From contig NZ_CP062698.1 in assembly GCF_018389385.1 (NCBI RefSeq), positions 3,294,667 to 3,318,666 of the forward strand: a DNA stretch of 24,000 nt, in the 5' to 3' direction. The notes beneath the pieces are model-generated. The model saw only the letters and a program-made list of their open reading frames with translations, did no database searches and had not been told where the DNA came from. The position numbers and the translations under genes are program-made. Shown here in pieces: positions 1 through 24,000 of the stretch. The stretch is from Anthocerotibacter panamensis C109 (GTDB lineage Bacteria; Cyanobacteriota; Cyanobacteriia; Gloeobacterales; Anthocerotibacteraceae). Each line of letters begins with the position of its first letter. Positions within the stretch are counted from its first letter, which is position 1.

Positions 1-143
1 TGGAGCACGAGGCCCCGTATTTCTACTGGGATGAGGGTCGTTGCAGGGCGATGTTTTGAGGGTATTCACTGAGGCTAGGAGGCTTGCTTTTGACCGGGTT
101 CTGCTTGTATGTTAAGCAGTGTCTTTAGATACATAGGTATAGA

Positions 144-149
144 TATAAT
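144..149 (+). promoter_or_regulatory. candidate -10 hexamer (TATAAT) upstream of the Rhs main gene
   Basis: Perfect TATAAT at 144-149, about 60 nt upstream of the GTG start. No convincing -35 at proper spacing; TTGACC at 90-95 pairs only with a poor TAAGCA -10. Sequence-only guess. Confidence 0.25.
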
Positions 150-194
150 CCTATCCTTTGGACTATACCGATGAATTCTAAAAAACTGAGTAGT

Positions 195-200
195 GAGGAG
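195..200 (+). promoter_or_regulatory. Shine-Dalgarno site of the Rhs main gene
   Basis: GAGGAG at 195-200, 7 nt before GTG at 208. Confidence 0.6.
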
Positions 201-207
201 TTGTTAG

Positions 208-303
208 GTGTTTGCGCTACTGGCCCGCTGGTTCCATAAATTTGTCTGTTTGCTGCTTCTGTTTATTTTTACGGGCAACCCCCTGACGGCAGTAGTCCAA
301 GCG
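208..303 (+). other. predicted Sec-type signal peptide of the Rhs protein
   Basis: N-terminus MFALLARWFHKFVCLLLLFIFTGNPLTAVVQA|AV has a basic n-region, a hydrophobic core and a VQA-A cleavage-like site. No PAAR, VgrG, LXG or TPS-type N-terminal domain recognised. Confidence 0.55.
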
Positions 304-3300
304 GCGGTCTATGTCCCGAGTGGTTTCTACTACTACGACACTCTAGACTTGGCGCTGGGCGGGCAGTATCCCCTCTTTGTATCCCGACATTACCAGAGTC
401 AATCAGCTAGCGGTGCTTCAGTTGCGGGGTTGGATGGTCCTTTTGGACCAGGGACGCACATGGGGCTCTACAGCCTCAGAGCAGAGGTGGTCAGCACTTT
501 CCGGGTGCGCCTATTCATGCCCACGGGCGACGAGCAAGCCTTTATCAGAGTCGGCGATGGCACCTATCGCAATGAGCGCTTGTCTGACCCCATCCAGGGG
601 ATTGTCCAAGTCAATGGCACGACCATCACGCTGACGATGGAGCGTGGGACCGTTCTGAGCTTCACCGCCTCTGGGAGTACGCGACAGCTCAACTCCATCC
701 AGGACCGCCTCGGCAAAGTTATCCGGTTTGAGTATGACCCTGGGGAGAGCCGTATTCGCAAGGTCATTGATCCTTTTGGGCGCTACATCCAATTCGAGTA
801 TCAGGCGGGGACCAACCGGGTGAGTGTGGCCCAACTCTACGCCGGGACCGATGGCTTCAATGACTGGTTTGTAAGCTACGAGTACGACGGGTCGGGGAAT
901 CTGGTCCGTTTTCATAACGTGATGGATGGTCAGTTTGCCTCCCGTGCCGATGGCAGTCAGACTGCGACCAATGGCGTGACGCAATATAGCTACAGCGGCA
1001 ATGCCCTCACGACCATCACCGGACCGAGGGGCTATGTGGTCCTGACCAATAGCTATGACGGCAATGGACGGATCATTCAGCAGCGCTTGCCGGGGGTCAA
1101 TAGCAGCACCAGTGCTGACGATGTGCTCACCACCTACAGCTATGGGACCAACAGTGCAACGCTGAGTAACCGAGACCAAGCAGGGGCATCGCGCTTTCCA
1201 ACAACGTTGACTTGGGACGGGGCAACGCAAAATATCACCCAAGCCAGGTCTGAGGTGGATGGAAGTACCAGCAACGCCACCTATGACCCCACCTACAACC
1301 TGATTGCCACCTACAAGAATGCGCTCAACCAGCAGACGACCTGGAATTACCAGTTAGACAGCAGTGGGACCTTCACTCGCCTATCTCGCATACAACAAAG
1401 TGACAGCAGTCAGACGAATTTTAGCTTCAATGGCTCCTTTGGGCGCATCAGTAGTGTGACCGATGAGCGCAATCAGACCACGAGCTTTACCTACCATGCG
1501 GCGGACCAGTCCTTTGGGCTCAATCAGGTCTCCTCGCCCCTGCCGCAGAACGATTTCTATCCCCAGTACAACAGCTACGGACAGCCCTTGCGCTACCAAG
1601 ACGGGCAGGGGCGGCAGGTTACCTACACCTATAACGACTATGTACCCTCGGGGACTGACCCCAACCCCAACACCCGCTTTCAGGATCTAGCCTCTATCAC
1701 GGACGGGTCGGGCGTGCAGGTGCGCCTGAGCTATGATGCGCTGTCGCGGCTGACTAGTTTGACCGATGCTACGGGCAATACTTGGACCTACAGCTATGAC
1801 CGGCTCGGGCGGGTGCTCCAGATTATTGCTCCCGGCAACCGCACCACCCGCTACACCTATGATGACCAGTCGAATCTGACGAGCCTCACGGCTCCCAATG
1901 GCGTCAAGACCACCTATACCTATGATGCTTTGGACCGGGTGGCAAGCCGCACCCAGAATGGGCGCACGGAGTCCTATGGGTACAACGAACTGGGGCAACT
2001 GACCAGCAGCACCGACCCGAAGGGGCAGGTGACGAGCTACACCTTTGACAGTAAGGGGCGTACCGCGACGGTCACTTTCAACAACCAATCCACCCTGAGC
2101 TACAGCTACAACACGCTGGACCAAGTCACCCAGATAACGGATAGCTCCGACCCTGCCGGGAGCAAGAATATTGCCTTTAGCTACAGCACAGCCAGTAATC
2201 AAATCAACCGGCTAGCGCAGGTGACGACCGCTCCAGGCACCACGAGTCAGGATAAGTTGAACTACGCTTACGATGCGGCAGGGAATCTGACCAAAGTCAC
2301 CCGCGAGGCTCCACCGCCCCAGGAGCCCTATGGGTTTATGGACTATGGCAACTGTCAAAATGCTGGAGGATGGGCCTATGACCCGGATAACCCTAGCGCA
2401 ATTCTGGGCATTAACTTTTATCTGGATGGCCCGAGAGGGTCCGGGACCTATTTCGCATCAACGCAAACGGGGCTGTACCGCTCGGACCTCCAAGCCAATT
2501 GGGGATTTAACTTCACCTACCCCACCCCATTCCAGGACAACAGAGCACACACTGTCTACGCCTATGCCGTCAAAAATGGGATAGAAACTCTCCTGAACAC
2601 GGACCCTCAAACTACCCCTGTTTGTGCAGCACCAGCCCCCCCACCCACTACCCTTAACTGCGCCAACTACCCACTCAGCTTGAGTATTGACGAGGGTAAT
2701 TACTTCCCCGTTGGCAACGCTACTTTCCGGTGGACAGCCCCCGGTACTCCTAATGGTTACTACATTCGGGTTCAGAATGCAGCTACCGGTGCTATCCGCT
2801 ATGACAGCTCGCTGGTGAGCTTCACGTCCACGATATTGAGTCTGTCGCTGGGGAATTATCTGCTGAGCGGTTCTGTCTGGCTCAATGCTCCCAATGTCAT
2901 AGGCGCAACTCCAGATGCCGGAGGCTCTCGGTGTCCTAGCACCACGCCTATTGCCTTCACTGTCTACCGGGAGAATCGCCCCCCCCTGCAAAGTCCACAA
3001 CCCTTAGTTCTCCAGAATAAGGCTGAGGCATCTCTGGCTCCTGTCGTGTCCCCAGCGCCCCAACCGGATGTACCCCAGGGACCACCCGTGCTGACGGATT
3101 TGCTGCGCTACAGCTACAAGAATGACAACAGTCTGGCGAGCGCCACCTTAGTAGGCAATGGCGATGGCGCGGACCTGACGGTGAGCTTCAACTATGACGC
3201 TTCCGGCTCGCTGACCAGTGTGAGCTACCCCAATGGCTTGACCGGCAACTACAGCTACACGCGCCCGAGCGGTTCTCCCAATGGCGATGTCCGGCAGGTG

Positions 3301-6300
3301 ACCTTTAGCGTCGGCAGTACCGGCTTGCGTCAGGTCACCTATAGCTATGACTACGATGCCAGCAGCACCACAGCGCGGGGATATCTGACCCAGCGCACGG
3401 AGAGTGGTCCCAATGTGCCAGCCATTGCCCAGGGTCAGCAGTTCAGCTACAACGCGGTCGGGGAGCTAACCAGCACGCAGACTACAGCGGGCAGCTACAC
3501 CAGTGCCTACGACCTAGACGGTAACCCCACCGCTATCACCAATGCTGGGGTGAATACGACCGCCACCTATGAAGCAGGTAGCAACCGGATGACCGGCTTT
3601 GGGGGTCGCACCATTCAGACGGATGCCAACGGTAATATCACTAACGATGGCATCAACCGCTATGAGTGGAATGCCCGTGATGAACTCATCACCATCCGCG
3701 ACCAGAGTAACAACATCAGGGCCACGTTTATCTATGACGCTCTGGGTCGCCGTATTCAGAAGACAGTCAATGGGATAACCACCCAGTTCACCTACAGTGG
3801 CAGTCAGGTCATTGAAGAAGTGACCAATGGGGTCAAGAAGCGCTACTTGGTCGGTTTAGGGCTTGATGCAGTCTATGCTAGCCGAACTAATGGCGCGGAT
3901 GAATATTTGCTCAGAGACGCCCTCAACGGTTCCATCATTGCTGTGGTTGCGGGGAGCAATTCTCCGTATGTGAAGACCGGCTATGGCTACACGCCCTTCG
4001 GTCAAGTTGTGACTTCGAGTATCAACACTCTTCTGAGTGCGGACATCCTGTGGCGCAACACTGCCAGCAATCAAGTTGCAGTTTGGTTGATGAATGGAGC
4101 TACCTTTTCTGCTTCCACCCCTATTTCATATTATGCAGACCAAAATTGGCAAGTAGCGGCGAGTGGAGACTTGAATCAGGATGGCAAAACCGACATTCTT
4201 TGGCGAAACCTAATCACCGGACAAAATGTGGCATGGCTACTTGATGGAACCGCCTATAAGGGCGACGGCCCCTTACCTACCGTTACAGACCTATCCTGGC
4301 ATATTGAAGGCATAGCAGACTTCAATGGCGACGGGAAAAACGACTTGCTGTGGCGCAATTACGCTTCAGGAGCAAACTCTATCTGGTTGATGGATGGGAC
4401 AACACCGATAAGCTATCCTTCCTTACCCTGGCCTGCGGTCGGGGATCTTAATTGGCACATTGAGGAAGCTGCCGACTTCACAGGGGATGGGCAGCCTGAT
4501 ATCCTGTGGCGCAACTACAGCACTGGGACAGTAAGCATTTGGGTGATGAATGGGTTGAACTTTGTCTACAGTATTGGTTTGCCTATTGCGCCTGATCCAG
4601 CTTGGAAAGTTGGTGGGGTTGGCGACTTCACCGGAGACGGGAAAACAGATATCCTTTGGCGCAACTATACCGGTGGCGATATCCATATTTGGGTGATGTC
4701 TGGAGTTACCTATACGACCAGCATCGTTCTGTCTCCAGTTACCGATTTGAATTGGCAAATTGCCAGTGCTGGCGACTTTGGAGGTCCTGGTAGTGTCCCA
4801 CCTAACAATCTAACCTTCACAGGGCGCGAAGACGACGGAACCGGCCTCATCTACTACCGCGCCCGCTACTATTCTCCCGACCTGCAACGCTTTATCGCAG
4901 AAGACCCCTTGGGTTTTGGTGGGGGCGACACCAATCTCTACCGCTATGTGGGTAATACCCCCCATCTCGCGGTAGACCCCAGTGGCCTCCAGCAAACAAA
5001 ATTAAGTCCTAAGCCTACCCCCAGAAAACAAAGCAATGTCACCACCCAAAGTAGCATTACCGCCCCTGGTCCGACGACCAACAATTCTTGTGGTGTGGTT
5101 GTGTTCGGACCCGTTACCGCCTCCGCCGCACAGGGTAACCAAGCCATTGGGACAGACCCCCCACCTTCGCCTAACGACACTATTTGCGGATTTAGTATAA
5201 CCATTGGGGTTGGCGGCGGCGGCGGTTTCGTCGTCGCACTACCTGGTCAGACCGTCGCTGCTGGGGGTTCAGTTTCCTACGTTCCCTTCACCTACTTTTG
5301 CAATGCTTCCACCCCCTGCCTGCCCGAGGCTTATATTCAACTGTCTCTGAGTGGACAGCCCGCCGATTGGGTGCAAAGTGCCACCGCGATACCCGGAAGG
5401 ACAACCTACAGCTTCAATCCGCCCAACGTGTTCCCCTCGCAGCAGCAGAGTAGCACCCTGACGATACGCACCGATGCCAGTACGCCGCCGAATACCTACA
5501 ATCTGACCATCGGTGGGACTACCATCAATGGACCGTCGGGGGTGCGCTCGATGTCCACCAGCCTGACGGTAACGCCCCCGACCACGCCCCCAAATACCCC
5601 AACCATCACCAGTGTGAGCAGTTTCAGTGCCCAAGTGGGACAGACAGTGACCCTCACAGGCAACAATCTAGGCAATGCCACGCAAGTGTGGTTTGGAGGA
5701 GTTCCAGCAGCGTTCACCCTCAATGTCTCGACCAATACAGTAACGGCGGCAGTGCCCCCGAATGCCCCCACGGCTCCAATCAGTGTGGTCACGGCGAGTG
5801 GGACAACGCAGACAGCGCAGAATTTTATGCCTACGAATGTTCCTACTGCTCCGAGGCGAGCACAGTTTGATTTGGGCATAGCGGCTCAACAGCTCCAGCA
5901 ATTCTACGAACGCAACCAAGATGCGCTTCAGGGCACGTTTAGCGCCTTGGGACAGGTTTTGAACGGTGGACTCACCGGAATCCTGGGTCTGCTTGAACTC
6001 AGTGGAGGTGCAGCACTACTGAACTACGCTAACCTTGAAGATGGCTCCCTGAGTGGTGCGGTAGCGGCAGCGGCAGCAGCAGACTTATTAGCGGTTGGTT
6101 CTACTACAGTCCTTGCTGGCAATGCTTTGGTAAATCAGGGCGTTAAAGGGTTGTTCGAGCAGCAGTATTATGCAGCTTCGCAAGGAGGTGGGCAGATATT
6201 TAATGTTAAGGGCATTGGAAACTTAGATCTCACATCTGGAGGTATTAATAACTTTATTTCTAAAAACGCTAATCGCTTTCAAAAAAAGTTAGGAGATAAG

Positions 6301-6537
6301 ATTGGTCAGGGGCGGTTACCCTTTGAGAAAGGGCGAGCAGGGTTTGATAAAGCCCTATCCATAATTGATCGAACCCTAAAGAATCCAACAGATGTCTTTG
6401 GTCCATTTACTTCAGCAAGAGGACAAAACACCGTGATCGATATATTTAGTAGAGAAACAGGTTTTACAGTCCGAATCCGAGCCGATGGGAGTTTTGACAC
6501 CCTAATTCCAGGGCCAACACGAGGAATAAGACCATGA
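208..6537 (+). CDS. Full-length Rhs/YD-repeat polymorphic toxin (main gene, 2109 aa) with signal peptide, accessory-domain insertions, Rhs core end and a 515-aa post-DPSGL extension ending in a small variable toxin domain
   Basis: Single 6.3-kb ORF. Many YD-repeat signatures (YEYDGSGNLV, YSYDRLGRV, YTYDALDRV, YGYNELGQL, YAYDAAGNL, FIYDALGRR). Rhs core-end block LTFTGREDDGTGLIYYRARYYSPDLQRFIAEDPLGFGGGDTNLYRYVGNTPHLAVDPSGL at 4810-4989. The stop overlaps the next ATG (ATGA at 6534-6537). Confidence 0.9.
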   Translation: MFALLARWFHKFVCLLLLFIFTGNPLTAVVQAAVYVPSGFYYYDTLDLALGGQYPLFVSRHYQSQSASGASVAGLDGPFGPGTHMGLYSLRAEVVSTFRVRLFMPTGDEQAFIRVGDGTYRNERLSDPIQGIVQVNGTTITLTMERGTVLSFTASGSTRQLNSIQDRLGKVIRFEYDPGESRIRKVIDPFGRYIQFEYQAGTNRVSVAQLYAGTDGFNDWFVSYEYDGSGNLVRFHNVMDGQFASRADGSQTATNGVTQYSYSGNALTTITGPRGYVVLTNSYDGNGRIIQQRLPGVNSSTSADDVLTTYSYGTNSATLSNRDQAGASRFPTTLTWDGATQNITQARSEVDGSTSNATYDPTYNLIATYKNALNQQTTWNYQLDSSGTFTRLSRIQQSDSSQTNFSFNGSFGRISSVTDERNQTTSFTYHAADQSFGLNQVSSPLPQNDFYPQYNSYGQPLRYQDGQGRQVTYTYNDYVPSGTDPNPNTRFQDLASITDGSGVQVRLSYDALSRLTSLTDATGNTWTYSYDRLGRVLQIIAPGNRTTRYTYDDQSNLTSLTAPNGVKTTYTYDALDRVASRTQNGRTESYGYNELGQLTSSTDPKGQVTSYTFDSKGRTATVTFNNQSTLSYSYNTLDQVTQITDSSDPAGSKNIAFSYSTASNQINRLAQVTTAPGTTSQDKLNYAYDAAGNLTKVTREAPPPQEPYGFMDYGNCQNAGGWAYDPDNPSAILGINFYLDGPRGSGTYFASTQTGLYRSDLQANWGFNFTYPTPFQDNRAHTVYAYAVKNGIETLLNTDPQTTPVCAAPAPPPTTLNCANYPLSLSIDEGNYFPVGNATFRWTAPGTPNGYYIRVQNAATGAIRYDSSLVSFTSTILSLSLGNYLLSGSVWLNAPNVIGATPDAGGSRCPSTTPIAFTVYRENRPPLQSPQPLVLQNKAEASLAPVVSPAPQPDVPQGPPVLTDLLRYSYKNDNSLASATLVGNGDGADLTVSFNYDASGSLTSVSYPNGLTGNYSYTRPSGSPNGDVRQVTFSVGSTGLRQVTYSYDYDASSTTARGYLTQRTESGPNVPAIAQGQQFSYNAVGELTSTQTTAGSYTSAYDLDGNPTAITNAGVNTTATYEAGSNRMTGFGGRTIQTDANGNITNDGINRYEWNARDELITIRDQSNNIRATFIYDALGRRIQKTVNGITTQFTYSGSQVIEEVTNGVKKRYLVGLGLDAVYASRTNGADEYLLRDALNGSIIAVVAGSNSPYVKTGYGYTPFGQVVTSSINTLLSADILWRNTASNQVAVWLMNGATFSASTPISYYADQNWQVAASGDLNQDGKTDILWRNLITGQNVAWLLDGTAYKGDGPLPTVTDLSWHIEGIADFNGDGKNDLLWRNYASGANSIWLMDGTTPISYPSLPWPAVGDLNWHIEEAADFTGDGQPDILWRNYSTGTVSIWVMNGLNFVYSIGLPIAPDPAWKVGGVGDFTGDGKTDILWRNYTGGDIHIWVMSGVTYTTSIVLSPVTDLNWQIASAGDFGGPGSVPPNNLTFTGREDDGTGLIYYRARYYSPDLQRFIAEDPLGFGGGDTNLYRYVGNTPHLAVDPSGLQQTKLSPKPTPRKQSNVTTQSSITAPGPTTNNSCGVVVFGPVTASAAQGNQAIGTDPPPSPNDTICGFSITIGVGGGGGFVVALPGQTVAAGGSVSYVPFTYFCNASTPCLPEAYIQLSLSGQPADWVQSATAIPGRTTYSFNPPNVFPSQQQSSTLTIRTDASTPPNTYNLTIGGTTINGPSGVRSMSTSLTVTPPTTPPNTPTITSVSSFSAQVGQTVTLTGNNLGNATQVWFGGVPAAFTLNVSTNTVTAAVPPNAPTAPISVVTASGTTQTAQNFMPTNVPTAPRRAQFDLGIAAQQLQQFYERNQDALQGTFSALGQVLNGGLTGILGLLELSGGAALLNYANLEDGSLSGAVAAAAAADLLAVGSTTVLAGNALVNQGVKGLFEQQYYAASQGGGQIFNVKGIGNLDLTSGGINNFISKNANRFQKKLGDKIGQGRLPFEKGRAGFDKALSIIDRTLKNPTDVFGPFTSARGQNTVIDIFSRETGFTVRIRADGSFDTLIPGPTRGIRP
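2302..3090 (+). other. about 263-aa non-YD insertion in the Rhs shell region: GWAxDxD-type beta domain, Pro-rich linker, Ig/FN3-like domain, Pro-rich linker
   Basis: YD periodicity stops after YAYDAAGNLTKVTRE and resumes at LLRYSYKNDNSLASA. The insert contains YGFMDYGNCQNAGGWAYDPDNPSAILGINFYLDG...RSDLQANWGFNF...HTVYAYAV, then PVCAAPAPPPTT, then a beta-rich segment (NATFRWTAPGTPNGYYIRVQN...IAFTVY), then a P/Q-rich linker. Confidence 0.5.
4042..4809 (+). repeat. five tandem ~50-aa FG-GAP/VCBS-like repeats inserted between the last YD repeat and the Rhs core-end motif
   Basis: Repeating unit GDFxGDGKxDILWRNxxxGxxxxWxMxG. The DILWRN/DLLWRN codons recur at about 4042, 4195, 4345, 4498 and 4651 (period ~150 nt). 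Flanked by YGYTPFGQVV upstream and NNLTFTGREDDGTGL downstream. Confidence 0.75.
4810..4989 (+). other. Rhs core C-terminal block ending in DPSGL (expected autoproteolysis/demarcation motif)
   Basis: LTFTGREDDGTGLIYYRARYYSPDLQRFIAEDPLGFGGGDTNLYRYVGNTPHLAVDPSGL. DPSGL is encoded at 4975-4989. Full or partial copies recur at 10926-11063, 12634-12748, 15235-15416 and 19447-19570. Confidence 0.85.
5236..5577 (+). other. Ig-like beta-sandwich linker domain (linker type B)
   Basis: ALPGQTVAAGGSVSYVPFTYFC...SSTLTIRTDASTPPNTYNLTIGGTTINGPSGVRSMSTSLTVTP. The pattern resembles CARDB/DUF11-like Ig folds. Copies occur in the cassettes at 9210-9338 (partial), about 12980-13325 and about 19817-20158. Confidence 0.4.
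5599..5832 (+). repeat. IPT/TIG-like Ig domain, copy 1 of 7
   Basis: PTITSVSSFSAQVGQTVTLTGNNLGNATQVWFGGVPAAFTLNVSTNTVTAAVPPNAPTAPISVVTASGTTQTAQNFMP. The P-x-I-x-S-V-S...G-x-x-V-T-L-x-G-x-N-L...V-x-F-G-G layout is typical of IPT/TIG domains. Confidence 0.6.
5860..6174 (+). other. Gly/Ala-rich hydrophobic pre-toxin segment type D1, ending in LFEQQYYA
   Basis: AQFDLGIAAQQLQQFYERNQDALQGTFSALGQVLNGGLTGILGLLELSGGAALLNY...AAAAAADLLAVGSTTVLAGNALVNQGVKGLFEQQYYA. LFEQQYYA is encoded at 6151-6174. Paralogous copy at 18177-18491. Confidence 0.6.
6196..6534 (+). other. variable C-terminal toxin domain of the main Rhs (family not recognised)
   Basis: Similarity to the paralogous cassette at 18177-18512 ends right after EQQYYAASQGGGQ. 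The unique ~113-aa tail ends ...VIDIFSRETGFTVRIRADGSFDTLIPGPTRGIRP. Confidence 0.5.
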
Positions 6538-7160
6538 CTAGAGAACCTCTTCAAAGTCCCATTGGATGGGCTGACCTAGAATGCCTTCTATCGTGTCAAG
6601 AGCTTTCTATTCAATCTTTATATGCACTCGTAAAGATTGTCCAGGATTATGGTTTCATTTTGTTAGGCAGTGAATCCTTGTTAGCGTATGGTGATGACCC
6701 AGTCACGCCTGAACAGGTGGTTCCTGCCGAAAGAGTTAAGGAGTTTATAGCAGCGTTAGATAATTTAAGCATACGACATTGTATACTAAATTTTACAGGA
6801 GTTCTAGTTGATGTTCGGACACCATTAAGTCTTATAGTCGATTTCTGCAATGCAGTTGTGGTTGTTAGCATTCCAGAAAATGCACTTTGGAACTTTATAG
6901 AAGATTTCAAGAAAGTAGATTTTAGAAAACTAGAATCTTTTGCTAAATTGTGTCATAAAATCGCTACGGAGATAAGAGCCATACGTGGCTATCTTGGAAC
7001 TGAAATGCTTCACAGGGAAGATATGAACCTAACGAGGGACTTACATGAAGTATCATCCCCTGTAGATGAAGCCTTCTTTTCTAAAGAAACTTTAAGAGGG
7101 CTTTTTGACTGGTATTTTGCCTATGTCTGTGGATTTAATATAGGGCACCTCGATAAATAG
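6534..7160 (+). CDS. putative cognate immunity protein of the main Rhs toxin; 3' end altered by IS insertion
   Basis: ATGA start/stop overlap with the Rhs gene. Visibly AT-richer than the toxin gene. The last 5 codons (GHLDK-stop, 7143-7160) are encoded by the IS terminal repeat. Removing the IS and one TATA copy restores ...CGFNIHTVQ-stop. Confidence 0.6.
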   Translation: MTREPLQSPIGWADLECLLSCQELSIQSLYALVKIVQDYGFILLGSESLLAYGDDPVTPEQVVPAERVKEFIAALDNLSIRHCILNFTGVLVDVRTPLSLIVDFCNAVVVVSIPENALWNFIEDFKKVDFRKLESFAKLCHKIATEIRAIRGYLGTEMLHREDMNLTRDLHEVSSPVDEAFFSKETLRGLFDWYFAYVCGFNIGHLDK

Positions 7161-7271
7161 ATTCTGCCACCCCTAATTATTAGATAGAATATTTTTTTCA
7201 AGCAATAGCAACCAAAGATATTCTATTGGGCTTCATTTTGCTGTTCTTGTTCTCTTTTTTATCTCATTTAC

Positions 7272-8524
7272 TCACACTATCCCTGCTGTTTTTAAGTAGA
7301 CGTACCGTTTCAAGTTATAGCTCAGATTGAGCAAGCCCACTTTCGCAGCGATCCGTATCTGCCCCACGCCACGCAAGAGCTTCCCACCCATCTCATTTAC
7401 AAAACGACCAAACACATGTTCTACCCGTGCTCGGATTCGTGACTTCTCCCGATTCTCACTTTTTTGAGCTTCTGTCAATTCCCGATTTCGATAGCCCCGT
7501 TCATGGATCTTGCTATGAAAACCCATTTTAGCTAGCGCCCATTCTGTATCTGCACTGCGATAAGCACTGTCCGCCCACACGCTATCGCCTTCATTTTCTG
7601 CATCCAGGATGGCCCCTAACATTTGGGAGTCATGCACGGCGGCATCAGTCACCGCATAAACTCGAATAAAGCCGTATTCTGCATCGATATTTACATGGTT
7701 CTTGTAGCCAAAGTGCGATTCATCATTTTTTTTGGTCCAGCGGGCATCCCAGGGTCGTTTCATTCTCCGCGTTAAAGACTCAAATTCAAGGATGAGGGAT
7801 GTACCCCCGGATAAATAGCACTGACATAAATGACACAGCTTATTGCACGGTAAGTCTTGAAAACCTTGCCTGAAGATAATCCTAGCCAATTGAACTGACA
7901 TTTTTTCAAAACCCTGTCACCGCTTCATTTGGACTGTTTTCTCATCTAAATGAGAATGAAAAGACCCTGGCGGGCATCCACATCTTTTTGTTCTTTTTTT
8001 GATTCAGACCAACCTTCTGGAACTTGTCCAGCCTTGATTTGCTCATTCTCTAAACGTTTATTATGTTGCTTGGGCACAGGGATAAAACTAGCATCCACAA
8101 TCTGTCCACTCTTGGCTTGGTAGCCTTCCTCTACCAGATAGCTTTCAAAGCGCAAGTACAACGCTTCTATCAAACCTAACTGGGTTAACTGTTCTCGGAA
8201 TAAACCAATCGTCGTAGCGTCCGGGATTTGATCTTCTAGACCCAAATGCAAAAACTTCATAAAGGACAGGCGATCATGAACTTGGTATTCCAACTCAGCA
8301 TCGCTAATGTTATAGAGGCGTTGCAGTATTAGCATTTTAAATTTTAAAATTACGTCGATAGGCTTACGACCTGCATTACTTTTCCTGTCTTGAGCATAAA
8401 CTTGCTCCAGGATCGGGCGAAAATCCGACCAGGGAATCAGGGTATCTAACCGAACTAAAAAGCTTTTTCGTTGTTGCAATTGCTGATGGCGTTGTTCCCA
8501 ATCCCAAAACCCTTGCTGTCCCAT
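7272..8524 (-). pseudogene. IS5-family DDE transposase, split into two ORFs by a nested MITE
   Basis: The N-terminal ORF (likely ATG at 8524) reads MGQQGFWDWEQRH...NAGRKPIDVILKFKMLILQ...KDVDAR. The C-terminal ORF reads ...DARWTKKNDESHFGYKNH...ADSAYRS...RARVEHVFGRF. Deleting 7750-7979 (230 bp) fuses both in frame (KDVDARWTKKND) into about 340 codons. Confidence 0.85.
7750..7969. mobile_element. 220-bp MITE-like element nested in the IS5 transposase gene
   Basis: 18-bp terminal inverted repeats: CAGGGTCGTTTCATTCTC (7750-7767) versus the reverse complement of 7952-7969, CAGGGTCTTTTCATTCTC (17/18). Perfect 10-bp direct duplication GCGGGCATCC at 7740-7749 and 7970-7979. No credible coding capacity. 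Confidence 0.75.
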
Positions 8525-8795
8525 AATCAATTCCTTGGTTTCTCCAATTTTCTCATTTAGCAGCTCGCTAGGCAATTAATCGAGGTGCCCTATACATACT
8601 GTACAGTAAATAAACTATATTATTTCTCCCTCGCTCTATTAGACATTAAGTATTTAACTCTAATATTGTAGGGAAAGGTGCGTTTGGGCTTCCATAAGGA
8701 ATTAGCAATGGGTAGCCAAGTTCAATTCTACTCTACATAACCTATCAAGACGAAATCAATTTCTAGAGGTAACTCGGGCCTCGCTTAATGCGTAT

Positions 8796-9050
8796 TTGAT
8801 TTATAATGCATTTGAAGACATTCCAGGTATGGTTGTTGAGTTTCTGTTACCTATCAATTCGCTACGTGATTCTAACTTGTCAATTTGTTTCTCCCTTGAG
8901 CCAACGCGTCTAATTTATCAATATTATAAAGAGCCTGCTTTTTATAGCATCGACTTAATGCTTTCCGAAGCAATTCGATTCAATGGTTGCCAAAAAGGTG
9001 ATTCCTGGTTAGGAGATGGTAGACTATGGTATGAAAAACAATCTGATTGA
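8796..9050 (+). CDS. small AT-rich hypothetical ORF, possibly a relic of an orphan immunity gene
   Basis: ORF track only. TTG start, no SD, no recognisable motifs. Lies between the IS and the next orphan cassette. Confidence 0.15.
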   Translation: MIYNAFEDIPGMVVEFLLPINSLRDSNLSICFSLEPTRLIYQYYKEPAFYSIDLMLSEAIRFNGCQKGDSWLGDGRLWYEKQSD

Positions 9051-9209
9051 ACAGAAAAATCCTCGGAGTTCTTATCCTCAGCCAGGTGGATTTTTAAATG
9101 GTTGAAGAAACATTATCAGAAAGGCCCTTATGGGATTTACATTGGACCCGAAGCATTTAATCAATCACAAAAGGGAGATCTTCAACTTGGTCCAAAATTA
9201 TTAAGCTAA

Positions 9210-10241
9210 TGTAGCGCTCTGACGATTCGCACCGATGCCAGTACGCCTCCCAACATCTACAATCTGACGATTGGCGGGACTACGATTAATGGCCCGTCGG
9301 GGGTGCGCTCGATGTCCACCAGCCTGACGGTGACGCCCTCGACCACGCCACCAAATACCCCAACCATCACCAGTGTGAGCAGCTTTAATGCCCAAGTGGG
9401 ACAGACAGTGACCCTCACGGGCAACAATCTGGGCAATGCCACGCAAGTGTGGTTTGGAGGAGTTCCAGCAGCGTTCACCCTCAATGTCTCGACCAATACA
9501 GTAACGGCGGCAGTGCCCCCGAATGCCCCCACGGCTCCAATCAGTGTGGTCACCCCGAGTGGGACAACGCAGACAGCGCAGAATTTTGTGCCTGTGCAGG
9601 TGGCTGCGGCTACGGGGCAGGCACAGTTCAATTTGGGTATAGCGGCTCAACAGCAGGATGAGCAGTTTATCAACTTCTTAAGGCAACGCTCCGTTGAGTA
9701 TGATAATCGGGTAGCGGGGCCAGCAGATTTATTTGACATAAACTACTACCTCCTTTTGAATAGGTTAAGAACTGTTCGCTCTATGCTTACTGGTAACCTT
9801 AAGGGGAGCAATATTGCAGTTGCATCAGCAAGTTTTAACGATCGAGCGCCACGTTTCTACATTGCATTGAGTGGTCAAAAGGATCTATCTACAGACCAGC
9901 TTGGAAAATTAGATATTGGTCCTGAAGAGTATGCAGGACTTGCAAAAATTGCTATCCGATATTTTAATGGAGGAATGGTTCCCAGGATAAATAGTAAAAC
10001 AGGAGAATTTAGGTTAGGTGAAAATGGCTCCATATTAATTCGAGAATCACAGTATGACTCAGAGCAAAAAATCCTTGAACAAGTTAGGATAGAGCTTTTA
10101 GCTGATCCAGCCTTAACTGGAACGGTTCGTATCCTAAGTGAGTATAAGTATTGTCCTGGTTGTTTGCGGAGCATTTCTAAGTTTGAAAAGGATTTTCCGC
10201 TACGTGTTAATCTTAAAGTTTATGACGCGGTAGGAAGATAA
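9210..10241 (+). pseudogene. orphan Rhs C-terminal cassette 2, 5'-truncated inside the Ig-like linker; TIG domain plus deaminase-like toxin domain
   Basis: Homology to the main gene begins abruptly at about 9211 (SALTIRTDASTPPNIYNLTIGG, compare 5452 onward), directly after an in-frame TAA. TIG copy at 9360-9593. Diverges from the D1 segment after AQFNLGIAAQQ (about 9654). The tail contains FYIALSGQ...YDSEQKILEQV-(x)-YKYCPGCLRSISKF. Confidence 0.7.
9360..9593 (+). repeat. IPT/TIG-like domain, copy 2
   Basis: PTITSVSSFNAQVGQTVTLTGNNLGNATQVWFGGVPAAFTLNVSTNTVTAAVPPNAPTAPISVVTPSGTTQTAQNFVP. Near-identical DNA to 5599-5832. Confidence 0.6.
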
Positions 10242-10430
10242 CCCGTGTAGTTATGTTAGGTTTCGATCTCTCATTAGGATGCCAAGGTGTCTGCAAGGGA
10301 AGCATCCTGCTAGTTTGGATGACAGACCAGATTGCATATGAGTGCTCCTTAGCTTCTTTACAGATACTAAAATCTTAAGGTAAGATTTGAAAGTAAATTC
10401 GAGGTGTTTCTCTTGCAAAAGGAGCTAAAA

Positions 10431-10895
10431 ATGTCAAACAAAATCAGATATGATGGTGTTTACAGAACGAATTGGATATATGACAATGAGGAAGACGTGG
10501 ACGAAGGTTATGGAGAACTCAATATGAATGAACGAGAAAATATAGAATTTGGAAAAACTGGTTTGGATGAATTGGAAGGAGCATACTATTATTTAAGATT
10601 CTACCCTGGTTACAAAGTTTTATCGTTAAGCTCTATTGATTTTTCTGTTGACAAGATTGCTTTAATGCTTACGAAAGAAAATACAGAAATTTATCGAGGA
10701 GCTTTAGGGGAAACTTCTTACGAGGTCGAAGGAGATAACGTTAGATTTCATAGACAGGAGCTTTGGGAAAGCATGGGTTTAAAGGTAGACGTAGTCTATA
10801 CTGGAGTACTAAATAATGACGTGATTGATATGGAGATTTTGAATCGTATGAATAATGTTAGGAGTCAATTTAAATACTACTTTTTTAAAGTTTAG
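10431..10895 (+). CDS. putative immunity protein for cassette 2
   Basis: AT-rich ORF directly downstream of the toxin. ATG at 10431 is preceded by AAGGAG (10419-10424), so it is preferred over the GTG at 10404 in the ORF track. No recognisable family. Confidence 0.5.
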   Translation: MSNKIRYDGVYRTNWIYDNEEDVDEGYGELNMNERENIEFGKTGLDELEGAYYYLRFYPGYKVLSLSSIDFSVDKIALMLTKENTEIYRGALGETSYEVEGDNVRFHRQELWESMGLKVDVVYTGVLNNDVIDMEILNRMNNVRSQFKYYFFKV

Positions 10896-10958
10896 GCTGG
10901 ACAAAACTGAACTAATTCTTGCCTCTCCCCCGACCTGCAACGCTTCATCAGTGATAGC

Positions 10959-12191
10959 TTGCGTGGCGAAGCCATAGACCCTCTCGGCTTTGGGGGTGGC
11001 GACACCAACCTCTATCGCTATGTGGGTAATGCCCCCCATCTCGCGGTAGACCCCAGTGGACTCCAGCAAACAAAATCAAGTCCTACCCTCAACCCTAATC
11101 CCACCCCTAGCCGTGAAGTTATGCTCTCCGAAGTACCAGGGGCTACTACGGCTGGAGCCTGTGATTTTCTATTCAGTGCCGAGCCAGTACAGACAAATCT
11201 CACTACCTGTACCTGCGATTCATTTGATCGGTGCTTTGAGTGTCAGACAGAAGGCTTTTGCACTCAAGTTTGTGGACCAGGAACAATATTTAGCTGTGGG
11301 GGCGGGGTTCTTCCTCCAGGTGGCGGTGGGGGCGGCGGCGGAACGTTCCCGACTATCAGCAGTGTGAGCAGTTTCAGTGCCCAAGTGGGTCAGACGGTGA
11401 CACTCACGGGCAACAATTTGGGCAATGCCACGCAAGTACGGTTTGGGGGTATCCCCGCAGCGTTCACGGTCAATGCCGCGAATGGTCAAGTGACAGCAAC
11501 AGTGCCGCCGGGTGCATCAACGGGTCTTATCTGTGTGGTCACCCCGAGTGGGACAGCACAGACAGCGCAGAATTTTGTGCCTGTGCAGGTGGCTGCGGCC
11601 CTACGCCAAGCACAATCTGCTCTAGCGAATGTCGCTGACCAGCTCTTGCAGGGATTGACCAGCCGGGATTTCCTGGAGAGTGTGGCTAATGGGGCAGATA
11701 TTGCAGGGAATGCAGCAGGAGCCTTGGCACTTATCCTTGGCGCAGAAGGTACAGGTACAACACTCACGGGTGTTGGAGCGCTCATTGGGGTGCCAAGCTT
11801 GGCTGGAGCAGTGGGTGCAACTGGAGTATCTGTCATTGCCAAGGGGAGTGCAACTTTGATTAGGGGGTTATTGGAGCAGCAGTACTATGCGGCTAAGGCT
11901 AAGGTTGATATTTTGAAGCCTGGGGGAAATCCAATTGGTAGAGCAGGGAGTAGCCCTGAAATACGAGAACTAACGGGTGATCAGACGGATGCGTTAAACC
12001 TTTTTATGGAATTGATTGAAGGGGGTACTGAGGTTCCTACTCCAAATTTTAAGGGATTTCGTTTCAAAATTCCCGGTGACGGAACTGTACAGATCAGAGA
12101 TTTTGCATCCAAGAGTCCCAATACGAATGCTACAATAGACGTTAAGCTGAAAAGCGTTCCTGACATTGAAAAACTCAAGTTTAACCCCTAA
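10959..12191 (+). CDS. orphan Rhs C-terminal cassette 3 (no credible own start): core end, Cys-rich/poly-Gly linker, TIG, D2 hydrophobic segment, ~100-aa toxin
   Basis: In-frame homology starts upstream of the ORF-track TTG, at about 10926 (SPDLQRFISDSLRGEAIDPLGFGGGDTNLYRYVGNAPHLAVDPSGL). DPSGL at 11049-11063. Poly-Gly at 11319-11342. TIG at 11349-11582. LLEQQYYA at 11868-11891. Unique tail to 12188. Confidence 0.8.
   Translation: MRGEAIDPLGFGGGDTNLYRYVGNAPHLAVDPSGLQQTKSSPTLNPNPTPSREVMLSEVPGATTAGACDFLFSAEPVQTNLTTCTCDSFDRCFECQTEGFCTQVCGPGTIFSCGGGVLPPGGGGGGGGTFPTISSVSSFSAQVGQTVTLTGNNLGNATQVRFGGIPAAFTVNAANGQVTATVPPGASTGLICVVTPSGTAQTAQNFVPVQVAAALRQAQSALANVADQLLQGLTSRDFLESVANGADIAGNAAGALALILGAEGTGTTLTGVGALIGVPSLAGAVGATGVSVIAKGSATLIRGLLEQQYYAAKAKVDILKPGGNPIGRAGSSPEIRELTGDQTDALNLFMELIEGGTEVPTPNFKGFRFKIPGDGTVQIRDFASKSPNTNATIDVKLKSVPDIEKLKFNP
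11349..11582 (+). repeat. IPT/TIG-like domain, copy 3
   Basis: PTISSVSSFSAQVGQTVTLTGNNLGNATQVRFGGIPAAFTVNAANGQVTATVPPGASTGLICVVTPSGTAQTAQNFVP. Confidence 0.6.
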
Positions 12192-12206
12192 AAGGAGTTT
12201 GTAACT

Positions 12207-12557
12207 ATGTCCCTCCAATCGATACGAGATTCAATTTTGATTGAATGCAGCGAGGACTTCGTTGGTCTGTGGTCAATCGCATGGCGACTCCGCAATAGAC
12301 TCAAAGAAACAGATCTGTTTAGAATCCGCCAACAAACCATGCAAATTGTGCAAGATCTTCTATTTGCAGATCTCATTCAGGCTGGTACTATTTCGGATAG
12401 AGAACTTGAAGTATGGGAAATAACTCCTTCTGAAATTATCAGCCGAATAGAATCCGAATGGGATATTCTGGGGAGAGAGCCGGATATTGGTGAAATAGTT
12501 TGGTTCGTAGCTACAGAAAAGGGAGAGCAAGAAGCAGAGCTATTAAAGCAAGCGTAG
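12207..12557 (+). CDS. putative immunity protein for cassette 3
   Basis: ATG at 12207 with AAGGAG at 12193-12198, 15 nt after the toxin stop. 116 aa, AT-rich, acidic and helical-looking. Confidence 0.6.
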   Translation: MSLQSIRDSILIECSEDFVGLWSIAWRLRNRLKETDLFRIRQQTMQIVQDLLFADLIQAGTISDRELEVWEITPSEIISRIESEWDILGREPDIGEIVWFVATEKGEQEAELLKQA

Positions 12558-12643
12558 TAGTGGATCTATCCTCAAGGGGTGACACCGGAGTCAGGATGCT
12601 TGCTGCATCAGCCTTCTAGCTTCCAGCCCCTTACAGTGATAGC

Positions 12644-14272
12644 TTGCGTGGCGAAGCCATAGACCCCCTGGACTTTGGGGGTGGCGACACCAACCTCTAC
12701 CGCTATGTGGGTAATACCCCGCATCTCGCGGTGGACCCCAGTGGACTCCAGCAGAGAAAATTAAGTCCTACGCCTGCCCCCAGAAAACAAAGCAACATTA
12801 CCGCCCCTCCTGCTGCGACCAACGATAGTTGTGTGGCCTTTTTTGGCTCTGTTACTCCTTCCTCTGGCCTCAATGACCAACCAACTCTGGTAGACCCGCC
12901 TGCTACCAATATCACTATTAGCTGTACCTGTGACCCGCTTTGCTTTGACATCAGAATTGGTGTGGGCGGCCCTCCGCCCACGGGTTTACCCGGTCAGACC
13001 GTGGCTGCCGGGGGCTCGACTTCCTACGTGCCCTTCACCTACTTTTGCAATGCTTCCACCCCCTGCCTGCCCGAAGCCTATATTCAACTGTCCTTGAGTG
13101 GACAGCCCGCTGATTGGGTGCAAAGTGCTACCGCGATACCCGGAAGGACAACCTACAGTTTCAATCCACCCAATGTCTATCCTTCGCAGCAGCAAAGTAG
13201 CACACTGACGATCCGCACCGATGCCAGTACGCCTCCCAACATCTACAACCTGACGATTGGCGGGACTACGATTAATGGCCCGTCGGGGGTGCGCTCAATG
13301 CCCACCAGTCTGACGGTGACGCCTTCGACCACGCCCCCAAACACACCGAGCATCAGCACGGTGAGCAGCTTTAGTGCCCAAGTGGGTCAGACGGTGACGC
13401 TCACAGGCAACAATTTGGGCAGTGCCACGGAAGTATGGTTTGGCGGTGTCCCAGCCGCCTTCACCGCGAATGTCTCGACCAATCAAGTGACGGCGACCAT
13501 CCCGCCGAATGCCCCCACGGCTCCAATCAGTGTGGTCACGGCGAGTGGGACAACGCAGACAGCACAGAATTTTGTGCCTACGAATGTTCCTACTGCTCCG
13601 AGGCGAGCGCAGTTCAACTTGGGAGTTGCGGCAGGGCAATTACGCAATGCAATCGTTGACTTTCCTGGAGTTCGTGGGTTTGCTACATTCACCTCGGGAG
13701 CCTATGACTTTGCTTCATTTGGCCTTACCGCTGCATTACGTGGAGGGTTGAATAGCCTTACCCAGGTCAGTGACCCAATTAATACAAGCTCCGGTCTGTA
13801 TCGTGCAGGTCAAGTCGCTGGTCTAGCGGCATCGTTTGTATTAGGGACTGGTGAAGCAGGATTAATTGCTGAAGTTGAAGAAGGAGTATCGGGTATAGGT
13901 CGAGTAGCTGAAGTTGTAGGAGGGCGAACTCGACCTAGTTTTTATGTGACGCCGGGAGGTACCGTAGTACCCAGCGTTACTCCTGCTGGTATAGAAGTTT
14001 CAGCGGAGGCAGCTTTTCGTTTAGGAGAAGGAAGATTCAACGAAGCTTTGACTTTAGAGAATCTTGATGTCTTAATAGAAAGAGGAGAGAAGTTCATCGA
14101 AGATAATGGAAACTTAGTTCGTCGGCTACCTGCTTCAGGCGTAGGTGTACCTAGCAGGTCTGGGCGTTCTTTCATTGAAGCGATCCTTGATCCAATAGGG
14201 AGACGTATTATCACCATCATTCGCCGACAAAGACCGCTTCCCCCTGGGCGCTTTACACAGGTTAATCCATGA
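12644..14272 (+). CDS. orphan Rhs C-terminal cassette 4 (no credible own start): core end, Ig-like linker, TIG, ~215-aa unique C-terminal region
   Basis: Homology begins at 12634 with the same junction as cassette 3 (SDSLRGEAIDPLDFGGGDTNLYRYVGNTPHLAVDPSGL). DPSGL at 12734-12748. TIG at 13346-13579. Diverges after AQFNLGVAAGQ (about 13640) and has no EQQYYA motif. Confidence 0.8.
   Translation: MRGEAIDPLDFGGGDTNLYRYVGNTPHLAVDPSGLQQRKLSPTPAPRKQSNITAPPAATNDSCVAFFGSVTPSSGLNDQPTLVDPPATNITISCTCDPLCFDIRIGVGGPPPTGLPGQTVAAGGSTSYVPFTYFCNASTPCLPEAYIQLSLSGQPADWVQSATAIPGRTTYSFNPPNVYPSQQQSSTLTIRTDASTPPNIYNLTIGGTTINGPSGVRSMPTSLTVTPSTTPPNTPSISTVSSFSAQVGQTVTLTGNNLGSATEVWFGGVPAAFTANVSTNQVTATIPPNAPTAPISVVTASGTTQTAQNFVPTNVPTAPRRAQFNLGVAAGQLRNAIVDFPGVRGFATFTSGAYDFASFGLTAALRGGLNSLTQVSDPINTSSGLYRAGQVAGLAASFVLGTGEAGLIAEVEEGVSGIGRVAEVVGGRTRPSFYVTPGGTVVPSVTPAGIEVSAEAAFRLGEGRFNEALTLENLDVLIERGEKFIEDNGNLVRRLPASGVGVPSRSGRSFIEAILDPIGRRIITIIRRQRPLPPGRFTQVNP
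13346..13579 (+). repeat. IPT/TIG-like domain, copy 4
   Basis: PSISTVSSFSAQVGQTVTLTGNNLGSATEVWFGGVPAAFTANVSTNQVTATIPPNAPTAPISVVTASGTTQTAQNFVP. Confidence 0.6.
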
Positions 14273-14772
14273 ATTCAACAACGTTTTACCTTATGGTTGT
14301 GCTTTCGGAACAGAAAGTGCCTGAAGAGATGCTCCCCTCTTCAACGGTGAGGTTTGTGCAATATCCCTCTTATTCACTCTTATCTGCTGACGTTAGTTAT
14401 AAAAGTGAAACACCAATGGAAGATATGATTCCTTTTGGACATTTAGACGTAGGTCTTACTACCTGTTACCATTTTCAAAGTGCAGAATGTACTCTTAAAA
14501 TTGAGAATTGGAAACTCGATGATAACTGTCCATCCCATCAACGTTTAGCCAGCGCAGAACCATCATTAATTAAGCTCTCAGATATTCAGCTTGGCTTGCC
14601 TATTAAAGTTGAGTATATTCAGAATTTTAATGGCTCAATATGGGGAGTCACTATCAACAAGAATGCACAAGGTTTAATAAAAAGGATTGCCTCAAATATT
14701 TTAGTAGAGATTGATCGCGGTCAAGTTGTGGGTGTATGGTTTGAAAACGTGCTTATAAGCATAACTTGTTAG
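14269..14772 (+). CDS. putative immunity protein for cassette 4
   Basis: ATGA overlap with the toxin stop (14269-14272). 167 aa, AT-rich, no recognised family. Confidence 0.6.
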   Translation: MNSTTFYLMVVLSEQKVPEEMLPSSTVRFVQYPSYSLLSADVSYKSETPMEDMIPFGHLDVGLTTCYHFQSAECTLKIENWKLDDNCPSHQRLASAEPSLIKLSDIQLGLPIKVEYIQNFNGSIWGVTINKNAQGLIKRIASNILVEIDRGQVVGVWFENVLISITC

Positions 14773-14876
14773 CCAGGACTTATACTATCTTTACTCCTAA
14801 TGGCTCTACCGATCTCCTTGCACTACAGGGTGATTTCATGCTGGTCTCCTTCCTGTCGCTTCTAAAGCTGTAATAG

Positions 14877-16590
14877 AACAACAATTACTGGCTGCGGGGC
14901 CAGGCGCAAGGTCAGTTTATTCAACAATGGACGGTCAGTAATAGCAACTGGGCGGACCTTACCAGCGATGTGCCCCAACAATTGGCGAATGGTCGGGTAG
15001 ATGTTGTCTTCACCAATGACTATGCTGATTCAACGGCGGACCGTAATCTGCTTGTCGATACAGTAAATATCCATGGCAATGTTATTGCTGCACAAAGTAG
15101 TGCAGTCTATTACGATACGGGCGATCCTTTTGACGGAGTGTATGTGGGGTCAGGGGTCAACTTTGCCGGATGCCCTGTAGGGACAGGTGCATGTTTTCAA
15201 GGCGCTCTCCGATTCACTCCCGGCAGCACCAACAATCTGACCTTCACAGGGCGCGAAGACGATGGGACGGGACTCATCTACTACCGCGCCCGCTACTATT
15301 CTGCCGACCTGCAACGCTTTATCGCAGAAGACCCCCTCGGTTTTGGGGGTGGCGACACCAACCTCTATCGCTATGTGGGTAATGCCCCCCATCTCGCGGT
15401 AGACCCCAGTGGACTCCAGCAAACAAAATCAAGTCCTACCCTCAACCCTAATCCCGCCCCTAGCCGTGAATTTACCCTCGCCGAAGTACCAGGGGCTACT
15501 ACGGCTGGAGCCTGCGATTTTCTATTCAGTGCCGAGCCAGTACAGACAAATCTCACTACCTGTACCTGCGATTCATTTGGCAGGTGCTACGAGTGTCAGA
15601 TAGAAGGCTTTTGCACTCAGGTTTGTGGACCAGGAACAATATTTAGCTGTGGGGGCGGGGTTCTTCCTCCAGGTGGCGGTGGGGGCGGCGGCGGCGGTGG
15701 AACCCTCCCAAGTATCAGCGGGGTCAGCAGCTTCAGTGCGCAGGTAGGAACGGATATCACGATTTCGGGTAGTAACCTGAGCAATGCGACAGCAGTACGC
15801 TTCGGGAATGTCCCAGCTGCGTTCACCCTCAATGTCTCGACCAATGCAGTGACAGCGGCAGTGCCCCCGAATGCCCCCACGGCTCCTATCAGTGTGGTCA
15901 CCCCGAGTGGGACAACGCAGACAGCGCAGAACTTTGTGCCTGTGCAGGTGGCTACGGGCCCTACGCCAAGCACAATCTGCTCTAGCGAATGTCGCTGACC
16001 AGCTCTTGCAGGGATTGACCAGCCGAGATTTCCTGGAGAGTGTAGCTAATGGGGCAGATGCTACAGGGAATGCCCTTTACGGATTTTCTGTAATTGCTGG
16101 TGTTTTTGGAGCAGGTAGCTCATCTACAGGGGGCGGTGCCATCGTTGGCGTACCTGCTTTGGCGATAGCAGGTGGCGCTGTAGTGGCTGGGGCAGGGCTC
16201 AAGTCTAGTGCTGCGAATATCAGAGGGATCTTGGAGCAGCAGTACTATGCGGCTGGCGGCAAGGCAGCAAATGAAGTTGGAAGGCTTAGAGTAGAAAAAG
16301 TAGTAGAATTAACAGGTGGAACAGCTTCTGGAGAAAAAGTTTCAGTGAAAACACTTGGAAGCACAGACCTGGATGTGATTGGCCCTAGCGGAGAACTCAT
16401 TTCTGTTGGTGGTCCTGCTAAAGCAGGTAACCTGGGAAATTTTGTTAGAGAATTGAGGATTTACCAAGCTATTGCATCACAAAGAGGAGTTTACGTTAAA
16501 GCATACTTAGCAGAAGGGACGCCTCAATCAGCAATCGATAAGGCAATACGTGAATTGGGAGAAAAAAATGTATTTATCTTTACTCCATGA
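14877..16590 (+). pseudogene. orphan Rhs C-terminal cassette 5, 5'-truncated and frameshifted: CBM-like domain fragment, complete core end, Cys-rich/poly-Gly linker, TIG, D2 segment, toxin
   Basis: Open frame from 14877, after TAA TAG. RVDVVFTNDYADSTADRNLLVDTVNIHG is followed by NNLTFTGREDDGTGLIYYRARYYSADLQRFIAEDPLGFGGGD...DPSGL (15402-15416). Poly-Gly at 15672-15701. TIG at 15708-15941. An extra G in ACGGGCCC (15956-15958; the paralog at 20426-20431 has ACGGCCC) shifts the frame. The product continues in the ORF 15871-16590 frame (ALRQAQSALANVADQ...ILEQQYYA at 16228-16251). Confidence 0.75.
15708..15941 (+). repeat. IPT/TIG-like domain, copy 5 (most diverged)
   Basis: PSISGVSSFSAQVGTDITISGSNLSNATAVRFGNVPAAFTLNVSTNAVTAAVPPNAPTAPISVVTPSGTTQTAQNFVP. 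Confidence 0.6.
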
Positions 16591-16997
16591 GTACTCCCTG
16601 TGTCATAGATTTGTTTATCTATGCAGATCTAGAGGCTGCGTTTGATCTCTTAATTAGCAAAGTTCTAAGCGAGTGTGGATACAAGCTTCAAAATCCCTCA
16701 AATAACGAGATCACTACATTTAGCGAGGAAGGAGAAATCAAAGTAATCGATCCAACTACCATTCAGGCAGTTATTAGCTCTAATCAAAGCTTGGGTGTGC
16801 AGTTATGGAAAGATGAATCAAGGGATCTATATATTTCATGGAAACGCGGAGACACTTTTTGGAAATTCAGCCTATTTTTAGATGGGATGACTCTAGAAGA
16901 AGCGTCAGAAATCATTAATACAATATTTTCTGAATTGATTTGGAAACAGAAACTTGAAAATACTTTGTATACCGAGATGAAGATATTTATTGAGTAG
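16587..16997 (+). CDS. putative immunity protein for cassette 5
   Basis: ATGA overlap with the toxin stop (16587-16590). 136 aa, AT-rich. Confidence 0.6.
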   Translation: MSTPCVIDLFIYADLEAAFDLLISKVLSECGYKLQNPSNNEITTFSEEGEIKVIDPTTIQAVISSNQSLGVQLWKDESRDLYISWKRGDTFWKFSLFLDGMTLEEASEIINTIFSELIWKQKLENTLYTEMKIFIE

Positions 16998-17085
16998 AAA
17001 AACCTCAATCTCACATTCCGTACCCAGCAAATCTGACTATGGGCACAGGCTGGTGCATCCGAAGGGTGCTCGTGCGGAGGACTGG

Positions 17086-17094
17086 TGGTATAAT
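17086..17094 (+). promoter_or_regulatory. candidate extended -10 promoter element (TGgTATAAT)
   Basis: TGGTATAAT at 17086-17094, about 85 nt upstream of a GTG (17178) that has AAGAGG 7 nt upstream. Sequence-only guess. Confidence 0.3.
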
Positions 17095-17102
17095 TGTAGA
17101 GT

Positions 17103-17933
17103 TTGATTCGGTTACAGGACGCTTCCAGAACGTACAGTTTGATCAAAGTTACCCGAACCGAATTAAGAGGTAGTGAAGTGCTTCATGATTTTGACCTTGG
17201 CTTTTTGACACCTATTAATCTTGGAGCAAAGCAATTAGGCAAACAATTTTTGTCTTTACTCCAAGACCATATGTTTGATTTTTCACCTGAGCGAATTGGC
17301 AACTATGAGCCCATCAAACTCGCTTACAACTTTAATGAAATTGATGCCTGTCTTGATTTTTGGGAAAATCCTTTTTTATGGAAGCGTCGTAAACCGAGGG
17401 TATTAGGCAATGTATGGATGAGCTATCCAAATCAACACTCATCTGTCTATATTACCGCTAATTCTAAACAGCTAGATCCACAAAAGATAGTTGAGTTTTT
17501 TAAGGCGACTTCCCACCTACTCCAAGTGGATTTTGCTTACCTCCATTTTTTAGCTGAGCCAGAAAGCGAGTCATGGGATGTCCAACAAAAACTGATGCCT
17601 TTTCGGCAGGGAGTCACCACTCATGATCTTCGCAAGAATATACCTAATCTTTGTTGGGCAACGGTTTTTGGGAAACCTTATACTCGCCTCTTTTTGCTAG
17701 AACGCATTCTTTGTGCTCCTGCCCCCATTATTCAGGAAATAGATAAAGACACTATTTATATTCAGTTAAGCCAAGACATTTTTGATCTCAAAAGTCATTA
17801 CGAATCAATTAACTTAGTAAGAGAAAAGGTGAAAAGACATCTGAACTGCAATGCATTTCTAGATACATCTTTGCCCCCCCAACATCAGTATACAATCCCT
17901 AAGTTTACTTTTGATGAATCGGTTTATATTTAA
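17103..17933 (+). CDS. hypothetical protein; candidate stand-alone (orphan) immunity protein; start uncertain (TTG 17103 or GTG 17178)
   Basis: AT-rich ORF embedded in the cassette array with no intact toxin upstream. The layout (...NLCWATVFGKPYTRLFLLERIL...) loosely recalls large immunity families such as Imm52/DUF3396, from memory and unverified. Confidence 0.4.
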   Translation: MIRLQDASRTYSLIKVTRTELRGSEVLHDFDLGFLTPINLGAKQLGKQFLSLLQDHMFDFSPERIGNYEPIKLAYNFNEIDACLDFWENPFLWKRRKPRVLGNVWMSYPNQHSSVYITANSKQLDPQKIVEFFKATSHLLQVDFAYLHFLAEPESESWDVQQKLMPFRQGVTTHDLRKNIPNLCWATVFGKPYTRLFLLERILCAPAPIIQEIDKDTIYIQLSQDIFDLKSHYESINLVREKVKRHLNCNAFLDTSLPPQHQYTIPKFTFDESVYI

Positions 17934-18035
17934 GAACTAGCCATCTTTTTTATCAAGGGCCAATTCAAATTTGAAGTGCACCACTTAGGGATTTACCGAG
18001 AGGGGCTCACGGGGTAATCTGACGTTTACTATCAC

Positions 18036-18149
18036 CTCAATGTCTCGACCAATGCAGTGACGGCGACCATCCCCCCGAATGCCCCCACGGCTCCAATCAG
18101 TGTGGTCACCCCGAGTGGGACGGCACAGACAGCGCAGAATTTTATGCCT
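18036..18149 (+). repeat. IPT/TIG-like domain, copy 6 (C-terminal half only)
   Basis: LNVSTNAVTATIPPNAPTAPISVVTPSGTAQTAQNFMP. The N-terminal half of the domain is absent. Confidence 0.6.
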
Positions 18150-18797
18150 GTGCAGGTGGCTGCGGCTACGGGGCAAGCGCAGTTTGATTTGCGCATAGCG
18201 GCTCAACAGCTCCAGCAATTCTACGAAAATAACCAAGATGCAATCCAGGGCACGTTTAGCGCCTTGGGACAGATTTTGAACGGTGGACTCACCGGAATCC
18301 TAGGTCTGATTGAACTCAGTGGAGGTGCGGCACTACTGAACTACGCTAACTTTGAAGATGGCTCCCTTAGTGGTGCGGCAGCGGCAGCAGCAGCTACAGA
18401 CTTATTAGCGGTTGGCTCTGCTACAGTCGTTGCTGGCAGTGCCGTGGTGAATCAGGGTGTCAAGGGGTTGTTCGAGCAGCAGTTCTATGCGGCTTTGCAA
18501 GGAGGTGGGCAAAGTTCCATAAAGACTTTTGGACAGGATTTAAAAAATATTCGCGAGGTAGCAACTGGACGGCTCAAGGGTTTTTCTAGGGGAAACACAA
18601 CCCTTCCGAGAGGGGATCAAGGTGCTCGAGATCTATTTGAAAAGCTTACTGGAACCCCCCCTACAGGAGATTTTGACCGTGCTATTCTACAAGATGGGCG
18701 AGAGATTGTATTCAGAGCAATCAGTAGATCTGGACCAGCTAAAATTGAAGTGGTTGATCCCCTGCAAAGTTTTTTGGAAAAAATTTCTTTTCCTTAG
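18036..18797 (+). pseudogene. orphan Rhs C-terminal cassette 6, 5'-truncated inside the TIG domain; D1 segment plus ~95-aa toxin
   Basis: Homology starts at LNVSTNAVTATIPPNAPTAPISVV (18036), 6 codons after an in-frame TAA. D1 copy at 18177-18491 with LFEQQFYA at 18468-18491. Diverges from the main gene after QGGGQ (18513). Confidence 0.7.
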
Positions 18798-18808
18798 GAG
18801 GGAATTCT

Positions 18809-19180
18809 GTGTGTAACATTTTACTGCAAGATGTGCGTAACCTCTTAGATCTATGGTCTTTGGGGTCACTTGATGCACGCAAGGTTCATGAGGAAGCTGA
18901 GAAATTATGGGAAAGTATTCAACCTGATTCTTTTTATCCTAAAGACAACTATAAATCAATTATCATTGAGGTCTTGTCTCAGCTAGAGATTCTGAACCAC
19001 CAACTTATCATGCCCGATGATATTCCAGCTATTCTCCGATTTCTCGACACCCCCAATGGAAAGGAGTTGCAGGGATGGGAGGACTGGCTCAACTATTGGG
19101 AGAATATTGATATGGACGTTCGTAGAGAAAACTTAAGGTCGAATCCTTACTACTGCTCTGTACTTGAAAACTTAAGGTAA
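18809..19180 (+). CDS. putative immunity protein for cassette 6
   Basis: GTG at 18809 preceded by AGGAGG (18796-18801), 11 nt after the toxin stop. 123 aa, AT-rich and helical-looking. Confidence 0.55.
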   Translation: MCNILLQDVRNLLDLWSLGSLDARKVHEEAEKLWESIQPDSFYPKDNYKSIIIEVLSQLEILNHQLIMPDDIPAILRFLDTPNGKELQGWEDWLNYWENIDMDVRRENLRSNPYYCSVLENLR

Positions 19181-19248
19181 ATCGAGGTTTATCAAGTACT
19201 ACATCTAGCGTTTGTGAGGTACCTAAACGCAAGTATTCAGGTAGTTGG

Positions 19249-19440
19249 TTAGGGAATCAAGGAAGGAACGGCCAAACCCTTATGCACGGTTGCTTGTAGC
19301 GCTTGACTGAAAAACGTCACCACCGACCGCCCCTGCCTGTAGCACGTCTGCACTACCCCGAGCAAAGCTGCGGTTTCTTTAAATCGCTCCATCGAGCGCG
19401 ACCCCCCACTGACCTTACGCTTGGTCACCGCTAAACGCAA
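19249..19440 (-). pseudogene. C-terminal fragment of an IS66-family-like transposase (IS remnant)
   Basis: LRLAVTKRKVSGGSRSMERFKETAALLGVVQTCYRQGRSVVTFF matches the conserved R-x-x-V-x-x-RK-x-SGG-x-RS...A-x-L-x-S/V-x-x-T-C tail remembered from IS66-type (ISBst12-like) transposases. The N-terminal ~90% is missing. The fragment ends at about 19446, exactly where Rhs homology of cassette 7 begins. Confidence 0.45.
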
Positions 19441-21094
19441 CGACCACTACTACAGCCCAGAACTCCAGCGCTTTATCGCAGAAGACCCCTTGGGTTTTGG
19501 TGGGGGCGACACCAATCTCTACCGCTATGTGGGTAATACCCCGCATCTCGCGGTAGACCCCAGTGGACTCCAGCAAACAAAATTAAGTCCTAAGCCTACC
19601 CCCAGAAAACAAAGCAATGTCACCACCCAAAGCAGCATTACCGCCCCTGGTCCGACGACCAACAATTCTTGTGGTGTGGTTGTGTTCGGACCCGTTACCG
19701 CCTCCGCCGCACAGGGTAACCAAGCCATTGGGACAGACCCCCCACCTTCGCCTAACGACACTATTTGCGGATTTAGTATAACCATTGGGGTTGGCGGCGG
19801 CGGCGGTTTCGTCGTCGCACTACCTGGTCAGACCGTCGCTGCTGGGGGTTCAGTTTCCTACGTTCCCTTCACCTACTTTTGCAATGCTTCCACCCCCTGC
19901 CTGCCCGAGGCTTATATTCAACTGTCTCTGAGTGGACAGCCCGCCGATTGGGTGCAAAGTGCCACCGCGATACCCGGAAGGACAACCTACAGTTTCAATC
20001 CACCCAATGTCTATCCTTCGCAGCAGCAGAGTAGCACCCTGACGATACGCACCGATGCCAGTACGCCGCCGAATACCTACAATCTGACCATCGGTGGGAC
20101 TACCATCAATGGACCGTCGGGGGTGCGCCCGATGCCCACCAGTCTGACGGTGACGCCCCCGACCACGCCCCCCAATACCCCAACCATCACCAGTGTGAGC
20201 AGTTTCAGTGCCCAAGTGGGTCAGACGGTGACCCTCACGGGCAACAATCTAGGCAATGCCACCCAAGTATGGTTTGGAGGAGTTCCAGCAGCATTCACCC
20301 TCAATGTCTCGACCAATCAAGTGACAGCAACAGTGCCCCCGAATGCCCCCACGGCTCCAATCAGTGTGGTCACGGCGAGTGGGACAACGCAGACAGCGCA
20401 GAATTTTGTGCCTGTGCAGGTGGCTACGGCCCTACGCCAAGCACAATCTGCTCTAGCGAATGTCGCTGACCAGCTCTTGCAGGGATTGACCAGCCGAGAT
20501 TTCCTGGAGAGTGTAGCTAATGGGGCAGATGCTACAGGGAATGCAGCAGGAGCCTTGGCACTTATTCTTGGCGCAGAAGGTACAGGTACAACACTCACGG
20601 GTGTTGGAGCGCTCATTGGGGTACCAAGCTTGGCTGGAGCAGTGGGTGCAGCCGGAGTATCTGTCATTGCTAAGGGGAGCGCAACTTTGATTCGAGGGTT
20701 GCTGGAGCAGCAGTTCTATGCGATAGAAGGCCCCTTGGAAAATGCTAACTTTGCGCAGAAGAGCATTAATAAGGGAGAATTATTTAGTGAGGAAGGACAA
20801 GCTATCTATAGCAAGTTAGCAGGCAGACCAATTAAAACAGTTAACGATCTTGTCGAGGCAATTAAAGGTGGGGGCATTAATCCTGCCGATATTAAAATTG
20901 ACTATATCATTCGCGAAGGAAATACCCTTTTATTGAACACTCGCTCTGTAGCAGCCCTTGAGCGTGCAGGGGTTCCCCGTAGCGCCTTCTCTGCTATAAA
21001 TAGAACTGGAGATCCTTTCTTTGAAAAGCTGCTTGATGCTCAATTGCGCCGCAATGGGCTGACAAGCCAAGGTACTCCAAAGCTGCTCAGGTAA
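19421..21094 (+). CDS. orphan Rhs C-terminal cassette 7 (5' end cut by the IS remnant): core end, Ig-like linker, TIG, D2 segment, ParB-like-looking toxin
   Basis: Rhs homology from YYSPELQRFIAEDPLGFGGGD (19447). DPSGL at 19556-19570. 19469-19992 is near-identical to 4888-5411. TIG at 20180-20413. LLEQQFYA at 20699-20722. The unique tail reads IEGPLENANFAQKSINKGELFSEEG...IKIDYIIREGNTLLLNTRSVAALERAGVPR... Confidence 0.8.
   Translation: MVTAKRNDHYYSPELQRFIAEDPLGFGGGDTNLYRYVGNTPHLAVDPSGLQQTKLSPKPTPRKQSNVTTQSSITAPGPTTNNSCGVVVFGPVTASAAQGNQAIGTDPPPSPNDTICGFSITIGVGGGGGFVVALPGQTVAAGGSVSYVPFTYFCNASTPCLPEAYIQLSLSGQPADWVQSATAIPGRTTYSFNPPNVYPSQQQSSTLTIRTDASTPPNTYNLTIGGTTINGPSGVRPMPTSLTVTPPTTPPNTPTITSVSSFSAQVGQTVTLTGNNLGNATQVWFGGVPAAFTLNVSTNQVTATVPPNAPTAPISVVTASGTTQTAQNFVPVQVATALRQAQSALANVADQLLQGLTSRDFLESVANGADATGNAAGALALILGAEGTGTTLTGVGALIGVPSLAGAVGAAGVSVIAKGSATLIRGLLEQQFYAIEGPLENANFAQKSINKGELFSEEGQAIYSKLAGRPIKTVNDLVEAIKGGGINPADIKIDYIIREGNTLLLNTRSVAALERAGVPRSAFSAINRTGDPFFEKLLDAQLRRNGLTSQGTPKLLR
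20180..20413 (+). repeat. IPT/TIG-like domain, copy 7
   Basis: PTITSVSSFSAQVGQTVTLTGNNLGNATQVWFGGVPAAFTLNVSTNQVTATVPPNAPTAPISVVTASGTTQTAQNFVP. Confidence 0.6.
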
Positions 21095-21100
21095 GCGCCC

Positions 21101-21481
21101 ATGGAAACACAGATAGTCTACACAATTCCCAATACAGCTCTCGATTGCTTAAATGCTCAATTTATATATGAGGAAACAGACTTGATCCTCAAGTTGGAGT
21201 ACGAAGATGAAGATGGTATGGTGCGGTCCTATCACATTCGGTTTATTCATGCGCAATTGTTTCGATTTGAAAATGAAATGCACTGTATTTCCATCACAGC
21301 AGGAGCCTATGATGGGGTAGTTGAATTAGTTGATTCGGCTTGGGCTATGGAGATCAATTCCTTTGAAAATGAATATAACCGTCACAGTCCCTGGAGTAAA
21401 AGACATTTTTGCATATATATCAGTAGCACAGGACAGCTAAATATCATTGCAGACAGTTTCACTGTTGAGGTTGTAAAATGA
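21101..21481 (+). CDS. putative immunity protein for cassette 7
   Basis: Starts 6 nt after the toxin stop. 126 aa, AT-rich. The pattern ...HIRFIHAQLFRFENE...VVELVDSAWAMEI...RHFCIYISSTGQLNIIADSFTV resembles common small Rhs/CDI immunity proteins. Confidence 0.6.
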   Translation: METQIVYTIPNTALDCLNAQFIYEETDLILKLEYEDEDGMVRSYHIRFIHAQLFRFENEMHCISITAGAYDGVVELVDSAWAMEINSFENEYNRHSPWSKRHFCIYISSTGQLNIIADSFTVEVVK

Positions 21482-22041
21482 CAGCAGAAGAAATAATTCA
21501 GTTAAGCAAGACTATCTCTCATGCTTTACGTCACGAACCTTGGCTCTACGAGTTAGAAATTGACAACGAAGGATGGGTACTAGTCGAGACGTTACTCAGT
21601 TCTTTGCGTGCAGAGAGAACTGAATGGTCATCTCTGGGTGTAGCTGACTTAGAAAAGTTATTAACATTCTTTGACAAAAAACGGTTTGAGCTAAAGAATG
21701 AGAAAATTCGTGCTCTTTATGGTCATTCTATCCCCAAGAAACTACTGAAGCAGCCTGCCCTACCACCAATAACTTTGTATCATGGAACAGCGGTCGAGTC
21801 AGCGGCATCAATAAAAATTTATGGTTTACGGCCCATGGGCCGTCAGTACGTACATATGTCAGTGGAGGTAGAAACAGCGAGAGAAGTTGGTAGGCGAAAA
21901 TCCAAGTCGTCAATTGTTCTAACGATCTTGGCACAAAATGCATACAACAATGGTTTATCATTCTATCCGGCTGGGGAATTCGTCTGGCTAGCTGACTACG
22001 TGCTATCAAACTACATTCAGTTTACTGGGCACCTTGATTAA
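21478..22041 (+). CDS. kptA: RNA 2'-phosphotransferase (KptA/Tpt1 family); extreme C-terminus replaced by a MITE end
   Basis: LSKTISHALRHEPWLYELEIDNEGWVLVETLL, IRALYGHSIP, LYHGTAVESAASIKIYGLRPMGRQYVHMS and VWLADYV match the Tpt1/KptA layout (SKxLSxxLRH, GW, xGHS, YHGT, GLxxMxRxHVHLS). ATGA overlap with the preceding immunity gene. The last codons GHLD-stop are encoded by the MITE terminus (22027 onward). Confidence 0.8.
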   Translation: MTAEEIIQLSKTISHALRHEPWLYELEIDNEGWVLVETLLSSLRAERTEWSSLGVADLEKLLTFFDKKRFELKNEKIRALYGHSIPKKLLKQPALPPITLYHGTAVESAASIKIYGLRPMGRQYVHMSVEVETAREVGRRKSKSSIVLTILAQNAYNNGLSFYPAGEFVWLADYVLSNYIQFTGHLD

Positions 22042-22125
22042 TCCAAGCTTGTTGATAATCAGCTATGACAAAGCAGGGGTTTCAGGCTTTGCTTATTACG
22101 AAAAAGGTAATTAATCGAGGTGCCC
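22027..22125. mobile_element. 99-bp MITE/IS-derived element carrying the termini of the IS5-family element
   Basis: Ends are GGGCACCTTGATTAAT (22027-22042) and the reverse complement of 22109-22125, GGGCACCTCGATTAATT. Both match the 8574-8590 end of the IS at 7143-8590. No transposase and no flanking direct duplication (left flank ...TTTACT, right flank CGAGAA...). Confidence 0.65.
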
Positions 22126-22127
22126 CG

Positions 22128-22588
22128 AGAAGGATGGCTCCTGGTTCGCAGTTGGGCAGCTCGCTCCTAGATCAAAAAAGGCGACGGGGTACAGCCTGGA
22201 GGTCGAGGATGACCATACATATTTTGTTGGAGATTCTGGCGCGTGGGTGCATAATGAGTGTCTTGCTGCAAAGGGGGCAAGTGAGCTTTCCTTCGGTCGT
22301 AAGTTGGACTTCCTTTTCAACAAGGGAATTGACCAATCCAACGCCTACAACGCTGCGCGCGCCGCAGGTAATGCTGAACGAATCGGTATTGCCGATACAG
22401 CAGCGAATCGCGCCGAAGTTGCGAGGCTATTCAATCAGGCCTATCGAGATCCTTCTTCTATTGTTGAGCCGGGGAAGGTTCTCGGCAGCAACCTCCGAGA
22501 GTTCTTCCTTCCCGGCGTTACCGGGACTGGCTCAAAGATCCAGTTCGTTGAGAGGGGTGGACAGGTGATCACCATCATTGCCAAGTAA
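22128..22588 (+). pseudogene. orphan cassette of a second toxin type: C-terminal fragment of a Hint domain plus ~105-aa toxin domain
   Basis: Immediately after the MITE, KDGSWFAVGQLAPRSKKATGYSLEVEDDHTYFVGDSGAWVHNECLAAKG is paralogous to 23529-23674. The unique tail reads ASELSFGRKLDFLFNKGIDQSNAYNAARAAGNAERIGIADTAANRAEV...GSKIQFVERGGQVITIIAK. Confidence 0.7.
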
Positions 22589-22598
22589 GAAGATTGAT

Positions 22599-23081
22599 AT
22601 GGAATTTATCTCAGTGTCCTGGACATCTGTCGAGTCAAAGAATGCCTTGAGCAACTTTTTAGCCAAAGAAGGTGCCACGAGCGAACTGGCGACAGCAGAT
22701 CCAAATACATGGGGCTTCTTCCCGCTGCCGAATGGTAAGAAGCTTGTGGTTGGCTATGCGAATTTGGGCTTGACGCCAGTGGCTACCGTGGTGAACGGCC
22801 ACTTGCTCATCGGTATCAATGAAATCCTTGCTGGCTTTGATCTGAACACCCTACAGAGAACGTTCATATATCGCATGCCATCCGTCTTTCACGAATTCGT
22901 ATCGCTCAAGGATCCGGTCATCGTTCGCGACGAAGTGGGGTTCATTTGCATTTCAGCTACAGGAGTGGAGAGATGGGCGCTCTTGACGAACGGGCCAATC
23001 AATCAGTTCACAATCGAAGGTGCGTTCATCCGTGGAGTGACCATTGACGATGAGCCGTTCAAGTTCGCCATTCCTTCATAA
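22599..23081 (+). CDS. putative immunity protein for the Hint-type orphan toxin
   Basis: ATG at 22599, 10 nt after the toxin stop, is preferred over the TTG at 22578. 160 aa. Unlike the Rhs-array immunity genes, it is not AT-rich. Confidence 0.5.
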   Translation: MEFISVSWTSVESKNALSNFLAKEGATSELATADPNTWGFFPLPNGKKLVVGYANLGLTPVATVVNGHLLIGINEILAGFDLNTLQRTFIYRMPSVFHEFVSLKDPVIVRDEVGFICISATGVERWALLTNGPINQFTIEGAFIRGVTIDDEPFKFAIPS

Positions 23082-24000
23082 TTCTTTGCTGCAAAGGGGG
23101 TAGCAGCCGATGCCCAGTTCGCGCAGAAGACCTAAGCTGCGGAGTACGGTTAGTCTCACGCTTGGGACGGGGCGGGCGCTCTGTCCGTCGCTTTGAGGCG
23201 AGTGTTCAGGAGGTGCGCACAGTCGCCAATGGTCTGGGTTGCTCGTTCGTGGCAGGTACTCCAGTTCTGGCTGAGGGTGGACAGCAGCCCATCGAGAAGC
23301 TCAAGCCGGATGATAAAGTCCTGGCAAGAGATGAAGTGACAGGTGCACAGAACTATCAACGGGTCCTCCAAACCTTTGCCACGCCCAATGACCCGCTCTA
23401 TGACCTGGAACTAGTCAGCGCAACCGGGAAGCGAGAAGTACTCGGAGTAACGGGCAATCATCCCTTCTGGGTCAAGGACAAGGGCTGGACAGAGACCGAC
23501 CTACTCAAGCCGGGGATGCAAGTCGCGGGCAAAGATGGCTCCTGGCTGATGGTTGGGAAGTTCGTGCCTAGAGCGGAACGGGCGACGGGGTACAACCTGG
23601 AGGTTGAGGATGATCACACGTACTTTGTGGGGGATTCCGGGGCGTGGGTACATAATGAATGTCTTGCCGCAAAGACAGCAGAGACGGTTGCGGCTGATGC
23701 AGCGGCGGCAGGAGGTAGAGGGCCAAGCTTTATTGCGGCTGCGGACGGTAGCGTCTTTCCAGTTCCGAGAGGAGCAACAGGGCCACTCCCGACACGAGCT
23801 CCTGGAATGCAGTTTACCGGCGGCTCTGGCGGATACGGCCTTGACCCGCGAGTAACTGGTGTTCGTTTCATGGACGCCAACGCAAACCAAGGAGCGCGAG
23901 CGGTTTACATGAATCAAGCCGGGCAGACGGTGAATCCGTTCACCGGTCGTACTGTGCCATACAGCGATCCAACCGCGCACTTCTACTTCAACCCGAACCC
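23054..24000 (+). CDS. Hint-domain polymorphic toxin fragment (no start identified; open at the 3' window edge), missed by the ORF track
   Basis: Frame is open from 23054 to 24000. Complete mini-Hint at 23240-23656, then LAAKTAETVAADAAAAGGRGPSFIAAADGSVFPVPRG...GGYGLDPRVTGVRFMDANANQGARAVYMNQAGQTVNPFTGRTVPYSDPTAHFYFNPN, continuing beyond the window. Confidence 0.75.
23083..23133 (+). other. relic of a third Hint/toxin junction (FAAKGVAADAQFAQKT-stop)
   Basis: TTTGCTGCAAAGGGGG at 23085-23100 repeats CTTGCTGCAAAGGGGG at 22262-22277. The encoded AAKGVAADA resembles AAKTAETVAADA at 23666 onward. It is followed by a stop after 17 codons. Confidence 0.4.
23240..23656 (+). other. mini-Hint (bacterial intein-like / pre-toxin HINT) domain, 139 aa
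   Basis: N-terminal CSFVAGTPVLAEGGQQPIEKLKPDDKVLARDE and C-terminal GYNLEVEDDHTYFVGDSGAWVHN are the canonical Hint block A and block F/G signatures (Cys1 ... HTYFV ... VHN). Confidence 0.8.

Follow-up and report, generated by a model that had tools for sequence, protein, structure and literature searches.

We analysed a 24-kb stretch, hereafter the window, of the chromosome of the thylakoid-less cyanobacterium Anthocerotibacter panamensis. It carries an array of one complete Rhs gene followed by six co-directional, 5'-truncated toxin/immunity cassettes (c2 to c7), an arrangement read by the first-pass annotation and on which self-blastn and the ORF starts agree. The main gene, its subdivisions and the features directly after it are:

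208..6537, forward strand: main Rhs gene (protein P0014), 2109 aa, with a signal-peptide-like N-terminus, DUF6531 and RHS/YD repeats
4810..4989, forward strand: Rhs-associated core end (TIGR03696), LTFTGREDD...DPLG-x18-DPSGL, predicted aspartyl autoprotease and cleavage site
4990..5598, forward strand: tier 1, linker B, a Pro-rich linker and a beta-rich, possibly Ig-like region
5599..5859, forward strand: tier 2, IPT/TIG domain and short post-TIG linker (5821-5859, 3-4 variants)
5860..6171, forward strand: tier 3, pre-toxin domain D1, AQFDLGIAAQQ to GLFEQQYY, with two Gly/Ala-rich hydrophobic segments
6172..6537, forward strand: toxin 1, GC 0.42, AF2 pLDDT about 88, three helices and a four-stranded sheet
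6534..7160, forward strand: predicted immunity gene i1, its start overlapping the toxin stop and its last ~8 codons replaced by an IS5 element
7139..8594, reverse strand: IS5-family element, with 20-nt inverted repeats at 7139-7158 and 8575-8594 and a transposase split into two ORFs

The main gene had been called Rhs, and the protein matches support this: RHS/YD repeats occur in 7 stretches (PF05593, E=1.5e-46; TIGR01643, E=9e-36), and TIGR03696 matches at aa 1531-1594 with 67 bits against the NCBIfam cut-off of 32.5 bits. The protein also has two inserts, a non-RHS one of ~260 aa at aa 703-965 and an FG-GAP one at aa ~1270-1530; after the latter come the core end, linker B, TIG, D1 and toxin 1. 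The DPLG-x18-DPSGL motif DPLGFGGGDTNLYRYVGNTPHLAVDPSGL lies at aa 1566-1594 (nt 4903-4989) with both Asp motifs present, and cleavage at DPSGL is predicted to leave an unusually long C-terminal region of 515 aa (52.9 kDa). AF2 modelled the C-terminal region with a mean pLDDT of 51 and was confident only for the TIG domain and toxin 1, and a PDB Foldseek search gave TIG-like matches only. The N-terminus resembles a signal peptide; of the components looked for in a T6SS effector, neither PAAR/prePAAR nor VgrG was matched in the main protein by Pfam or NCBIfam, and Pfam found no HINT domain in any window protein. The gene encodes a YD-repeat shell with a predicted DPxG-x18-DPxGL autoprotease. Beyond the predicted cleavage site lie a linker/beta-rich domain, TIG, a pre-toxin domain that is hydrophobic and predicted to be helical, and finally a small toxin, which the adjacent cytosolic immunity protein would neutralise. 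On this evidence the locus is probably a Sec-dependent (non-T6SS) Rhs polymorphic-toxin system.

Homologues of toxin 1 (69-70% identity) form the C-termini of a Lentisalinibacter Rhs protein and of a non-Rhs protein, and homologues of i1 (42-44% identity) lie directly after the toxin-1 homologues in two unrelated loci; the linkage of toxin 1 to i1 is demonstrated. The IS5 element had first been placed at c2 and in fact lies at the end of i1. We rejected it as the cause of the c2 truncation, since its inverted repeats are inside the end of i1, 610 nt before c2. Searches for tRNAs and Rfam families gave no matches.

The cassettes and their candidate immunity genes are:

9208..10241, forward strand: cassette 2, starting at LTIRTDAS in linker B; 3' part of linker B, TIG, short shared helix, BURPS668_1122-family deaminase toxin
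10404..10895, forward strand: candidate immunity gene i2, probable ATG at 10431, GC 0.34, no transmembrane segment
10923..12191, forward strand: cassette 3, core end from SPDLQRFI, 21-nt insertion SDSLRGE, linker B', TIG, D2, toxin 3
12207..12557, forward strand: candidate immunity gene i3
12634..14272, forward strand: cassette 4, from the shared SDSLRGE insertion just before DPL; diverged linker B, TIG, own hydrophobic segment, toxin 4
14269..14772, forward strand: candidate immunity gene i4, start overlapping the toxin stop
14892..16590, forward strand: cassette 5, CBM60-like domain, complete core end (15237-15416), linker B', TIG, D2, toxin 5
16587..16997, forward strand: candidate immunity gene i5, start overlapping the toxin stop
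18032..18797, forward strand: cassette 6, starting mid-TIG; C-terminal half of TIG, D1 with 83-94% identity to that of the main gene, toxin 6
18809..19180, forward strand: candidate immunity gene i6
19441..21094, forward strand: cassette 7, from HYYSPELQRF; linker B, TIG, D2, toxin 7
21101..21481, forward strand: candidate immunity gene i7

In all six cassettes the sequence shared with the main gene begins at the site given in the first-pass annotation: the core end in c5, YYSPxLQRF in c3 and c7, DPL in c4, the linker in c2 and the middle of TIG in c6. A piece of the core upstream of DPxGL is kept in c3, c4, c5 and c7, and c2 and c6 begin downstream of DPxGL. The 21-nt insertion in the core end is common to c3 and c4. 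Cassette 5 retains LTFTGREDDGTGL (15237), preceded by about 340 nt of upstream ORF that is CBM60-like and unrelated to the main gene, and it diverges in the N-terminal half of TIG and in the middle of D2. It is split by a +1 frameshift (extra G at 15956-15958) and cannot give an in-frame fusion as it stands; all other copies are intact ORFs.

Every copy was said to end in a unique toxin with a unique ORF downstream, and we detected no relation among the 7 toxins or among the 7 downstream ORFs, whose immunity role is predicted. The immunity candidates contain no transmembrane segment. GC is 0.34-0.48 in the toxin ends and 0.53-0.59 in the shared tiers, and the toxin ends are foreign. The PF14424 deaminase of c2 was the sole identification by Pfam and NCBIfam among the toxin and immunity domains, all others giving no family, and a search with toxin 7 found one homologue, on a 1.5-kb contig. 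The combination that characterises Rhs loci, a variable C-terminal toxin next to a predicted immunity gene, is represented here by the toxin 1/i1 pair and the c2 deaminase.

Shared tiers between DPxGL and the toxin

Homology among the copies continues for 0.6-1.2 kb past DPxGL, to nt 5832-6194 of the main gene, through the linker, TIG, post-TIG linker and pre-toxin domain, and breaks off at AQF(D/N)L or GLxEQQ(Y/F)YA. It does not stop at DPxGL with a unique tip after it, as in orphan arrays; the conserved/variable boundary in this Gloeobacterales lineage is ~0.85-1.2 kb past DPxGL. All copies share long stretches of homology because this boundary lies so far downstream.

Linker B is common to the main gene and c7 (359 nt identical), c4 (58-95%) and c2 (3' part only), and in c3 and c5 an unrelated linker B' (Cys-rich with poly-Gly) takes its place. 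The description of linker B as Ig-like is kept here only as a possible one for a beta-rich region, its Big_3_3 match (E=0.007) being below the cut-off and its AF2 pLDDT about 30. D1 is predicted to be helical, with a low-confidence fold (AF2). D1 and D2 (c3, c5 and c7), which had been treated as unrelated, align from end to end with 23 invariant columns and are diverged versions of one domain family. The toxins of c2 and c4 are not attached directly, as had been proposed, because shared pre-toxin segments precede both: c4 has a hydrophobic segment shared with P0004, and c2 a short helix of about 20 aa in common with P0009. Apart from these two points, the linker, TIG and pre-toxin assignments of the first-pass annotation are correct for each copy. 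Its statement that all combinations occur except B' with D1 was wrong for the window, as B' with direct attachment is also absent from the window and is found only in P0009.

P0004 and P0009, together with P0001 and P0010, are four further cassettes elsewhere in the genome. These paralogues carry CdiA_C (P0001) and Tox-REase-7 toxins, and P0001 begins with a C-terminal HINT remnant. The same sub-domain is found with different toxins, D1 with toxins 1 and 6 and D2 with toxins 3, 5 and 7; a D1' is shared by P0001 and P0010, and the c4-type segment by c4 and P0004. Across the 7 window copies and these 4 cassettes, core variant, linker, post-TIG linker and pre-toxin type vary independently of one another. 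A role of D as a pore-forming toxin in its own right was judged less likely, given that each D precedes a distinct soluble domain and a non-membrane immunity candidate.

The shared tiers are under purifying selection (dN/dS 0.10-0.36, with dS up to 0.8), and these ratios, together with the intact ORFs in every copy but c5, indicate that the tiers encode functional protein. The orphans might be expressed independently from start codons within them, whether as toxin/antitoxin-like modules acting inside the cell or as truncated proteins that are exported, which would fit the intact ORFs with dN/dS well below 1 in every cassette except c5 and the proteins that NCBI annotates from internal start codons. 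Precedents are the orphan Rhs toxins of Snodgrassella (PMC5727410) and, reportedly, of Salmonella (PMC7043789), which are both transcribed and active. However, the orphan ORFs have neither signal peptide nor shell, c5 is frameshifted, promoter-like sites are at chance level (23 found, 22.3 expected), and the purifying selection could equally predate displacement; we consider independent expression rather unlikely. A terminator scan also gave a chance-level result. Because the secretion and shell part is missing, the cassettes are not exportable as they stand. They are probably displaced or imported 3' ends of related alleles, and are presumably silent in their present positions.

Recombination among the copies

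Self-blastn of the window gave 29 direct repeat pairs between 4799-6194 and six downstream regions, 110-1002 nt in length and 76-96% identical. Identity between the copies is patchy (50-100%), and every cassette has exact tracts of 30-359 nt in common with the main gene, always in direct orientation. An alignment check for homologous, shuffled blocks confirmed the repeats and gave identities that change partner from one segment to the next, not one colinear series. For example, 973 nt of c7 match the main gene at 96% identity; the 359-nt identical tract falls within them, and identity is 100% over 5053-5400 and 88% at 5401-5460, where c4 and c7 are 97% identical. Similarly, over 5461-5520 the copy nearest to c2 is c4, and over 5641-5760 it is the main gene, and c3 has a core variant as in c4 and a linker as in c5. 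The quartet main/c2/c4/c7 has 36 informative sites, which support three mutually incompatible groupings; sites of the same grouping lie together along the 440 nt (10 runs, permutation p<1e-4). The repeated recombination at several internal breakpoints proposed by the first-pass annotation is supported by both the quartet test and the partner-switching identities. Since breakpoints occur within domains as well, clean module exchange does not account for the whole pattern, part of which is ordinary gene conversion of a patchy kind. Some of the mosaicism may also predate the array, recombination having occurred in the strain pool and not in situ.

These results can be set against plain serial C-terminal displacement, under which the cassettes are former 3' ends, the tiers reflect differences between donors and no exchange occurs inside the array. 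The layout of an intact gene followed by variable-length fragments with low-GC tips fits this classical model (PMC2935791), and some copies differ at synonymous sites by up to 0.6-0.8, which points to old donors with separate evolutionary histories. However, the clustering of the incompatible groupings, the identical tracts of 359, 122, 117 and 114 nt that adjoin stretches at 50-88% identity, and the mixed composition of c3 require crossovers between lineages, which makes displacement without exchange improbable. The length of the identical tracts suggests that some crossovers were recent and intragenomic. An assembly artefact, in which repeats of several full-length Rhs genes were collapsed or chimerically joined, might be suspected in a repeat-rich region with four more cassettes elsewhere in the genome, but it is very improbable given that the repeats are at most 1 kb long and 76-96% identical with unique toxin/immunity DNA between them, that each cassette has an abrupt unique 5' junction with stop codons before it, that the source assembly is a single 4.19-Mb contig and that only one full-length shell paralogue was found in this genome.

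We therefore think it likely that this is a Sec-type Rhs locus with displaced or imported 3'-end cassettes that have recombined through the long homology shared after DPxGL. In this Sec-type array, RecA-type recombination and gene conversion would repeatedly have reassorted the tiers, from the core variant and linker through TIG and post-TIG linker to the pre-toxin domain. This homology would also let the main gene capture the toxin/immunity pair of any cassette by deletion or unequal exchange, and the exact tracts are candidate substrates for such activation of orphan toxins.

Relatives and known toxin systems

The closest relative of the main protein is P0015 of Gloeobacter violaceus (Rhs/IPT-TIG), at 41% identity. 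The two proteins are alike in the N-terminus, the shell and DPxG-x18-DPxGL, and in both a beta-rich domain of common origin, TIG and a hydrophobic segment then lead up to the toxin. The Gloeobacter protein, which reads DPTGL at the end of the core, differs in having 4-5 TIG domains, a PT-HINT before the toxin and no FG-GAP insertion. This comparison shows the Ig/TIG/hydrophobic region after DPxGL to be ancestral to the lineage. Distant Sec-type Rhs proteins have a hydrophobic stretch immediately after DPxGL. The cassette family was found in one genome only, with none outside A. panamensis, and an exhaustive profile search found no D domain outside this species. A search of genome contigs with the TIG alignment gave no matches, nor did a search of metagenome contigs; the genome-contig search with the Gloeobacter homologue found no array, its only matches being a weak one in Bacteroidales and, in a MAG of Aphanocapsa lilacina, a fragment of the N-terminus.

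The array resembles the enterobacterial-type orphan rhs-CT/rhsI arrays of E. coli, Serratia, Salmonella and Snodgrassella, which contain variable-length core fragments (PMC2935791, PMC3967940, PMC5727410). In both, an intact gene comes first and co-directional 5'-truncated fragments follow, each with a unique low-GC tip and immunity gene, and in both the homology permits re-arming of the main gene by recombination. However, in those arrays the shared sequence goes no further than PxxxxDPxGL and the core fragments hardly differ from the main gene, whereas here there are three or four extra domain tiers, coreless cassettes (c2 and c6) and patchy 50-100% identity. Delivery is predicted to be Sec-type here, in a cyanobacterium, and is by T6SS in theirs.

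A two-part toxin region with shuffled parts is known from CdiA-CT (PMC9424206, PMC9086364). As in that bipartite region, the same N-terminal sub-domain occurs here with different toxins, and orphan modules lie downstream. Pfam and NCBIfam found no TPS, FHA or VENN elements in the window proteins, in which the carrier is an Rhs shell. Unlike the CdiA counterpart, the pre-toxin domain is hydrophobic, Gly/Ala-rich and unique to this genome, and a function in entry would be a presumed one. The two Gly/Ala-rich hydrophobic segments of D, the immunity candidates without transmembrane segments and the hydrophobic stretch of the distant Sec-type Rhs proteins count toward the idea that this tier may serve in membrane translocation.

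In colicins and S-type pyocins, receptor-binding, translocation and killing domains are shuffled by recombination. By analogy, the payload here would likewise be tiered, with delivery and killing domains that assort independently and an adjacent immunity gene. The analogy involves no sequence relationship, and colicins and S-type pyocins are bacteriocins that stand on their own, whereas the payload here is the C-terminus of an Rhs shell protein.

The solved Rhs shells hold toxins of 15-16 kDa in cavities of 32,000-35,000 cubic angstroms (PMC10684867). Since the 52.9-kDa C-terminal region of the main protein far exceeds this size, the standard encapsulation picture may not apply to it.

Orphan arrays, displacement and immunity pairing are already well established. 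The view in the first-pass annotation that such nested modularity had not been described is correct only narrowly: both orphan arrays whose core fragments vary in length, a classic finding, and shuffled two-part CdiA-CTs are known, and what is new is a known type of weapon locus in a more modular form, in which non-toxic domains between the Rhs cut site and the toxin are shared and shuffled.

Implications for Rhs toxin diversification and entry

Diversification of Rhs toxins is usually described as a single-site process, with one tip replaced at the DPxGL junction. What sets this locus apart, with a bearing on function, is that in an early-branching cyanobacterial lineage the boundary lies ~1 kb downstream and the intervening domains are under purifying selection and are themselves reassorted. 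How T6SS-independent Rhs toxins enter the cytoplasm is poorly understood, and the natural chimeras of this array, with the same D joined to different toxins and the same linker joined to different D domains, are suited to tests of whether the pre-toxin tier controls entry. A post-cleavage region of 53 kDa also calls into question the view that the C-terminal region is enclosed by the shell in its entirety.

We suggest, tentatively and as a reading that may well prove wrong, that the Rhs piece released at DPxGL in Gloeobacterales may be a colicin-like multi-domain payload and not a bare toxin, with the beta-rich and TIG domains binding surfaces, the hydrophobic D domain translocating, a separate killing part, and the array storing alternatives for each tier. 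If so, such payloads, at 53-85 kDa, would be too large for the known Rhs cavity and would imply a different mode of packaging, and recombination at the locus could alter the toxin that is fired, its mode of delivery and its target.

The main gene and its truncated copies

Anthocerotibacter panamensis is a Gloeobacterales cyanobacterium; the window lies on its 4.19-Mb chromosome, and the ORFs of the window are identical to proteins annotated there. The array is headed by a single long gene.

208-6537, plus strand: main Rhs gene (2109 aa), with DUF6531, at least seven RHS/YD repeat matches and four FG-GAP repeats
Main protein aa 1531-1594: Rhs-associated core domain, ending in DPLGFGGGDTNLYRYVGNTPHLAVDPSGL

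A domain search found no PAAR or VgrG domain in the main protein. Because this is combined with a signal-peptide-like N-terminus and with Rhs domains, we class the protein, on its domain content, with the Sec-dependent Rhs toxins of PMC3482391. The repeat region contains a non-RHS insert of ~260 aa (aa 703-965, window 2314-3102) that is missing from the Gloeobacter homologue. The four FG-GAP repeats (4045-4800) hold the position equivalent to that of a CBM60-like domain in cassette c5 (14892-15236), which lies immediately 5' of the conserved LTFTGREDDGTGL; the Gloeobacter homologue has neither. Insertions at this point of the shell, directly ahead of the core end, appear to be variable.

Self-comparison revealed direct repeats of 110-1002 nt (76-96% identity) between 4799-6194 and six co-directional downstream regions, i.e. 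cassettes c2 to c7. In-frame translation and alignment placed the 5' truncations where the first-pass annotation had put them: c5 retains the entire core end from LTFTGREDD, c7 starts at YYSPELQRF, c3 at SPDLQRFI, c4 just before DPL, c2 in the 3' part of linker B and c6 midway through the TIG domain. All are intact except c5, which is split by an extra G at 15956-15958. Promoter scans of the array gave chance-level results.

Shared tiers and their recombination

In classical Rhs arrays, homology between main gene and orphans stops at DPxGL (PMC2935791, PMC5727410), whereas here it runs 0.85-1.2 kb beyond DPSGL, through the following tiers.

Tier 1: linker B, or B' (Cys-rich/poly-Gly, unrelated to B)
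Tier 2: TIG domain (Pfam; AF2 pLDDT 70-80; TIG-like PDB matches)
Tier 3: post-TIG linker of ~13 aa, in three or four variants
Tier 4: pre-toxin domain

The homology ends at AQF(D/N)L or GL(F/L)EQQ(Y/F)YA, where GC falls. The two pre-toxin types, D1 (main gene and c6) and D2 (c3, c5 and c7), align over their full length with 23 invariant columns, and we regard them as divergent versions of a single domain. Both contain two hydrophobic segments rich in Gly and Ala and are predicted, with low confidence, to be helical. No D domain outside A. panamensis was found when 1.84 billion representative proteins were searched exhaustively with a profile. The toxins of c4 and c2 had been described as directly attached, which proved incorrect: c4 has a different hydrophobic segment instead, in common with P0004, and c2 a ~20-residue helix in common with P0009 (both further cassettes of this genome, outside the window).

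The proposal that the shared part is a recombined mosaic was borne out by partner-switching identities (computed in 60-column windows), clustered incompatible sites and a conflict between core and linker. The main gene and c7 are 100% identical over 5053-5400 and 88% identical at 5401-5460, where c4 and c7 are 97% identical; the nearest partner of c2 is c4 at 5461-5520 and the main gene at 5641-5760. The TIG domain of c5 has 50-64% identity to all other copies in its N-terminal half and 92-98% identity to the main gene and c2 in its C-terminal half. D2 begins at 97-100% identity among c3, c5 and c7, after which c5 drops to ~52%. The 36 informative sites of the quartet main/c2/c4/c7 fall into spatial blocks that between them favour all three groupings (10 runs, permutation p<1e-4). 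The B' linker of c3 matches that of c5 at 90-100% identity, despite a 21-nt insertion (SDSLRGE) 5' of DPSGL that is common to c3 and c4. When the window copies were combined with P0001, P0004, P0009 and P0010 (eleven copies), D1, the c4-type segment and the short helix were each found with two post-TIG linkers. Because breakpoints fall within domains as well as at their borders, we ascribe the pattern to patchy gene conversion over long homology no less than to clean exchange of modules.

At its start, P0001 has the C-terminus of a HINT domain (YNLEVAGDHTYFVG) fused to a mid-point of the linker-B domain, and P0004 starts (ADWVQS) at nearly the same point. The two starts hint at a parent gene of HINT type and at repeated use of one breakpoint.

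Values of dN/dS were 0.10-0.36 across all shared tiers and synonymous divergence ranged from 0.07 (main/c7 linker) to ~0.8 (c3/c5), which argues that the copies diverged as functional coding sequence, some of them long ago, and that some were recently homogenised. The main gene shares with each cassette an exact tract of 30-359 nt in direct orientation, and tracts of this length would suffice for RecA-dependent recombination to fuse the two. The cassette family was not found in the other genomes or metagenomes searched.

Toxins and candidate immunity genes

Every copy ends, as the first-pass annotation had it, in its own toxin-sized domain followed by its own small ORF, no pair of toxins and no pair of ORFs having significant similarity. 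Toxins and ORFs have a GC of 0.34-0.48, the shared parts one of 0.53-0.59. Toxin 1 has homologues (69-70% identity) at the C-terminal ends of two proteins, one an Rhs protein of Lentisalinibacter and the other an unrelated protein from a metagenome. Each is followed by a gene that overlaps the toxin stop and is 42-44% identical, over its full length, to i1, the candidate immunity gene of toxin 1. A BURPS668_1122-family deaminase is present at c2, and two of this genome's cassettes outside the window have CdiA_C and Tox-REase-7 domains. The lack of membrane segments in the immunity candidates suggests a cytoplasmic site of action for the toxins.

The end of i1 is interrupted by a mobile element.

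7139-8594: IS5-family element, bounded by 20-nt inverted repeats that are 95% complementary

The transposase of this element is divided between two minus-strand ORFs (7946-8575 and 7272-7901), and insertion into the last ~8 codons of i1 has altered the C-terminus. Between this element and the abrupt start of c2 lie ~610 nt of low-GC DNA (8595-9207), including an 84-aa ORF (8796-9050) with no similarity to the rest of the window; the region may be the remnant of a lost cassette. Another ORF (17103-17933, 276 aa, GC 0.39), between i5 and c6, has no Pfam/NCBIfam match and no preceding toxin fragment; it may encode an additional or an orphan immunity protein.

The start of a Tpt1/KptA RNA 2'-phosphotransferase gene (21478-22041; PF01885, E=1.8e-34), whose GC of 0.42 is cassette-like, overlaps the stop of i7 by 4 nt. 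The single homologue found for toxin 7 (P0134, 52% identity) is encoded on a JGI contig of 1.5 kb whose three genes are arranged as at c7, with products of 113 aa, 130 aa and, from an overlapping third gene, 172 aa or more. Toxin 7, i7 and KptA may form a toxin/immunity/repair triad. A 144-nt direct repeat (22130-22273 and 23531-23674, 81% identity) lies on the downstream side of the array.

Ancestry and proposed role of the C-terminal region

A Gloeobacter violaceus protein is the nearest relative of the main-gene product (41% identity). Its DPTGL is followed by 835 aa, made up of a homologue of the beta-rich domain, four or five TIG domains, a hydrophobic segment rich in Gly and Ala, PT-HINT and a toxin. 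Because more distant Sec-type Rhs proteins often carry a hydrophobic stretch right after DPxGL, sometimes with HINT next, the hydrophobic pre-toxin element appears to be widespread among Sec-type Rhs; the Ig/TIG insertion ahead of it appears to be a Gloeobacterales peculiarity. By analogy with the entry domains of CdiA-CT (PMC9424206), the hydrophobic tier would help the toxin across the target membrane.

The main-gene region 3' of the predicted DPxGL cleavage site (4990-6537) encodes 515 aa (52.9 kDa). In Rhs shells of known structure, the cavity measures 32,000-35,000 cubic angstroms and accommodates a toxin of 15-16 kDa (PMC10684867); the C-terminal regions here and in the Gloeobacter homologue are several times bigger than toxins that fit such cavities.

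Judged from its sequence, the locus is an Rhs orphan array, and as such of a known kind. What is new in this array is the displaced polymorphism boundary, the multi-domain conserved post-cleavage region, the nested mosaicism and the T6SS-independent cyanobacterial context.

What the first reader, a model, noticed from the sequence alone, without database searches (positions are those of the whole stretch)
5599..6174. Conserved post-DPxGL module (TIG domain plus glycine-zipper-like hydrophobic segment) ending in an invariant EQQ(Y/F)YA toxin boundary
In canonical Rhs proteins the variable toxin starts right after DPxGL. Here 400-500 conserved residues intervene, and the real variability break sits at G(L/I)(L/F)EQQ(Y/F)YA. 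The motif is seen five times:
- 6151-6174 LFEQQYYA
- 11868-11891 LLEQQYYA
- 16228-16251 ILEQQYYA
- 18468-18491 LFEQQFYA
- 20699-20722 LLEQQFYA

Sequence downstream of each is unrelated, apart from main and c6, which also share AA(S/L)QGGGQ. The motif is preceded by Gly/Ala-rich hydrophobic stretches, for example GNAAGALALILGAEGTGTTLTGVGALIGVPSLAGAVGAAGVSVIAKG and GGLTGILGLLELSGGAALL...LLAVGSTTVLAG. These look like membrane-inserting glycine-zipper helices. The arrangement resembles the entry/translocation domain plus VENN-type boundary of CdiA, rather than an Rhs.

The post-DPSGL polypeptide of the main gene is 515 aa. That is large compared with the CT toxins usually encapsulated by Rhs shells. 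So either cleavage or encapsulation differs, or the extension is threaded out. This is my best candidate for an undescribed delivery module.
Basis: partly seen in the sequence, partly recalled or inferred. Interest (0 to 1): 0.8.

Follow-up and report, generated by a model that had tools for sequence, protein, structure and literature searches.

The report
Lineage-specific pre-toxin junction in Rhs array
A cyanobacterial Rhs toxin gene and its spare toxin cassettes share a long extension after the usual Rhs cleavage site, which in most cassettes ends in a short motif (G-L/I-L/F-EQQ-Y/F-YA) marking where the swappable toxin begins; the boundary is real, but it occurs in only one genome and there is no good evidence that it is a membrane-crossing delivery device.

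Summary
The motif occurs five times in frame at the stated coordinates (0 expected by chance), and sequence downstream is unrelated each time. The window is a toxin array from Anthocerotibacter panamensis: one 2109-aa Rhs gene plus six partial spare ("orphan") toxin cassettes, here c2–c7 by position, each followed by a putative immunity gene.

After DPSGL come a Pro/Thr linker, a beta-rich region (two variants), a confident TIG domain, a helical Gly/Ala-rich connector (subtypes D1, D2, D3), the motif, then a 99–123-aa toxin.

A cross-genome test supports the boundary: a metagenomic homologue of the c7 toxin aligns from 2 residues after EQQFYA but follows a different connector.

Three corrections:
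- The motif is not the only break. c2 and c4, and two further modules elsewhere in the genome, diverge right after TIG and lack the motif. Two of them (a deaminase and an REase-7 toxin) have no hydrophobic segment.
- A profile search of 1.84 billion proteins and DNA-pattern scans of three collections found the connector and motif in no other genome.
- Transmembrane character is marginal and the structure model there is unreliable.

Best reading: a lineage-specific pre-toxin adaptor and cassette joint in a multi-tier Rhs system. The 52.9-kDa post-cleavage polypeptide exceeds the 15–30 kDa cargos reported for Rhs and Tc cocoons; this is unexplained.

The parts
208..6537 (+). Main Rhs gene (2109 aa): hydrophobic N-terminal leader (signal-peptide-like by eye), DUF6531, YD repeats, FG-GAP propeller, Rhs core, post-DPSGL extension, toxin
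4903..4989 (+). Rhs aspartyl-autoprotease motif DPLGFGGGDTNLYRYVGNTPHLAVDPSGL (aa 1566-1594); predicted cleavage after L1594
   Evidence: sequence; TIGR03696 match ends at aa 1594; cleavage is inferred from the family
4990..5598 (+). Pro/Thr/Ser-rich linker plus beta-rich 'A1' region (aa 1595-1797). c3 and c5 carry a shorter Cys/Gly-rich 'A2' region instead
   Evidence: AlphaFold predicts all-beta but pLDDT is 21-38
5599..5826 (+). TIG/IPT domain (aa 1798-1873), present in the main gene and all six orphan modules of the window (c6 retains only its C-terminal part)
   Evidence: Pfam PF20144/PF01833; pLDDT 70-90; alignment
5827..6147 (+). Connector D2 (aa 1874-1980): helix AQFDLGIAAQQLQQFYE, then two Gly/Ala-rich hydrophobic stretches
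   Evidence: predicted helical at pLDDT 27-37; dN/dS 0.36 against c6
6148..6174 (+). Junction motif GLFEQQYYA (aa 1981-1989), a 27-nt DNA island conserved across connector subtypes
6175..6537 (+). Toxin of the main gene (120 aa, no family match)
6534..7160 (+). Putative immunity gene of the main toxin (acidic, overlaps the stop codon by 4 nt)
9303..10241 (+). Orphan c2: TIG, short connector GIAAQQQDEQFINFLRQ, deaminase toxin (PF14424). No Gly/Ala-rich segment and no motif. DNA homology to the main gene starts at 9211
10959..12191 (+). Orphan c3: core tail, A2, TIG, D1, GLLEQQYYA (11865-11891), toxin; immunity candidate 12207-12557
12644..14272 (+). Orphan c4: core tail, A1, TIG, a different connector ('D4' type), toxin. 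No motif. Immunity candidate 14269-14772
14970..16590 (+). Orphan c5 (frameshifted near the end of TIG): CBM60-like region, core tail, A2, TIG, divergent D1, GILEQQYYA (16225-16251), toxin; immunity candidate 16587-16997
18057..18797 (+). Orphan c6: partial TIG, D2, GLFEQQFYA (18465-18491), toxin; immunity candidate 18809-19180
19421..21094 (+). Orphan c7: core tail, A1, TIG, D1, GLLEQQFYA (20696-20722), toxin; immunity candidate 21101-21481

Best explanation
This is an Rhs polymorphic-toxin locus of Anthocerotibacter panamensis: one full-length gene followed by same-strand orphan modules, each with its own putative immunity gene. Here c2–c7 are the orphans in window order; D1–D3 are subtypes of the Gly/Ala-rich connector that ends in the motif, and D4 is a different connector without it.

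The C-terminal region is built in tiers. After the DPSGL autoprotease site come a Pro/Thr-rich linker, an optional beta-rich region (A1 or A2), a TIG domain, one of several alternative connectors, and the toxin. G-[LI]-[LF]-E-Q-Q-[YF]-Y-A is the C-terminal end of one connector class (D1/D2/D3). It is the in-frame joint at which 99-123-aa toxins are attached.

Shown:
- The motif lies 1-2 residues before the start of an independently mobile toxin domain.
- The motif belongs to the connector, not to the toxin.
- The connector is under purifying selection.
- The motif is conserved down to synonymous codon positions as a ~27-nt island between otherwise diverged flanks.

Inferred:
- The island and the longer upstream homology blocks (core tail, TIG, connector) let homologous recombination fuse the expressed gene to a downstream orphan, or reshuffle toxins among connector subtypes. 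Functionally this resembles VENN in CdiA and DPxGL in ordinary Rhs genes.
- At the protein level the motif probably caps the last connector helix ahead of a short Gly/Pro/Ser linker.

The connector is a lineage-specific pre-toxin adaptor. It is not demonstrably a membrane translocator.
For: Identity and layout:
- Protein P0001 is identical to the c5 module, and all hits come from one 4.19-Mb A. panamensis genome.
- YD repeats, the Rhs core and the DPxGL pair are present.
- The orphans share DNA blocks with the main gene that start at different depths: main-gene positions 4799, 4860, 4902, 5450 and 5718.
- The tiered mosaic is visible in the alignment.

The boundary:
- There are five motif hits against 0 expected.
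- The c7 toxin is 48% identical (E = 5e-38) to a toxin on metagenome contig L030. The homology starts 2 residues after EQQFYA. The L030 copy is preceded by a different connector.
- The c5 and P0009 toxins resemble each other (by eye) from about 7-8 residues after the motif.

Selection and DNA conservation:
- Connector dN/dS is 0.19-0.38, with dS up to 0.77.
- The GGG, GAG, CAG, CAG and TAT codons are identical in all five copies. By my hand calculation from the codon usage, P is about 3e-4 if the copies represent three independent lineages.
- Cross-subtype DNA identity is confined to the block from -9 to +17 around the first E codon.

Structure: AlphaFold places the motif at the end of helix 160-202, followed by 18 residues of coil, at low confidence.
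Against: - A 27-nt island is at the lower limit for RecA-dependent recombination.
- A simple deletion that fuses the main gene to an orphan does not need the island at all.
- The five copies are not independent, so the codon statistics are only suggestive.
- No recombinant has been observed.
- Conservation between diverged flanks could equally reflect a protein function, such as a processing or recognition site.
- Nothing here shows expression, cleavage or toxicity.
Confidence: 0.55

Rival explanations
1. The Gly/Ala-rich connector is a glycine-zipper helical hairpin that inserts into the target-cell membrane and carries the toxin across. EQQ(Y/F)YA is a VENN-like boundary. Together they form a new delivery module.
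For: - Each connector has two uncharged or weakly charged hydrophobic stretches of 19-30 aa, with Kyte-Doolittle maxima of 1.6-2.05.
- [GAS]xxx[GAS]xxx[GAS] patterns occur 4-11 times per connector.
- The connectors are predicted helical and are under purifying selection.
- The toxins attached to them are small (99-123 aa). One is a CdiA_C tRNase (P0006), which has to reach the cytoplasm.
- Glycine-zipper helices are membrane-active in other interbacterial toxins (PMC5380434, PMC12744356, PMC11630599).
Against: - Summed Hessa values are +2.8 to +5.6 kcal/mol, which is not membrane-spanning grade.
- Acidic residues lie inside the D2 stretches.
- Soluble-looking immunity candidates in the same window reach the same Kyte-Doolittle values, 1.64-1.69.
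- pLDDT is 27-37.
- There is no Pfam or PDB relative.
- c2 (deaminase) and P0014 (REase-7) act on nucleic acids yet have no hydrophobic connector.
- The c7 toxin family is delivered with a different connector in another organism.
Confidence: 0.2
2. The motif is a proteolytic processing or release site. The toxin is cut from the TIG-connector stalk at or after EQQ(Y/F)YA, by a producer or target protease or by self-cleavage, as has been proposed for other pre-toxin domains.
For: - The motif is strictly conserved between diverged flanks.
- It lies 1-2 residues before the toxin domain.
- It is followed by a short Gly/Pro/Ser-rich linker.
- PT-TG has been hypothesised to be a cleavage substrate (PMC13483458), and pre-toxin domains in general to be processing sites (PMC3482391).
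Against: - No protease domain or known cleavage motif was found in the module.
- P0006 tolerates loss of one Q (EQYYA).
- Modules without the motif would need a different release route.
- Conservation at synonymous sites is not explained by a protein-level site.
Confidence: 0.15
3. The motif has no function of its own. It is the inherited end of one ancestral connector block that spread within this genome by duplication and gene conversion. Toxins were joined there by chance events.
For: - The connector and motif were found only in A. panamensis. The searches covered 1.84 billion representatives of about 15 billion proteins, and three DNA collections.
- Synonymous positions in the motif are identical.
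- Two other branch points exist in the same array.
Against: - D1, D2 and D3 have diverged to about 37% identity, with saturated synonymous change around a perfectly kept island.
- At least 8 toxin sequences, most of them unrelated, start within a few residues of the same point.
- Chance joins would not be expected to reuse one codon-precise site.
Confidence: 0.1

Closest known systems
Rhs / YD-repeat polymorphic toxins with orphan toxin-immunity arrays (Enterobacteria, Bacillus WapA; structures of RhsA, Tse5, Rhs1)
   Same: - YD repeats.
- An Rhs-associated core with the DPxG-x20-DPxGL aspartyl-protease pair.
- Variable C-terminal toxins followed by small acidic immunity candidates.
- Same-strand orphan modules that keep a piece of the core for recombination.
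   Different: - The toxin starts 386 aa (long form) or about 267 aa (short form) after DPSGL, not right after it.
- The post-cleavage fragment is 38-53 kDa, against 15-16 kDa cargos in 32,000-35,000 cubic-angstrom cocoons (PMC10684867) and about 30 kDa in Tc toxins (PMC8765631).
- There are three nested exchange tiers.
- An FG-GAP propeller is inserted in the core.
- The protein has a hydrophobic N-terminal leader (signal-peptide-like by eye) and no PAAR or VgrG-binding domain in the Pfam scan.
CdiA pre-toxin region with the VENN motif (PF04829) and a cytoplasm-entry domain
   Same: A short, strictly conserved peptide motif marks the switch from conserved to variable sequence. It is conserved at the DNA level in orphan cassettes, and the toxin follows it closely.
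   Different: - There is no PF04829 match, no TPS or FHA-repeat domains and no CdiB.
- In CdiA the entry domain lies after VENN and varies together with the toxin. Here the hydrophobic segment lies before the motif and is shared among different toxins.
PT-TG pre-toxin domain (PF14449)
   Same: It is a poorly structured, low-confidence segment placed between trafficking domains and toxins in many architectures. Those architectures include ones with bacterial Ig-like domains (PMC13483458).
   Different: PF14449 does not match any connector, even at E <= 1. PT-TG is widespread: 10,226 proteins in the genomes surveyed by that paper. This connector occurs in one genome.
Teneurins and bacterial teneurin-like proteins (TLPs)
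   Same: A YD shell combined with a beta-propeller. In metazoan teneurins the chain leaves the shell after the core plug and carries folded domains outside it (from my own knowledge of the teneurin structures; PMC5851990 was listed but not read here). That is a possible precedent for the Ig/TIG stalk here.
   Different: - No FN-plug or NHL domain was detected.
- The propeller is of the FG-GAP type and lies inside the core region.
- Bacterial TLP C-terminal domains average about 15 kDa and lie inside the shell (PMC13018210).
- Both catalytic Asp motifs are intact here, unlike in metazoan teneurins.
Metagenomic relative P0015 / contig L030 (JGI 3300020201)
   Same: The same unusual build: an FG-GAP propeller inside the Rhs core, DPTGL, a Pro-rich linker, a beta-rich region, TIG, a helix plus Gly-rich connector, and orphan toxin-immunity pairs. 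It also carries a homologue of the c7 toxin, its immunity gene and a Tpt1/KptA gene.
   Different: It uses only the D4-type connector (…VDYNSGAYxGGQIAGF…). It has no EQQ(Y/F)YA motif.

Membership tests
Rhs / YD-repeat polymorphic toxin | Multiple YD/RHS repeats | tested here: met
   PF05593 E = 1.5e-46 with 9 stretches; TIGR01643 E = 9e-36
Rhs / YD-repeat polymorphic toxin | Rhs-associated core ending in PxxxxDPxGL, with a second DPxG about 20 residues upstream (the aspartyl autoprotease) | tested here: met
   TIGR03696 E = 1.4e-18, ending at aa 1594; sequence DPLGFGGGDTNLYRYVGNTPHLAVDPSGL
Rhs / YD-repeat polymorphic toxin | The variable toxin begins directly after DPxGL | tested here: not met
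   386 aa (main gene) or about 267 aa (c3, c5) of shared sequence separate DPSGL from the motif
Rhs / YD-repeat polymorphic toxin | Toxin followed by a cognate immunity gene; orphan toxin-immunity cassettes downstream on the same strand | tested here: met
   Seven modules, each followed by a small acidic ORF with pI 4.4-5.0. The function of these ORFs was not tested.
Rhs / YD-repeat polymorphic toxin | Autoproteolysis at DPxGL and encapsulation of the C-terminal fragment in the cocoon | not testable with these tools
   The fragment is 52.9 kDa, against published cocoon cargos of 15-30 kDa (PMC10684867, PMC8765631)
CdiA PT-VENN pre-toxin | Match to PF04829 / a VENN motif | tested here: not met
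   No hit at E <= 1 on the connectors or at E <= 0.1 on whole proteins
CdiA PT-VENN pre-toxin | Two-partner secretion context (TPS domain, FHA repeats, CdiB) | tested here: not met
   The Pfam domains of the main protein are DUF6531, RHS, FG-GAP and TIG only. No CdiB-like ORF is in the window.
PT-TG pre-toxin (PF14449) | Match to PF14449 | tested here: not met
   No hit on D1, D2, D3 or D4 connectors
Glycine-zipper membrane helices | Repeated GxxxG(xxxG) on a helix hydrophobic enough to span a membrane | tested here: inconclusive
   Strict GxxxG occurs 1-5 times per connector. Kyte-Doolittle maxima are 1.6-2.05 but Hessa sums are +2.8 to +5.6 kcal/mol. No Gly-zipper Pfam family matches. pLDDT is 27-37. 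No dedicated transmembrane predictor was available.
IPT/TIG domain | Match to the TIG profile and a beta-sandwich model | tested here: met
   PF01833 E = 4.6e-9 (c3); PF20144 E = 1.9e-5 (main gene); pLDDT 70-90 with 7-8 strands
Bacterial teneurin-like protein | FN-plug + NHL propeller + YD shell superfold | tested here: not met
   No NHL or FN-plug Pfam hit. The propeller is FG-GAP and is placed inside the core. Tested by sequence only.

The most novel reading that the evidence does not exclude
This Rhs protein does not encapsulate its payload. After cleavage at DPSGL, the Pro/Thr linker threads out of the shell. The 38-53-kDa C-terminal polypeptide then acts as a self-contained, bacteriocin-like unit. 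It would have a binding part (beta-rich region plus TIG), a membrane-active helical Gly/Ala connector, and a small enzyme toxin released at EQQ(Y/F)YA. That would be an undescribed mode of Rhs toxin presentation, so far seen only in a deep-branching, thylakoid-less cyanobacterium and one metagenomic relative. The near-constant post-TIG length (204-236 aa in 12 modules) would then reflect a capacity limit of the delivery step.
Probability: 0.12. Interest if true: 0.75.

Novelty: new variant of a known kind. Interest (0 to 1): 0.4.

Why it matters
- **Variable boundary.** It shows that the variable boundary of an Rhs toxin can lie far downstream of DPxGL. One locus can exchange its C-terminal region at several nested levels, which matters for automated calling of toxin domains.
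- **Cargo size.** It gives a concrete case where the post-cleavage cargo (38-53 kDa, including a well-modelled TIG domain) is larger than any cargo reported inside an Rhs or Tc cocoon. A single cryo-EM or mass-spectrometry experiment could show whether such Rhs proteins display rather than enclose their toxin.
- **Limit on generality.** The motif itself occurs in only one genome, so its general significance is limited until more Gloeobacterales genomes are available.

Tried and rejected
- **Pfam and NCBIfam on the connectors and toxins.** Only TIG, a deaminase (c2), CdiA_C (P0006) and Tox-REase-7 (P0014) were recognised. Nothing matched D1-D3.
- **Word-indexed homologue search with the connector profile.** I therefore repeated it as an exhaustive HMMER search, which gave 7 hits, all from the same genome.
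- **DNA pattern for G-[LI]-[LF]-EQQ-[YF]-YA.**
  - 16 hits in species-representative genomes: 14 at the start of the C-terminal domain of a TolA-like protein, mostly in Desulfobulbaceae MAGs, plus two unrelated proteins.
  - 13 hits in metagenomes, none in a toxin context.
  - 0 hits in viral contigs.
  - The genome scan did not return the window's own genome, so that collection does not hold it or masks it.
- **PDB sequence search with the connector profile.** No meaningful hit.
- **Two AlphaFold runs.** Only TIG was confident. I did not run fold searches because the connector, toxin and A1 models are below a usable confidence.
- **The look-up of encoding contigs for P0002, P0005 and P0006.** Not on record, so the rest of the array outside the window could not be read.
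- **Search with the D4-type connector.** It recovered only the L030 ORFs and one short metagenomic protein, P0040.
- **Considered and rejected: the connector is itself an ionophore toxin.** The same D1 connector is paired with different small immunity candidates that are acidic and look soluble, and no membrane immunity protein is present.
Full report
**Naming.** 'Main' is the full-length Rhs gene (208-6537). c2–c7 are the six orphan modules downstream, numbered in window order. A1 and A2 are the two alternative regions between DPSGL and TIG. D1, D2 and D3 are subtypes of the Gly/Ala-rich connector that ends in the motif. D4 is a different connector that lacks the motif.

**What is at the coordinates.**
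- The window carries a 2109-aa ORF (208-6537, + strand), followed on the same strand by a series of shorter ORFs.
- The degenerate DNA pattern for EQQ(Y/F)YA matches five times, all in frame on the + strand, at 6157, 11874, 16234, 18474 and 20705. None of 100 dinucleotide-preserving shuffles gave a match.
- Translations show G-[LI]-[LF]-EQQ-[YF]-YA in each case. Downstream sequence is unrelated, except that main and c6 also share AA(S/L)QGGGQ.
5599 is the first residue of the TIG match (aa 1798) and 6174 is the last base of the motif.

**Source and gene family.**
- A database protein (P0001) is identical to the module at 15964-16590. Every close hit comes from the single 4.19-Mb genome of Anthocerotibacter panamensis, a thylakoid-less, early-branching cyanobacterium (PMC12107172).
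- The large protein has a hydrophobic N-terminal leader that looks like a signal peptide (by eye; one search prints it). It also has DUF6531, nine or more RHS repeats, four FG-GAP repeats and an Rhs-associated core that ends at aa 1594.
- The core carries the full aspartyl-protease pair, DPLG-x20-DPSGL. This is an Rhs polymorphic toxin.
- Each module is followed by a small acidic ORF (pI 4.4-5.0), the usual position of an immunity gene.

**Anatomy of the region after DPSGL.** Self-comparison and alignment show a tiered mosaic rather than one conserved block.
- Tier 1 is a Pro/Thr/Ser-rich linker plus either a ~200-aa beta-rich region (A1: main, c4, c7, part of c2) or a shorter Cys/Gly-rich region (A2: c3, c5).
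- Tier 2 is a TIG domain present in the main gene and all six orphans (c6 keeps only its C-terminal part). It matches Pfam at E = 4.6e-9 to 1.9e-5 and has AlphaFold pLDDT 70-90.
- Tier 3 is a connector that starts with a shared helix ((R)QAQ(F/S)xL..AAxQ) and then takes one of several forms:
  - D2 in main and c6;
  - D1 in c3 and c7, and a divergent D1 in c5;
  - D3 in two further modules elsewhere in the genome (P0005, P0006);
  - D4 in c4 and P0012;
  - a short form, GIAAQQQDEQFI(N/E)FLRQ, in c2 and P0014.
- Only D1, D2 and D3 end in the motif. D1 and D2 are 37% identical (E = 1e-8).
- Tier 4 is the toxin. Toxins after the motif are 99-123 aa long.
- The distance from DPSGL to the motif is 386 aa in the main gene and about 267 aa in c3 and c5, not 400-500.
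- The post-DPSGL polypeptide is 515 aa (52.9 kDa) in the long form and 375-389 aa (about 38 kDa) in the short form.

**Is the motif a true module boundary?** Yes.
- The c7 toxin has a homologue on a metagenomic contig (L030). It is 48% identical (E = 5e-38), and the alignment begins two residues after EQQFYA.
- Upstream of that point the L030 protein carries a D4-type connector instead. The toxin is therefore a mobile unit, and the motif belongs to the connector side.
- The c5 toxin and the toxin of P0009, another D1 module from the same genome, resemble each other by eye from about 7-8 residues after the motif.
- However, the motif is not the only break. c2, c4, P0012 and P0014 branch directly after the TIG helix.

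**Distribution.**
- An exhaustive HMMER search with the connector profile ran against 1.84 billion cluster representatives of about 15 billion proteins. It gave 7 hits, all from A. panamensis.
- The DNA pattern for the 9-residue motif found 16 loci in a collection of 185,579 species genomes. Fourteen encode a TolA-like protein, mostly in Desulfobulbaceae MAGs, and two encode other unrelated proteins.
- The same pattern found 13 loci in metagenomes, none in a toxin context, and none in viral contigs.
- The genome collection did not return the window's own genome. The negative result therefore applies to other species only, and Gloeobacterales are thinly sampled.
- The broader build does recur once outside this genome, in P0015/L030. 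That build is the FG-GAP propeller inside the core, DPxGL, linker, beta-rich region, TIG, Gly-rich connector and toxin.
- The D4 connector resembles a segment of a further metagenomic protein, P0040.

**Constraint on the connector and motif.**
- Connector pairs give dN/dS of 0.19-0.38 with dS up to 0.77, similar to TIG at 0.11-0.31. The connector is therefore a selected protein segment, not free linker.
- Between subtypes, DNA identity collapses on both sides of a ~27-nt island: GGG NTN YTS GAG CAG CAG TWY TAT GCR (GCT).
- Within the island, the codons GGG, GAG, CAG, CAG and TAT are identical in all five copies, although local codon usage is nearly even.
- The probability of such agreement is about 1e-7 for five independent copies. 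By my hand calculation from the same codon usage it is about 3e-4 for three independent lineages.
- This points to conservation or homogenisation at the DNA level as well. It fits a role as a recombination joint, but the copies are related and the island is short, so this remains suggestive.

**Membrane-helix claim.**
- Each connector has two Gly/Ala-rich hydrophobic stretches. Kyte-Doolittle 19-residue maxima are 1.6-2.05.
- Two soluble-looking immunity candidates in the window reach 1.64 and 1.69, so this threshold does not discriminate here.
- Unweighted Hessa sums for the best 19-23-residue windows are +2.8 to +5.6 kcal/mol. Strict GxxxG occurs 1-5 times per connector.
- AlphaFold predicts helices throughout, with the motif at the C-terminal end of the last helix followed by an 18-residue coil. 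However, pLDDT is only 27-37.
- No Pfam or PDB relative exists.
- The deaminase module (c2) and the REase-7 module (P0014) lack any hydrophobic connector.
- The c7 toxin family travels with a different connector in L030.
- The segment is thus not a general requirement for delivery. A membrane-active helper role for small toxins is not excluded, but it is not supported.

**Size problem.**
- Published Rhs cocoons enclose 32,000-35,000 cubic angstroms and hold 15-16-kDa toxins (PMC10684867). Tc cocoons hold about 30 kDa (PMC8765631). Bacterial teneurin-like proteins carry C-terminal domains of about 15 kDa inside the shell (PMC13018210).
- A 52.9-kDa fragment would occupy about 63,000 cubic angstroms at typical protein density (my estimate). 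It includes at least one well-modelled beta-sandwich.
- The roughly 35-residue Pro/Thr-rich segment right after DPSGL is the kind of sequence that could thread through a gap, as in metazoan teneurins. That comparison is from my own knowledge and is inference only.
- All 12 modules for which I have sequence are 204-236 aa long from the end of TIG to the C-terminus, whatever the connector type. I cannot explain this regularity.

**Verdict.**
- The interpretation as a new membrane-translocation module is not supported.
- The most economical reading is a lineage-specific pre-toxin adaptor and cassette joint inside a multi-tier Rhs polymorphic-toxin system, which makes it a new variant of a known kind.
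- The oversized, domain-bearing post-cleavage region is the part most worth an experiment.

Noticed in passing
window ~4000-4800 (aa ~1290-1525 of the main protein); also P0015 / L030:1431-3440: An FG-GAP beta-propeller (PF01839/PF13517, E about 5e-28) is inserted inside the Rhs-associated core. GYGYTPFGQV precedes it and NNLTFTGREDDGTGLIYYRARYY…DPSGL follows it. TIGR03696 matches only HMM positions 13-76. The same insertion is present in the metagenomic relative.
   Followed up: partly
window 20723-22041; L030:4354-5740: The c7 toxin, its immunity candidate and a Tpt1/KptA RNA 2'-phosphotransferase gene (PF01885, E = 1.8e-34; overlaps the immunity gene by 4 nt) form a trio. The trio recurs on the metagenomic contig: toxin 48% identical, immunity 28%, KptA 38%. 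This hints that KptA is functionally linked to this toxin family.
   Followed up: partly
all modules: window plus P0005, P0006, P0009, P0012, P0014: The length from the end of TIG (QTAQNF) to the C-terminus is 204-236 aa in all 12 modules. This holds whether the connector is ~105-116 aa with a small toxin, or ~25 aa with a large toxin. It may reflect a size constraint, but it is unexplained.
   Followed up: partly
window 7272-8575 (- strand): An IS5-family insertion sequence (DUF772 plus DDE_Tnp_1, split into two 209-aa ORFs) lies between the main immunity gene and orphan c2. The homology of c2 to the main gene starts only at 9211.
   Followed up: partly
window 14970-16590: Orphan c5 is frameshifted near the end of TIG (ORFs 14970-15998 and 15871-16590). 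It begins with a CBM60-like segment (PF16841, E = 2e-7) where the main gene has the FG-GAP propeller. It looks like a remnant of a different parent Rhs gene.
   Followed up: partly
window 9303-10241 and protein P0014: There is a second junction type. GIAAQQQDEQFI(N/E)FLRQ is shared by two modules and is followed by unrelated toxins: a BURPS668_1122-type deaminase and Tox-REase-7.
   Followed up: partly
window ~2350-3010 (aa ~715-935 of the main protein): A non-YD insert in the middle of the repeat region (GWAYDPDNP…, then an Ig-like-looking stretch) has no Pfam match.
   Followed up: partly
window 22247-23081: A 113-aa ORF that looks like the tail of another toxin (…IQFVERGGQVITIIAK) is followed by an overlapping 167-aa ORF. 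This is possibly an eighth, truncated toxin-immunity pair. Neither has a family match.
   Followed up: no
L001-L016 and L020, L027: The peptide G(V/I)LEQQYYA also starts the C-terminal domain of a TolA-like protein, mostly in Desulfobulbaceae MAGs. The context is unrelated, so this looks like coincidence.
   Followed up: yes

What the first reader, a model, noticed from the sequence alone, without database searches (positions are those of the whole stretch)
21101..22041. KptA/Tpt1 RNA 2'-phosphotransferase translationally coupled to a toxin-immunity gene: candidate repair-type second immunity factor
The kptA-like ORF overlaps the stop of the cassette-7 immunity gene by ATGA (21478-21481). This is the same coupling used between toxins and immunity genes throughout this array. 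It is the last gene of the cassette before the MITE seam.

Tpt1/KptA enzymes use NAD+ to remove RNA 2'-phosphates through an ADP-ribosylated intermediate, and they have an ADP-ribosyltransferase fold. That is established knowledge. An enzyme of this kind in an immunity position suggests one of three things:
- enzymatic reversal of an RNA or nucleotide modification made by the adjacent toxin;
- an auxiliary toxin/effector gene;
- a hitch-hiking housekeeping gene.

I cannot distinguish these from sequence alone. I am not aware of the first option being described for Rhs cassettes.
Basis: inference. Interest (0 to 1): 0.7.

Follow-up and report, generated by a model that had tools for sequence, protein, structure and literature searches.

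The report
KptA repair enzyme in toxin cassette
An RNA 2'-phosphate-removing enzyme (KptA/Tpt1) is a conserved third gene of a widespread bacterial toxin-immunity cassette, which suggests that the toxin, which resembles ParB/sulfiredoxin-type ATP-using enzymes, poisons cells by phosphorylating RNA and that KptA undoes the damage.

Summary
Window 21101-21481 encodes a 126-aa immunity-type protein. Its stop overlaps (ATGA) the start of a 187-aa KptA/Tpt1 (PF01885, E 1.8e-34; 55% identical to the solved C. thermocellum Tpt1; catalytic Arg-His-Arg-Arg tetrad intact).

KptA is not a hitch-hiker. The toxin C-terminal domain (20726-21094) defines a family with no Pfam model. In 58 of 69 assessable genomes from at least eight phyla, KptA lies within about 1.2 kb downstream of this toxin. 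The toxin sits on Rhs, CdiA, PT-HINT and eCIS scaffolds. Three gene orders occur: Tox-Imm-KptA, Tox-Imm-KptA convergent, and Tox-KptA-Imm.

The tetrad is conserved in 57-58 of 58 linked KptAs. A sister toxin subfamily (DNTR motif) with an unrelated immunity gene also carries KptA in about 55% of loci.

The toxin model (pLDDT 92) most resembles ParB/sulfiredoxin-fold NTP-binding phosphotransferases.

Best reading, inferred and not shown: the toxin is an ATP-dependent RNA 2'-OH kinase, the small protein is the binding immunity, and KptA is a catalytic repair immunity. I found no description of this in the searchable literature. It bears directly on the open question of what bacterial KptA is for.

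The parts
19421..20725 (+). Orphan Rhs C-terminal fragment of cassette 7: the part shared with the main rhs gene and other cassettes. It contains the Rhs-associated core remnant and a TIG domain and ends at the LEQQFYA junction.
   Evidence: TIGR03696 E 7.9e-11 and PF20144. Direct repeats D1, D3-D6, D8, D10 and D11 link it to 4860-6017 and to other cassettes.
20726..21094 (+). Toxin C-terminal domain (about 122 aa). It belongs to a family with no Pfam model and has a predicted ParB/sulfiredoxin-like fold. Conserved motifs: N-F-A-Q, F-S, P-I-D-x-I-x-R-D-G-N, L-N-T-R-S, R-T-G.
   Evidence: No Pfam or PDB sequence hit. AF2 pLDDT 91.9. Foldseek top hits are KorB, Srx, ParB, Noc and SerK at prob up to 0.90 and E 0.06-0.5. 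1252 cluster representatives, always C-terminal. hhalign to DNTR-type toxins gives prob 95%, E 2e-8. Median pI 9.5.
21101..21481 (+). Cognate immunity-type protein (126 aa, acidic). It belongs to an uncharacterised family found in 76 of the 78 sources scanned (77 fetched loci plus the window).
   Evidence: No Pfam or PDB match. Median pI 4.9. The AF2 model is of low confidence.
21478..21481 (+). ATGA overlap of the immunity stop codon and the KptA start codon (translational coupling).
   Evidence: The same ATGA overlap occurs in the CdiA-borne copy, L001 3101-3104.
21478..22041 (+). KptA/Tpt1 NAD+-dependent RNA 2'-phosphotransferase (187 aa). Catalytic residues R18, H19, R69 and R122 and the H102-G103-T104 motif are present.
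   Evidence: PF01885 E 1.8e-34. Alignment to 6E3A. Tetrad conservation in 58 linked homologues.
22130..22273 (+). Cassette boundary: a repeat shared with 23531-23674 that encodes a degenerate pretoxin-HINT C-end. It is the head of the next orphan toxin (22247-22588) and its immunity gene (22578-23081).

Best explanation
Cassette 7 is a three-gene polymorphic-toxin module.

1. **Toxin.** The Rhs-delivered C-terminal domain (20726-21094) is a ParB/sulfiredoxin-fold, ATP-using enzyme. I infer that it transfers phosphate to ribose 2'-OH groups of RNA in the target cell and so blocks translation or other RNA function.
2. **Immunity protein.** The acidic 126-aa protein is the conventional immunity protein. 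It binds and occludes its cognate toxin.
3. **KptA.** KptA is a catalytic second immunity factor. [quoted passage not shown] This repairs damage done by toxin molecules that escape the binding immunity.

**Shown here:** gene anatomy, the KptA family assignment and its intact active site, the conserved linkage, and the fold resemblance.

**Inferred:** the toxin's kinase activity, RNA as the target, and KptA's protective role.
For: **Linkage with this toxin family.**
- KptA lies within about 1.2 kb downstream of this toxin domain in 58 of 69 assessable species genomes. These span Bacillota, Actinomycetota, Bacteroidota, Planctomycetota, Pseudomonadota, Myxococcota, Acidobacteriota and Binatia.
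- No other KptA occurs anywhere in the flanks of these loci.
- The same linkage holds in 4 independent metagenomic loci and in RefSeq plasmids of Burkholderia ambifaria MC40-6 and Duffyella gerundensis, where the gene is annotated 'RNA 2'-phosphotransferase'.

**Linkage survives rearrangement and scaffold swapping.**
- Gene orders: Tox-Imm-KptA (34 loci), Tox-Imm-KptA convergent (10), Tox-KptA-Imm (13, Bacteroidota).
- Scaffolds: Rhs, CdiA/FHA, PT-HINT, eCIS.

**Two KptA clades serve one toxin family.**
- The convergent and same-strand KptAs are 39% identical to each other but 53-61% identical within each group. The toxins are about 58% identical throughout.
- This points to selection for the enzyme activity rather than for one particular protein surface.

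**Active site.** The catalytic tetrad is kept in 58/58, 58/58, 58/58 and 57/58 linked KptAs.

**Sister toxin subfamily.** A subfamily with the motifs RF[ST]Q...DVV...DNTR is related to the window family (hhalign prob 95%). It uses an unrelated small immunity gene yet also carries KptA in 35-36 of 64 assessable metagenomic loci. It also carries KptA after giant RHS toxins in three sampled loci (L087-L089, one of them Paraburkholderia), and a related DNRR-type orphan toxin in an RHS locus of Ralstonia does too.

**Toxin fold and chemistry.**
- Foldseek hits are almost exclusively ParB/Srx-fold NTP-binding proteins, including the ATP-dependent phosphotransferases sulfiredoxin and SerK.
- The invariant L-N-T-R at a helix N-terminus parallels the G-N-H-R phosphate-binding motif of the ATP-hydrolysing ParB-fold CDI toxin ToxB. 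The cellular mechanism of ToxB is unresolved (bioRxiv 10.64898/2026.05.05.722872).

**Charge.** A basic toxin and an acidic immunity protein fit a nucleic-acid target.

**Established knowledge.** Tpt1/KptA removes internal RNA 2'-PO4, and bacteria have no known pathway that makes such RNA (PMC6097658).
Against: - No biochemical data exist for this toxin family.
- The ParB/Srx fold assignment rests on individually weak Foldseek scores (E 0.06-0.5). Sequence-profile searches against the PDB and hhalign against human Srx were negative.
- The one characterised ParB-fold toxin (ToxB) showed only ATP-to-ADP hydrolysis in vitro and has no KptA partner.
- 11 of 69 assessable loci have toxin plus immunity without KptA. 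In the sister subfamily about 45% lack it. KptA is therefore dispensable where the binding immunity is present.
- KptA has other in-vitro activities (5'-phosphate ADP-ribosylation), so another substrate is possible.
- I could not read Aravind et al. 2015 or Burroughs & Aravind 2016 (not held).
Confidence: 0.55

Rival explanations
1. The toxin is an RNase (or another RNA-breaking enzyme) that leaves 2',3'-cyclic phosphate or 2'-phosphate ends. KptA is an end-healing enzyme that prepares the broken RNA for religation by a host ligase.
For: In phage and bacterial RNA-repair operons KptA is proposed to clear 2'-phosphates left after cyclic-phosphate opening (PMC9503650). Zhang et al. 2012 guessed a nuclease role for ParB-fold toxins. 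The charge pattern fits a nucleic-acid target.
Against: None of the roughly 95 KptA-linked cassettes contains a ligase, a 2H or cyclic phosphodiesterase, or a polynucleotide kinase next to KptA. The ParB/Srx fold has no established metal-independent RNase member. KptA alone cannot reseal a break.
Confidence: 0.12
2. KptA protects enzymatically but on a different substrate. It may remove a phosphate from a non-RNA molecule phosphorylated by the toxin (a nucleotide, cofactor or protein-linked group). Alternatively it may ADP-ribosylate a 5'-phosphate end, or the toxin's product, to block its effect.
For: Shuman and colleagues raise non-RNA substrates for bacterial Tpt1 homologues (PMC6097658). 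Tpt1 enzymes ADP-ribosylate 5'-phosphorylated RNA and DNA in vitro (PMC8120803). ToxB intoxication gives nucleoid compaction rather than an obvious translation defect.
Against: The window KptA is 55% identical to CthTpt1, which is classified and was studied as an RNA 2'-phosphotransferase (the activity is cited from literature knowledge and was not checked here). It keeps the winged-helix RNA-binding lobe and all RNA-phosphate-contacting arginines. No macrodomain, ARH or NADAR partner is present to complete a capping and decapping cycle.
Confidence: 0.15
3. KptA is an auxiliary toxin or effector, or a factor that the toxin needs for activation or export in the producer cell. On this view it is not a protective factor.
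For: KptA has an ADP-ribosyltransferase fold. Tpt1-like exotoxins have been speculated about (PMC11833690).
Against: KptA is a stand-alone protein of 180-200 aa with no PAAR, LXG, Rhs or other trafficking domain. It always lies on the immunity side of the toxin. Pseudomonas sp. CR3202 has tandem small-ORF-plus-KptA pairs, in the position where orphan immunity genes usually lie, with no ParB-like toxin gene in the fetched flank. The closest solved relative is a bona fide repair-type phosphotransferase.
Confidence: 0.05
4. KptA is a housekeeping gene that merely happens to lie next to the cassette in this genome.
For: One sampled close homologue (P0035) sits among metabolic genes: metK, ppk, Uma2. 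11 toxin loci lack KptA.
Against: - Linkage holds in 58 of 69 genomes across phyla and in three gene orders.
- Co-transfer occurs between Rhs and CdiA scaffolds with similar divergence of all three genes: 62%, 54% and 59% identity between the window and L001.
- KptA lies inside the low-GC variable cassette, between the shared Rhs junction and the next cassette.
Confidence: 0.02

Closest known systems
Tpt1/KptA RNA 2'-phosphotransferases (yeast Tpt1, E. coli KptA, C. thermocellum Tpt1, PDB 6E3A)
   Same: Full-length PF01885 match, 55% identity to CthTpt1, intact Arg-His-Arg-Arg tetrad and HGT NAD+ motif. Presumably the same NAD+-dependent 2'-phosphate removal.
   Different: The genomic role differs. 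Here the gene is a fixed component of polymorphic toxin-immunity cassettes. It is not part of tRNA splicing (fungi) or of ligase-containing RNA-repair operons. Scores fall below the NCBIfam equivalog cut-offs (159 against 231 bits).
Enzymatic ('repair-type') immunity or antitoxin proteins: Tri1 against the T6SS ADP-ribosyltransferase Tre1, DarG against DarT, small alarmone hydrolases against toxSAS
   Same: An enzyme encoded next to a toxin that would chemically reverse the toxin's modification rather than, or in addition to, binding the toxin. It would protect against non-cognate family members.
   Different: Here the reversing enzyme is separate from, and additional to, a dedicated binding immunity protein (three genes). 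It is a phosphotransferase to NAD+, not a hydrolase. The modification it would reverse (RNA 2'-phosphate) has not been described for any toxin. The comparison with Tri1, DarG and the hydrolases rests on my knowledge of the literature. Tre1 is listed only in PMC8120803.
Tox-ParBL1 and Tox-ParB polymorphic toxin domains (Zhang et al. 2012, PMC3482391)
   Same: C-terminal toxin tip on Rhs, FHA, HINT and other scaffolds. Predicted ParB fold. An invariant N-T-R that fits the published [NT][RT][RT] motif, equivalent to DGHHR/GxxR. Profile-level homology to RF[ST]Q...DNTR toxins.
   Different: - The position of the conserved Ser/Thr in RF[ST]Q is Ala here (NFAQ).
- The immunity family is new (not SUKH or Imm44).
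- Zhang et al. proposed a nuclease activity and did not mention KptA (0 occurrences in the first 300,000 of about 358,000 characters held).
- The archetype NGK_2271 could not be compared directly.
ToxB, the ParB-CTPase-fold ATPase toxin of CdiA proteins (Kaljevic et al., bioRxiv 2026, 10.64898/2026.05.05.722872)
   Same: A ParB-fold C-terminal toxin delivered by a contact-dependent system. The phosphate-binding motif has Asn and Arg in equivalent spacing (GNHR against LNTR). A small immunity protein is encoded downstream. ATP is the likely nucleotide.
   Different: ToxB is detectable with PF02195, is rare (52 species) and has a two-gene toxin-immunity organisation. The window family has no Pfam hit, has about 1250 cluster representatives and usually carries KptA. 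The mechanism of ToxB is unresolved.
KptA-containing RNA repair operons of bacteria and phages (KptA with RNA ligase, 2H phosphoesterase, Thg1)
   Same: KptA used in a conflict context to restore damaged RNA.
   Different: No ligase, 2H, kinase-phosphatase or nucleotidyltransferase partner is present. The only partners are a toxin tip and a small immunity protein.

Membership tests
Tpt1/KptA (PF01885, PTS_2-RNA) | Full-length match to the family profile above the curated threshold | tested here: met
   119.8 bits against a cut-off of 26; residues 6-173 cover profile positions 3-176 of 177.
Tpt1/KptA (PF01885, PTS_2-RNA) | Catalytic tetrad Arg-His-Arg-Arg (CthTpt1 R18, H19, R68, R121; E. coli R21, H22, R69, R125) | tested here: met
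   Window R18, H19, R69 and R122 align to the CthTpt1 residues. In 58 aligned sequences (57 toxin-linked KptAs plus the CthTpt1 reference) they are conserved 58/58, 58/58, 58/58 and 57/58. Residue roles come from PMC6097658 and PMC8120803.
Tpt1/KptA (PF01885, PTS_2-RNA) | NAD+-binding H-G-T / H-H-h motif of the ART-like lobe | tested here: met
   Y101-H102-G103-T104 and V125-H126-M127-S128 are present. H, G and T are conserved in 56-57 of 58.
Tpt1/KptA (PF01885, PTS_2-RNA) | NCBIfam equivalog-level score (PRK00819 subfamilies) | tested here: not met
   Best score 159.5 bits against a cut-off of 231 (NF002013). The protein is a family member but falls outside the curated equivalog groups.
Tpt1/KptA (PF01885, PTS_2-RNA) | NAD+-dependent removal of RNA 2'-phosphate | not testable with these tools
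   Needs an enzyme assay or yeast tpt1-delta complementation.
Rhs orphan toxin-immunity cassette (polymorphic toxin system) | Fragment homologous to the 3' end of a full-length rhs gene, then a variable toxin tip after a conserved junction, followed by an immunity gene | tested here: met
   Main rhs gene 208-6537 (RHS repeats). Repeat families link 4860-6017 with 19441-20725. Rhs_assc_core match. The variable tip and small acidic ORF follow.
ParB/sulfiredoxin fold (toxin domain) | Three-dimensional fold resembles ParB N-domain / Srx / SerK | tested here: inconclusive
Tox-ParBL1 (Zhang et al. 2012) | Motif [NT][RT][RT] equivalent to DGHHR, at the start of the helix after the beta-hairpin | tested here: met
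   L71-N72-T73-R74-S75 is invariant in the family and lies at the start of helix 73-81, after strands 58-64 and 67-70.
Tox-ParBL1 (Zhang et al. 2012) | Conserved N-terminal Ser/Thr | tested here: inconclusive
   In DNTR-type relatives the S/T lies in RF[ST]Q. The aligned window motif is NFAQ, with Ala. A different Ser (S22 in F-S) is nearly invariant.
Tox-ParBL1 (Zhang et al. 2012) | Sequence-profile homology to family members | tested here: inconclusive
   hhalign gives prob 95.3%, E 2.1e-8 to four RF[ST]Q...DN[TR]R toxins. I equate those with Tox-ParBL1 only by motif. The archetype NGK_2271 was not available.
ToxB / canonical ParB N-terminal domain (PF02195) | Detectable match to PF02195 and a GxxR P-motif | tested here: not met
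   No Pfam hit for 11 family members even at E up to 1. The motif is LNTR, not GxxR.
Repair-type (enzymatic) immunity | Conserved genomic coupling of the reversing enzyme with the toxin, independent of the binding-immunity family | tested here: met
   58 of 69 genome loci. A sister toxin subfamily with an unrelated immunity gene carries KptA in 35-36 of 64 loci. Two KptA clades are involved.
Repair-type (enzymatic) immunity | The enzyme reverses the toxin's chemical product and protects cells | not testable with these tools
   Needs toxicity and rescue assays and in-vitro assays.
KptA-containing RNA repair operon | Co-encoded RNA ligase and/or 2H phosphoesterase, kinase-phosphatase or Thg1 | tested here: not met
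   No such gene occurs between the toxin and the next cassette in the window. None was seen in the downstream ORFs that were inspected or in the gene calls with Pfam labels.

The most novel reading that the evidence does not exclude
ParB-like (ParBL1-type) polymorphic toxins are ATP-dependent RNA 2'-OH kinases, a toxin chemistry not yet described. A large clade of bacterial KptA/Tpt1 enzymes exists to reverse that lesion. This would identify the first natural source of internal RNA 2'-phosphate in bacteria and a physiological role for bacterial KptA. It would also suggest the missing co-substrate for the recently reported ParB-fold ATPase toxin ToxB.
Probability: 0.45. Interest if true: 0.92.

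Novelty: new variant of a known kind. Interest (0 to 1): 0.8.

Why it matters
**An open question about KptA.** Bacterial KptA/Tpt1 has been an enzyme without a known substrate since 1998. [quoted passage not shown] This cassette supplies a concrete and widespread candidate source: a secreted toxin that is always encoded next to KptA.

**An activity for ParB-fold toxins.** The cassette suggests a testable activity, RNA 2'-phosphorylation, for a large uncharacterised toxin family of about 1250 cluster representatives. It extends to the wider ParB-fold toxins, whose mechanism is explicitly unresolved in a 2026 preprint.

**A third gene in the module.** The usual two-gene toxin-immunity picture gains a conserved catalytic third component. 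KptA could then confer cross-protection against non-cognate toxins of this class, which matters for how immunity to interbacterial weapons evolves.

**Models are available.** Cultured strains carry the module, for example Burkholderia ambifaria MC40-6 plasmid pBMC401 and Duffyella gerundensis.

Tried and rejected
**Searches that found nothing.**
- Pfam and NCBIfam gave nothing for the toxin tip or the immunity protein.
- Sequence-profile searches of the PDB with the toxin (best hits beta-lactamase and SecA at E above 0.1; noise) and with the immunity family (no hits).
- hhalign of the toxin profile against human sulfiredoxin (sequence verified against 7LJ1) found no relationship. The ParB/Srx link therefore rests on fold and motif only.
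- The small genes beside KptA in the sister subfamily carry an LVPFARR.DCDD.AC motif. I read this as SUKH-like, but Pfam does not confirm it.
- The promoter and terminator scan was at or below shuffle expectation, with no terminators. No Rfam families or tRNAs are present in the window.

- AF2 of the immunity protein with the only two admissible sequences gave pLDDT 56. That is too poor for a fold search, so none was run.
It was repeated with two sequences.

**Literature.**
- Nine full-text searches found no paper that links KptA/Tpt1 with ParB-like toxins or with immunity to polymorphic toxins.
- Aravind et al. 2015 (PMC6126934) and Burroughs & Aravind 2016 (PMC5062991) are not held. A prior mention there cannot be excluded.

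**Considered and rejected.**
- The 'MITE' reading of the downstream repeat: it encodes a HINT remnant.
Full report
**1. The observation**

The window is from the cyanobacterium Anthocerotibacter panamensis. The source names appear on the identical proteins P0001 and P0003.

It holds a full-length rhs gene (208-6537; RHS repeats, FG-GAP, TIG) with an ATGA-coupled immunity gene. An IS element follows, and then an array of orphan Rhs C-terminal cassettes.

Cassette 7 consists of:
- ORF 19421-21094. It shares 88-98% identical repeats with the main gene up to the LEQQFYA junction at 20671-20725.
- A 126-aa ORF at 21101-21481.
- A 187-aa ORF at 21478-22041 that starts inside the stop of the former (ATGA), with a GAGG motif 8 nt upstream.

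The 187-aa protein is a complete Tpt1/KptA:
- PF01885 at 119.8 bits, E 1.8e-34.
- It aligns end to end with the solved C. thermocellum Tpt1 (6E3A, E 1.7e-52).
- It keeps R18, H19, R69 and R122, which match the catalytic tetrad R18/H19/R68/R121, and the HGT motif.

Two details need correction.
- ATGA coupling joins toxin and immunity in three cassettes only. In cassette 7 the toxin and immunity genes are 6 nt apart.
- The 'MITE seam' is a 144-nt repeat (22130-22273, also at 23531-23674). It encodes a degenerate pretoxin-HINT C-end, which is the head of the next cassette.

The toxin tip, immunity gene and kptA share a low GC content (39-45%), against 56% for the Rhs core.

**2. Does KptA travel with the toxin?**

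A direct search with the 126-aa protein among 5.8 billion proteins found only itself and one homologue (54% identity). That homologue lies on a 3.8-kb contig whose upstream gene is a CdiA/FHA-type protein. It has a VENN-like NEVLNN motif and the same toxin tip. The homologue is followed by a KptA (59% identity), again with an ATGA overlap.

Homologues of the toxin tip on other metagenomic contigs are likewise followed by a small ORF and a KptA.

I then scanned one genome per species (GTDB) with the toxin alignment. This gave 70 loci, which I searched with HMMs for toxin, immunity and KptA.

| Arrangement | Loci |
|---|---|
| Tox-Imm-KptA, same strand | 34 |
| Tox-Imm-KptA, convergent (Pseudomonadota, Myxococcota) | 10 |
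| Tox-KptA-Imm (Bacteroidota; the Imm is a divergent 164-aa member of the same family, and in one of the 13 loci, L050, it lies on the opposite strand) | 13 |
| Tox-KptA without Imm | 1 |
| Total with KptA within about 1.2 kb downstream | 58 of 69 assessable |
| No KptA (10 Tox-Imm only; one, L057, has the toxin domain with neither Imm nor KptA) | 11 |

Further points from this census:
- No second KptA occurs anywhere in the roughly 0.6 Mb of flanking DNA.
- The toxin tip is carried by Rhs, CdiA/FHA, PT-HINT and eCIS-core scaffolds. It is always C-terminal in 1252 cluster representatives.
- Pairwise identities of toxin, immunity and KptA are correlated across 40 complete triads (toxin against KptA: Spearman 0.31, Mantel p = 0.001).
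- RefSeq-annotated examples exist in Burkholderia ambifaria MC40-6 plasmid pBMC401 (FHA protein, hypothetical protein, 'RNA 2'-phosphotransferase') and in a Duffyella gerundensis plasmid.

The hitch-hiking explanation is refuted.

**3. Is the enzyme activity what is selected?**

- In the 58 aligned sequences (57 full-length linked KptAs plus the CthTpt1 reference) the tetrad is conserved 58/58, 58/58, 58/58 and 57/58. The HGT and GHS motifs are almost as well conserved.
- KptAs in the convergent arrangement form a separate clade. They are 39% identical to the same-strand clade, against 53-61% within each clade. The toxins they accompany are no more divergent than toxins within a group, at about 58%. 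Either two KptA lineages were recruited or one diverged strongly. In both cases the constant element is the catalytic machinery.
- Seven close homologues of the window KptA were sampled on long contigs. Five sit directly after a giant toxin gene plus a small ORF. Four of these are RHS loci; the fifth follows an 8086-aa protein with no Pfam label.
- In three of them (L087-L089) the toxin tip reads RF[ST]Q...(I/V)DVV...DNTR. In Ralstonia (L079) the KptA follows an orphan toxin whose tip carries the related DNRR variant and lacks the DVV segment. This sister family is homologous to the window toxin (hhalign prob 95.3%, E 2.1e-8).
- In those loci the small ORF is unrelated to the 126-aa family (no imm3 hit). 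In L087-L089 it carries an LVPFARR.DCDD.AC motif.
- A metagenome scan with that sister family found KptA about 400 nt after the toxin in 35-36 of 64 assessable contigs, including human-gut contigs.

KptA is therefore tied to the toxin class, not to one immunity family. That is the expected pattern for an enzyme that reverses the toxin's chemistry.

**4. What is the toxin?**

- It has no Pfam, NCBIfam or PDB sequence match.
- An AlphaFold model built from ten family members is confident (pLDDT 91.9).
- Foldseek against the PDB returns almost exclusively ParB/sulfiredoxin-fold proteins: KorB, A. thaliana and human Srx, ParB, Noc, Spo0J and serine kinase SerK. The scores are individually weak (prob up to 0.90, E 0.06-0.6).
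- The invariant L-N-T-R-S sits at the N-terminus of the helix that follows a beta-hairpin (P-I-D-x-I-x-R-D-G-N-x-L). This is the position of the DGHHR/GxxR phosphate-binding motif of ParB proteins.
- The motif fits the [NT][RT][RT] signature that Zhang et al. 2012 gave for 'Tox-ParBL1'.
- A 2026 preprint shows that a different ParB-fold CDI toxin, ToxB (motif GNHR), binds ATP and hydrolyses it slowly. It is blocked by an immunity protein that occludes the pocket. Its mode of killing is unresolved, and the authors consider a missing cellular co-substrate.
- Characterised non-segregation members of this fold, Srx and SerK, are ATP-dependent phosphotransferases.
- The toxin family is basic (median pI 9.5) and its immunity family acidic (median pI 4.9), as is usual for nucleic-acid-directed toxins.

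**5. Mechanism proposed**

Three facts lead to the most economical model. The toxin fold performs phosphoryl transfer from NTPs. The partner enzyme has one well-established reaction, the removal of RNA 2'-phosphate to NAD+. The cassettes contain no ligase or end-healing genes.

In this model the toxin phosphorylates RNA 2'-hydroxyls in the target cell. The small acidic protein blocks its cognate toxin by binding. KptA erases the lesion catalytically.

Shown here:
- the gene anatomy;
- the KptA family assignment and its intact active site;
- the conserved linkage;
- the resemblance of the toxin to the ParB/Srx fold.

Inferred:
- the kinase activity;
- RNA as the substrate;
- protection by KptA.

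KptA is absent from 16% of loci in the window's toxin family and from about 45% in the sister subfamily. The binding immunity is therefore sufficient on its own, and KptA is an added layer. It could also be supplied from elsewhere in the genome, which I could not test. I put this model at about 0.55.

The main rivals are:
- end-healing after an RNase toxin (0.12; there are no ligase or 2H partners);
- another substrate or ADP-ribosyl capping (0.15);
- an auxiliary toxin or activator (0.05);
- chance adjacency (0.02).

**6. Comparison with what is known, and novelty**

KptA here is a genuine family member. All sequence-level defining features are met; only the NCBIfam equivalog cut-offs are missed.

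The toxin works like, and is probably a branch of, the ParB-like toxins. Membership in Tox-ParBL1 is only partly testable: the motif is met, the N-terminal Ser/Thr is not at the aligned position, and the archetype is unavailable. It is not a PF02195-detectable ToxB.

Enzymatic immunity as a concept is known (Tri1, DarG, alarmone hydrolases). New here are the enzyme, the three-gene architecture with a separate binding immunity, and the implied lesion.

Nine full-text searches found nothing that links KptA/Tpt1 to ParB-like toxins or to polymorphic-toxin immunity. Zhang et al. 2012 does not mention KptA in the part of the text that is held. Two Aravind-lab papers that might mention it are not held.

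Shuman and colleagues state that bacteria have no known route to internal RNA 2'-PO4. This module offers one and makes it testable in cultured strains.

**7. Verdict**

- The finding is a new variant of a known kind (a toxin-immunity cassette with a catalytic repair immunity).
- There is a substantial chance (about 0.45) that it reveals a new toxin chemistry and the long-sought role of bacterial KptA.

Noticed in passing
window 22130-22273 and 23531-23674: A 144-nt direct repeat (81% identical) lies after KptA. It encodes a degenerate pretoxin-HINT C-terminal motif (YSLEVEDDHTYFVGDSGAWVHNEC) with an in-frame stop upstream. The next orphan toxin (22247-22588) and its overlapping immunity ORF (22578-23081) follow. 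The array therefore mixes Rhs-junction and HINT-junction cassettes.
   Followed up: partly
window 7272-8575 (- strand): An IS element lies between the main rhs-immunity pair and the orphan array. Its transposase is split into two 209-aa ORFs (DUF772 N-part at 7946-8575, DDE_Tnp_1 C-part at 7272-7901), which suggests a frameshifted or programmed-frameshift IS5/IS1182-type transposase.
   Followed up: no
window 9303-10241: An orphan cassette whose toxin tip is a BURPS668_1122-family deaminase (PF14424, E 1.6e-8), preceded by a TIG domain. The other cassettes in the array (10959-12191, 12644-14272, 15871-16590, 18057-18797) have toxin tips with no Pfam match.
   Followed up: no
L078 (Pseudomonas sp. 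CR3202, JBHZGN010000001.1) 1913-4561: Two tandem, near-identical copies of a [150-aa small ORF + KptA] pair lie downstream of a LysM-containing toxin whose C-end looks like a minimal nucleotidyltransferase. No ParB-like toxin is present in the fetched flank. They look like orphan immunity-plus-repair modules kept without the toxin.
   Followed up: partly
L003 4830-5740; L083 (B. ambifaria pBMC401) 3408-4353: In Pseudomonadota the KptA gene is convergent with the immunity gene and abuts or overlaps its 3' end. The overlap is up to about 88 nt by gene calls in L003, and there is a 1-nt gap in B. ambifaria. Such tail-to-tail overlap could give antisense or excludon-type cross-regulation.
   Followed up: no
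L013, L022, L024, L068, L076: In five of the 58 linked loci the KptA reading frame is split into two adjacent ORFs. This is either a frameshift error in the MAGs or real decay of the repair gene while the toxin and immunity genes stay intact.
   Followed up: no
L115, L117, L124, L157, L161 (human gut metagenome contigs): The sister DNTR-type ParB-like toxin occurs in human-gut metagenome assemblies. On three of these five contigs (L115, L117, L124) a small ORF and KptA follow it. The module is therefore not confined to environmental bacteria.
   Followed up: no
L057 (Roseofilum halophilum) 6007-6801: This is the only other cyanobacterial locus found. Its toxin domain is not terminal: the ORF continues about 160 aa into a Gly-rich, membrane-like tail. 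Neither the immunity family nor KptA follows.
   Followed up: no

What the first reader, a model, noticed from the sequence alone, without database searches (positions are those of the whole stretch)
21101..22041. KptA/Tpt1 RNA 2'-phosphotransferase translationally coupled to a toxin-immunity gene: candidate repair-type second immunity factor
The kptA-like ORF overlaps the stop of the cassette-7 immunity gene by ATGA (21478-21481). This is the same coupling used between toxins and immunity genes throughout this array. It is the last gene of the cassette before the MITE seam.

Tpt1/KptA enzymes use NAD+ to remove RNA 2'-phosphates through an ADP-ribosylated intermediate, and they have an ADP-ribosyltransferase fold. 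That is established knowledge. An enzyme of this kind in an immunity position suggests one of three things:
- enzymatic reversal of an RNA or nucleotide modification made by the adjacent toxin;
- an auxiliary toxin/effector gene;
- a hitch-hiking housekeeping gene.

I cannot distinguish these from sequence alone. I am not aware of the first option being described for Rhs cassettes.
Basis: inference. Interest (0 to 1): 0.7.

Follow-up and report, generated by a model that had tools for sequence, protein, structure and literature searches.

The report
RNA-repair enzyme packaged with Rhs toxin
A gene for the RNA-repair enzyme KptA sits directly after the immunity gene of one toxin cassette in a bacterial contact-toxin (Rhs) array, and the same toxin–immunity–KptA trio turns up again and again in other bacteria. 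This suggests the cell keeps a second, enzymatic safeguard that repairs RNA damage made by this toxin family.

Summary
An intact KptA/Tpt1 RNA 2'-phosphotransferase gene (21478-22041; Pfam PF01885, E=1.8e-34) starts inside the stop codon of the immunity gene (21101-21481) through ATGA at 21478-21481. It is the last gene before a 99-nt repeated element with terminal inverted repeats (MITE-like, 22027-22125). The toxin, immunity and kptA genes form one low-GC block (GC3 about 0.38-0.39, against 0.555 GC for the genome). This KptA is the genome's only copy and is missing from the three same-family genomes searched. The toxin domain (20723-21094) belongs to a widespread family. In 8 of 9 informative contexts from other bacteria, it is followed by a homologous immunity gene and then kptA. 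The one exception lacks both. A second family of toxin domains, homologous to the first (profile-profile probability 96%), also carries kptA in this same slot. The KptAs found next to toxins form their own clade (support 100/100), apart from the KptAs of related genomes. Both toxin families model as ParB/sulfiredoxin-like fold (phosphotransferase fold) domains. My best reading is that KptA is a conserved enzymatic back-up to the immunity protein: it removes RNA 2'-phosphate lesions that the toxin leaves. The link between the genes is shown; how KptA works is inferred.

The parts
19421..21094 (+). Orphan Rhs C-terminal module: RHS-core end (DPxGL motif 'DPLGFGGGDTNLYRYVGNTPHLAVDPSGL'), shared TIG-containing linker, then a variable toxin domain
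   Evidence: shared-region repeats D1-D12
20671..20725 (+). Conserved junction motif (…GLLEQQFYA) repeated at each cassette, marking where the variable toxin domain begins
   Evidence: repeat families D10/D11
20723..21094 (+). Toxin domain, family A: no Pfam/NCBIfam hit, predicted ParB/sulfiredoxin-like (ParB-CTPase) fold, invariant N-T-R motif
21101..21481 (+). Immunity gene (126 aa), homologous to the small gene after this toxin family in other genomes (23-27% identity, E 1e-9 to 1e-11)
21478..21481 (+). ATGA overlap: immunity TGA stop and kptA ATG start
21478..22041 (+). kptA: RNA 2'-phosphotransferase (Tpt1/KptA, PF01885), catalytic motifs retained; member of a toxin-linked KptA clade
20723..22120 (.). 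Low-GC block (GC about 0.36-0.45, GC3 about 0.38-0.39) spanning toxin, immunity and kptA; flanked by higher-GC shared Rhs linker and PT-HINT regions
22027..22125 (.). MITE-like 99-nt element with 16-nt terminal inverted repeats; encodes the last codons and stop of kptA; other copies in the genome
22113..23081 (+). Next module (context): truncated PT-HINT orphan toxin (22113-22588) plus its putative immunity (22599-23081), starting a HINT-type polymorphic-toxin array

Best explanation
kptA is a dedicated third gene of a polymorphic (Rhs) toxin-immunity module whose toxin domain has a ParB/sulfiredoxin-like fold. The cassette (toxin C-terminal domain, immunity protein, KptA) moves as a unit between Rhs orphan arrays. 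The immunity protein presumably blocks the toxin by binding it, as usual. KptA most likely gives a second, enzymatic layer of self-protection in the producing and sibling cells. It would use NAD+ to remove 2'-phosphate groups from RNA that the toxin's phosphotransferase-type activity creates. Such lesions would arise if the toxin phosphorylates ribose 2'-OH of tRNA or rRNA, or leaves 2'-phosphorylated RNA ends. KptA would then restore translation even when some toxin escapes the immunity protein. Shown here: the genetic linkage, co-transfer and the intact KptA catalytic motifs. Inferred: the fold of the toxin and the specific chemistry linking toxin and KptA.
For: (1) Co-occurrence: in 8 of 9 informative contexts of the toxin-A family, the A-type immunity gene is followed at once by kptA, often with overlapping or abutting genes. 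These are L017/L018, L020, L021, L022, F5FZXeVN, L032, L033 and the window. The single exception, L034, lacks both the A-type immunity and kptA. (2) A second toxin family (B/C: L023/L024, Ralstonia L026-L029, probably Pseudomonas L025) also carries immunity followed by kptA. Its toxin domain is homologous to toxin A by profile-profile comparison (prob 96.4%, E 1.3e-9). (3) The toxin-linked KptAs form a clade with 100/100 support, separate from the KptAs of the genome's class relatives. They share an N-terminal 'ALRHEPW(L)YELE' signature. (4) In this genome kptA is the only PF01885 gene. It is absent from the 3 same-family genomes and 9 of 10 same-order genomes searched. It shares the low-GC signature of the toxin and immunity. 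(5) The genome has no RtcB, LigT 2H phosphoesterase or 2'-5' RNA ligase, so this KptA has no obvious housekeeping tRNA-repair partner. (6) Toxin A models at pLDDT 90.7 and matches the ParB/Noc/KorB/sulfiredoxin/serine-kinase superfamily: VIA Z 5-6.5, Foldseek probability 0.6-0.77. The B/C toxin matches ParB at Z 8.4. That superfamily carries out nucleotide-dependent phosphoryl transfer, including transfer onto hydroxyls (serine kinase SerK/SbnI) (established knowledge; ToxB preprint). KptA is the enzyme class that removes internal RNA 2'-phosphates (established knowledge; PMC9503650).
Against: No biochemical or genetic data link KptA to the toxin's lesion. The fold call for toxin A is middling (Z 6.5, under the Z 7-8 seen for unrelated best hits). 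The closest characterized ParB-fold toxin, ToxB, acts as an ATPase that compacts the nucleoid, not as an RNA kinase, and needs no KptA (bioRxiv 10.64898/2026.05.05.722872). KptA does not co-vary strictly with the toxin family: this genome's KptA groups with KptAs of B/C-family cassettes, not with those of A-family cassettes. So kptA units have been exchanged between cassettes, which is also what a mobile module with no function would do. Only about 15 contexts were examined, not all 883 toxin-A representatives.
Confidence: 0.45

Rival explanations
1. KptA repairs RNA cut by the toxin rather than chemically modified by it. In this reading the ParB-like toxin is a nuclease that leaves 2',3'-cyclic-phosphate or 2'-phosphate ends, and KptA removes terminal 2'-phosphates (some Tpt1 enzymes are reported to do this, from memory) so other enzymes can heal and rejoin the RNA.
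For: Aravind and colleagues predicted that ParB-superfamily toxin domains might be nucleases (PMC3482391). KptA works with RNA repair after metal-independent RNase cleavage in phages (PMC9503650). The co-occurrence data fit this model just as well.
Against: The genome lacks RtcB, LigT/2H phosphoesterase and 2'-5' RNA ligase, so KptA alone could not complete a repair of cut RNA. The ParB-fold toxin ToxB is not a nuclease.
Confidence: 0.15
2. KptA is a mobile passenger with no functional tie to the toxin. It sits in an immunity-adjacent slot because recombination at the conserved Rhs junctions moves 'payload' blocks, and it contributes a general RNA 2'-phosphate clean-up function to the cell.
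For: This KptA clusters with KptAs of other toxin families rather than those of its own toxin family, pointing to independent exchange. The Pseudomonas locus L025 carries two immunity-like + kptA units, as if the pair moves on its own. A MITE-like element sits at kptA's 3' end.
Against: kptA is confined to a clade found next to two homologous ParB-like toxin families and is missing when the A-type immunity is missing (L034). A neutral passenger should be spread across many unrelated toxin types.
Confidence: 0.15
3. The toxin is an ATPase-type ParB-fold toxin like ToxB, which depletes or misuses nucleotides. KptA helps indirectly, by consuming NAD+ or handling NAD-derived stress, and not by repairing RNA.
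For: Structural kinship to ParB/ToxB (ToxB preprint).
Against: There is no known role of KptA in nucleotide-pool or NAD homeostasis. Its known substrates are RNA 2'-phosphates.
Confidence: 0.05
4. KptA is an auxiliary effector, for example a Tpt1-like ADP-ribosyltransferase acting on RNA 5'-phosphate ends, as proposed for 'KptA/Tpt1-like toxins' (PMC11833690).
For: Tpt1 enzymes can ADP-ribosylate 5'-phosphorylated RNA/DNA ends in vitro (PMC11833690).
Against: kptA is a separate gene with no Rhs fusion or delivery signal. Its protein would act in the producer cell, where a toxic activity makes no sense, and it sits in the immunity slot.
Confidence: 0.05

Closest known systems
DarT/DarG (ADP-ribosylating DNA toxin with a macrodomain antitoxin that removes the mark)
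   Same: An enzyme undoes a nucleic-acid modification made by a linked toxin, working as an immunity.
   Different: DarTG is a type-II toxin-antitoxin pair, not an Rhs/polymorphic toxin. Its toxin is an ADP-ribosyltransferase acting on DNA, and its antitoxin is a macrodomain. Here the predicted toxin is a ParB-like fold, the repair enzyme is KptA/Tpt1, and a separate binding immunity protein is also present.
RhsP2 (Pseudomonas aeruginosa Rhs ART toxin that ADP-ribosylates RNA 2'-OH) with bacterial PARG as an enzymatic immunity (PMC11833690)
   Same: An Rhs C-terminal toxin targets RNA ribose 2' positions, and a separate enzyme can reverse the lesion and protect cells, alongside the binding immunity RhsI2.
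   Different: In RhsP2 the reversing enzymes (PARGs) are not encoded in the cassette and the toxin is an ART. Here KptA is encoded in the cassette itself, right after the immunity gene, and the toxin is a predicted ParB-like fold.
ToxB, a ParB-CTPase-fold toxin domain of CdiA (bioRxiv 10.64898/2026.05.05.722872)
   Same: A ParB-CTPase-fold domain used as an antibacterial polymorphic-toxin warhead, with a small immunity gene downstream; conserved N-x-R-type residues (ToxB N106/H107/R108) resemble the N-T-R / N-R-R motif here.
   Different: ToxB is delivered by CDI and hydrolyzes ATP; no KptA was reported. Homology between ToxB and these Rhs toxin domains was not tested.
[quoted passage not shown] 2012, PMC3482391)
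   Same: C-terminal ParB-superfamily domains in RHS proteins with downstream immunity genes.
   Different: That paper predicted nucleases with a DGHHR motif; these domains have a different motif (N-T-R / D-N-R-R), and no KptA association was described.
Phage and archaeal/eukaryotic tRNA repair or splicing modules using KptA/Tpt1 (PMC9503650)
   Same: KptA removes RNA 2'-phosphates in a pathway that restores RNA after attack.
   Different: Those systems pair KptA with RNA ligase and 2H phosphoesterase. None of these is present in this genome, and there is no toxin-immunity context.

Membership tests
Tpt1/KptA RNA 2'-phosphotransferase (PF01885) | PTS_2-RNA domain over the whole protein | tested here: met
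   E 1.8e-34, profile 3-176/177; only copy in genome
Tpt1/KptA RNA 2'-phosphotransferase (PF01885) | Conserved catalytic motifs (R-H of 'LRH', R of 'KKR', 'GHS', 'HGT', 'GRQ') | tested here: met
   Alignment to C. thermocellum Tpt1 6E3A, E 1.7e-52, motifs kept
Tpt1/KptA RNA 2'-phosphotransferase (PF01885) | NAD+-dependent removal of RNA 2'-phosphate | not testable with these tools
   Requires enzyme assay
NCBIfam PRK00819 RNA 2'-phosphotransferase equivalog | Score above curated equivalog cut-off | tested here: not met
   159.5 bits vs cut-off 231: divergent member of the broader family, consistent with a separate toxin-linked clade
Rhs polymorphic toxin orphan cassette | RHS-core end motif (DPxGL) followed by a variable C-terminal toxin domain | tested here: met
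   'DPLGFGGGDTNLYRYVGNTPHLAVDPSGL' at the start of 19421-21094; shared junction repeat before the toxin
Rhs polymorphic toxin orphan cassette | Cognate small immunity gene directly downstream of the toxin | tested here: met
   21101-21481, homologous to the genes after this toxin family elsewhere
ParB/sulfiredoxin (ParB-CTPase) superfamily, applied to the toxin domain | ParB/Srx fold | tested here: inconclusive
   Toxin A VIA Z 5-6.5, Foldseek prob 0.6-0.77 at E 0.2. B/C homologue ParB Z 8.4. Middling scores, but consistent over the whole superfamily.
ParB/sulfiredoxin (ParB-CTPase) superfamily, applied to the toxin domain | Box II-like arginine motif for nucleotide binding | tested here: inconclusive
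   Invariant N-T-R (toxin A) aligned with D-N-R-R (toxin B/C) by hhalign; the match to ParB Box II is not confirmed at residue level
ToxB (CdiA ParB-fold toxin) | Sequence homology to ToxB and CDI delivery | not tested
   No ToxB sequence available; the carrier here is Rhs, not CdiA
Macrodomain/PARG-type enzymatic immunity (DarG, PARG vs RhsP2) | Reversing enzyme of macrodomain fold | tested here: not met
   The reversing candidate here is KptA (ART-superfamily Tpt1), not a macrodomain
MITE-like element | Short non-coding repeated element with terminal inverted repeats, several copies in the genome | tested here: met
   99 nt, 16-nt TIRs, copies at 2532854, 417385, 3320649; TIR fragments at the IS5-like transposase ends

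The most novel reading that the evidence does not exclude
The ParB/sulfiredoxin-fold Rhs toxin is an NTP-dependent RNA 2'-OH kinase that phosphorylates tRNA or rRNA ribose. KptA is its cognate enzymatic antidote, using NAD+ to remove the 2'-phosphate. This would be a toxin-repair pair built from a kinase and a 2'-phosphotransferase, and would give KptA, whose physiological role in bacteria is still unclear, a defined substrate source.
Probability: 0.2. Interest if true: 0.85.

Novelty: new variant of a known kind. Interest (0 to 1): 0.6.

Why it matters
Bacterial KptA is a long-standing puzzle. It is patchy in distribution, not essential, and most bacteria lack a ligase pathway that makes its known substrate, the internal RNA 2'-phosphate. 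A conserved toxin–immunity–KptA trio points to a source of that substrate: attack by a polymorphic toxin. It also makes the question testable with simple co-expression and RNA-chemistry assays. It would add an enzymatic 'repair-type' immunity to Rhs systems, alongside binding immunity proteins, in parallel with the PARG protection against RhsP2 and with DarT/DarG. It would also attach a function to a ParB-fold toxin family that is still poorly understood.

Tried and rejected
Pfam and NCBIfam found no family for the toxin domain or the immunity protein. The search of solved structures with the toxin-A profile found only chance matches. Foldseek on toxin A gave no match at E <= 0.001; ParB/Srx came only from VIA Z-scores and weak Foldseek probabilities. 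The search for related loci with KptA on genome contigs found nothing, because its peptide patterns were too specific. The toxin domain was searched in 401 phylum genomes and found only in G000, so context had to come from metagenome/Logan contigs via the look-up of encoding contigs. The class relatives' KptA loci were searched at ±1.5 kb and carry no toxin-A, B/C or immunity homologs nearby; these KptAs appear to be of the non-toxin type. Considered and rejected: that KptA is a housekeeping gene trapped in the array. It is the only copy and foreign in composition, the genome has no RtcB/LigT partners, and relatives lack it. Also rejected: that the ATGA overlap alone indicates a special coupling, since such overlaps are common. 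Also rejected: that the MITE-like element is Rhs-specific; its other copies are not near Rhs genes. Only ESM embedding leads (score 0.76-0.80) tie toxin B/C to ParB. No complex prediction was run: immunity–toxin binding is the textbook expectation and would not change the conclusion.

Full report
Setting. The window (G000:C1:3294667-3318666) lies in a single-contig 4.19-Mb genome of 55.5% GC. It holds an Rhs array. First comes a large Rhs protein (208-6537: DUF6531, FG-GAP, RHS repeats, TIG) with its immunity gene (6534-7160). Then come an IS5-like transposase (7272-8575, two ORFs) and a series of orphan Rhs C-terminal modules. Each orphan begins with the same RHS-end/TIG linker (repeat families D1-D12) and ends in a different toxin domain plus immunity gene: a deaminase toxin at 9303-10241 (PF14424), then cassettes at 10959-12557, 12644-14772, 14970-16997 and 17103-19180. 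The cassette in question is 19421-22041. Its orphan protein (P0001) begins with the RHS-end motif 'DPLGFGGGDTNLYRYVGNTPHLAVDPSGL'. The conserved junction motif 'GLLEQQFYA' (20671-20725) marks the start of the variable toxin domain at 20723. The toxin ends at 21094, the immunity gene is 21101-21481, and kptA is 21478-22041.

Observation check. The ATGA overlap at 21478-21481 is real. kptA is an intact Tpt1/KptA: PF01885 at E 1.8e-34, and an alignment with solved C. thermocellum Tpt1 (6E3A, E 1.7e-52) keeps the catalytic motifs. It is divergent, scoring below the NCBIfam equivalog cut-off. Just after it lies a 99-nt element with 16-nt terminal inverted repeats (22027-22125). It recurs at three other places in the genome, and its end sequences flank the IS5-like transposase in the window. 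Its left repeat supplies the last five codons and the stop of kptA. Beyond it, a different, PT-HINT-type orphan array begins: a HINT fragment plus toxin at 22113-22588, an immunity at 22599-23081, and a full PT-HINT protein from about 23087. The ATGA coupling is not a rule of this array: the toxin-to-immunity junction of this very cassette has a 6-nt gap. Such overlaps are common in bacteria (established knowledge).

Is kptA part of the cassette? Composition says yes. Toxin, immunity and kptA form one low-GC block (GC3 0.379, 0.378, 0.394). The shared Rhs linker and the downstream HINT genes have GC3 0.56-0.60, and the genome is 0.555 GC. kptA is the genome's only PF01885 gene. It is missing from the 3 same-family genomes and from 9 of 10 same-order genomes searched.

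Co-occurrence in other bacteria. The toxin domain is a widespread family: 883 representatives at E <= 1e-3. I fetched contexts for 10 of them. In every informative case but one, the toxin is followed by a small immunity gene homologous to this one (23-49% identity among them) and then kptA, with overlapping or abutting genes. The cases are L017/L018 (216-aa orphan), L020 (2245-aa Rhs), L021, L022, F5FZXeVN (2786-aa Rhs), L032 and L033. The exception, L034, has a different downstream gene and no kptA. One contig (L019) ends after the toxin. So 8 of 9 informative contexts carry the trio. The converse test points the same way. The closest generic KptA homologs of this protein (55-61% identity) also sit right after small immunity-like genes behind toxins: metagenome contigs L023/L024, Pseudomonas sp. 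L025 (two immunity+kptA units), and Ralstonia nicotianae L026-L029 beside a 4316-aa Rhs. Those toxins form a second family, B/C (38% identity between the B and C toxins). It is homologous to toxin A by profile-profile comparison (hhalign prob 96.4%, E 1.3e-9). The alignment pairs the invariant N-T-R of A with D-N-R-R of B/C. A tree puts all toxin-linked KptAs in one clade with 100/100 support, far from the KptAs of the genome's class relatives. Those relatives' KptAs have no toxin or immunity homologs within 1.5 kb. Within the toxin-linked clade, this KptA nests with the B/C-context KptAs (97/100), not with those of toxin-A cassettes. So kptA units have been exchanged among cassettes of the two related toxin families.

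What the toxin is. The toxin-A domain models well (pLDDT 90.7). Its structural matches are all members of the ParB/Noc/KorB/sulfiredoxin/free-serine-kinase superfamily: VIA Z 5-6.5, sulfiredoxin with ATP:Mg among them, and Foldseek probabilities 0.6-0.77 at E about 0.2. ESM Atlas neighbours are other Rhs/PT-HINT toxin domains. The B/C domain model (pLDDT 61) matches ParB at Z 8.4 over 94 residues, and its embedding neighbours include ParB families. Zhang et al. described ParB-superfamily toxin domains in polymorphic toxins (PMC3482391). A 2026 preprint shows a ParB-CTPase-fold CDI toxin (ToxB) that binds and hydrolyzes ATP, with key residues N106/H107/R108. I therefore call these toxins ParB/Srx-like, with moderate confidence. 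That superfamily carries out nucleotide-dependent phosphoryl transfer, including onto hydroxyl groups (SerK, SbnI, sulfiredoxin; established knowledge, echoed in the ToxB preprint).

Mechanism (inferred). KptA/Tpt1 uses NAD+ to remove RNA 2'-phosphates (established knowledge; PMC9503650). This genome lacks the usual partners that would make such substrates in housekeeping repair: no RtcB, LigT 2H phosphoesterase or 2'-5' ligase. The simplest unifying model is that the ParB/Srx-fold toxin leaves 2'-phosphate lesions on RNA, by kinase-type phosphoryl transfer to ribose 2'-OH or at RNA ends, and KptA erases them. This would give a repair-type second immunity behind the binding immunity protein. 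The model parallels PARG protection against the RNA-2'-OH-ADP-ribosylating Rhs toxin RhsP2 (PMC11833690) and DarT/DarG, but uses a different toxin fold and a different reversing enzyme. The rivals are: repair of toxin-cut RNA (weakened by the missing ligase partners), a passenger module with no function (weakened by the restriction to one toxin superfamily and the clade structure), NAD/ATP-level effects, and an auxiliary-toxin role (no delivery feature). The literature searched has no description of KptA in Rhs/polymorphic-toxin cassettes. A paper on reversing RNA ADP-ribosylation speculates about 'KptA/Tpt1-like toxins' (PMC11833690).

Limits. There are no experiments. The fold assignment rests on Z-scores of 6.5 and 8.4 and a profile match. 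The census covered about 15 contexts, not hundreds. The genome's taxonomy is hidden, though its KptA homologs and toxin contexts are in Pseudomonadota. The genome has no Hcp/T6SS, so how these Rhs proteins are delivered is unresolved.

Noticed in passing
window 7143-8590 (transposase ORFs 7272-7901 and 7946-8575, minus strand): An IS5-like insertion sequence (DDE_Tnp_1 + DUF772, split into two ORFs) inside the Rhs array. Its ends match the terminal inverted repeats of the MITE-like element at 22027-22125, so the MITE is probably a non-autonomous derivative of this IS family.
   Followed up: partly
window 22027-22125; genome copies at 2532854-2532952, 417385-417483, 3320649-3320727: MITE-like 99-nt element with 16-nt terminal inverted repeats. 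It supplies the last 5 codons and the stop of kptA. The copies at 2532854 and 417385 are not near Rhs genes; the one at 3320649 lies in another Rhs region just past the window.
   Followed up: yes
window 14970-16590: Orphan Rhs cassette D seems frameshifted: the shared-linker ORF (14970-15998, frame 0) and the toxin-bearing ORF (15871-16590, another frame) overlap. It may be a pseudogene or a sequencing error.
   Followed up: partly
window 17103-18797: Orphan cassette E is split into two same-frame ORFs (17103-17933 and 18057-18797), suggesting an internal stop in the shared linker.
   Followed up: no
window 9303-10241 and 10404-10895: One orphan cassette carries a BURPS668_1122-family deaminase toxin (PF14424) with its immunity gene.
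   Followed up: no
window 22113-23985: Past the MITE a second, PT-HINT-type polymorphic toxin array begins: a truncated HINT plus toxin (22113-22588), an immunity (22599-23081), and a full PT-HINT protein from about 23087 running off the window. kptA lies at the junction of the two array types.
   Followed up: partly
G000 genome: No T6SS Hcp, RtcB (only fragments), LigT 2H phosphoesterase or 2'-5' RNA ligase were found. How the Rhs proteins are delivered is unclear.
   Followed up: partly
L025 (Pseudomonas sp. CR3202 contig, 2913-3949 and 4552-5561): Two identical immunity-like (151 aa) + kptA units in tandem, suggesting the immunity-kptA pair can duplicate or move as a block.
   Followed up: partly
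L034 (Logan contig, Rhs 1875-10478): An Rhs protein with a toxin-A domain that has neither the A-type immunity nor kptA downstream (145-aa and 611-aa genes instead). This is the only exception to the trio seen.
   Followed up: partly

What the first reader, a model, noticed from the sequence alone, without database searches (positions are those of the whole stretch)
21101..22041. KptA/Tpt1 RNA 2'-phosphotransferase translationally coupled to a toxin-immunity gene: candidate repair-type second immunity factor
The kptA-like ORF overlaps the stop of the cassette-7 immunity gene by ATGA (21478-21481). This is the same coupling used between toxins and immunity genes throughout this array. It is the last gene of the cassette before the MITE seam.

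Tpt1/KptA enzymes use NAD+ to remove RNA 2'-phosphates through an ADP-ribosylated intermediate, and they have an ADP-ribosyltransferase fold. That is established knowledge. An enzyme of this kind in an immunity position suggests one of three things:
- enzymatic reversal of an RNA or nucleotide modification made by the adjacent toxin;
- an auxiliary toxin/effector gene;
- a hitch-hiking housekeeping gene.

I cannot distinguish these from sequence alone. I am not aware of the first option being described for Rhs cassettes.
Basis: inference. Interest (0 to 1): 0.7.

Follow-up and report, generated by a model that had tools for sequence, protein, structure and literature searches.

The report
Toxin, immunity and KptA repair module
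An RNA 2'-phosphotransferase gene (KptA/Tpt1) is a conserved third gene of a widespread toxin-immunity cassette whose toxin has a kinase-like ParB/sulfiredoxin fold, which suggests that the toxin puts a phosphate on RNA, that KptA takes it off, and that this is why some bacteria keep this enzyme.

Summary
An immunity-type ORF (21101-21481) and a full-length KptA/Tpt1 ORF (21478-22041) overlap by ATGA. KptA carries the catalytic Arg-His-Arg-Arg tetrad. They follow an orphan Rhs C-terminal toxin (20723-21091) and end at a 99-nt MITE-like repeat.

KptA is not a hitch-hiker.
- It is the only KptA in this genome. None was found in the three same-family genomes searched. It belongs to a different deep KptA clade from the KptAs of class relatives.
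- KptA lies just downstream of relatives of this toxin in 21 of 25 genome loci and in 35 of 38 dereplicated metagenome clusters. These loci use Rhs and CdiA delivery systems and come from many phyla.
- The linked KptAs come from two deep clades and sit in two orientations, so they were recruited at least twice.

The toxin has no Pfam family. Its confident model matches only ParB/sulfiredoxin-fold NTP-binding proteins and kinases.

My best reading is inferred, not shown. The toxin phosphorylates an RNA 2'-OH, and KptA reverses this with NAD+ as a repair-type second immunity factor.

One separate repair gene in a toxin-immunity operon (EndoV with a deaminase toxin) was reported in 2026. I found no description of the KptA case.

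The parts
19421..21094 (+). Orphan Rhs C-terminal cassette ORF (557 aa): Rhs core tail (DPxGL region), TIG domain, linker ending in EQQFYA, then the toxin domain
   Evidence: TIGR03696 Rhs_assc_core at residues 10-50; TIG_SUH at residues 254-318; ORF listing
19441..20544 (+). Stretch 88-98% identical to the 3' part of the full-length rhs gene (4860-6017). It is a likely substrate for recombination that would swap this toxin tip onto the main Rhs protein
   Evidence: Direct repeat families D1-D8
20723..21091 (+). C-terminal toxin domain (123 aa) with a ParB/sulfiredoxin-like fold. Invariant residues are Q12, F21, G25, N72-T73-R74, Q107; S22 and N111 are nearly invariant
   Evidence: 883 representative homologues, always C-terminal; alignment A1; AF2 model pLDDT 95; fold matches; no Pfam hit
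21101..21481 (+). Cognate immunity-type gene (126 aa)
   Evidence: A homologue lies directly after the toxin in 23 of 25 genome loci and 58 of 59 evaluable metagenome loci; alignment A3; the model matches a chain of the PT7-PIM7 toxin-immunity complex at Z 7.1; YxiG-like structural neighbour
21478..21481 (+). ATGA start/stop overlap between the immunity gene and kptA
   Evidence: Sequence. The same tight junction, mostly overlapping by 4 to about 20 nt and in a few loci a gap of a few bases, is seen in the related loci
21478..22041 (+). KptA/Tpt1 RNA 2'-phosphotransferase (187 aa) with an intact tetrad R18, H19, R69, R122
   Evidence: PF01885; alignment to 6E3A; tetrad; sole copy in the genome
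22027..22125 (.). 99-nt MITE-like element with 16-nt terminal inverted repeats. It closes the cassette, and its left arm supplies the last codons and the stop of kptA
   Evidence: Inverted repeat I1; four further copies or part-copies in the genome at 77-94% identity
208..6537 (+). Full-length Rhs protein (2109 aa) at the head of the array. It is the delivery vehicle onto which orphan tips could recombine
   Evidence: RHS_repeat, FG-GAP, DUF6531 and TIG domains

Best explanation
The three genes 20723-22041 form one mobile unit: a toxin tip, a binding-type immunity protein and an enzyme that undoes the damage.

The toxin tip is a small ParB/sulfiredoxin-fold domain. I infer that it binds a nucleoside triphosphate and transfers a phosphate to a 2'-hydroxyl of RNA, most plausibly tRNA or another translation RNA. 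That lesion blocks RNA function, and bacteria have no other known enzyme that removes it. The 126-aa protein neutralises the toxin by binding it. KptA then clears lesions already made. [quoted passage not shown] What is shown: the gene anatomy, the KptA family and its catalytic residues, the toxin's fold class, and the conserved three-gene linkage. What is inferred: the toxin's kinase activity, RNA as its target, and KptA's protective role.
For: 1. Linkage.
- Toxin homologues are followed by an immunity homologue and then KptA in 21 of 25 genome loci. The same holds in 56 of 59 metagenome loci with enough downstream sequence, which is 35 of 38 clusters after dereplication, and in L013 and L046.
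- The hosts span Clostridia, Negativicutes, Paenibacillus, Planctomycetes, Proteobacteria and this cyanobacterium-like genome. The carriers are Rhs proteins and a CdiA with a VENN motif.

2. Independent recruitment.
- The linked KptAs fall in two deep clades (100/100 support). One is same-strand and one is convergent.
- Gene order also varies. In L123 and L124 the toxin is followed directly by KptA.

3. KptA is foreign to the host lineage.
- It is the sole copy in the genome.
- It was not found in 3 same-family genomes or in 9 of 10 same-order genomes. It is only 35-39% identical to the KptAs of class relatives.
- The toxin tip, immunity gene and KptA share 40-44% GC, against 55-60% in the Rhs core part.
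- All three genes have the same nearest relative, L013 (59, 54 and 58% identity).

4. In other carriers the linked KptA is usually the only one.
- This holds in 4 of 5 genomes checked.
- In the class of G046, only that genome of 73 has a KptA.
- 4 of 5 genomes whose locus lacks KptA have none anywhere.

5. The enzyme is intact. The tetrad is conserved in 21 of 22 linked KptAs. One linked KptA is about 80% identical to the biochemically proven CthTpt1.

6. Toxin fold. In the representative search, the top 9 of 48,161 PDB chains are all ParB/Srx superfamily. They include the ATP-dependent phosphotransferases sulfiredoxin, SerK and SbnI (Z 6.2 to 3.8, then a drop to 2.5). Foldseek agrees.

7. Literature.
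- A ParB-fold CdiA toxin binds and hydrolyses ATP (bioRxiv 10.64898/2026.05.05.722872).
- Banerjee et al. list 'phosphorylation of an internal 2'-OH by a kinase' as a possible source of bacterial Tpt1 substrates (PMC6333775).

8. No ligation pathway is evident in this genome. RtcB is present only as broken fragments, and no PF09414 or PF13563 match was found. KptA therefore probably acts alone on a lesion that does not cut the RNA.
Against: - No biochemical data exist for this toxin family.
- The fold matches are moderate (Z at most 6.2). Sequence profiles do not link the toxin to ParB_N (no PF02195 hit; hhalign E 0.27).
- No ParB/Srx member is known to phosphorylate RNA. The one characterised ParB-fold toxin (ToxB) causes nucleoid compaction, and neither an RNA link nor a KptA is reported for it.
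- KptA is not obligatory. L074, L096 and L105 keep an intact toxin and immunity gene without it. Four genome loci lack it, although their toxin matches are partial or only distantly related.
- Many KptAs are not next to toxins. These include the class relatives' KptAs, L043 and CthTpt1 itself.
- In this window the toxin is an orphan tip without an Rhs shell, so it may not be deployed at present.
Confidence: 0.5

Rival explanations
1. End-healing after cleavage. The toxin is an RNase or phosphodiesterase that leaves 2',3'-cyclic, 2'- or 3'-phosphate ends. KptA removes the terminal phosphates so that the RNA can be resealed or extended.
For: CthTpt1-type enzymes remove terminal 2'- and 3'-phosphates in vitro (PMC6573784). 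The window's KptA and most linked KptAs belong to the CthTpt1-like clade. Zhang et al. 2012 considered nuclease activity conceivable for ParB-fold toxins.
Against: The terminal activity of CthTpt1 is stoichiometric, and far weaker than its catalytic turnover on an internal 2'-phosphate. No ligase or 2H phosphoesterase accompanies KptA in the loci examined. This genome has only broken RtcB fragments and no PF09414 or PF13563 match. The ParB/Srx relatives found by fold search are NTP binders and kinases, not RNases.
Confidence: 0.12
2. Small-molecule lesion. The toxin phosphorylates the 2'-OH of a nucleotide cofactor, for example NAD+ to NADP+ or another adenosine nucleotide. KptA strips that phosphate.
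For: Tpt1 enzymes transfer the 2'-phosphate from NADP(H) to NAD+ (PMC10622864; abstract). The known ParB/Srx kinases act on small molecules or proteins. ToxB is an ATP-consuming toxin with no known acceptor.
Against: Each KptA turnover consumes one NAD+, so it cannot restore an NAD+ pool. This is inference from the reaction scheme. NADP+ is a normal metabolite. KptA's N-terminal lobe is an RNA-binding winged helix, and its junction-binding residues are conserved here.
Confidence: 0.12
3. Accessory to the toxin rather than an antidote. KptA either modifies something in the producer that is needed for toxin loading or activity, or it is a second toxic enzyme, for example one that ADP-ribosylates 5'-phosphate ends.
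For: Tpt1 enzymes can cap 5'-phosphate RNA or DNA ends with ADP-ribose (PMC6182162, abstract; details). 'KptA/Tpt1-like toxins' have been suggested (PMC11833690). The Listeria ST121 paper read a KptA next to an RHS gene as a possible toxin (PMC4412001).
Against: KptA is a stand-alone protein of about 180 aa with no delivery, PAAR, LXG or pre-toxin domain in any of the 22 aligned linked copies. It lies after the immunity gene in nearly all loci and has no immunity gene of its own. It persists with the immunity gene where the toxin is truncated (L032, L034) and in immunity-like pairs that have no toxin (L041).
Confidence: 0.08
4. Hitch-hiking housekeeping gene with no functional tie to the cassette.
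For: KptA genes also occur away from toxins. The gene sits at the edge of the cassette, next to a mobile repeat.
Against: Linkage is conserved across phyla, delivery systems, two KptA clades and several gene orders. None was found in the three same-family genomes searched. The junctions with the immunity gene are translationally coupled.
Confidence: 0.02

Closest known systems
YwqJ-YwqK-EndoV operon of Bacillus subtilis (bioRxiv 10.64898/2026.09.29.755374, PMC13648612)
   Same: It is a polymorphic toxin, its binding immunity protein, and a separate third gene for an enzyme that acts on the lesion rather than on the toxin. The authors call it the first such case.
   Different: There the toxin is an ssDNA cytidine deaminase, the lesion is uracil in DNA, and the enzyme is an endonuclease that starts repair. 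Here the enzyme is an NAD+-dependent RNA 2'-phosphotransferase that would reverse the lesion directly. The toxin has a ParB/Srx-like fold and unknown chemistry, and delivery is by Rhs or CdiA. That paper does not mention KptA.
Tpt1/KptA RNA 2'-phosphotransferases, especially C. thermocellum Tpt1 (PDB 6E3A; PMC6333775)
   Same: The alignment is full length, the Arg-His-Arg-Arg tetrad is intact, and Lys66 and Tyr80 have equivalents (K67, Y81). Linked KptAs are up to about 80% identical to CthTpt1.
   Different: Fungal Tpt1 serves tRNA splicing. The role of bacterial KptA is an acknowledged riddle. Here the gene is embedded in a toxin-immunity cassette. On the one contig available, CthTpt1 itself is solitary.
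ToxB, the ParB-CTPase-fold CdiA toxin (bioRxiv 10.64898/2026.05.05.722872), and Tox-ParB / Tox-ParBL1 of Zhang et al. 2012 (PMC3482391)
   Same: These are C-terminal tips of CdiA or Rhs toxins with a ParB-type fold. ToxB binds and hydrolyses ATP, and its box II arginine is needed for toxicity. The Tox-ParBL1 signature '[ST] ... [NT][RT][RT]' fits S22 and N72-T73-R74.
   Different: ToxB was found through PF02195 and is rare (52 species). The present family has no PF02195 hit and at least 883 representative homologues. No third gene is reported for ToxB, Tox-ParB or Tox-ParBL1. I could not test membership of Tox-ParBL1 directly.
Bifunctional or enzymatic antidotes: Tri1 ADP-ribosylhydrolase immunity, DarG, and small alarmone hydrolase antitoxins of tRNA-pyrophosphorylating toxSAS
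   Same: An enzyme reverses a covalent modification made by a toxin. The toxSAS case is a phosphoryl-type modification of tRNA (titles and abstracts, and my own knowledge).
   Different: In those systems the reversing activity lies in the immunity or antitoxin protein itself. Here it is a separate gene beside a conventional immunity gene, and the chemistry is NAD+-dependent phosphate transfer, not hydrolysis.
KptA next to an RHS gene in Listeria monocytogenes ST121 (PMC4412001)
   Same: This is a single published remark that a KptA gene sits beside an RHS protein in a strain-specific insertion.
   Different: That paper placed KptA upstream of the RHS gene, read it as a possible RNA-cleaving toxin, and did not generalise. 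It mentions no immunity gene, toxin family or repair role.

Membership tests
Tpt1/KptA (PF01885 PTS_2-RNA) | Profile match above the curated cut-off over the whole domain | tested here: met
   E 1.8e-34, 119.8 bits against a cut-off of 26, profile positions 3-176 of 177. It falls below the NCBIfam equivalog cut-offs.
Tpt1/KptA (PF01885 PTS_2-RNA) | [quoted passage not shown] | tested here: met
   R18, H19, R69, R122 align with CthTpt1 R18, H19, R68, R121. The tetrad is conserved in 21 of 22 toxin-linked KptAs.
Tpt1/KptA (PF01885 PTS_2-RNA) | NAD+-dependent removal of an RNA 2'-phosphate | not testable with these tools
   This needs an enzyme assay. The closest assayed relative is CthTpt1, 181 bits to the window protein.
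Polymorphic toxin C-terminal tip with cognate immunity gene | Variable C-terminal domain after a conserved delivery region (Rhs DPxGL core end, or VENN in CdiA), with a small gene immediately downstream | tested here: met
   Rhs_assc_core tail plus TIG, then the variable tip. The same tip is found on full Rhs proteins and on a CdiA with PT-VENN. An immunity homologue follows in nearly all loci.
ParB/sulfiredoxin superfamily (toxin tip) | Shared fold | tested here: met
   The top 9 of 48,161 chains are all superfamily members, Z 6.2-3.8, 59-95 residues aligned, and the next hit is at 2.5. Foldseek's top rows agree but at E 0.1-1. The Z values are moderate.
ParB/sulfiredoxin superfamily (toxin tip) | Sequence-profile match to ParB_N (PF02195) | tested here: not met
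   No Pfam hit at E up to 10 for any of 38 members. hhalign against 14 ParB_N domains gives E 0.27, although the one alignment returned puts LNTR on GERR and QLxRN on ENLQRE.
ParB/sulfiredoxin superfamily (toxin tip) | NTP binding through the box II arginine motif | not testable with these tools
   The invariant N72-T73-R74 lies at the strand-to-helix junction (E67-70, H73-81), where ParB has GERR. No ligand modelling or residue-level superposition was available.
Tox-ParBL1 (Zhang et al. 2012) | Conserved N-terminal Ser/Thr plus the motif [NT][RT][RT] | tested here: inconclusive
   S22 (at least 90% conserved) and N72-T73-R74 fit the printed signature. No family sequences or profile were at hand to compare. 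A Ralstonia KptA-linked toxin has DNRR at the aligned site.
ToxB (ParB-CTPase-fold CdiA toxin) | Recognisable by PF02195, with ATP binding and hydrolysis | tested here: not met
   There is no PF02195 match. ATP binding is not testable here. This is a different family that may share the fold.
Toxin-immunity-repair enzyme operon (YwqJ/YwqK/EndoV type) | A separate, conserved third gene that encodes an enzyme rather than a binder | tested here: met
   Linkage in 21 of 25 genome loci and 35 of 38 metagenome clusters, with catalytic residues kept.
Toxin-immunity-repair enzyme operon (YwqJ/YwqK/EndoV type) | The enzyme acts on the lesion that the toxin makes and protects the cell | not testable with these tools
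   This needs toxicity-rescue and biochemical assays.

The most novel reading that the evidence does not exclude
A widespread family of ParB/sulfiredoxin-fold polymorphic toxin tips are RNA 2'-O-kinases. They would be the first enzymes known to install RNA 2'-phosphates de novo as a weapon. KptA/Tpt1 would be their dedicated, lesion-directed antidote. That would give bacterial Tpt1 a physiological substrate and explain its patchy, horizontally scattered distribution in at least part of the bacterial world.
Probability: 0.3. Interest if true: 0.95.

Novelty: new variant of a known kind. Interest (0 to 1): 0.85.

Why it matters
**The bacterial Tpt1/KptA riddle.** These enzymes are proven RNA 2'-phosphotransferases, yet no source of RNA 2'-phosphate is known in most bacteria that carry them. 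The field calls this a longstanding conundrum (PMC6333775, PMC6573784). A conserved genetic link to a kinase-fold toxin makes the question directly testable with two purified proteins.

**A possible new toxin chemistry.** The finding points to RNA 2'-phosphorylation as a toxin activity. It assigns a working hypothesis to a toxin family with hundreds of representative homologues and no Pfam model.

**A second kind of repair gene in toxin-immunity loci.** Only one other case has been reported, in 2026. This one would be the first involving RNA. It suggests that lesion-directed repair genes are a recurrent layer of interbacterial defence and that they may protect against non-cognate toxins.

Tried and rejected
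- **Toxin-immunity complex.** Complex prediction on the toxin tip with the immunity protein gave no verdict (median score 0.31, mark 0.32). This says nothing either way about binding.
- **Expression.** No RNA sequencing run was listed for this stretch, so expression could not be examined and read laying was not used.
- **First locus scan.** The search for related loci with the 38-row alignment failed for lack of a conserved stretch. A 10-row alignment worked.
- **Toxin family assignment.** Pfam and NCBIfam give nothing for the toxin tip or the immunity protein. PDB sequence search gives nothing significant for the toxin (best hit shikimate kinase, E 0.6). Atlas feature search returned only unnamed clusters.
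- **Link to ParB by sequence.** hhalign of the toxin family against ParB_N domains was not significant.
- **Other KptA partners.** hhalign of the immunity family against the KptA-adjacent proteins of Pseudomonas and Ralstonia, and of the toxin family against the protein next to KptA in Paludibacterium, was not significant. Those partners belong to other families.
- **Co-evolution.** Pairwise distance correlation between toxin and KptA was weak (Spearman 0.32). I do not use it as evidence.
- **KptA fused to a larger protein.** I considered this for Verminephrobacter, where the open frame is 674 aa. The upstream 480 aa have no domain and the genome is GC-rich, so I treat it as a spurious extension.
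- **CthTpt1's own context.** I checked whether CthTpt1 is toxin-linked. On the one contig found it is not.
- **Literature.** Searches for KptA or Tpt1 with polymorphic toxins, Rhs, CDI or immunity found no description of this module. The only related item is a single Listeria remark.
- **Which chain was matched in 8owu.** The tool does not say whether chain E is the toxin or the immunity protein, so I cite that match only as 'a chain of a toxin-immunity complex'.
Full report
**1. The observation**

The + strand carries ORF 21101-21481 (126 aa) and ORF 21478-22041 (187 aa). ATG 21478 overlaps TGA 21479-21481.

The 187-aa protein matches PF01885 over the whole profile (E 1.8e-34). It aligns from residue 7 to 182 with Clostridium thermocellum Tpt1, PDB 6E3A (E 1.7e-52). 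From that alignment and the residue numbers in PMC6333775, the essential tetrad is R18, H19, R69, R122.

The gene before the pair (19421-21094) is an orphan Rhs tip. It has an Rhs_assc_core tail, a TIG domain, a linker ending in EQQFYA, and then a 123-aa variable domain at 20723-21091. Its 5' part (19441-20544) is 88-98% identical to the 3' part of the full-length rhs gene at 208-6537. This is the usual arrangement for tip-swapping by recombination.

The cassette ends at a 99-nt element (22027-22125) with 16-nt terminal inverted repeats. The element overlaps the KptA stop codon and recurs four more times in the genome. After it the array switches to PT-HINT-type cassettes.

**2. KptA is foreign to this lineage**

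- The window lies in a complete 4.19-Mb genome, and this is its only PF01885 gene.
- No KptA was found in the 3 same-family genomes or in 9 of 10 same-order genomes. The KptAs of ten class relatives are only 35-39% identical (one of the ten is just a short fragment at 41%).
- In a maximum-likelihood tree the relatives' KptAs and the window's KptA fall on opposite sides of the deepest split (100/100 support).
- The toxin tip, immunity gene and KptA share 40-44% GC, whereas the conserved Rhs part has 55-60%.

**3. The three genes travel together**

The immunity protein has one close relative (54% identity). It lies on a 3.8-kb metagenome contig (L013), between a CdiA-type protein and a KptA. The CdiA protein has hemagglutinin repeats, DUF637 and PT-VENN, and its tip is 59% identical to the window's toxin. 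The KptA is 58% identical to the window's. The same three-gene unit therefore sits on two unrelated delivery systems.

The toxin tip has 883 representative homologues at E 0.001 or better. In the 150 best hits listed it is almost always at the C terminus, in proteins of up to 2867 aa.

*Genome collection.* A scan keyed only on toxin peptides gave 25 loci from Clostridia, Negativicutes, Paenibacillus, Planctomycetes, Proteobacteria and Acidobacteria.
- 21 loci have KptA directly after that, usually overlapping the immunity gene by 4-20 nt.
- The four loci without KptA have partial (L033, L037, L038) or only distantly related (L035, L039) toxin matches.
- Of the five genomes checked, four have no KptA anywhere. 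The fifth has one beside an immunity-gene fragment cut by an ISL3 element.

*Metagenome collection.* A scan gave 80 more loci.
- Of 59 loci with at least 1 kb downstream of the toxin, 58 have the immunity gene and 56 have KptA.
- After dereplication at 90% toxin identity, 35 of 38 clusters have KptA: 28 on the same strand and 7 convergent.
- Three clusters keep toxin and immunity without KptA, so KptA is not obligatory.
- In two short contigs KptA follows the toxin directly, and an immunity-like fragment lies after it on the other strand.

*Other carriers.* In four of five other carrier genomes the linked KptA is the only one. In the class that contains one carrier, it is the only KptA among 73 genomes.

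**4. Independent recruitment**

The same-strand KptAs belong to the CthTpt1-like clade. The convergent ones (L026, L029, L034, L036 and the Verminephrobacter remnant) belong to the other deep clade, together with the ordinary cyanobacterial KptAs. One toxin-immunity family has thus been joined to KptA at least twice, in different orientations. That is hard to explain without selection for the pairing.

The catalytic tetrad is intact in 21 of 22 linked KptAs. One of them (L016) is about 80% identical to CthTpt1, whose activity on internal and terminal 2'-phosphates is published.

**5. What the neighbours are**

*The toxin tip.*
- It has no Pfam, NCBIfam or PDB sequence match.
- Its AlphaFold model is confident (pLDDT 95).
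- Against 48,161 representative PDB chains, the nine best matches are all ParB/sulfiredoxin superfamily: plant and human sulfiredoxin, Atu1540, KorB, PadC, the serine kinases SerK and SbnI, Spo0J and a pNOB8 ParB. Their Z values run from 6.2 to 3.8, and the next hit is at 2.5. Foldseek's top rows agree at weak E-values.
- The invariant N72-T73-R74 lies at a strand-to-helix junction, where ParB has GERR. Together with the conserved S22 it fits the printed signature of Tox-ParBL1.
- A profile-profile comparison with ParB_N domains is not significant (E 0.27). The single alignment it returns puts LNTR on GERR and QLxRN on ENLQRE.

*The immunity protein.*
- Its model is also confident (pLDDT 91).
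- Its two best structural matches are a chain of the PT7-PIM7 toxin-immunity complex (Z 7.1) and a Neisseria protein of unknown function (Z 6.6). Both stand clear of the rest.
- The Atlas lists a YxiG-like neighbour.

**6. Mechanism**

The ParB/Srx superfamily consists of NTP binders and includes true phosphotransferases. A ParB-fold CdiA toxin was recently shown to bind and hydrolyse ATP, with no acceptor identified.

KptA's one well-established catalytic activity is transfer of an RNA 2'-phosphate to NAD+. Banerjee et al. named phosphorylation of an internal 2'-OH by a kinase as one way bacteria might generate Tpt1 substrates.

Putting these together, I infer the following:
- The toxin 2'-phosphorylates RNA.
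- The immunity protein blocks the toxin.
- KptA removes lesions already made. A binding immunity protein cannot do that, and bacteria are not known to have another enzyme that does.

In this genome KptA appears to act alone. RtcB is present only as broken fragments, and no RNA-ligase (PF09414) or 2H (PF13563) family match was found. This argues against a cut-and-reseal scheme. The rivals (end-healing, a small-molecule 2'-phosphate, an accessory or toxic role, hitch-hiking) are weighed in their own sections.

**7. Comparison with what is known**

- A September 2026 preprint reports YwqJ (deaminase toxin), YwqK (immunity) and EndoV as the first toxin-immunity operon with a separate repair gene. 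The present module has the same logic with different chemistry, acting on RNA.
- Zhang et al. 2012 describe Tox-ParB and Tox-ParBL1 but never mention KptA.
- Reviews of KptA contexts list Thg1 and NAD-metabolism neighbours, not toxins.
- A 2015 Listeria genome paper noticed a KptA beside an RHS gene and guessed it was a toxin.
- I found no paper describing this module.

**8. Limits**

- All functional statements about the toxin and about protection are inference.
- The fold evidence is moderate.
- Many KptAs are not toxin-linked, so the module cannot explain every bacterial KptA.
- Close KptA relatives in Pseudomonas and Ralstonia sit beside other small proteins. In Ralstonia there is also a weakly related toxin with DNRR at the motif site. 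This hints at a wider link to ParB-like toxins, which I did not establish.
- In this window the toxin is an orphan tip. At present the cassette may serve mainly as immunity plus repair.

Noticed in passing
L016:6769-7305 and L047:3477-4025: The crystallised and assayed C. thermocellum Tpt1 (identical to P0292) is about 80% identical to a toxin-linked KptA (L016). On the one contig found, CthTpt1 itself stands alone next to ISL3 transposase fragments, with no toxin or immunity remnant.
   Followed up: yes
L041:1901-4561: Pseudomonas sp. CR3202 carries two tandem, near-identical pairs of a 154-aa protein and a KptA with 4-nt overlaps. They follow an unrelated toxin-like gene and its small partner. 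The 154-aa protein is not related to the immunity family studied here.
   Followed up: partly
L042:2111-4537: In a Ralstonia Rhs island a 491-aa protein is followed by a 138-aa protein and a KptA. The C-terminal core of the 491-aa protein weakly matches the toxin profile (E 1e-4) and has DNRR at the motif site. This suggests that KptA is linked to a wider set of ParB-like toxins.
   Followed up: partly
L123:270-1437 and L124:15-861: In two short metagenome contigs KptA follows the toxin directly (gaps of about 20-30 nt). In L123 an immunity-like fragment lies after KptA on the opposite strand.
   Followed up: partly
L026, L034, L036 (e.g. L026:6342-7252): In the convergent arrangement the 3' ends of the immunity gene and KptA overlap by about 80 nt on opposite strands in three loci from different taxa.
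   Followed up: no
window 7272-8575 (- strand): An IS5-family transposase is split into two ORFs (7946-8575 and 7272-7901), directly after the main rhs gene and its immunity gene.
   Followed up: no
window 9303-10241: Another orphan cassette of the array carries a BURPS668_1122-type deaminase toxin domain after its TIG domain.
   Followed up: no
window 22130-24000: After the MITE-like element the array changes type. Two cassettes start with PT-HINT ends (the 22130-22273 stretch is repeated at 23531-23674, 81% identical). One has a 113-aa tip (22247-22588) and an overlapping 167-aa partner (22578-23081).
   Followed up: partly
G000:C1:1122831-1123195: The genome holds only two short, stop-interrupted fragments of RtcB. 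No PF09414 RNA ligase or PF13563 2H-family match was found.
   Followed up: partly
L045:4897-6863: In Verminephrobacter a KptA lies convergent to a fragment of the immunity gene that is cut by an ISL3 transposase. A separate locus in the same genome (L039) keeps a degenerate toxin and an immunity gene without KptA.
   Followed up: partly

Follow-up and report, generated by a model that had tools for sequence, protein, structure and literature searches.

Positions 22128-24000 of the DNA analysed here, a stretch of 24,000 nt from Anthocerotibacter panamensis C109 (the window), very likely represent orphan polymorphic-toxin cassettes, spare and probably untranslated, in which the constant 5´ handle is a pretoxin Hint domain. 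On this reading, the window would hold a truncated Hint-toxin A module with immunity A, a relic junction and an intact Hint-toxin B module. Full-length toxins in the source lineage would be built as an Rhs shell, DPxGL, a Gly/Ala-rich linker, Hint and toxin, with the Hint domain directly before the toxin using Asn cyclisation to cleave the protein behind its own terminal His-Asn, freeing ECLAAK-toxin for delivery. A new toxin tip and its own immunity gene would enter by homologous recombination via the Hint 3´ end, which is conserved. Since there is no Hint-bearing partner gene in the window, the toxin parts are probably silent here, and the immunity genes of the spare cassettes may still be used. 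We infer both the cassette switching and the silence of the toxin parts from what is known of this family.

The complete Hint copy (copy 2, 139 aa, positions 23240..23656, + strand) gave the PT-HINT profile match for which the sequence-only reading had called (PF07591, E=1e-20, 74.9 bits with a cut-off of 27.7, profile positions 6-137 of 137). The translated frame, open from 23054, reads GCSFVAGTPVL...HTYFVGDSGAWVHN, with Cys1 at 23240-23242, block B as TGNH within GVTGNHPFW, and the terminal HN ending in Asn139 at 23654-23656. When copy 2 was aligned with 11 relatives (12 sequences), the catalytic positions were conserved, with T80 and H83 nearly invariant and H147 and N148 (alignment numbering) forming invariant columns. 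The domain ends in WVHN (23645-23656), which is followed by ECLAAK (junction 2, 23657..23674, +). The residue after WVHN is Glu in both Hint copies of the window, with no Cys, Ser or Thr at +1; type A bacterial intein-like (BIL) domains are defined by a C-terminal His-Asn without Cys, Ser or Thr at this position, and their mechanism has been described as well (PMC4031507). By these features, the Hint at 23240-23656 is a pretoxin Hint (PT-HINT/type A BIL) domain. Release at the HN has been proposed for type A BIL/PT-HINT domains (PMC4031507, PMC9086364, PMC3482391), and BIL autoproteolysis and the WVHN pretoxin motif of Pseudomonas CdiA have been reported (PMC4725963, PMC9086364). From this literature (PMC9086364, PMC4031507), we infer that the window Hint would cleave itself at HN. 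The string VHNECLAAK, initially taken as the junction, is present in both copies, but what is broadly conserved is WVHN with a Cys 2-4 positions further on (H, N and Cys are invariant columns in the 12 sequences, and most relatives examined have a Cys at this distance past His-Asn). ECLAAK is restricted to the source lineage, and wider relatives keep WVHN plus Cys.

Copy 1 (22130..22255, +) consists of only the C-terminal ~42 codons of the domain (KDGSWFAVG...HTYFVGDSGAWVHN), without Cys1 and without the TxxH block, in a frame that opens past an in-frame TAA at 22112-22114. It matched PF07591 with 19.1 bits over profile positions 96-137 only and, like copy 2, scored above the cut-off of the TIGR01443 intein_Cterm model (18.7 bits for copy 1, cut-off 15.6). 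WVHN (22244-22255) again precedes the junction (junction 1, ECLAAK, 22256..22273, +), and this final stretch is common to copy 2. Copies 1 and 2 share a 144-nt direct repeat (22130-22273 vs 23531-23674, 81% identity) whose similarity ends exactly past the Lys codon of ECLAAK, with unrelated sequences beyond, in agreement with the original description of a 139-aa Hint domain, then ECLAAK, then unrelated C-termini. Three junctions had been proposed; all three are present, but copy 1 is not a whole domain.

The third of these junctions is a relic, FFAAKGVAADAQFAQKT followed by a stop (23082..23135, +), with no Hint before it and no toxin after it. It shares the exact 15-mer TTGCTGCAAAGGGGG with junction 1 (22263-22277 = 23086-23100); this 15-mer has only 2 matches in the window even with 2 mismatches allowed (0.09 expected). 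The relic lies within an 87%-identical alignment of window 22180-23407 to L002, a contig from a Gloeobacterales metagenome-assembled genome (MAG), where its counterpart is FLDAKRVAKVYG. The relic is therefore ancestral. The VAADA that follows the relic 15-mer resembles the linker past junction 2.

L002, which is syntenic with window 22180-23407, carries eight Hint-toxin cassettes, most with a small gene after them, including Ank and CdiI_ImmP immunity types. Between the window and L002, 14-18 of each 30 nt were identical up to 22189 and 23-29 of 30 from 22190 on, a rise from about 55% to about 93% identity within the Hint 3´ end. The dS values relative to L002 were 1.07 in the Hint end and 0.20 in toxin A. 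The identity jump and the contrast in dS show that the same toxin is carried on different Hint bodies, and the location of the jump within the Hint 3´ end points to this end as a recombination handle. By this comparison, the exchange point falls within the final ~75 nt of the Hint gene. This breakpoint, as well as the cassette arrays in relatives, upholds the idea that the Hint C-terminus serves as the cassette boundary.

Most close database relatives of the Hint domain are 150-330 aa long. More distant relatives are proteins of 1200-4600 aa with the Hint placed 70-270 aa before the C-terminus, and P0073, a 2125-aa DUF6531/RHS protein with an immunity-like gene downstream, has a Hint domain that is 61% identical. 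For the source lineage, the protein search gave only short Hint proteins and no full-length gene. Within the window, tblastn of the Hint detected two copies only, and 22126-24000 showed no similarity to 1-22026 in blastn or tblastx. A by-eye likeness of the P0008 pre-Hint region to the linker FDL...QFYE in the window Rhs protein was discarded (BLASTP E=4.3).

Toxin A (22274..22588, +, stop codon 22586-22588) is an ~105-aa C-terminal domain for which model, Foldseek and profile indicate a BECR fold. The AlphaFold2 model (pLDDT 89.8) matched 6cp9_A in Foldseek (E=1.4e-5, TM 0.66-0.71, 26% identity), and an hmmsearch of the profile against the 6CP9 sequence gave E=2.2e-6. 6CP9 is the solved CDI toxin CdiA-CT of Klebsiella pneumoniae 342 (Kp342). 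CdiA-CT(Kp342) is an EF-Tu-dependent tRNase. By predicted fold and profile, toxin A is thus a homolog of CdiA-CT(Kp342) and a putative BECR-type tRNase. The catalytic residues of the Kp342 toxin are K157, Y160, H170, R252 and T255 (PMC9086364). In the alignment of toxin A with 6CP9, which covers a stretch that excludes the C-terminal catalytic residues and for which the Kp342 numbering is inferred, the Lys is kept (KLDF vs KFDY), Tyr160 appears as Phe, and His170 appears to align with a non-conserved Asn. Toxin A homologs form the C-terminal ends of signal-peptide proteins and of proteins that carry the name filamentous haemagglutinin.

A 160-aa protein, immunity A (22599..23081, +), begins 10 nt past the toxin A stop. 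In L002 (91% identity), L039 (41%) and L040 (43%), a homolog of immunity A is encoded directly 3´ of a toxin A homolog, and the family alignment has 49 invariant columns. No match to immunity A was detected in Pfam, PADLOC or PDB sequences, and the protein itself is recorded only on L001, a 2577-bp Logan contig identical to window 20621-23197. These data support immunity A as a conserved cognate partner of toxin A, a predicted immunity gene, and the initial pairing of a toxin with an immunity-like gene stands, given the homology to 6CP9 and the partner family in the three contigs. The dN/dS values relative to L002 (0.23 for toxin A and 0.20 for immunity A), both about 0.2, suggest that the two genes have been under purifying selection. 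This would be unexpected for toxin A as a long-silent fragment, though the divergence may predate the truncation of its Hint.

Past junction 2, an Ala-rich linker (TAETVAADAAAAGG) leads into toxin B, an ~90-aa all-beta C-terminal domain (23675..24000, +; model pLDDT 84.7). Toxin B was correctly described as running off the window; it is nearly complete, with homologs extending 2-3 residues past the window end. The frame 23054-24000 was missing from the list of open reading frames, as had been noted, because the program omits those that run off the window. We detected 22 database homologs (E <= 0.001), none of the 22 with a Pfam domain, in which the toxin B domain follows a Hint HN (P0024), an Rhs DPFGL (P0030) or signal peptides. 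Toxin B itself had no match in Pfam, NCBIfam, PADLOC or PDB sequences, and a relationship to the DNase PT7 (8owu), the best Foldseek match, was rejected as too weak (E=0.33, TM 0.34-0.52). For L042 and L046, a small protein follows the toxin B homolog, and the two small proteins are 38% identical (E=3e-24). An immunity gene for toxin B is therefore predicted just beyond the window end. The last 32 nt of the window gave no exact match in the metagenome scan.

The reading as spare cassettes has to be weighed against the possibility that the Hint-toxin modules are small stand-alone genes, read from non-ATG starts just upstream, whose Hint processes its own product. The cassettes have no ATG, signal peptide or secretion domain, and they are preceded by in-frame stops at 22112 and 23051. 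From 23054, just past the stop at 23051-23053, the frame of copy 2 stays open through a spacer and pre-Hint leader (23136..23239, +); the final ~17 codons of this leader (EASVQEVRTVANGLG) are similar to the segment before the Hint in other cassettes. Before Cys1, a start in frame could lie only at TTG 23162 or GTG 23213. Gene callers have called P0001 and P0066 from equivalent starts, the majority of close database relatives are in the same 150-330 aa range, toxin A has the dN/dS of 0.23, and stand-alone expression has been suggested for Neisseria class 1 mafB-CT cassettes, with a TTG start inside the BIL domain (PMC4287609). However, neither candidate is an ATG or has a properly spaced Shine-Dalgarno sequence (an AGGAGG abuts GTG 23213 with zero spacing), consistent with the earlier remark that the Hint copies lack an identifiable start, and short database proteins are what gene callers yield from orphan fragments. 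The leader is identical in P0066 but frameshifted in L002, there is no secretion or delivery domain, and copy 1, whose frame has an in-frame GTG at 22247, lacks the catalytic N-terminal blocks. Promoter-like sites also occur at chance frequency (4 vs 2.8 expected, no excess); terminators were not found, and Rfam gave no match in 21900-24000. Given this evidence, we consider stand-alone genes unlikely. It is quite unlikely that the modules are minimal self-processing toxins, with TTG or GTG starts a few residues before Cys1, rather than silent spares; the Hint and the downstream Cys would then be a built-in release/ligation device that needs no Rhs or CdiA carrier.

The region was originally described as a second, Hint-based array. 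The Hint cassettes are real, but they are not clearly separate: data from the same sequencing run as well as relatives show them interleaved with FG-GAP/TIG Rhs cassettes (L003, L047 and L038), and the left border stems from a truncation associated with a miniature element. In a related reading, Hint and FG-GAP/TIG Rhs cassettes may form one mixed array whose members are exchanged at microhomology joints, for example GDS joined to ADWVQS in L003.

The left border of the Hint region is a 99-bp MITE-like element (22027..22125, no strand assigned), which truncates the 5´ part of copy 1 and whose left inverted repeat provides the final codons and stop of the KptA/Tpt1 ORF. Its 16-nt arms (GGGCACCTTGATTAAT and ATTAATCGAGGTGCCC) equal the terminal repeats flanking an IS5-like transposase element at 7143-8590, with 4 matches of the arm sequences in the window vs 0.26 expected. 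No target-site duplication is present at the MITE (ACT vs CGA flanks), suggestive of an adjacent deletion, and the data suggest that copy 1 lost its first ~97 Hint codons through a MITE-associated deletion. In principle, copy 1 could then be what is left, at the 3´ end, of a full-length main toxin gene that this MITE/IS-associated deletion destroyed, with copy 2 as its first downstream orphan; the MITE does adjoin the truncated Hint without a target-site duplication, and the locus has active IS elements with these ends. However, the syntenic L002 cassette has a complete Hint before toxin A, with only ~32 codons of open frame upstream and other cassettes before it. This arrangement implies that the Hint-toxin A cassette was already an orphan before the truncation, and we regard a destroyed main gene as very improbable.

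Finally, there is practically no chance that the Hint segment represents a conventional intein, or what remains of one, in an ordinary gene, as could be read from the weak sub-threshold matches to Intein_splicing and Hint_2 and from the hit to the model of the short intein C-terminal motif; a canonical intein in a housekeeping gene, which the sequence-only reading had named as the contrary case, is ruled out by the profile scores (Intein_splicing 17.2 bits vs a cut-off of 35.8, PT-HINT 74.9 vs 27.7), by Glu rather than Cys, Ser or Thr at +1, and by flanks made of variable toxin and immunity genes with no split conserved host protein, and a homing endonuclease is absent.

The design of the spare Hint cassettes is an already described one, the PT-HINT/type A BIL cassette system of Neisseria mafB-CT and of Pseudomonas CdiA with its WVHN. 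The mafB-CT cassettes begin with a type A BIL (2015, PMC4287609). As in the window, they are alternative C-terminal toxin cassettes with their own immunity genes, there downstream of the main toxin gene; the BIL lies exactly between the constant and variable regions, and ATG-less cassettes occur. The Neisseria cassettes likewise start with a slightly N-terminally truncated Hint/BIL domain of ~140 aa, whereas one cassette here keeps a complete Hint and a short pre-Hint leader, and no Hint-bearing main gene is in the window. The main gene differs too, being MafB (signal peptide plus DUF1020) in Neisseria and not an Rhs protein, as does the host, a proteobacterium there and a basal cyanobacterium here. 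For Pseudomonas class I CdiA (Mercy et al., 2016, PMC4725963; PMC9086364), a PT-HINT ending in WVHN likewise marks the border between the conserved part and CdiA-CT, with the terminal Asn as the proposed cleavage residue, and toxin A belongs to a CdiA-CT family (Kp342-like). Pseudomonas CdiA differs in being delivered by type V (two-partner) secretion, carried on a stalk of filamentous haemagglutinin, whereas the nearest full-length relative here is the Rhs protein P0073 and the cassettes lie in an Rhs orphan array.

In polymorphic toxin systems generally, HINT has been described as a peptidase that directly precedes the toxin and releases it, and toxin cassettes were also reported to occur solo (Zhang, Iyer, Aravind et al., 2012, PMC3482391). 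The window shares with these systems (PMC3482391; PF07591) the delivery module-HINT-toxin architecture, the toxin-then-immunity order, and arrays of solo cassettes that recombine into the 3´ tip of the main gene, with no essential difference; Pfam has no model for either toxin domain or for the immunity A family. Rhs/CdiA orphan arrays with DPxGL or VENN junctions also have a constant handle, a variable tip and an immunity gene, in tandem on one strand, and IS elements and truncations are common in them. The difference is that the handle here is a whole 139-aa domain of the autoproteolytic type and not a short peptide motif. The window cassettes leave the current understanding of polymorphic toxins unchanged. 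They add the thylakoid-less basal cyanobacterial lineage Gloeobacterales to the keepers of PT-HINT toxin cassettes and are a clear case of an exchange point that maps to so short a part of the Hint gene. By-products without a Pfam model are the toxin-immunity pair related to CdiA-CT(Kp342) and the toxin B domain, which is found behind Hint, Rhs and signal-peptide N-termini and has no convincing structural relative.

The region had also been singled out as GC-richer than the Rhs cassettes and, on this basis, as of different origin. The G+C content is indeed higher, with 0.57 for the Hint, 0.535 for toxin A, 0.50 for immunity A and 0.59 for toxin B, compared to 0.34-0.43 for the immunity genes and 0.45-0.47 for the toxin tips of the Rhs array. 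The argument for origin fails, however: the G+C of the Hint cassettes is essentially equal to that of the conserved Rhs body (0.556), so the cassettes are not shown to be foreign, and the contrast reflects the AT-rich tips of the Rhs array.

Translation of the Hint region (22115-24000, forward strand) placed the end of Hint copy 1, junction 1 and toxin A at 22115-22588 in frame 2, reading SRCPEKDGSWFAVGQLAPRSKKATGYSLEVEDDHTYFVGDSGAWVHN-ECLAAK-GASELSFGRKLDFLF...IIAK-stop. Immunity A, a 160-aa ORF with an ATG (22599-23081), starts 10 nt past the toxin A stop, and a relic reading FFAAKGVAADAQFAQKT-stop (23082-23135) lies immediately 3´ of the immunity A stop. A single open frame from 23054 to the window end holds a short leader, Hint copy 2 (GCSFVAGTPVL...HTYFVGDSGAWVHN in translation, with Cys1 at 23240 and Asn139 at 23654-23656), ECLAAK and, past an Ala-rich linker, one more domain, toxin B (23675-24000). 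Using a repeat finder, we detected a 144-nt direct repeat with 81% identity (22130-22273 versus 23531-23674) and an exact 15-mer common to 22263-22277 and 23086-23100. With up to two mismatches allowed, this 15-mer of junction 1 and the relic has only two matches in the window (0.09 expected). Base-by-base comparison showed total divergence of the two copies directly past the Lys codon of ECLAAK. The repeat, the 15-mer and this divergence bear out the sequence-only reading in which Hint plus ECLAAK forms a cassette boundary with unrelated tails, though copy 1 had been taken for a domain and consists of the last ~42 Hint codons only.

In a profile search, Hint copy 2 matched the pretoxin Hint model PT-HINT (PF07591; E=1e-20, 74.9 bits, cut-off 27.7) and scored below the cut-offs of the generic Hint_2 and Intein_splicing models; a short intein C-terminal motif model scored above its cut-off for both copies. 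Alignment with eleven relatives located the catalytic set of type A bacterial intein-like (BIL) domains in copy 2, namely Cys1, the block B Thr-x-x-His (TGNH) and the terminal His-Asn, and a Glu at the +1 position, which therefore offers no nucleophile. Type A BIL domains form an N-terminal thioester and are cut at the C-terminus by Asn cyclisation, with cleavage products predominating (PMC4031507); by analogy with the family, we infer that the cassettes here would act in the same way. ECLAAK was confined to this lineage, with ECLVAK, ECLLVK, ECLNNA and ECG... as variants, and the general junction feature was WVHN followed by a Cys 2-4 residues on. This Cys (codons 22259-22261 and 23660-23662 in the window) was seen in 12 of 12 aligned close relatives and, among 28 distant PT-HINT junctions, in about two thirds. 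Such a frequency is far above chance, and the residue may serve in a disulfide or as an alternative nucleophile.

Zhang et al. (2012; PMC3482391) described HINT as the peptidase right before the toxin domain and also reported solo toxin cassettes, in which an immunity gene comes after the toxin. Neisseria mafB-CT cassettes open with a type A BIL that is slightly truncated and lies at the constant/variable border (Jamet et al., 2015; PMC4287609), and PT-HINT with the WVHN motif delimits CdiA-CT, its terminal Asn being the proposed cleavage residue in CdiA (Mercy et al., 2016 and a CDI review; PMC4725963, PMC9086364). Given these precedents, the window cassettes are a further instance of a known design and their novelty relative to described PT-HINT systems is low. 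The core of the sequence-only reading is supported, with caveats on the independence of the array, its origin and its main gene.

The nearest locus to the Hint region was L002, a 9.9-kb contig of a Gloeobacterales MAG. Six-frame translation of this contig revealed eight Hint-toxin units on one strand, mostly N-terminally truncated, each closing with WVHN and continuing with a different sequence, and most followed by small genes that include Ank-repeat and CdiI_ImmP immunity types. Window 22180-23407, which takes in toxin A, immunity A and the relic and reaches into the next Hint, aligned to L002 with 87% identity, so the arrangement is older than the split of the two organisms. The toxin A cassette of L002 has a complete Hint (protein P0001). 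Identity between the two loci was 14-18 per 30 nt (dS 1.07) in the Hint end up to 22189, versus 23-29 per 30 nt (dS 0.20) from 22190 onward, including toxin A. Different Hint bodies carry the same toxin A in the window and in L002, and the crossover falls in the conserved GYNLEVEDDHTYFVG...WVHN block. This break in identity and dS is direct evidence for the 3´ end of the Hint gene as the recombination handle. The L002 Hint that corresponds to copy 2 is split by a BrnT/BrnA-type toxin-antitoxin module (PF04365 plus HTH; L002:5068-6032), which lies in reverse orientation within the Hint orphan array.

Toxin A (22274-22588) matched no Pfam model. In 25 database homologs, the same ~100-aa domain either forms the C-terminal part of a protein annotated as filamentous haemagglutinin or follows a signal peptide. 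Its AlphaFold2 model (pLDDT 89.8) resembled the CDI toxin of Klebsiella pneumoniae 342 (PDB 6CP9; E=1.4e-5, TM 0.66-0.71), and the toxin A sequence profile also retrieved the 6CP9 chain (E=2.2e-6). The Klebsiella toxin is a BECR-fold tRNase requiring EF-Tu, EF-Ts and GTP (PMC9086364). Toxin A is a putative tRNase, and two of the listed catalytic residues appear to be substituted in it. In each of three other loci, a relative of immunity A (91%, 41% and 43% identity) immediately follows a toxin A homolog, and the family has 49 invariant columns, the conservation pattern that a putative cognate immunity protein would show. Compared with L002, dN/dS was about 0.2 for both genes, a value that would be compatible with a gene in use for immunity A and would fit either recent silencing or occasional use for toxin A.

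Toxin B has a ~90-aa domain of an all-beta family that matched no Pfam model and has 22 database homologs at E <= 0.001 (P0019-P0040), with the conserved pattern GPSF...PVPxGATGP...QFTGGSGG..LDxRVxGVRxMD...YxNxxGQTVxPxTG...DPxxH. The homologs stop two or three residues beyond the window end, so toxin B is nearly complete. The domain occurs behind Hint HN (P0024), behind Rhs DPFGL (P0030) and behind Sec signal peptides. Two homologs, one of them within an Rhs orphan array, are followed by related small proteins of ~115 aa (38% mutual identity, E=3e-24). The model was confident (pLDDT 84.7), and the structure search gave no convincing relative (top match DNase PT7, E=0.33). A 145-aa signal-peptide protein from ENA (P0032) is 98% identical to the toxin B start and has the same FLAAKTAETVAADAAAAG linker with no Hint ahead; the LAAK linker is therefore also a junction in a non-Hint context.

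As first read, neither Hint copy has an identifiable start. No ATG occurs in either frame, a TAA precedes copy 1 and a stop at 23051 precedes copy 2, for which the only in-frame candidates, TTG 23162 and GTG 23213, lack a spaced ribosome-binding site. The L002 equivalent of the copy 2 leader is frameshifted. Consensus promoter, terminator and Rfam scans added nothing for the Hint region.

An exhaustive representative search returned 22,424 Hint relatives. More distant relatives, viewed with 10 kb of flank each, are proteins of 1200-4600 aa in which 70-270 aa separate the Hint from the C-terminus. P0073 (2125 aa), among the closest relatives with a Hint 61% identical to copy 2, runs from DUF6531 through RHS repeats, YD shell, DPTGL, a ~115-aa Gly/Ala-rich linker and Hint to a ~105-aa tip, with an immunity-like gene downstream. 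Some relatives of 800-1435 aa (P0067, P0068, P0076 and P0077) gave four to six separate matches to the Hint query and may be tandem Hint repeats or read-through concatenated cassettes. In the product of the window Rhs gene (208-6537), DPSGL (residues 1590-1594) is succeeded by an Ig/TIG extension and an EQQYYA junction; this product has no Hint. Neither DNA nor protein comparison detected any resemblance between 1-22026 and 22126-24000; hence no recombination partner for the cassettes is in view. The Rhs protein also has an FG-GAP beta-propeller inserted ahead of the core end. Past DPSGL, ~500 residues that include Ig/TIG domains and a Gly/Ala-rich linker lead up to the EQQYYA junction and toxin; this extension is unusually long and also serves as the handle of the upstream orphan cassettes.

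On its left, the Hint region is bordered by a 99-bp MITE-like element (22027-22125), which has the same 16-nt terminal inverted repeats (GGGCACCTCGATWAAT) as the IS5-like transposase element elsewhere in the window (7143-8590). The stop ahead of Hint copy 1 is part of this element, as are the stop and the five codons before it in a KptA/Tpt1 ORF. The element has no target duplication, and the first ~97 codons of copy 1 were therefore probably lost by an adjacent deletion. The KptA/Tpt1 gene (21478-22041) encodes an RNA 2'-phosphotransferase (PF01885, E=1.8e-34); it separates the Hint cassettes from the last Rhs-type cassette and the 126-aa partner of that cassette, and may have an accessory role in immunity or repair. 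A KptA 38% identical to it adjoins a Hint orphan on an unrelated metagenome contig (L047:5144-5737, minus strand).

A second contig from the same sequencing run as the window, L003, opens with the same IS/MITE element end (L003:1-29), followed by a 5´-truncated Hint with a third toxin (P0005, an Anthocerotibacter panamensis protein by NCBI naming) and a 79-aa gene. The element end lies 78 nt upstream of this second truncated Hint cassette, and the same IS family was repeatedly found bordering truncated cassettes. Past the 79-aa gene, another Hint end is joined at GDS|ADWVQS to a conserved segment of the Rhs-type cassettes of the window: at L003:992-1264, the Hint C-terminus HTYFVGDS is fused via a short A-WV microhomology to ADWVQSSTPIPGRTTYSF, their conserved Ig-like segment (5360-5415, 13107-13162 and 19941-19996). 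The joint therefore shows illegitimate recombination mixing the two cassette types. The mat-metagenome contig L047 holds the same trio of FG-GAP/TIG Rhs-type orphan, KptA and Hint orphan, and in a further locus, L038, YD-shell, YD-shell-plus-Hint and Hint-only orphans are intermixed. In these lineages, Rhs orphan arrays thus regularly include Hint cassettes, and the region, first read as a second array, is only loosely a separate one. G+C was 0.50-0.59 in the Hint cassettes, 0.556 in the Rhs body and 0.34-0.47 in the tips and immunity genes of the Rhs array. The Hint region is GC-richer than the Rhs cassettes, as had been noted, but the different origin drawn from this does not follow, since the Hint cassettes match the Rhs body, the AT-rich parts being the tips and immunity genes of the Rhs array.
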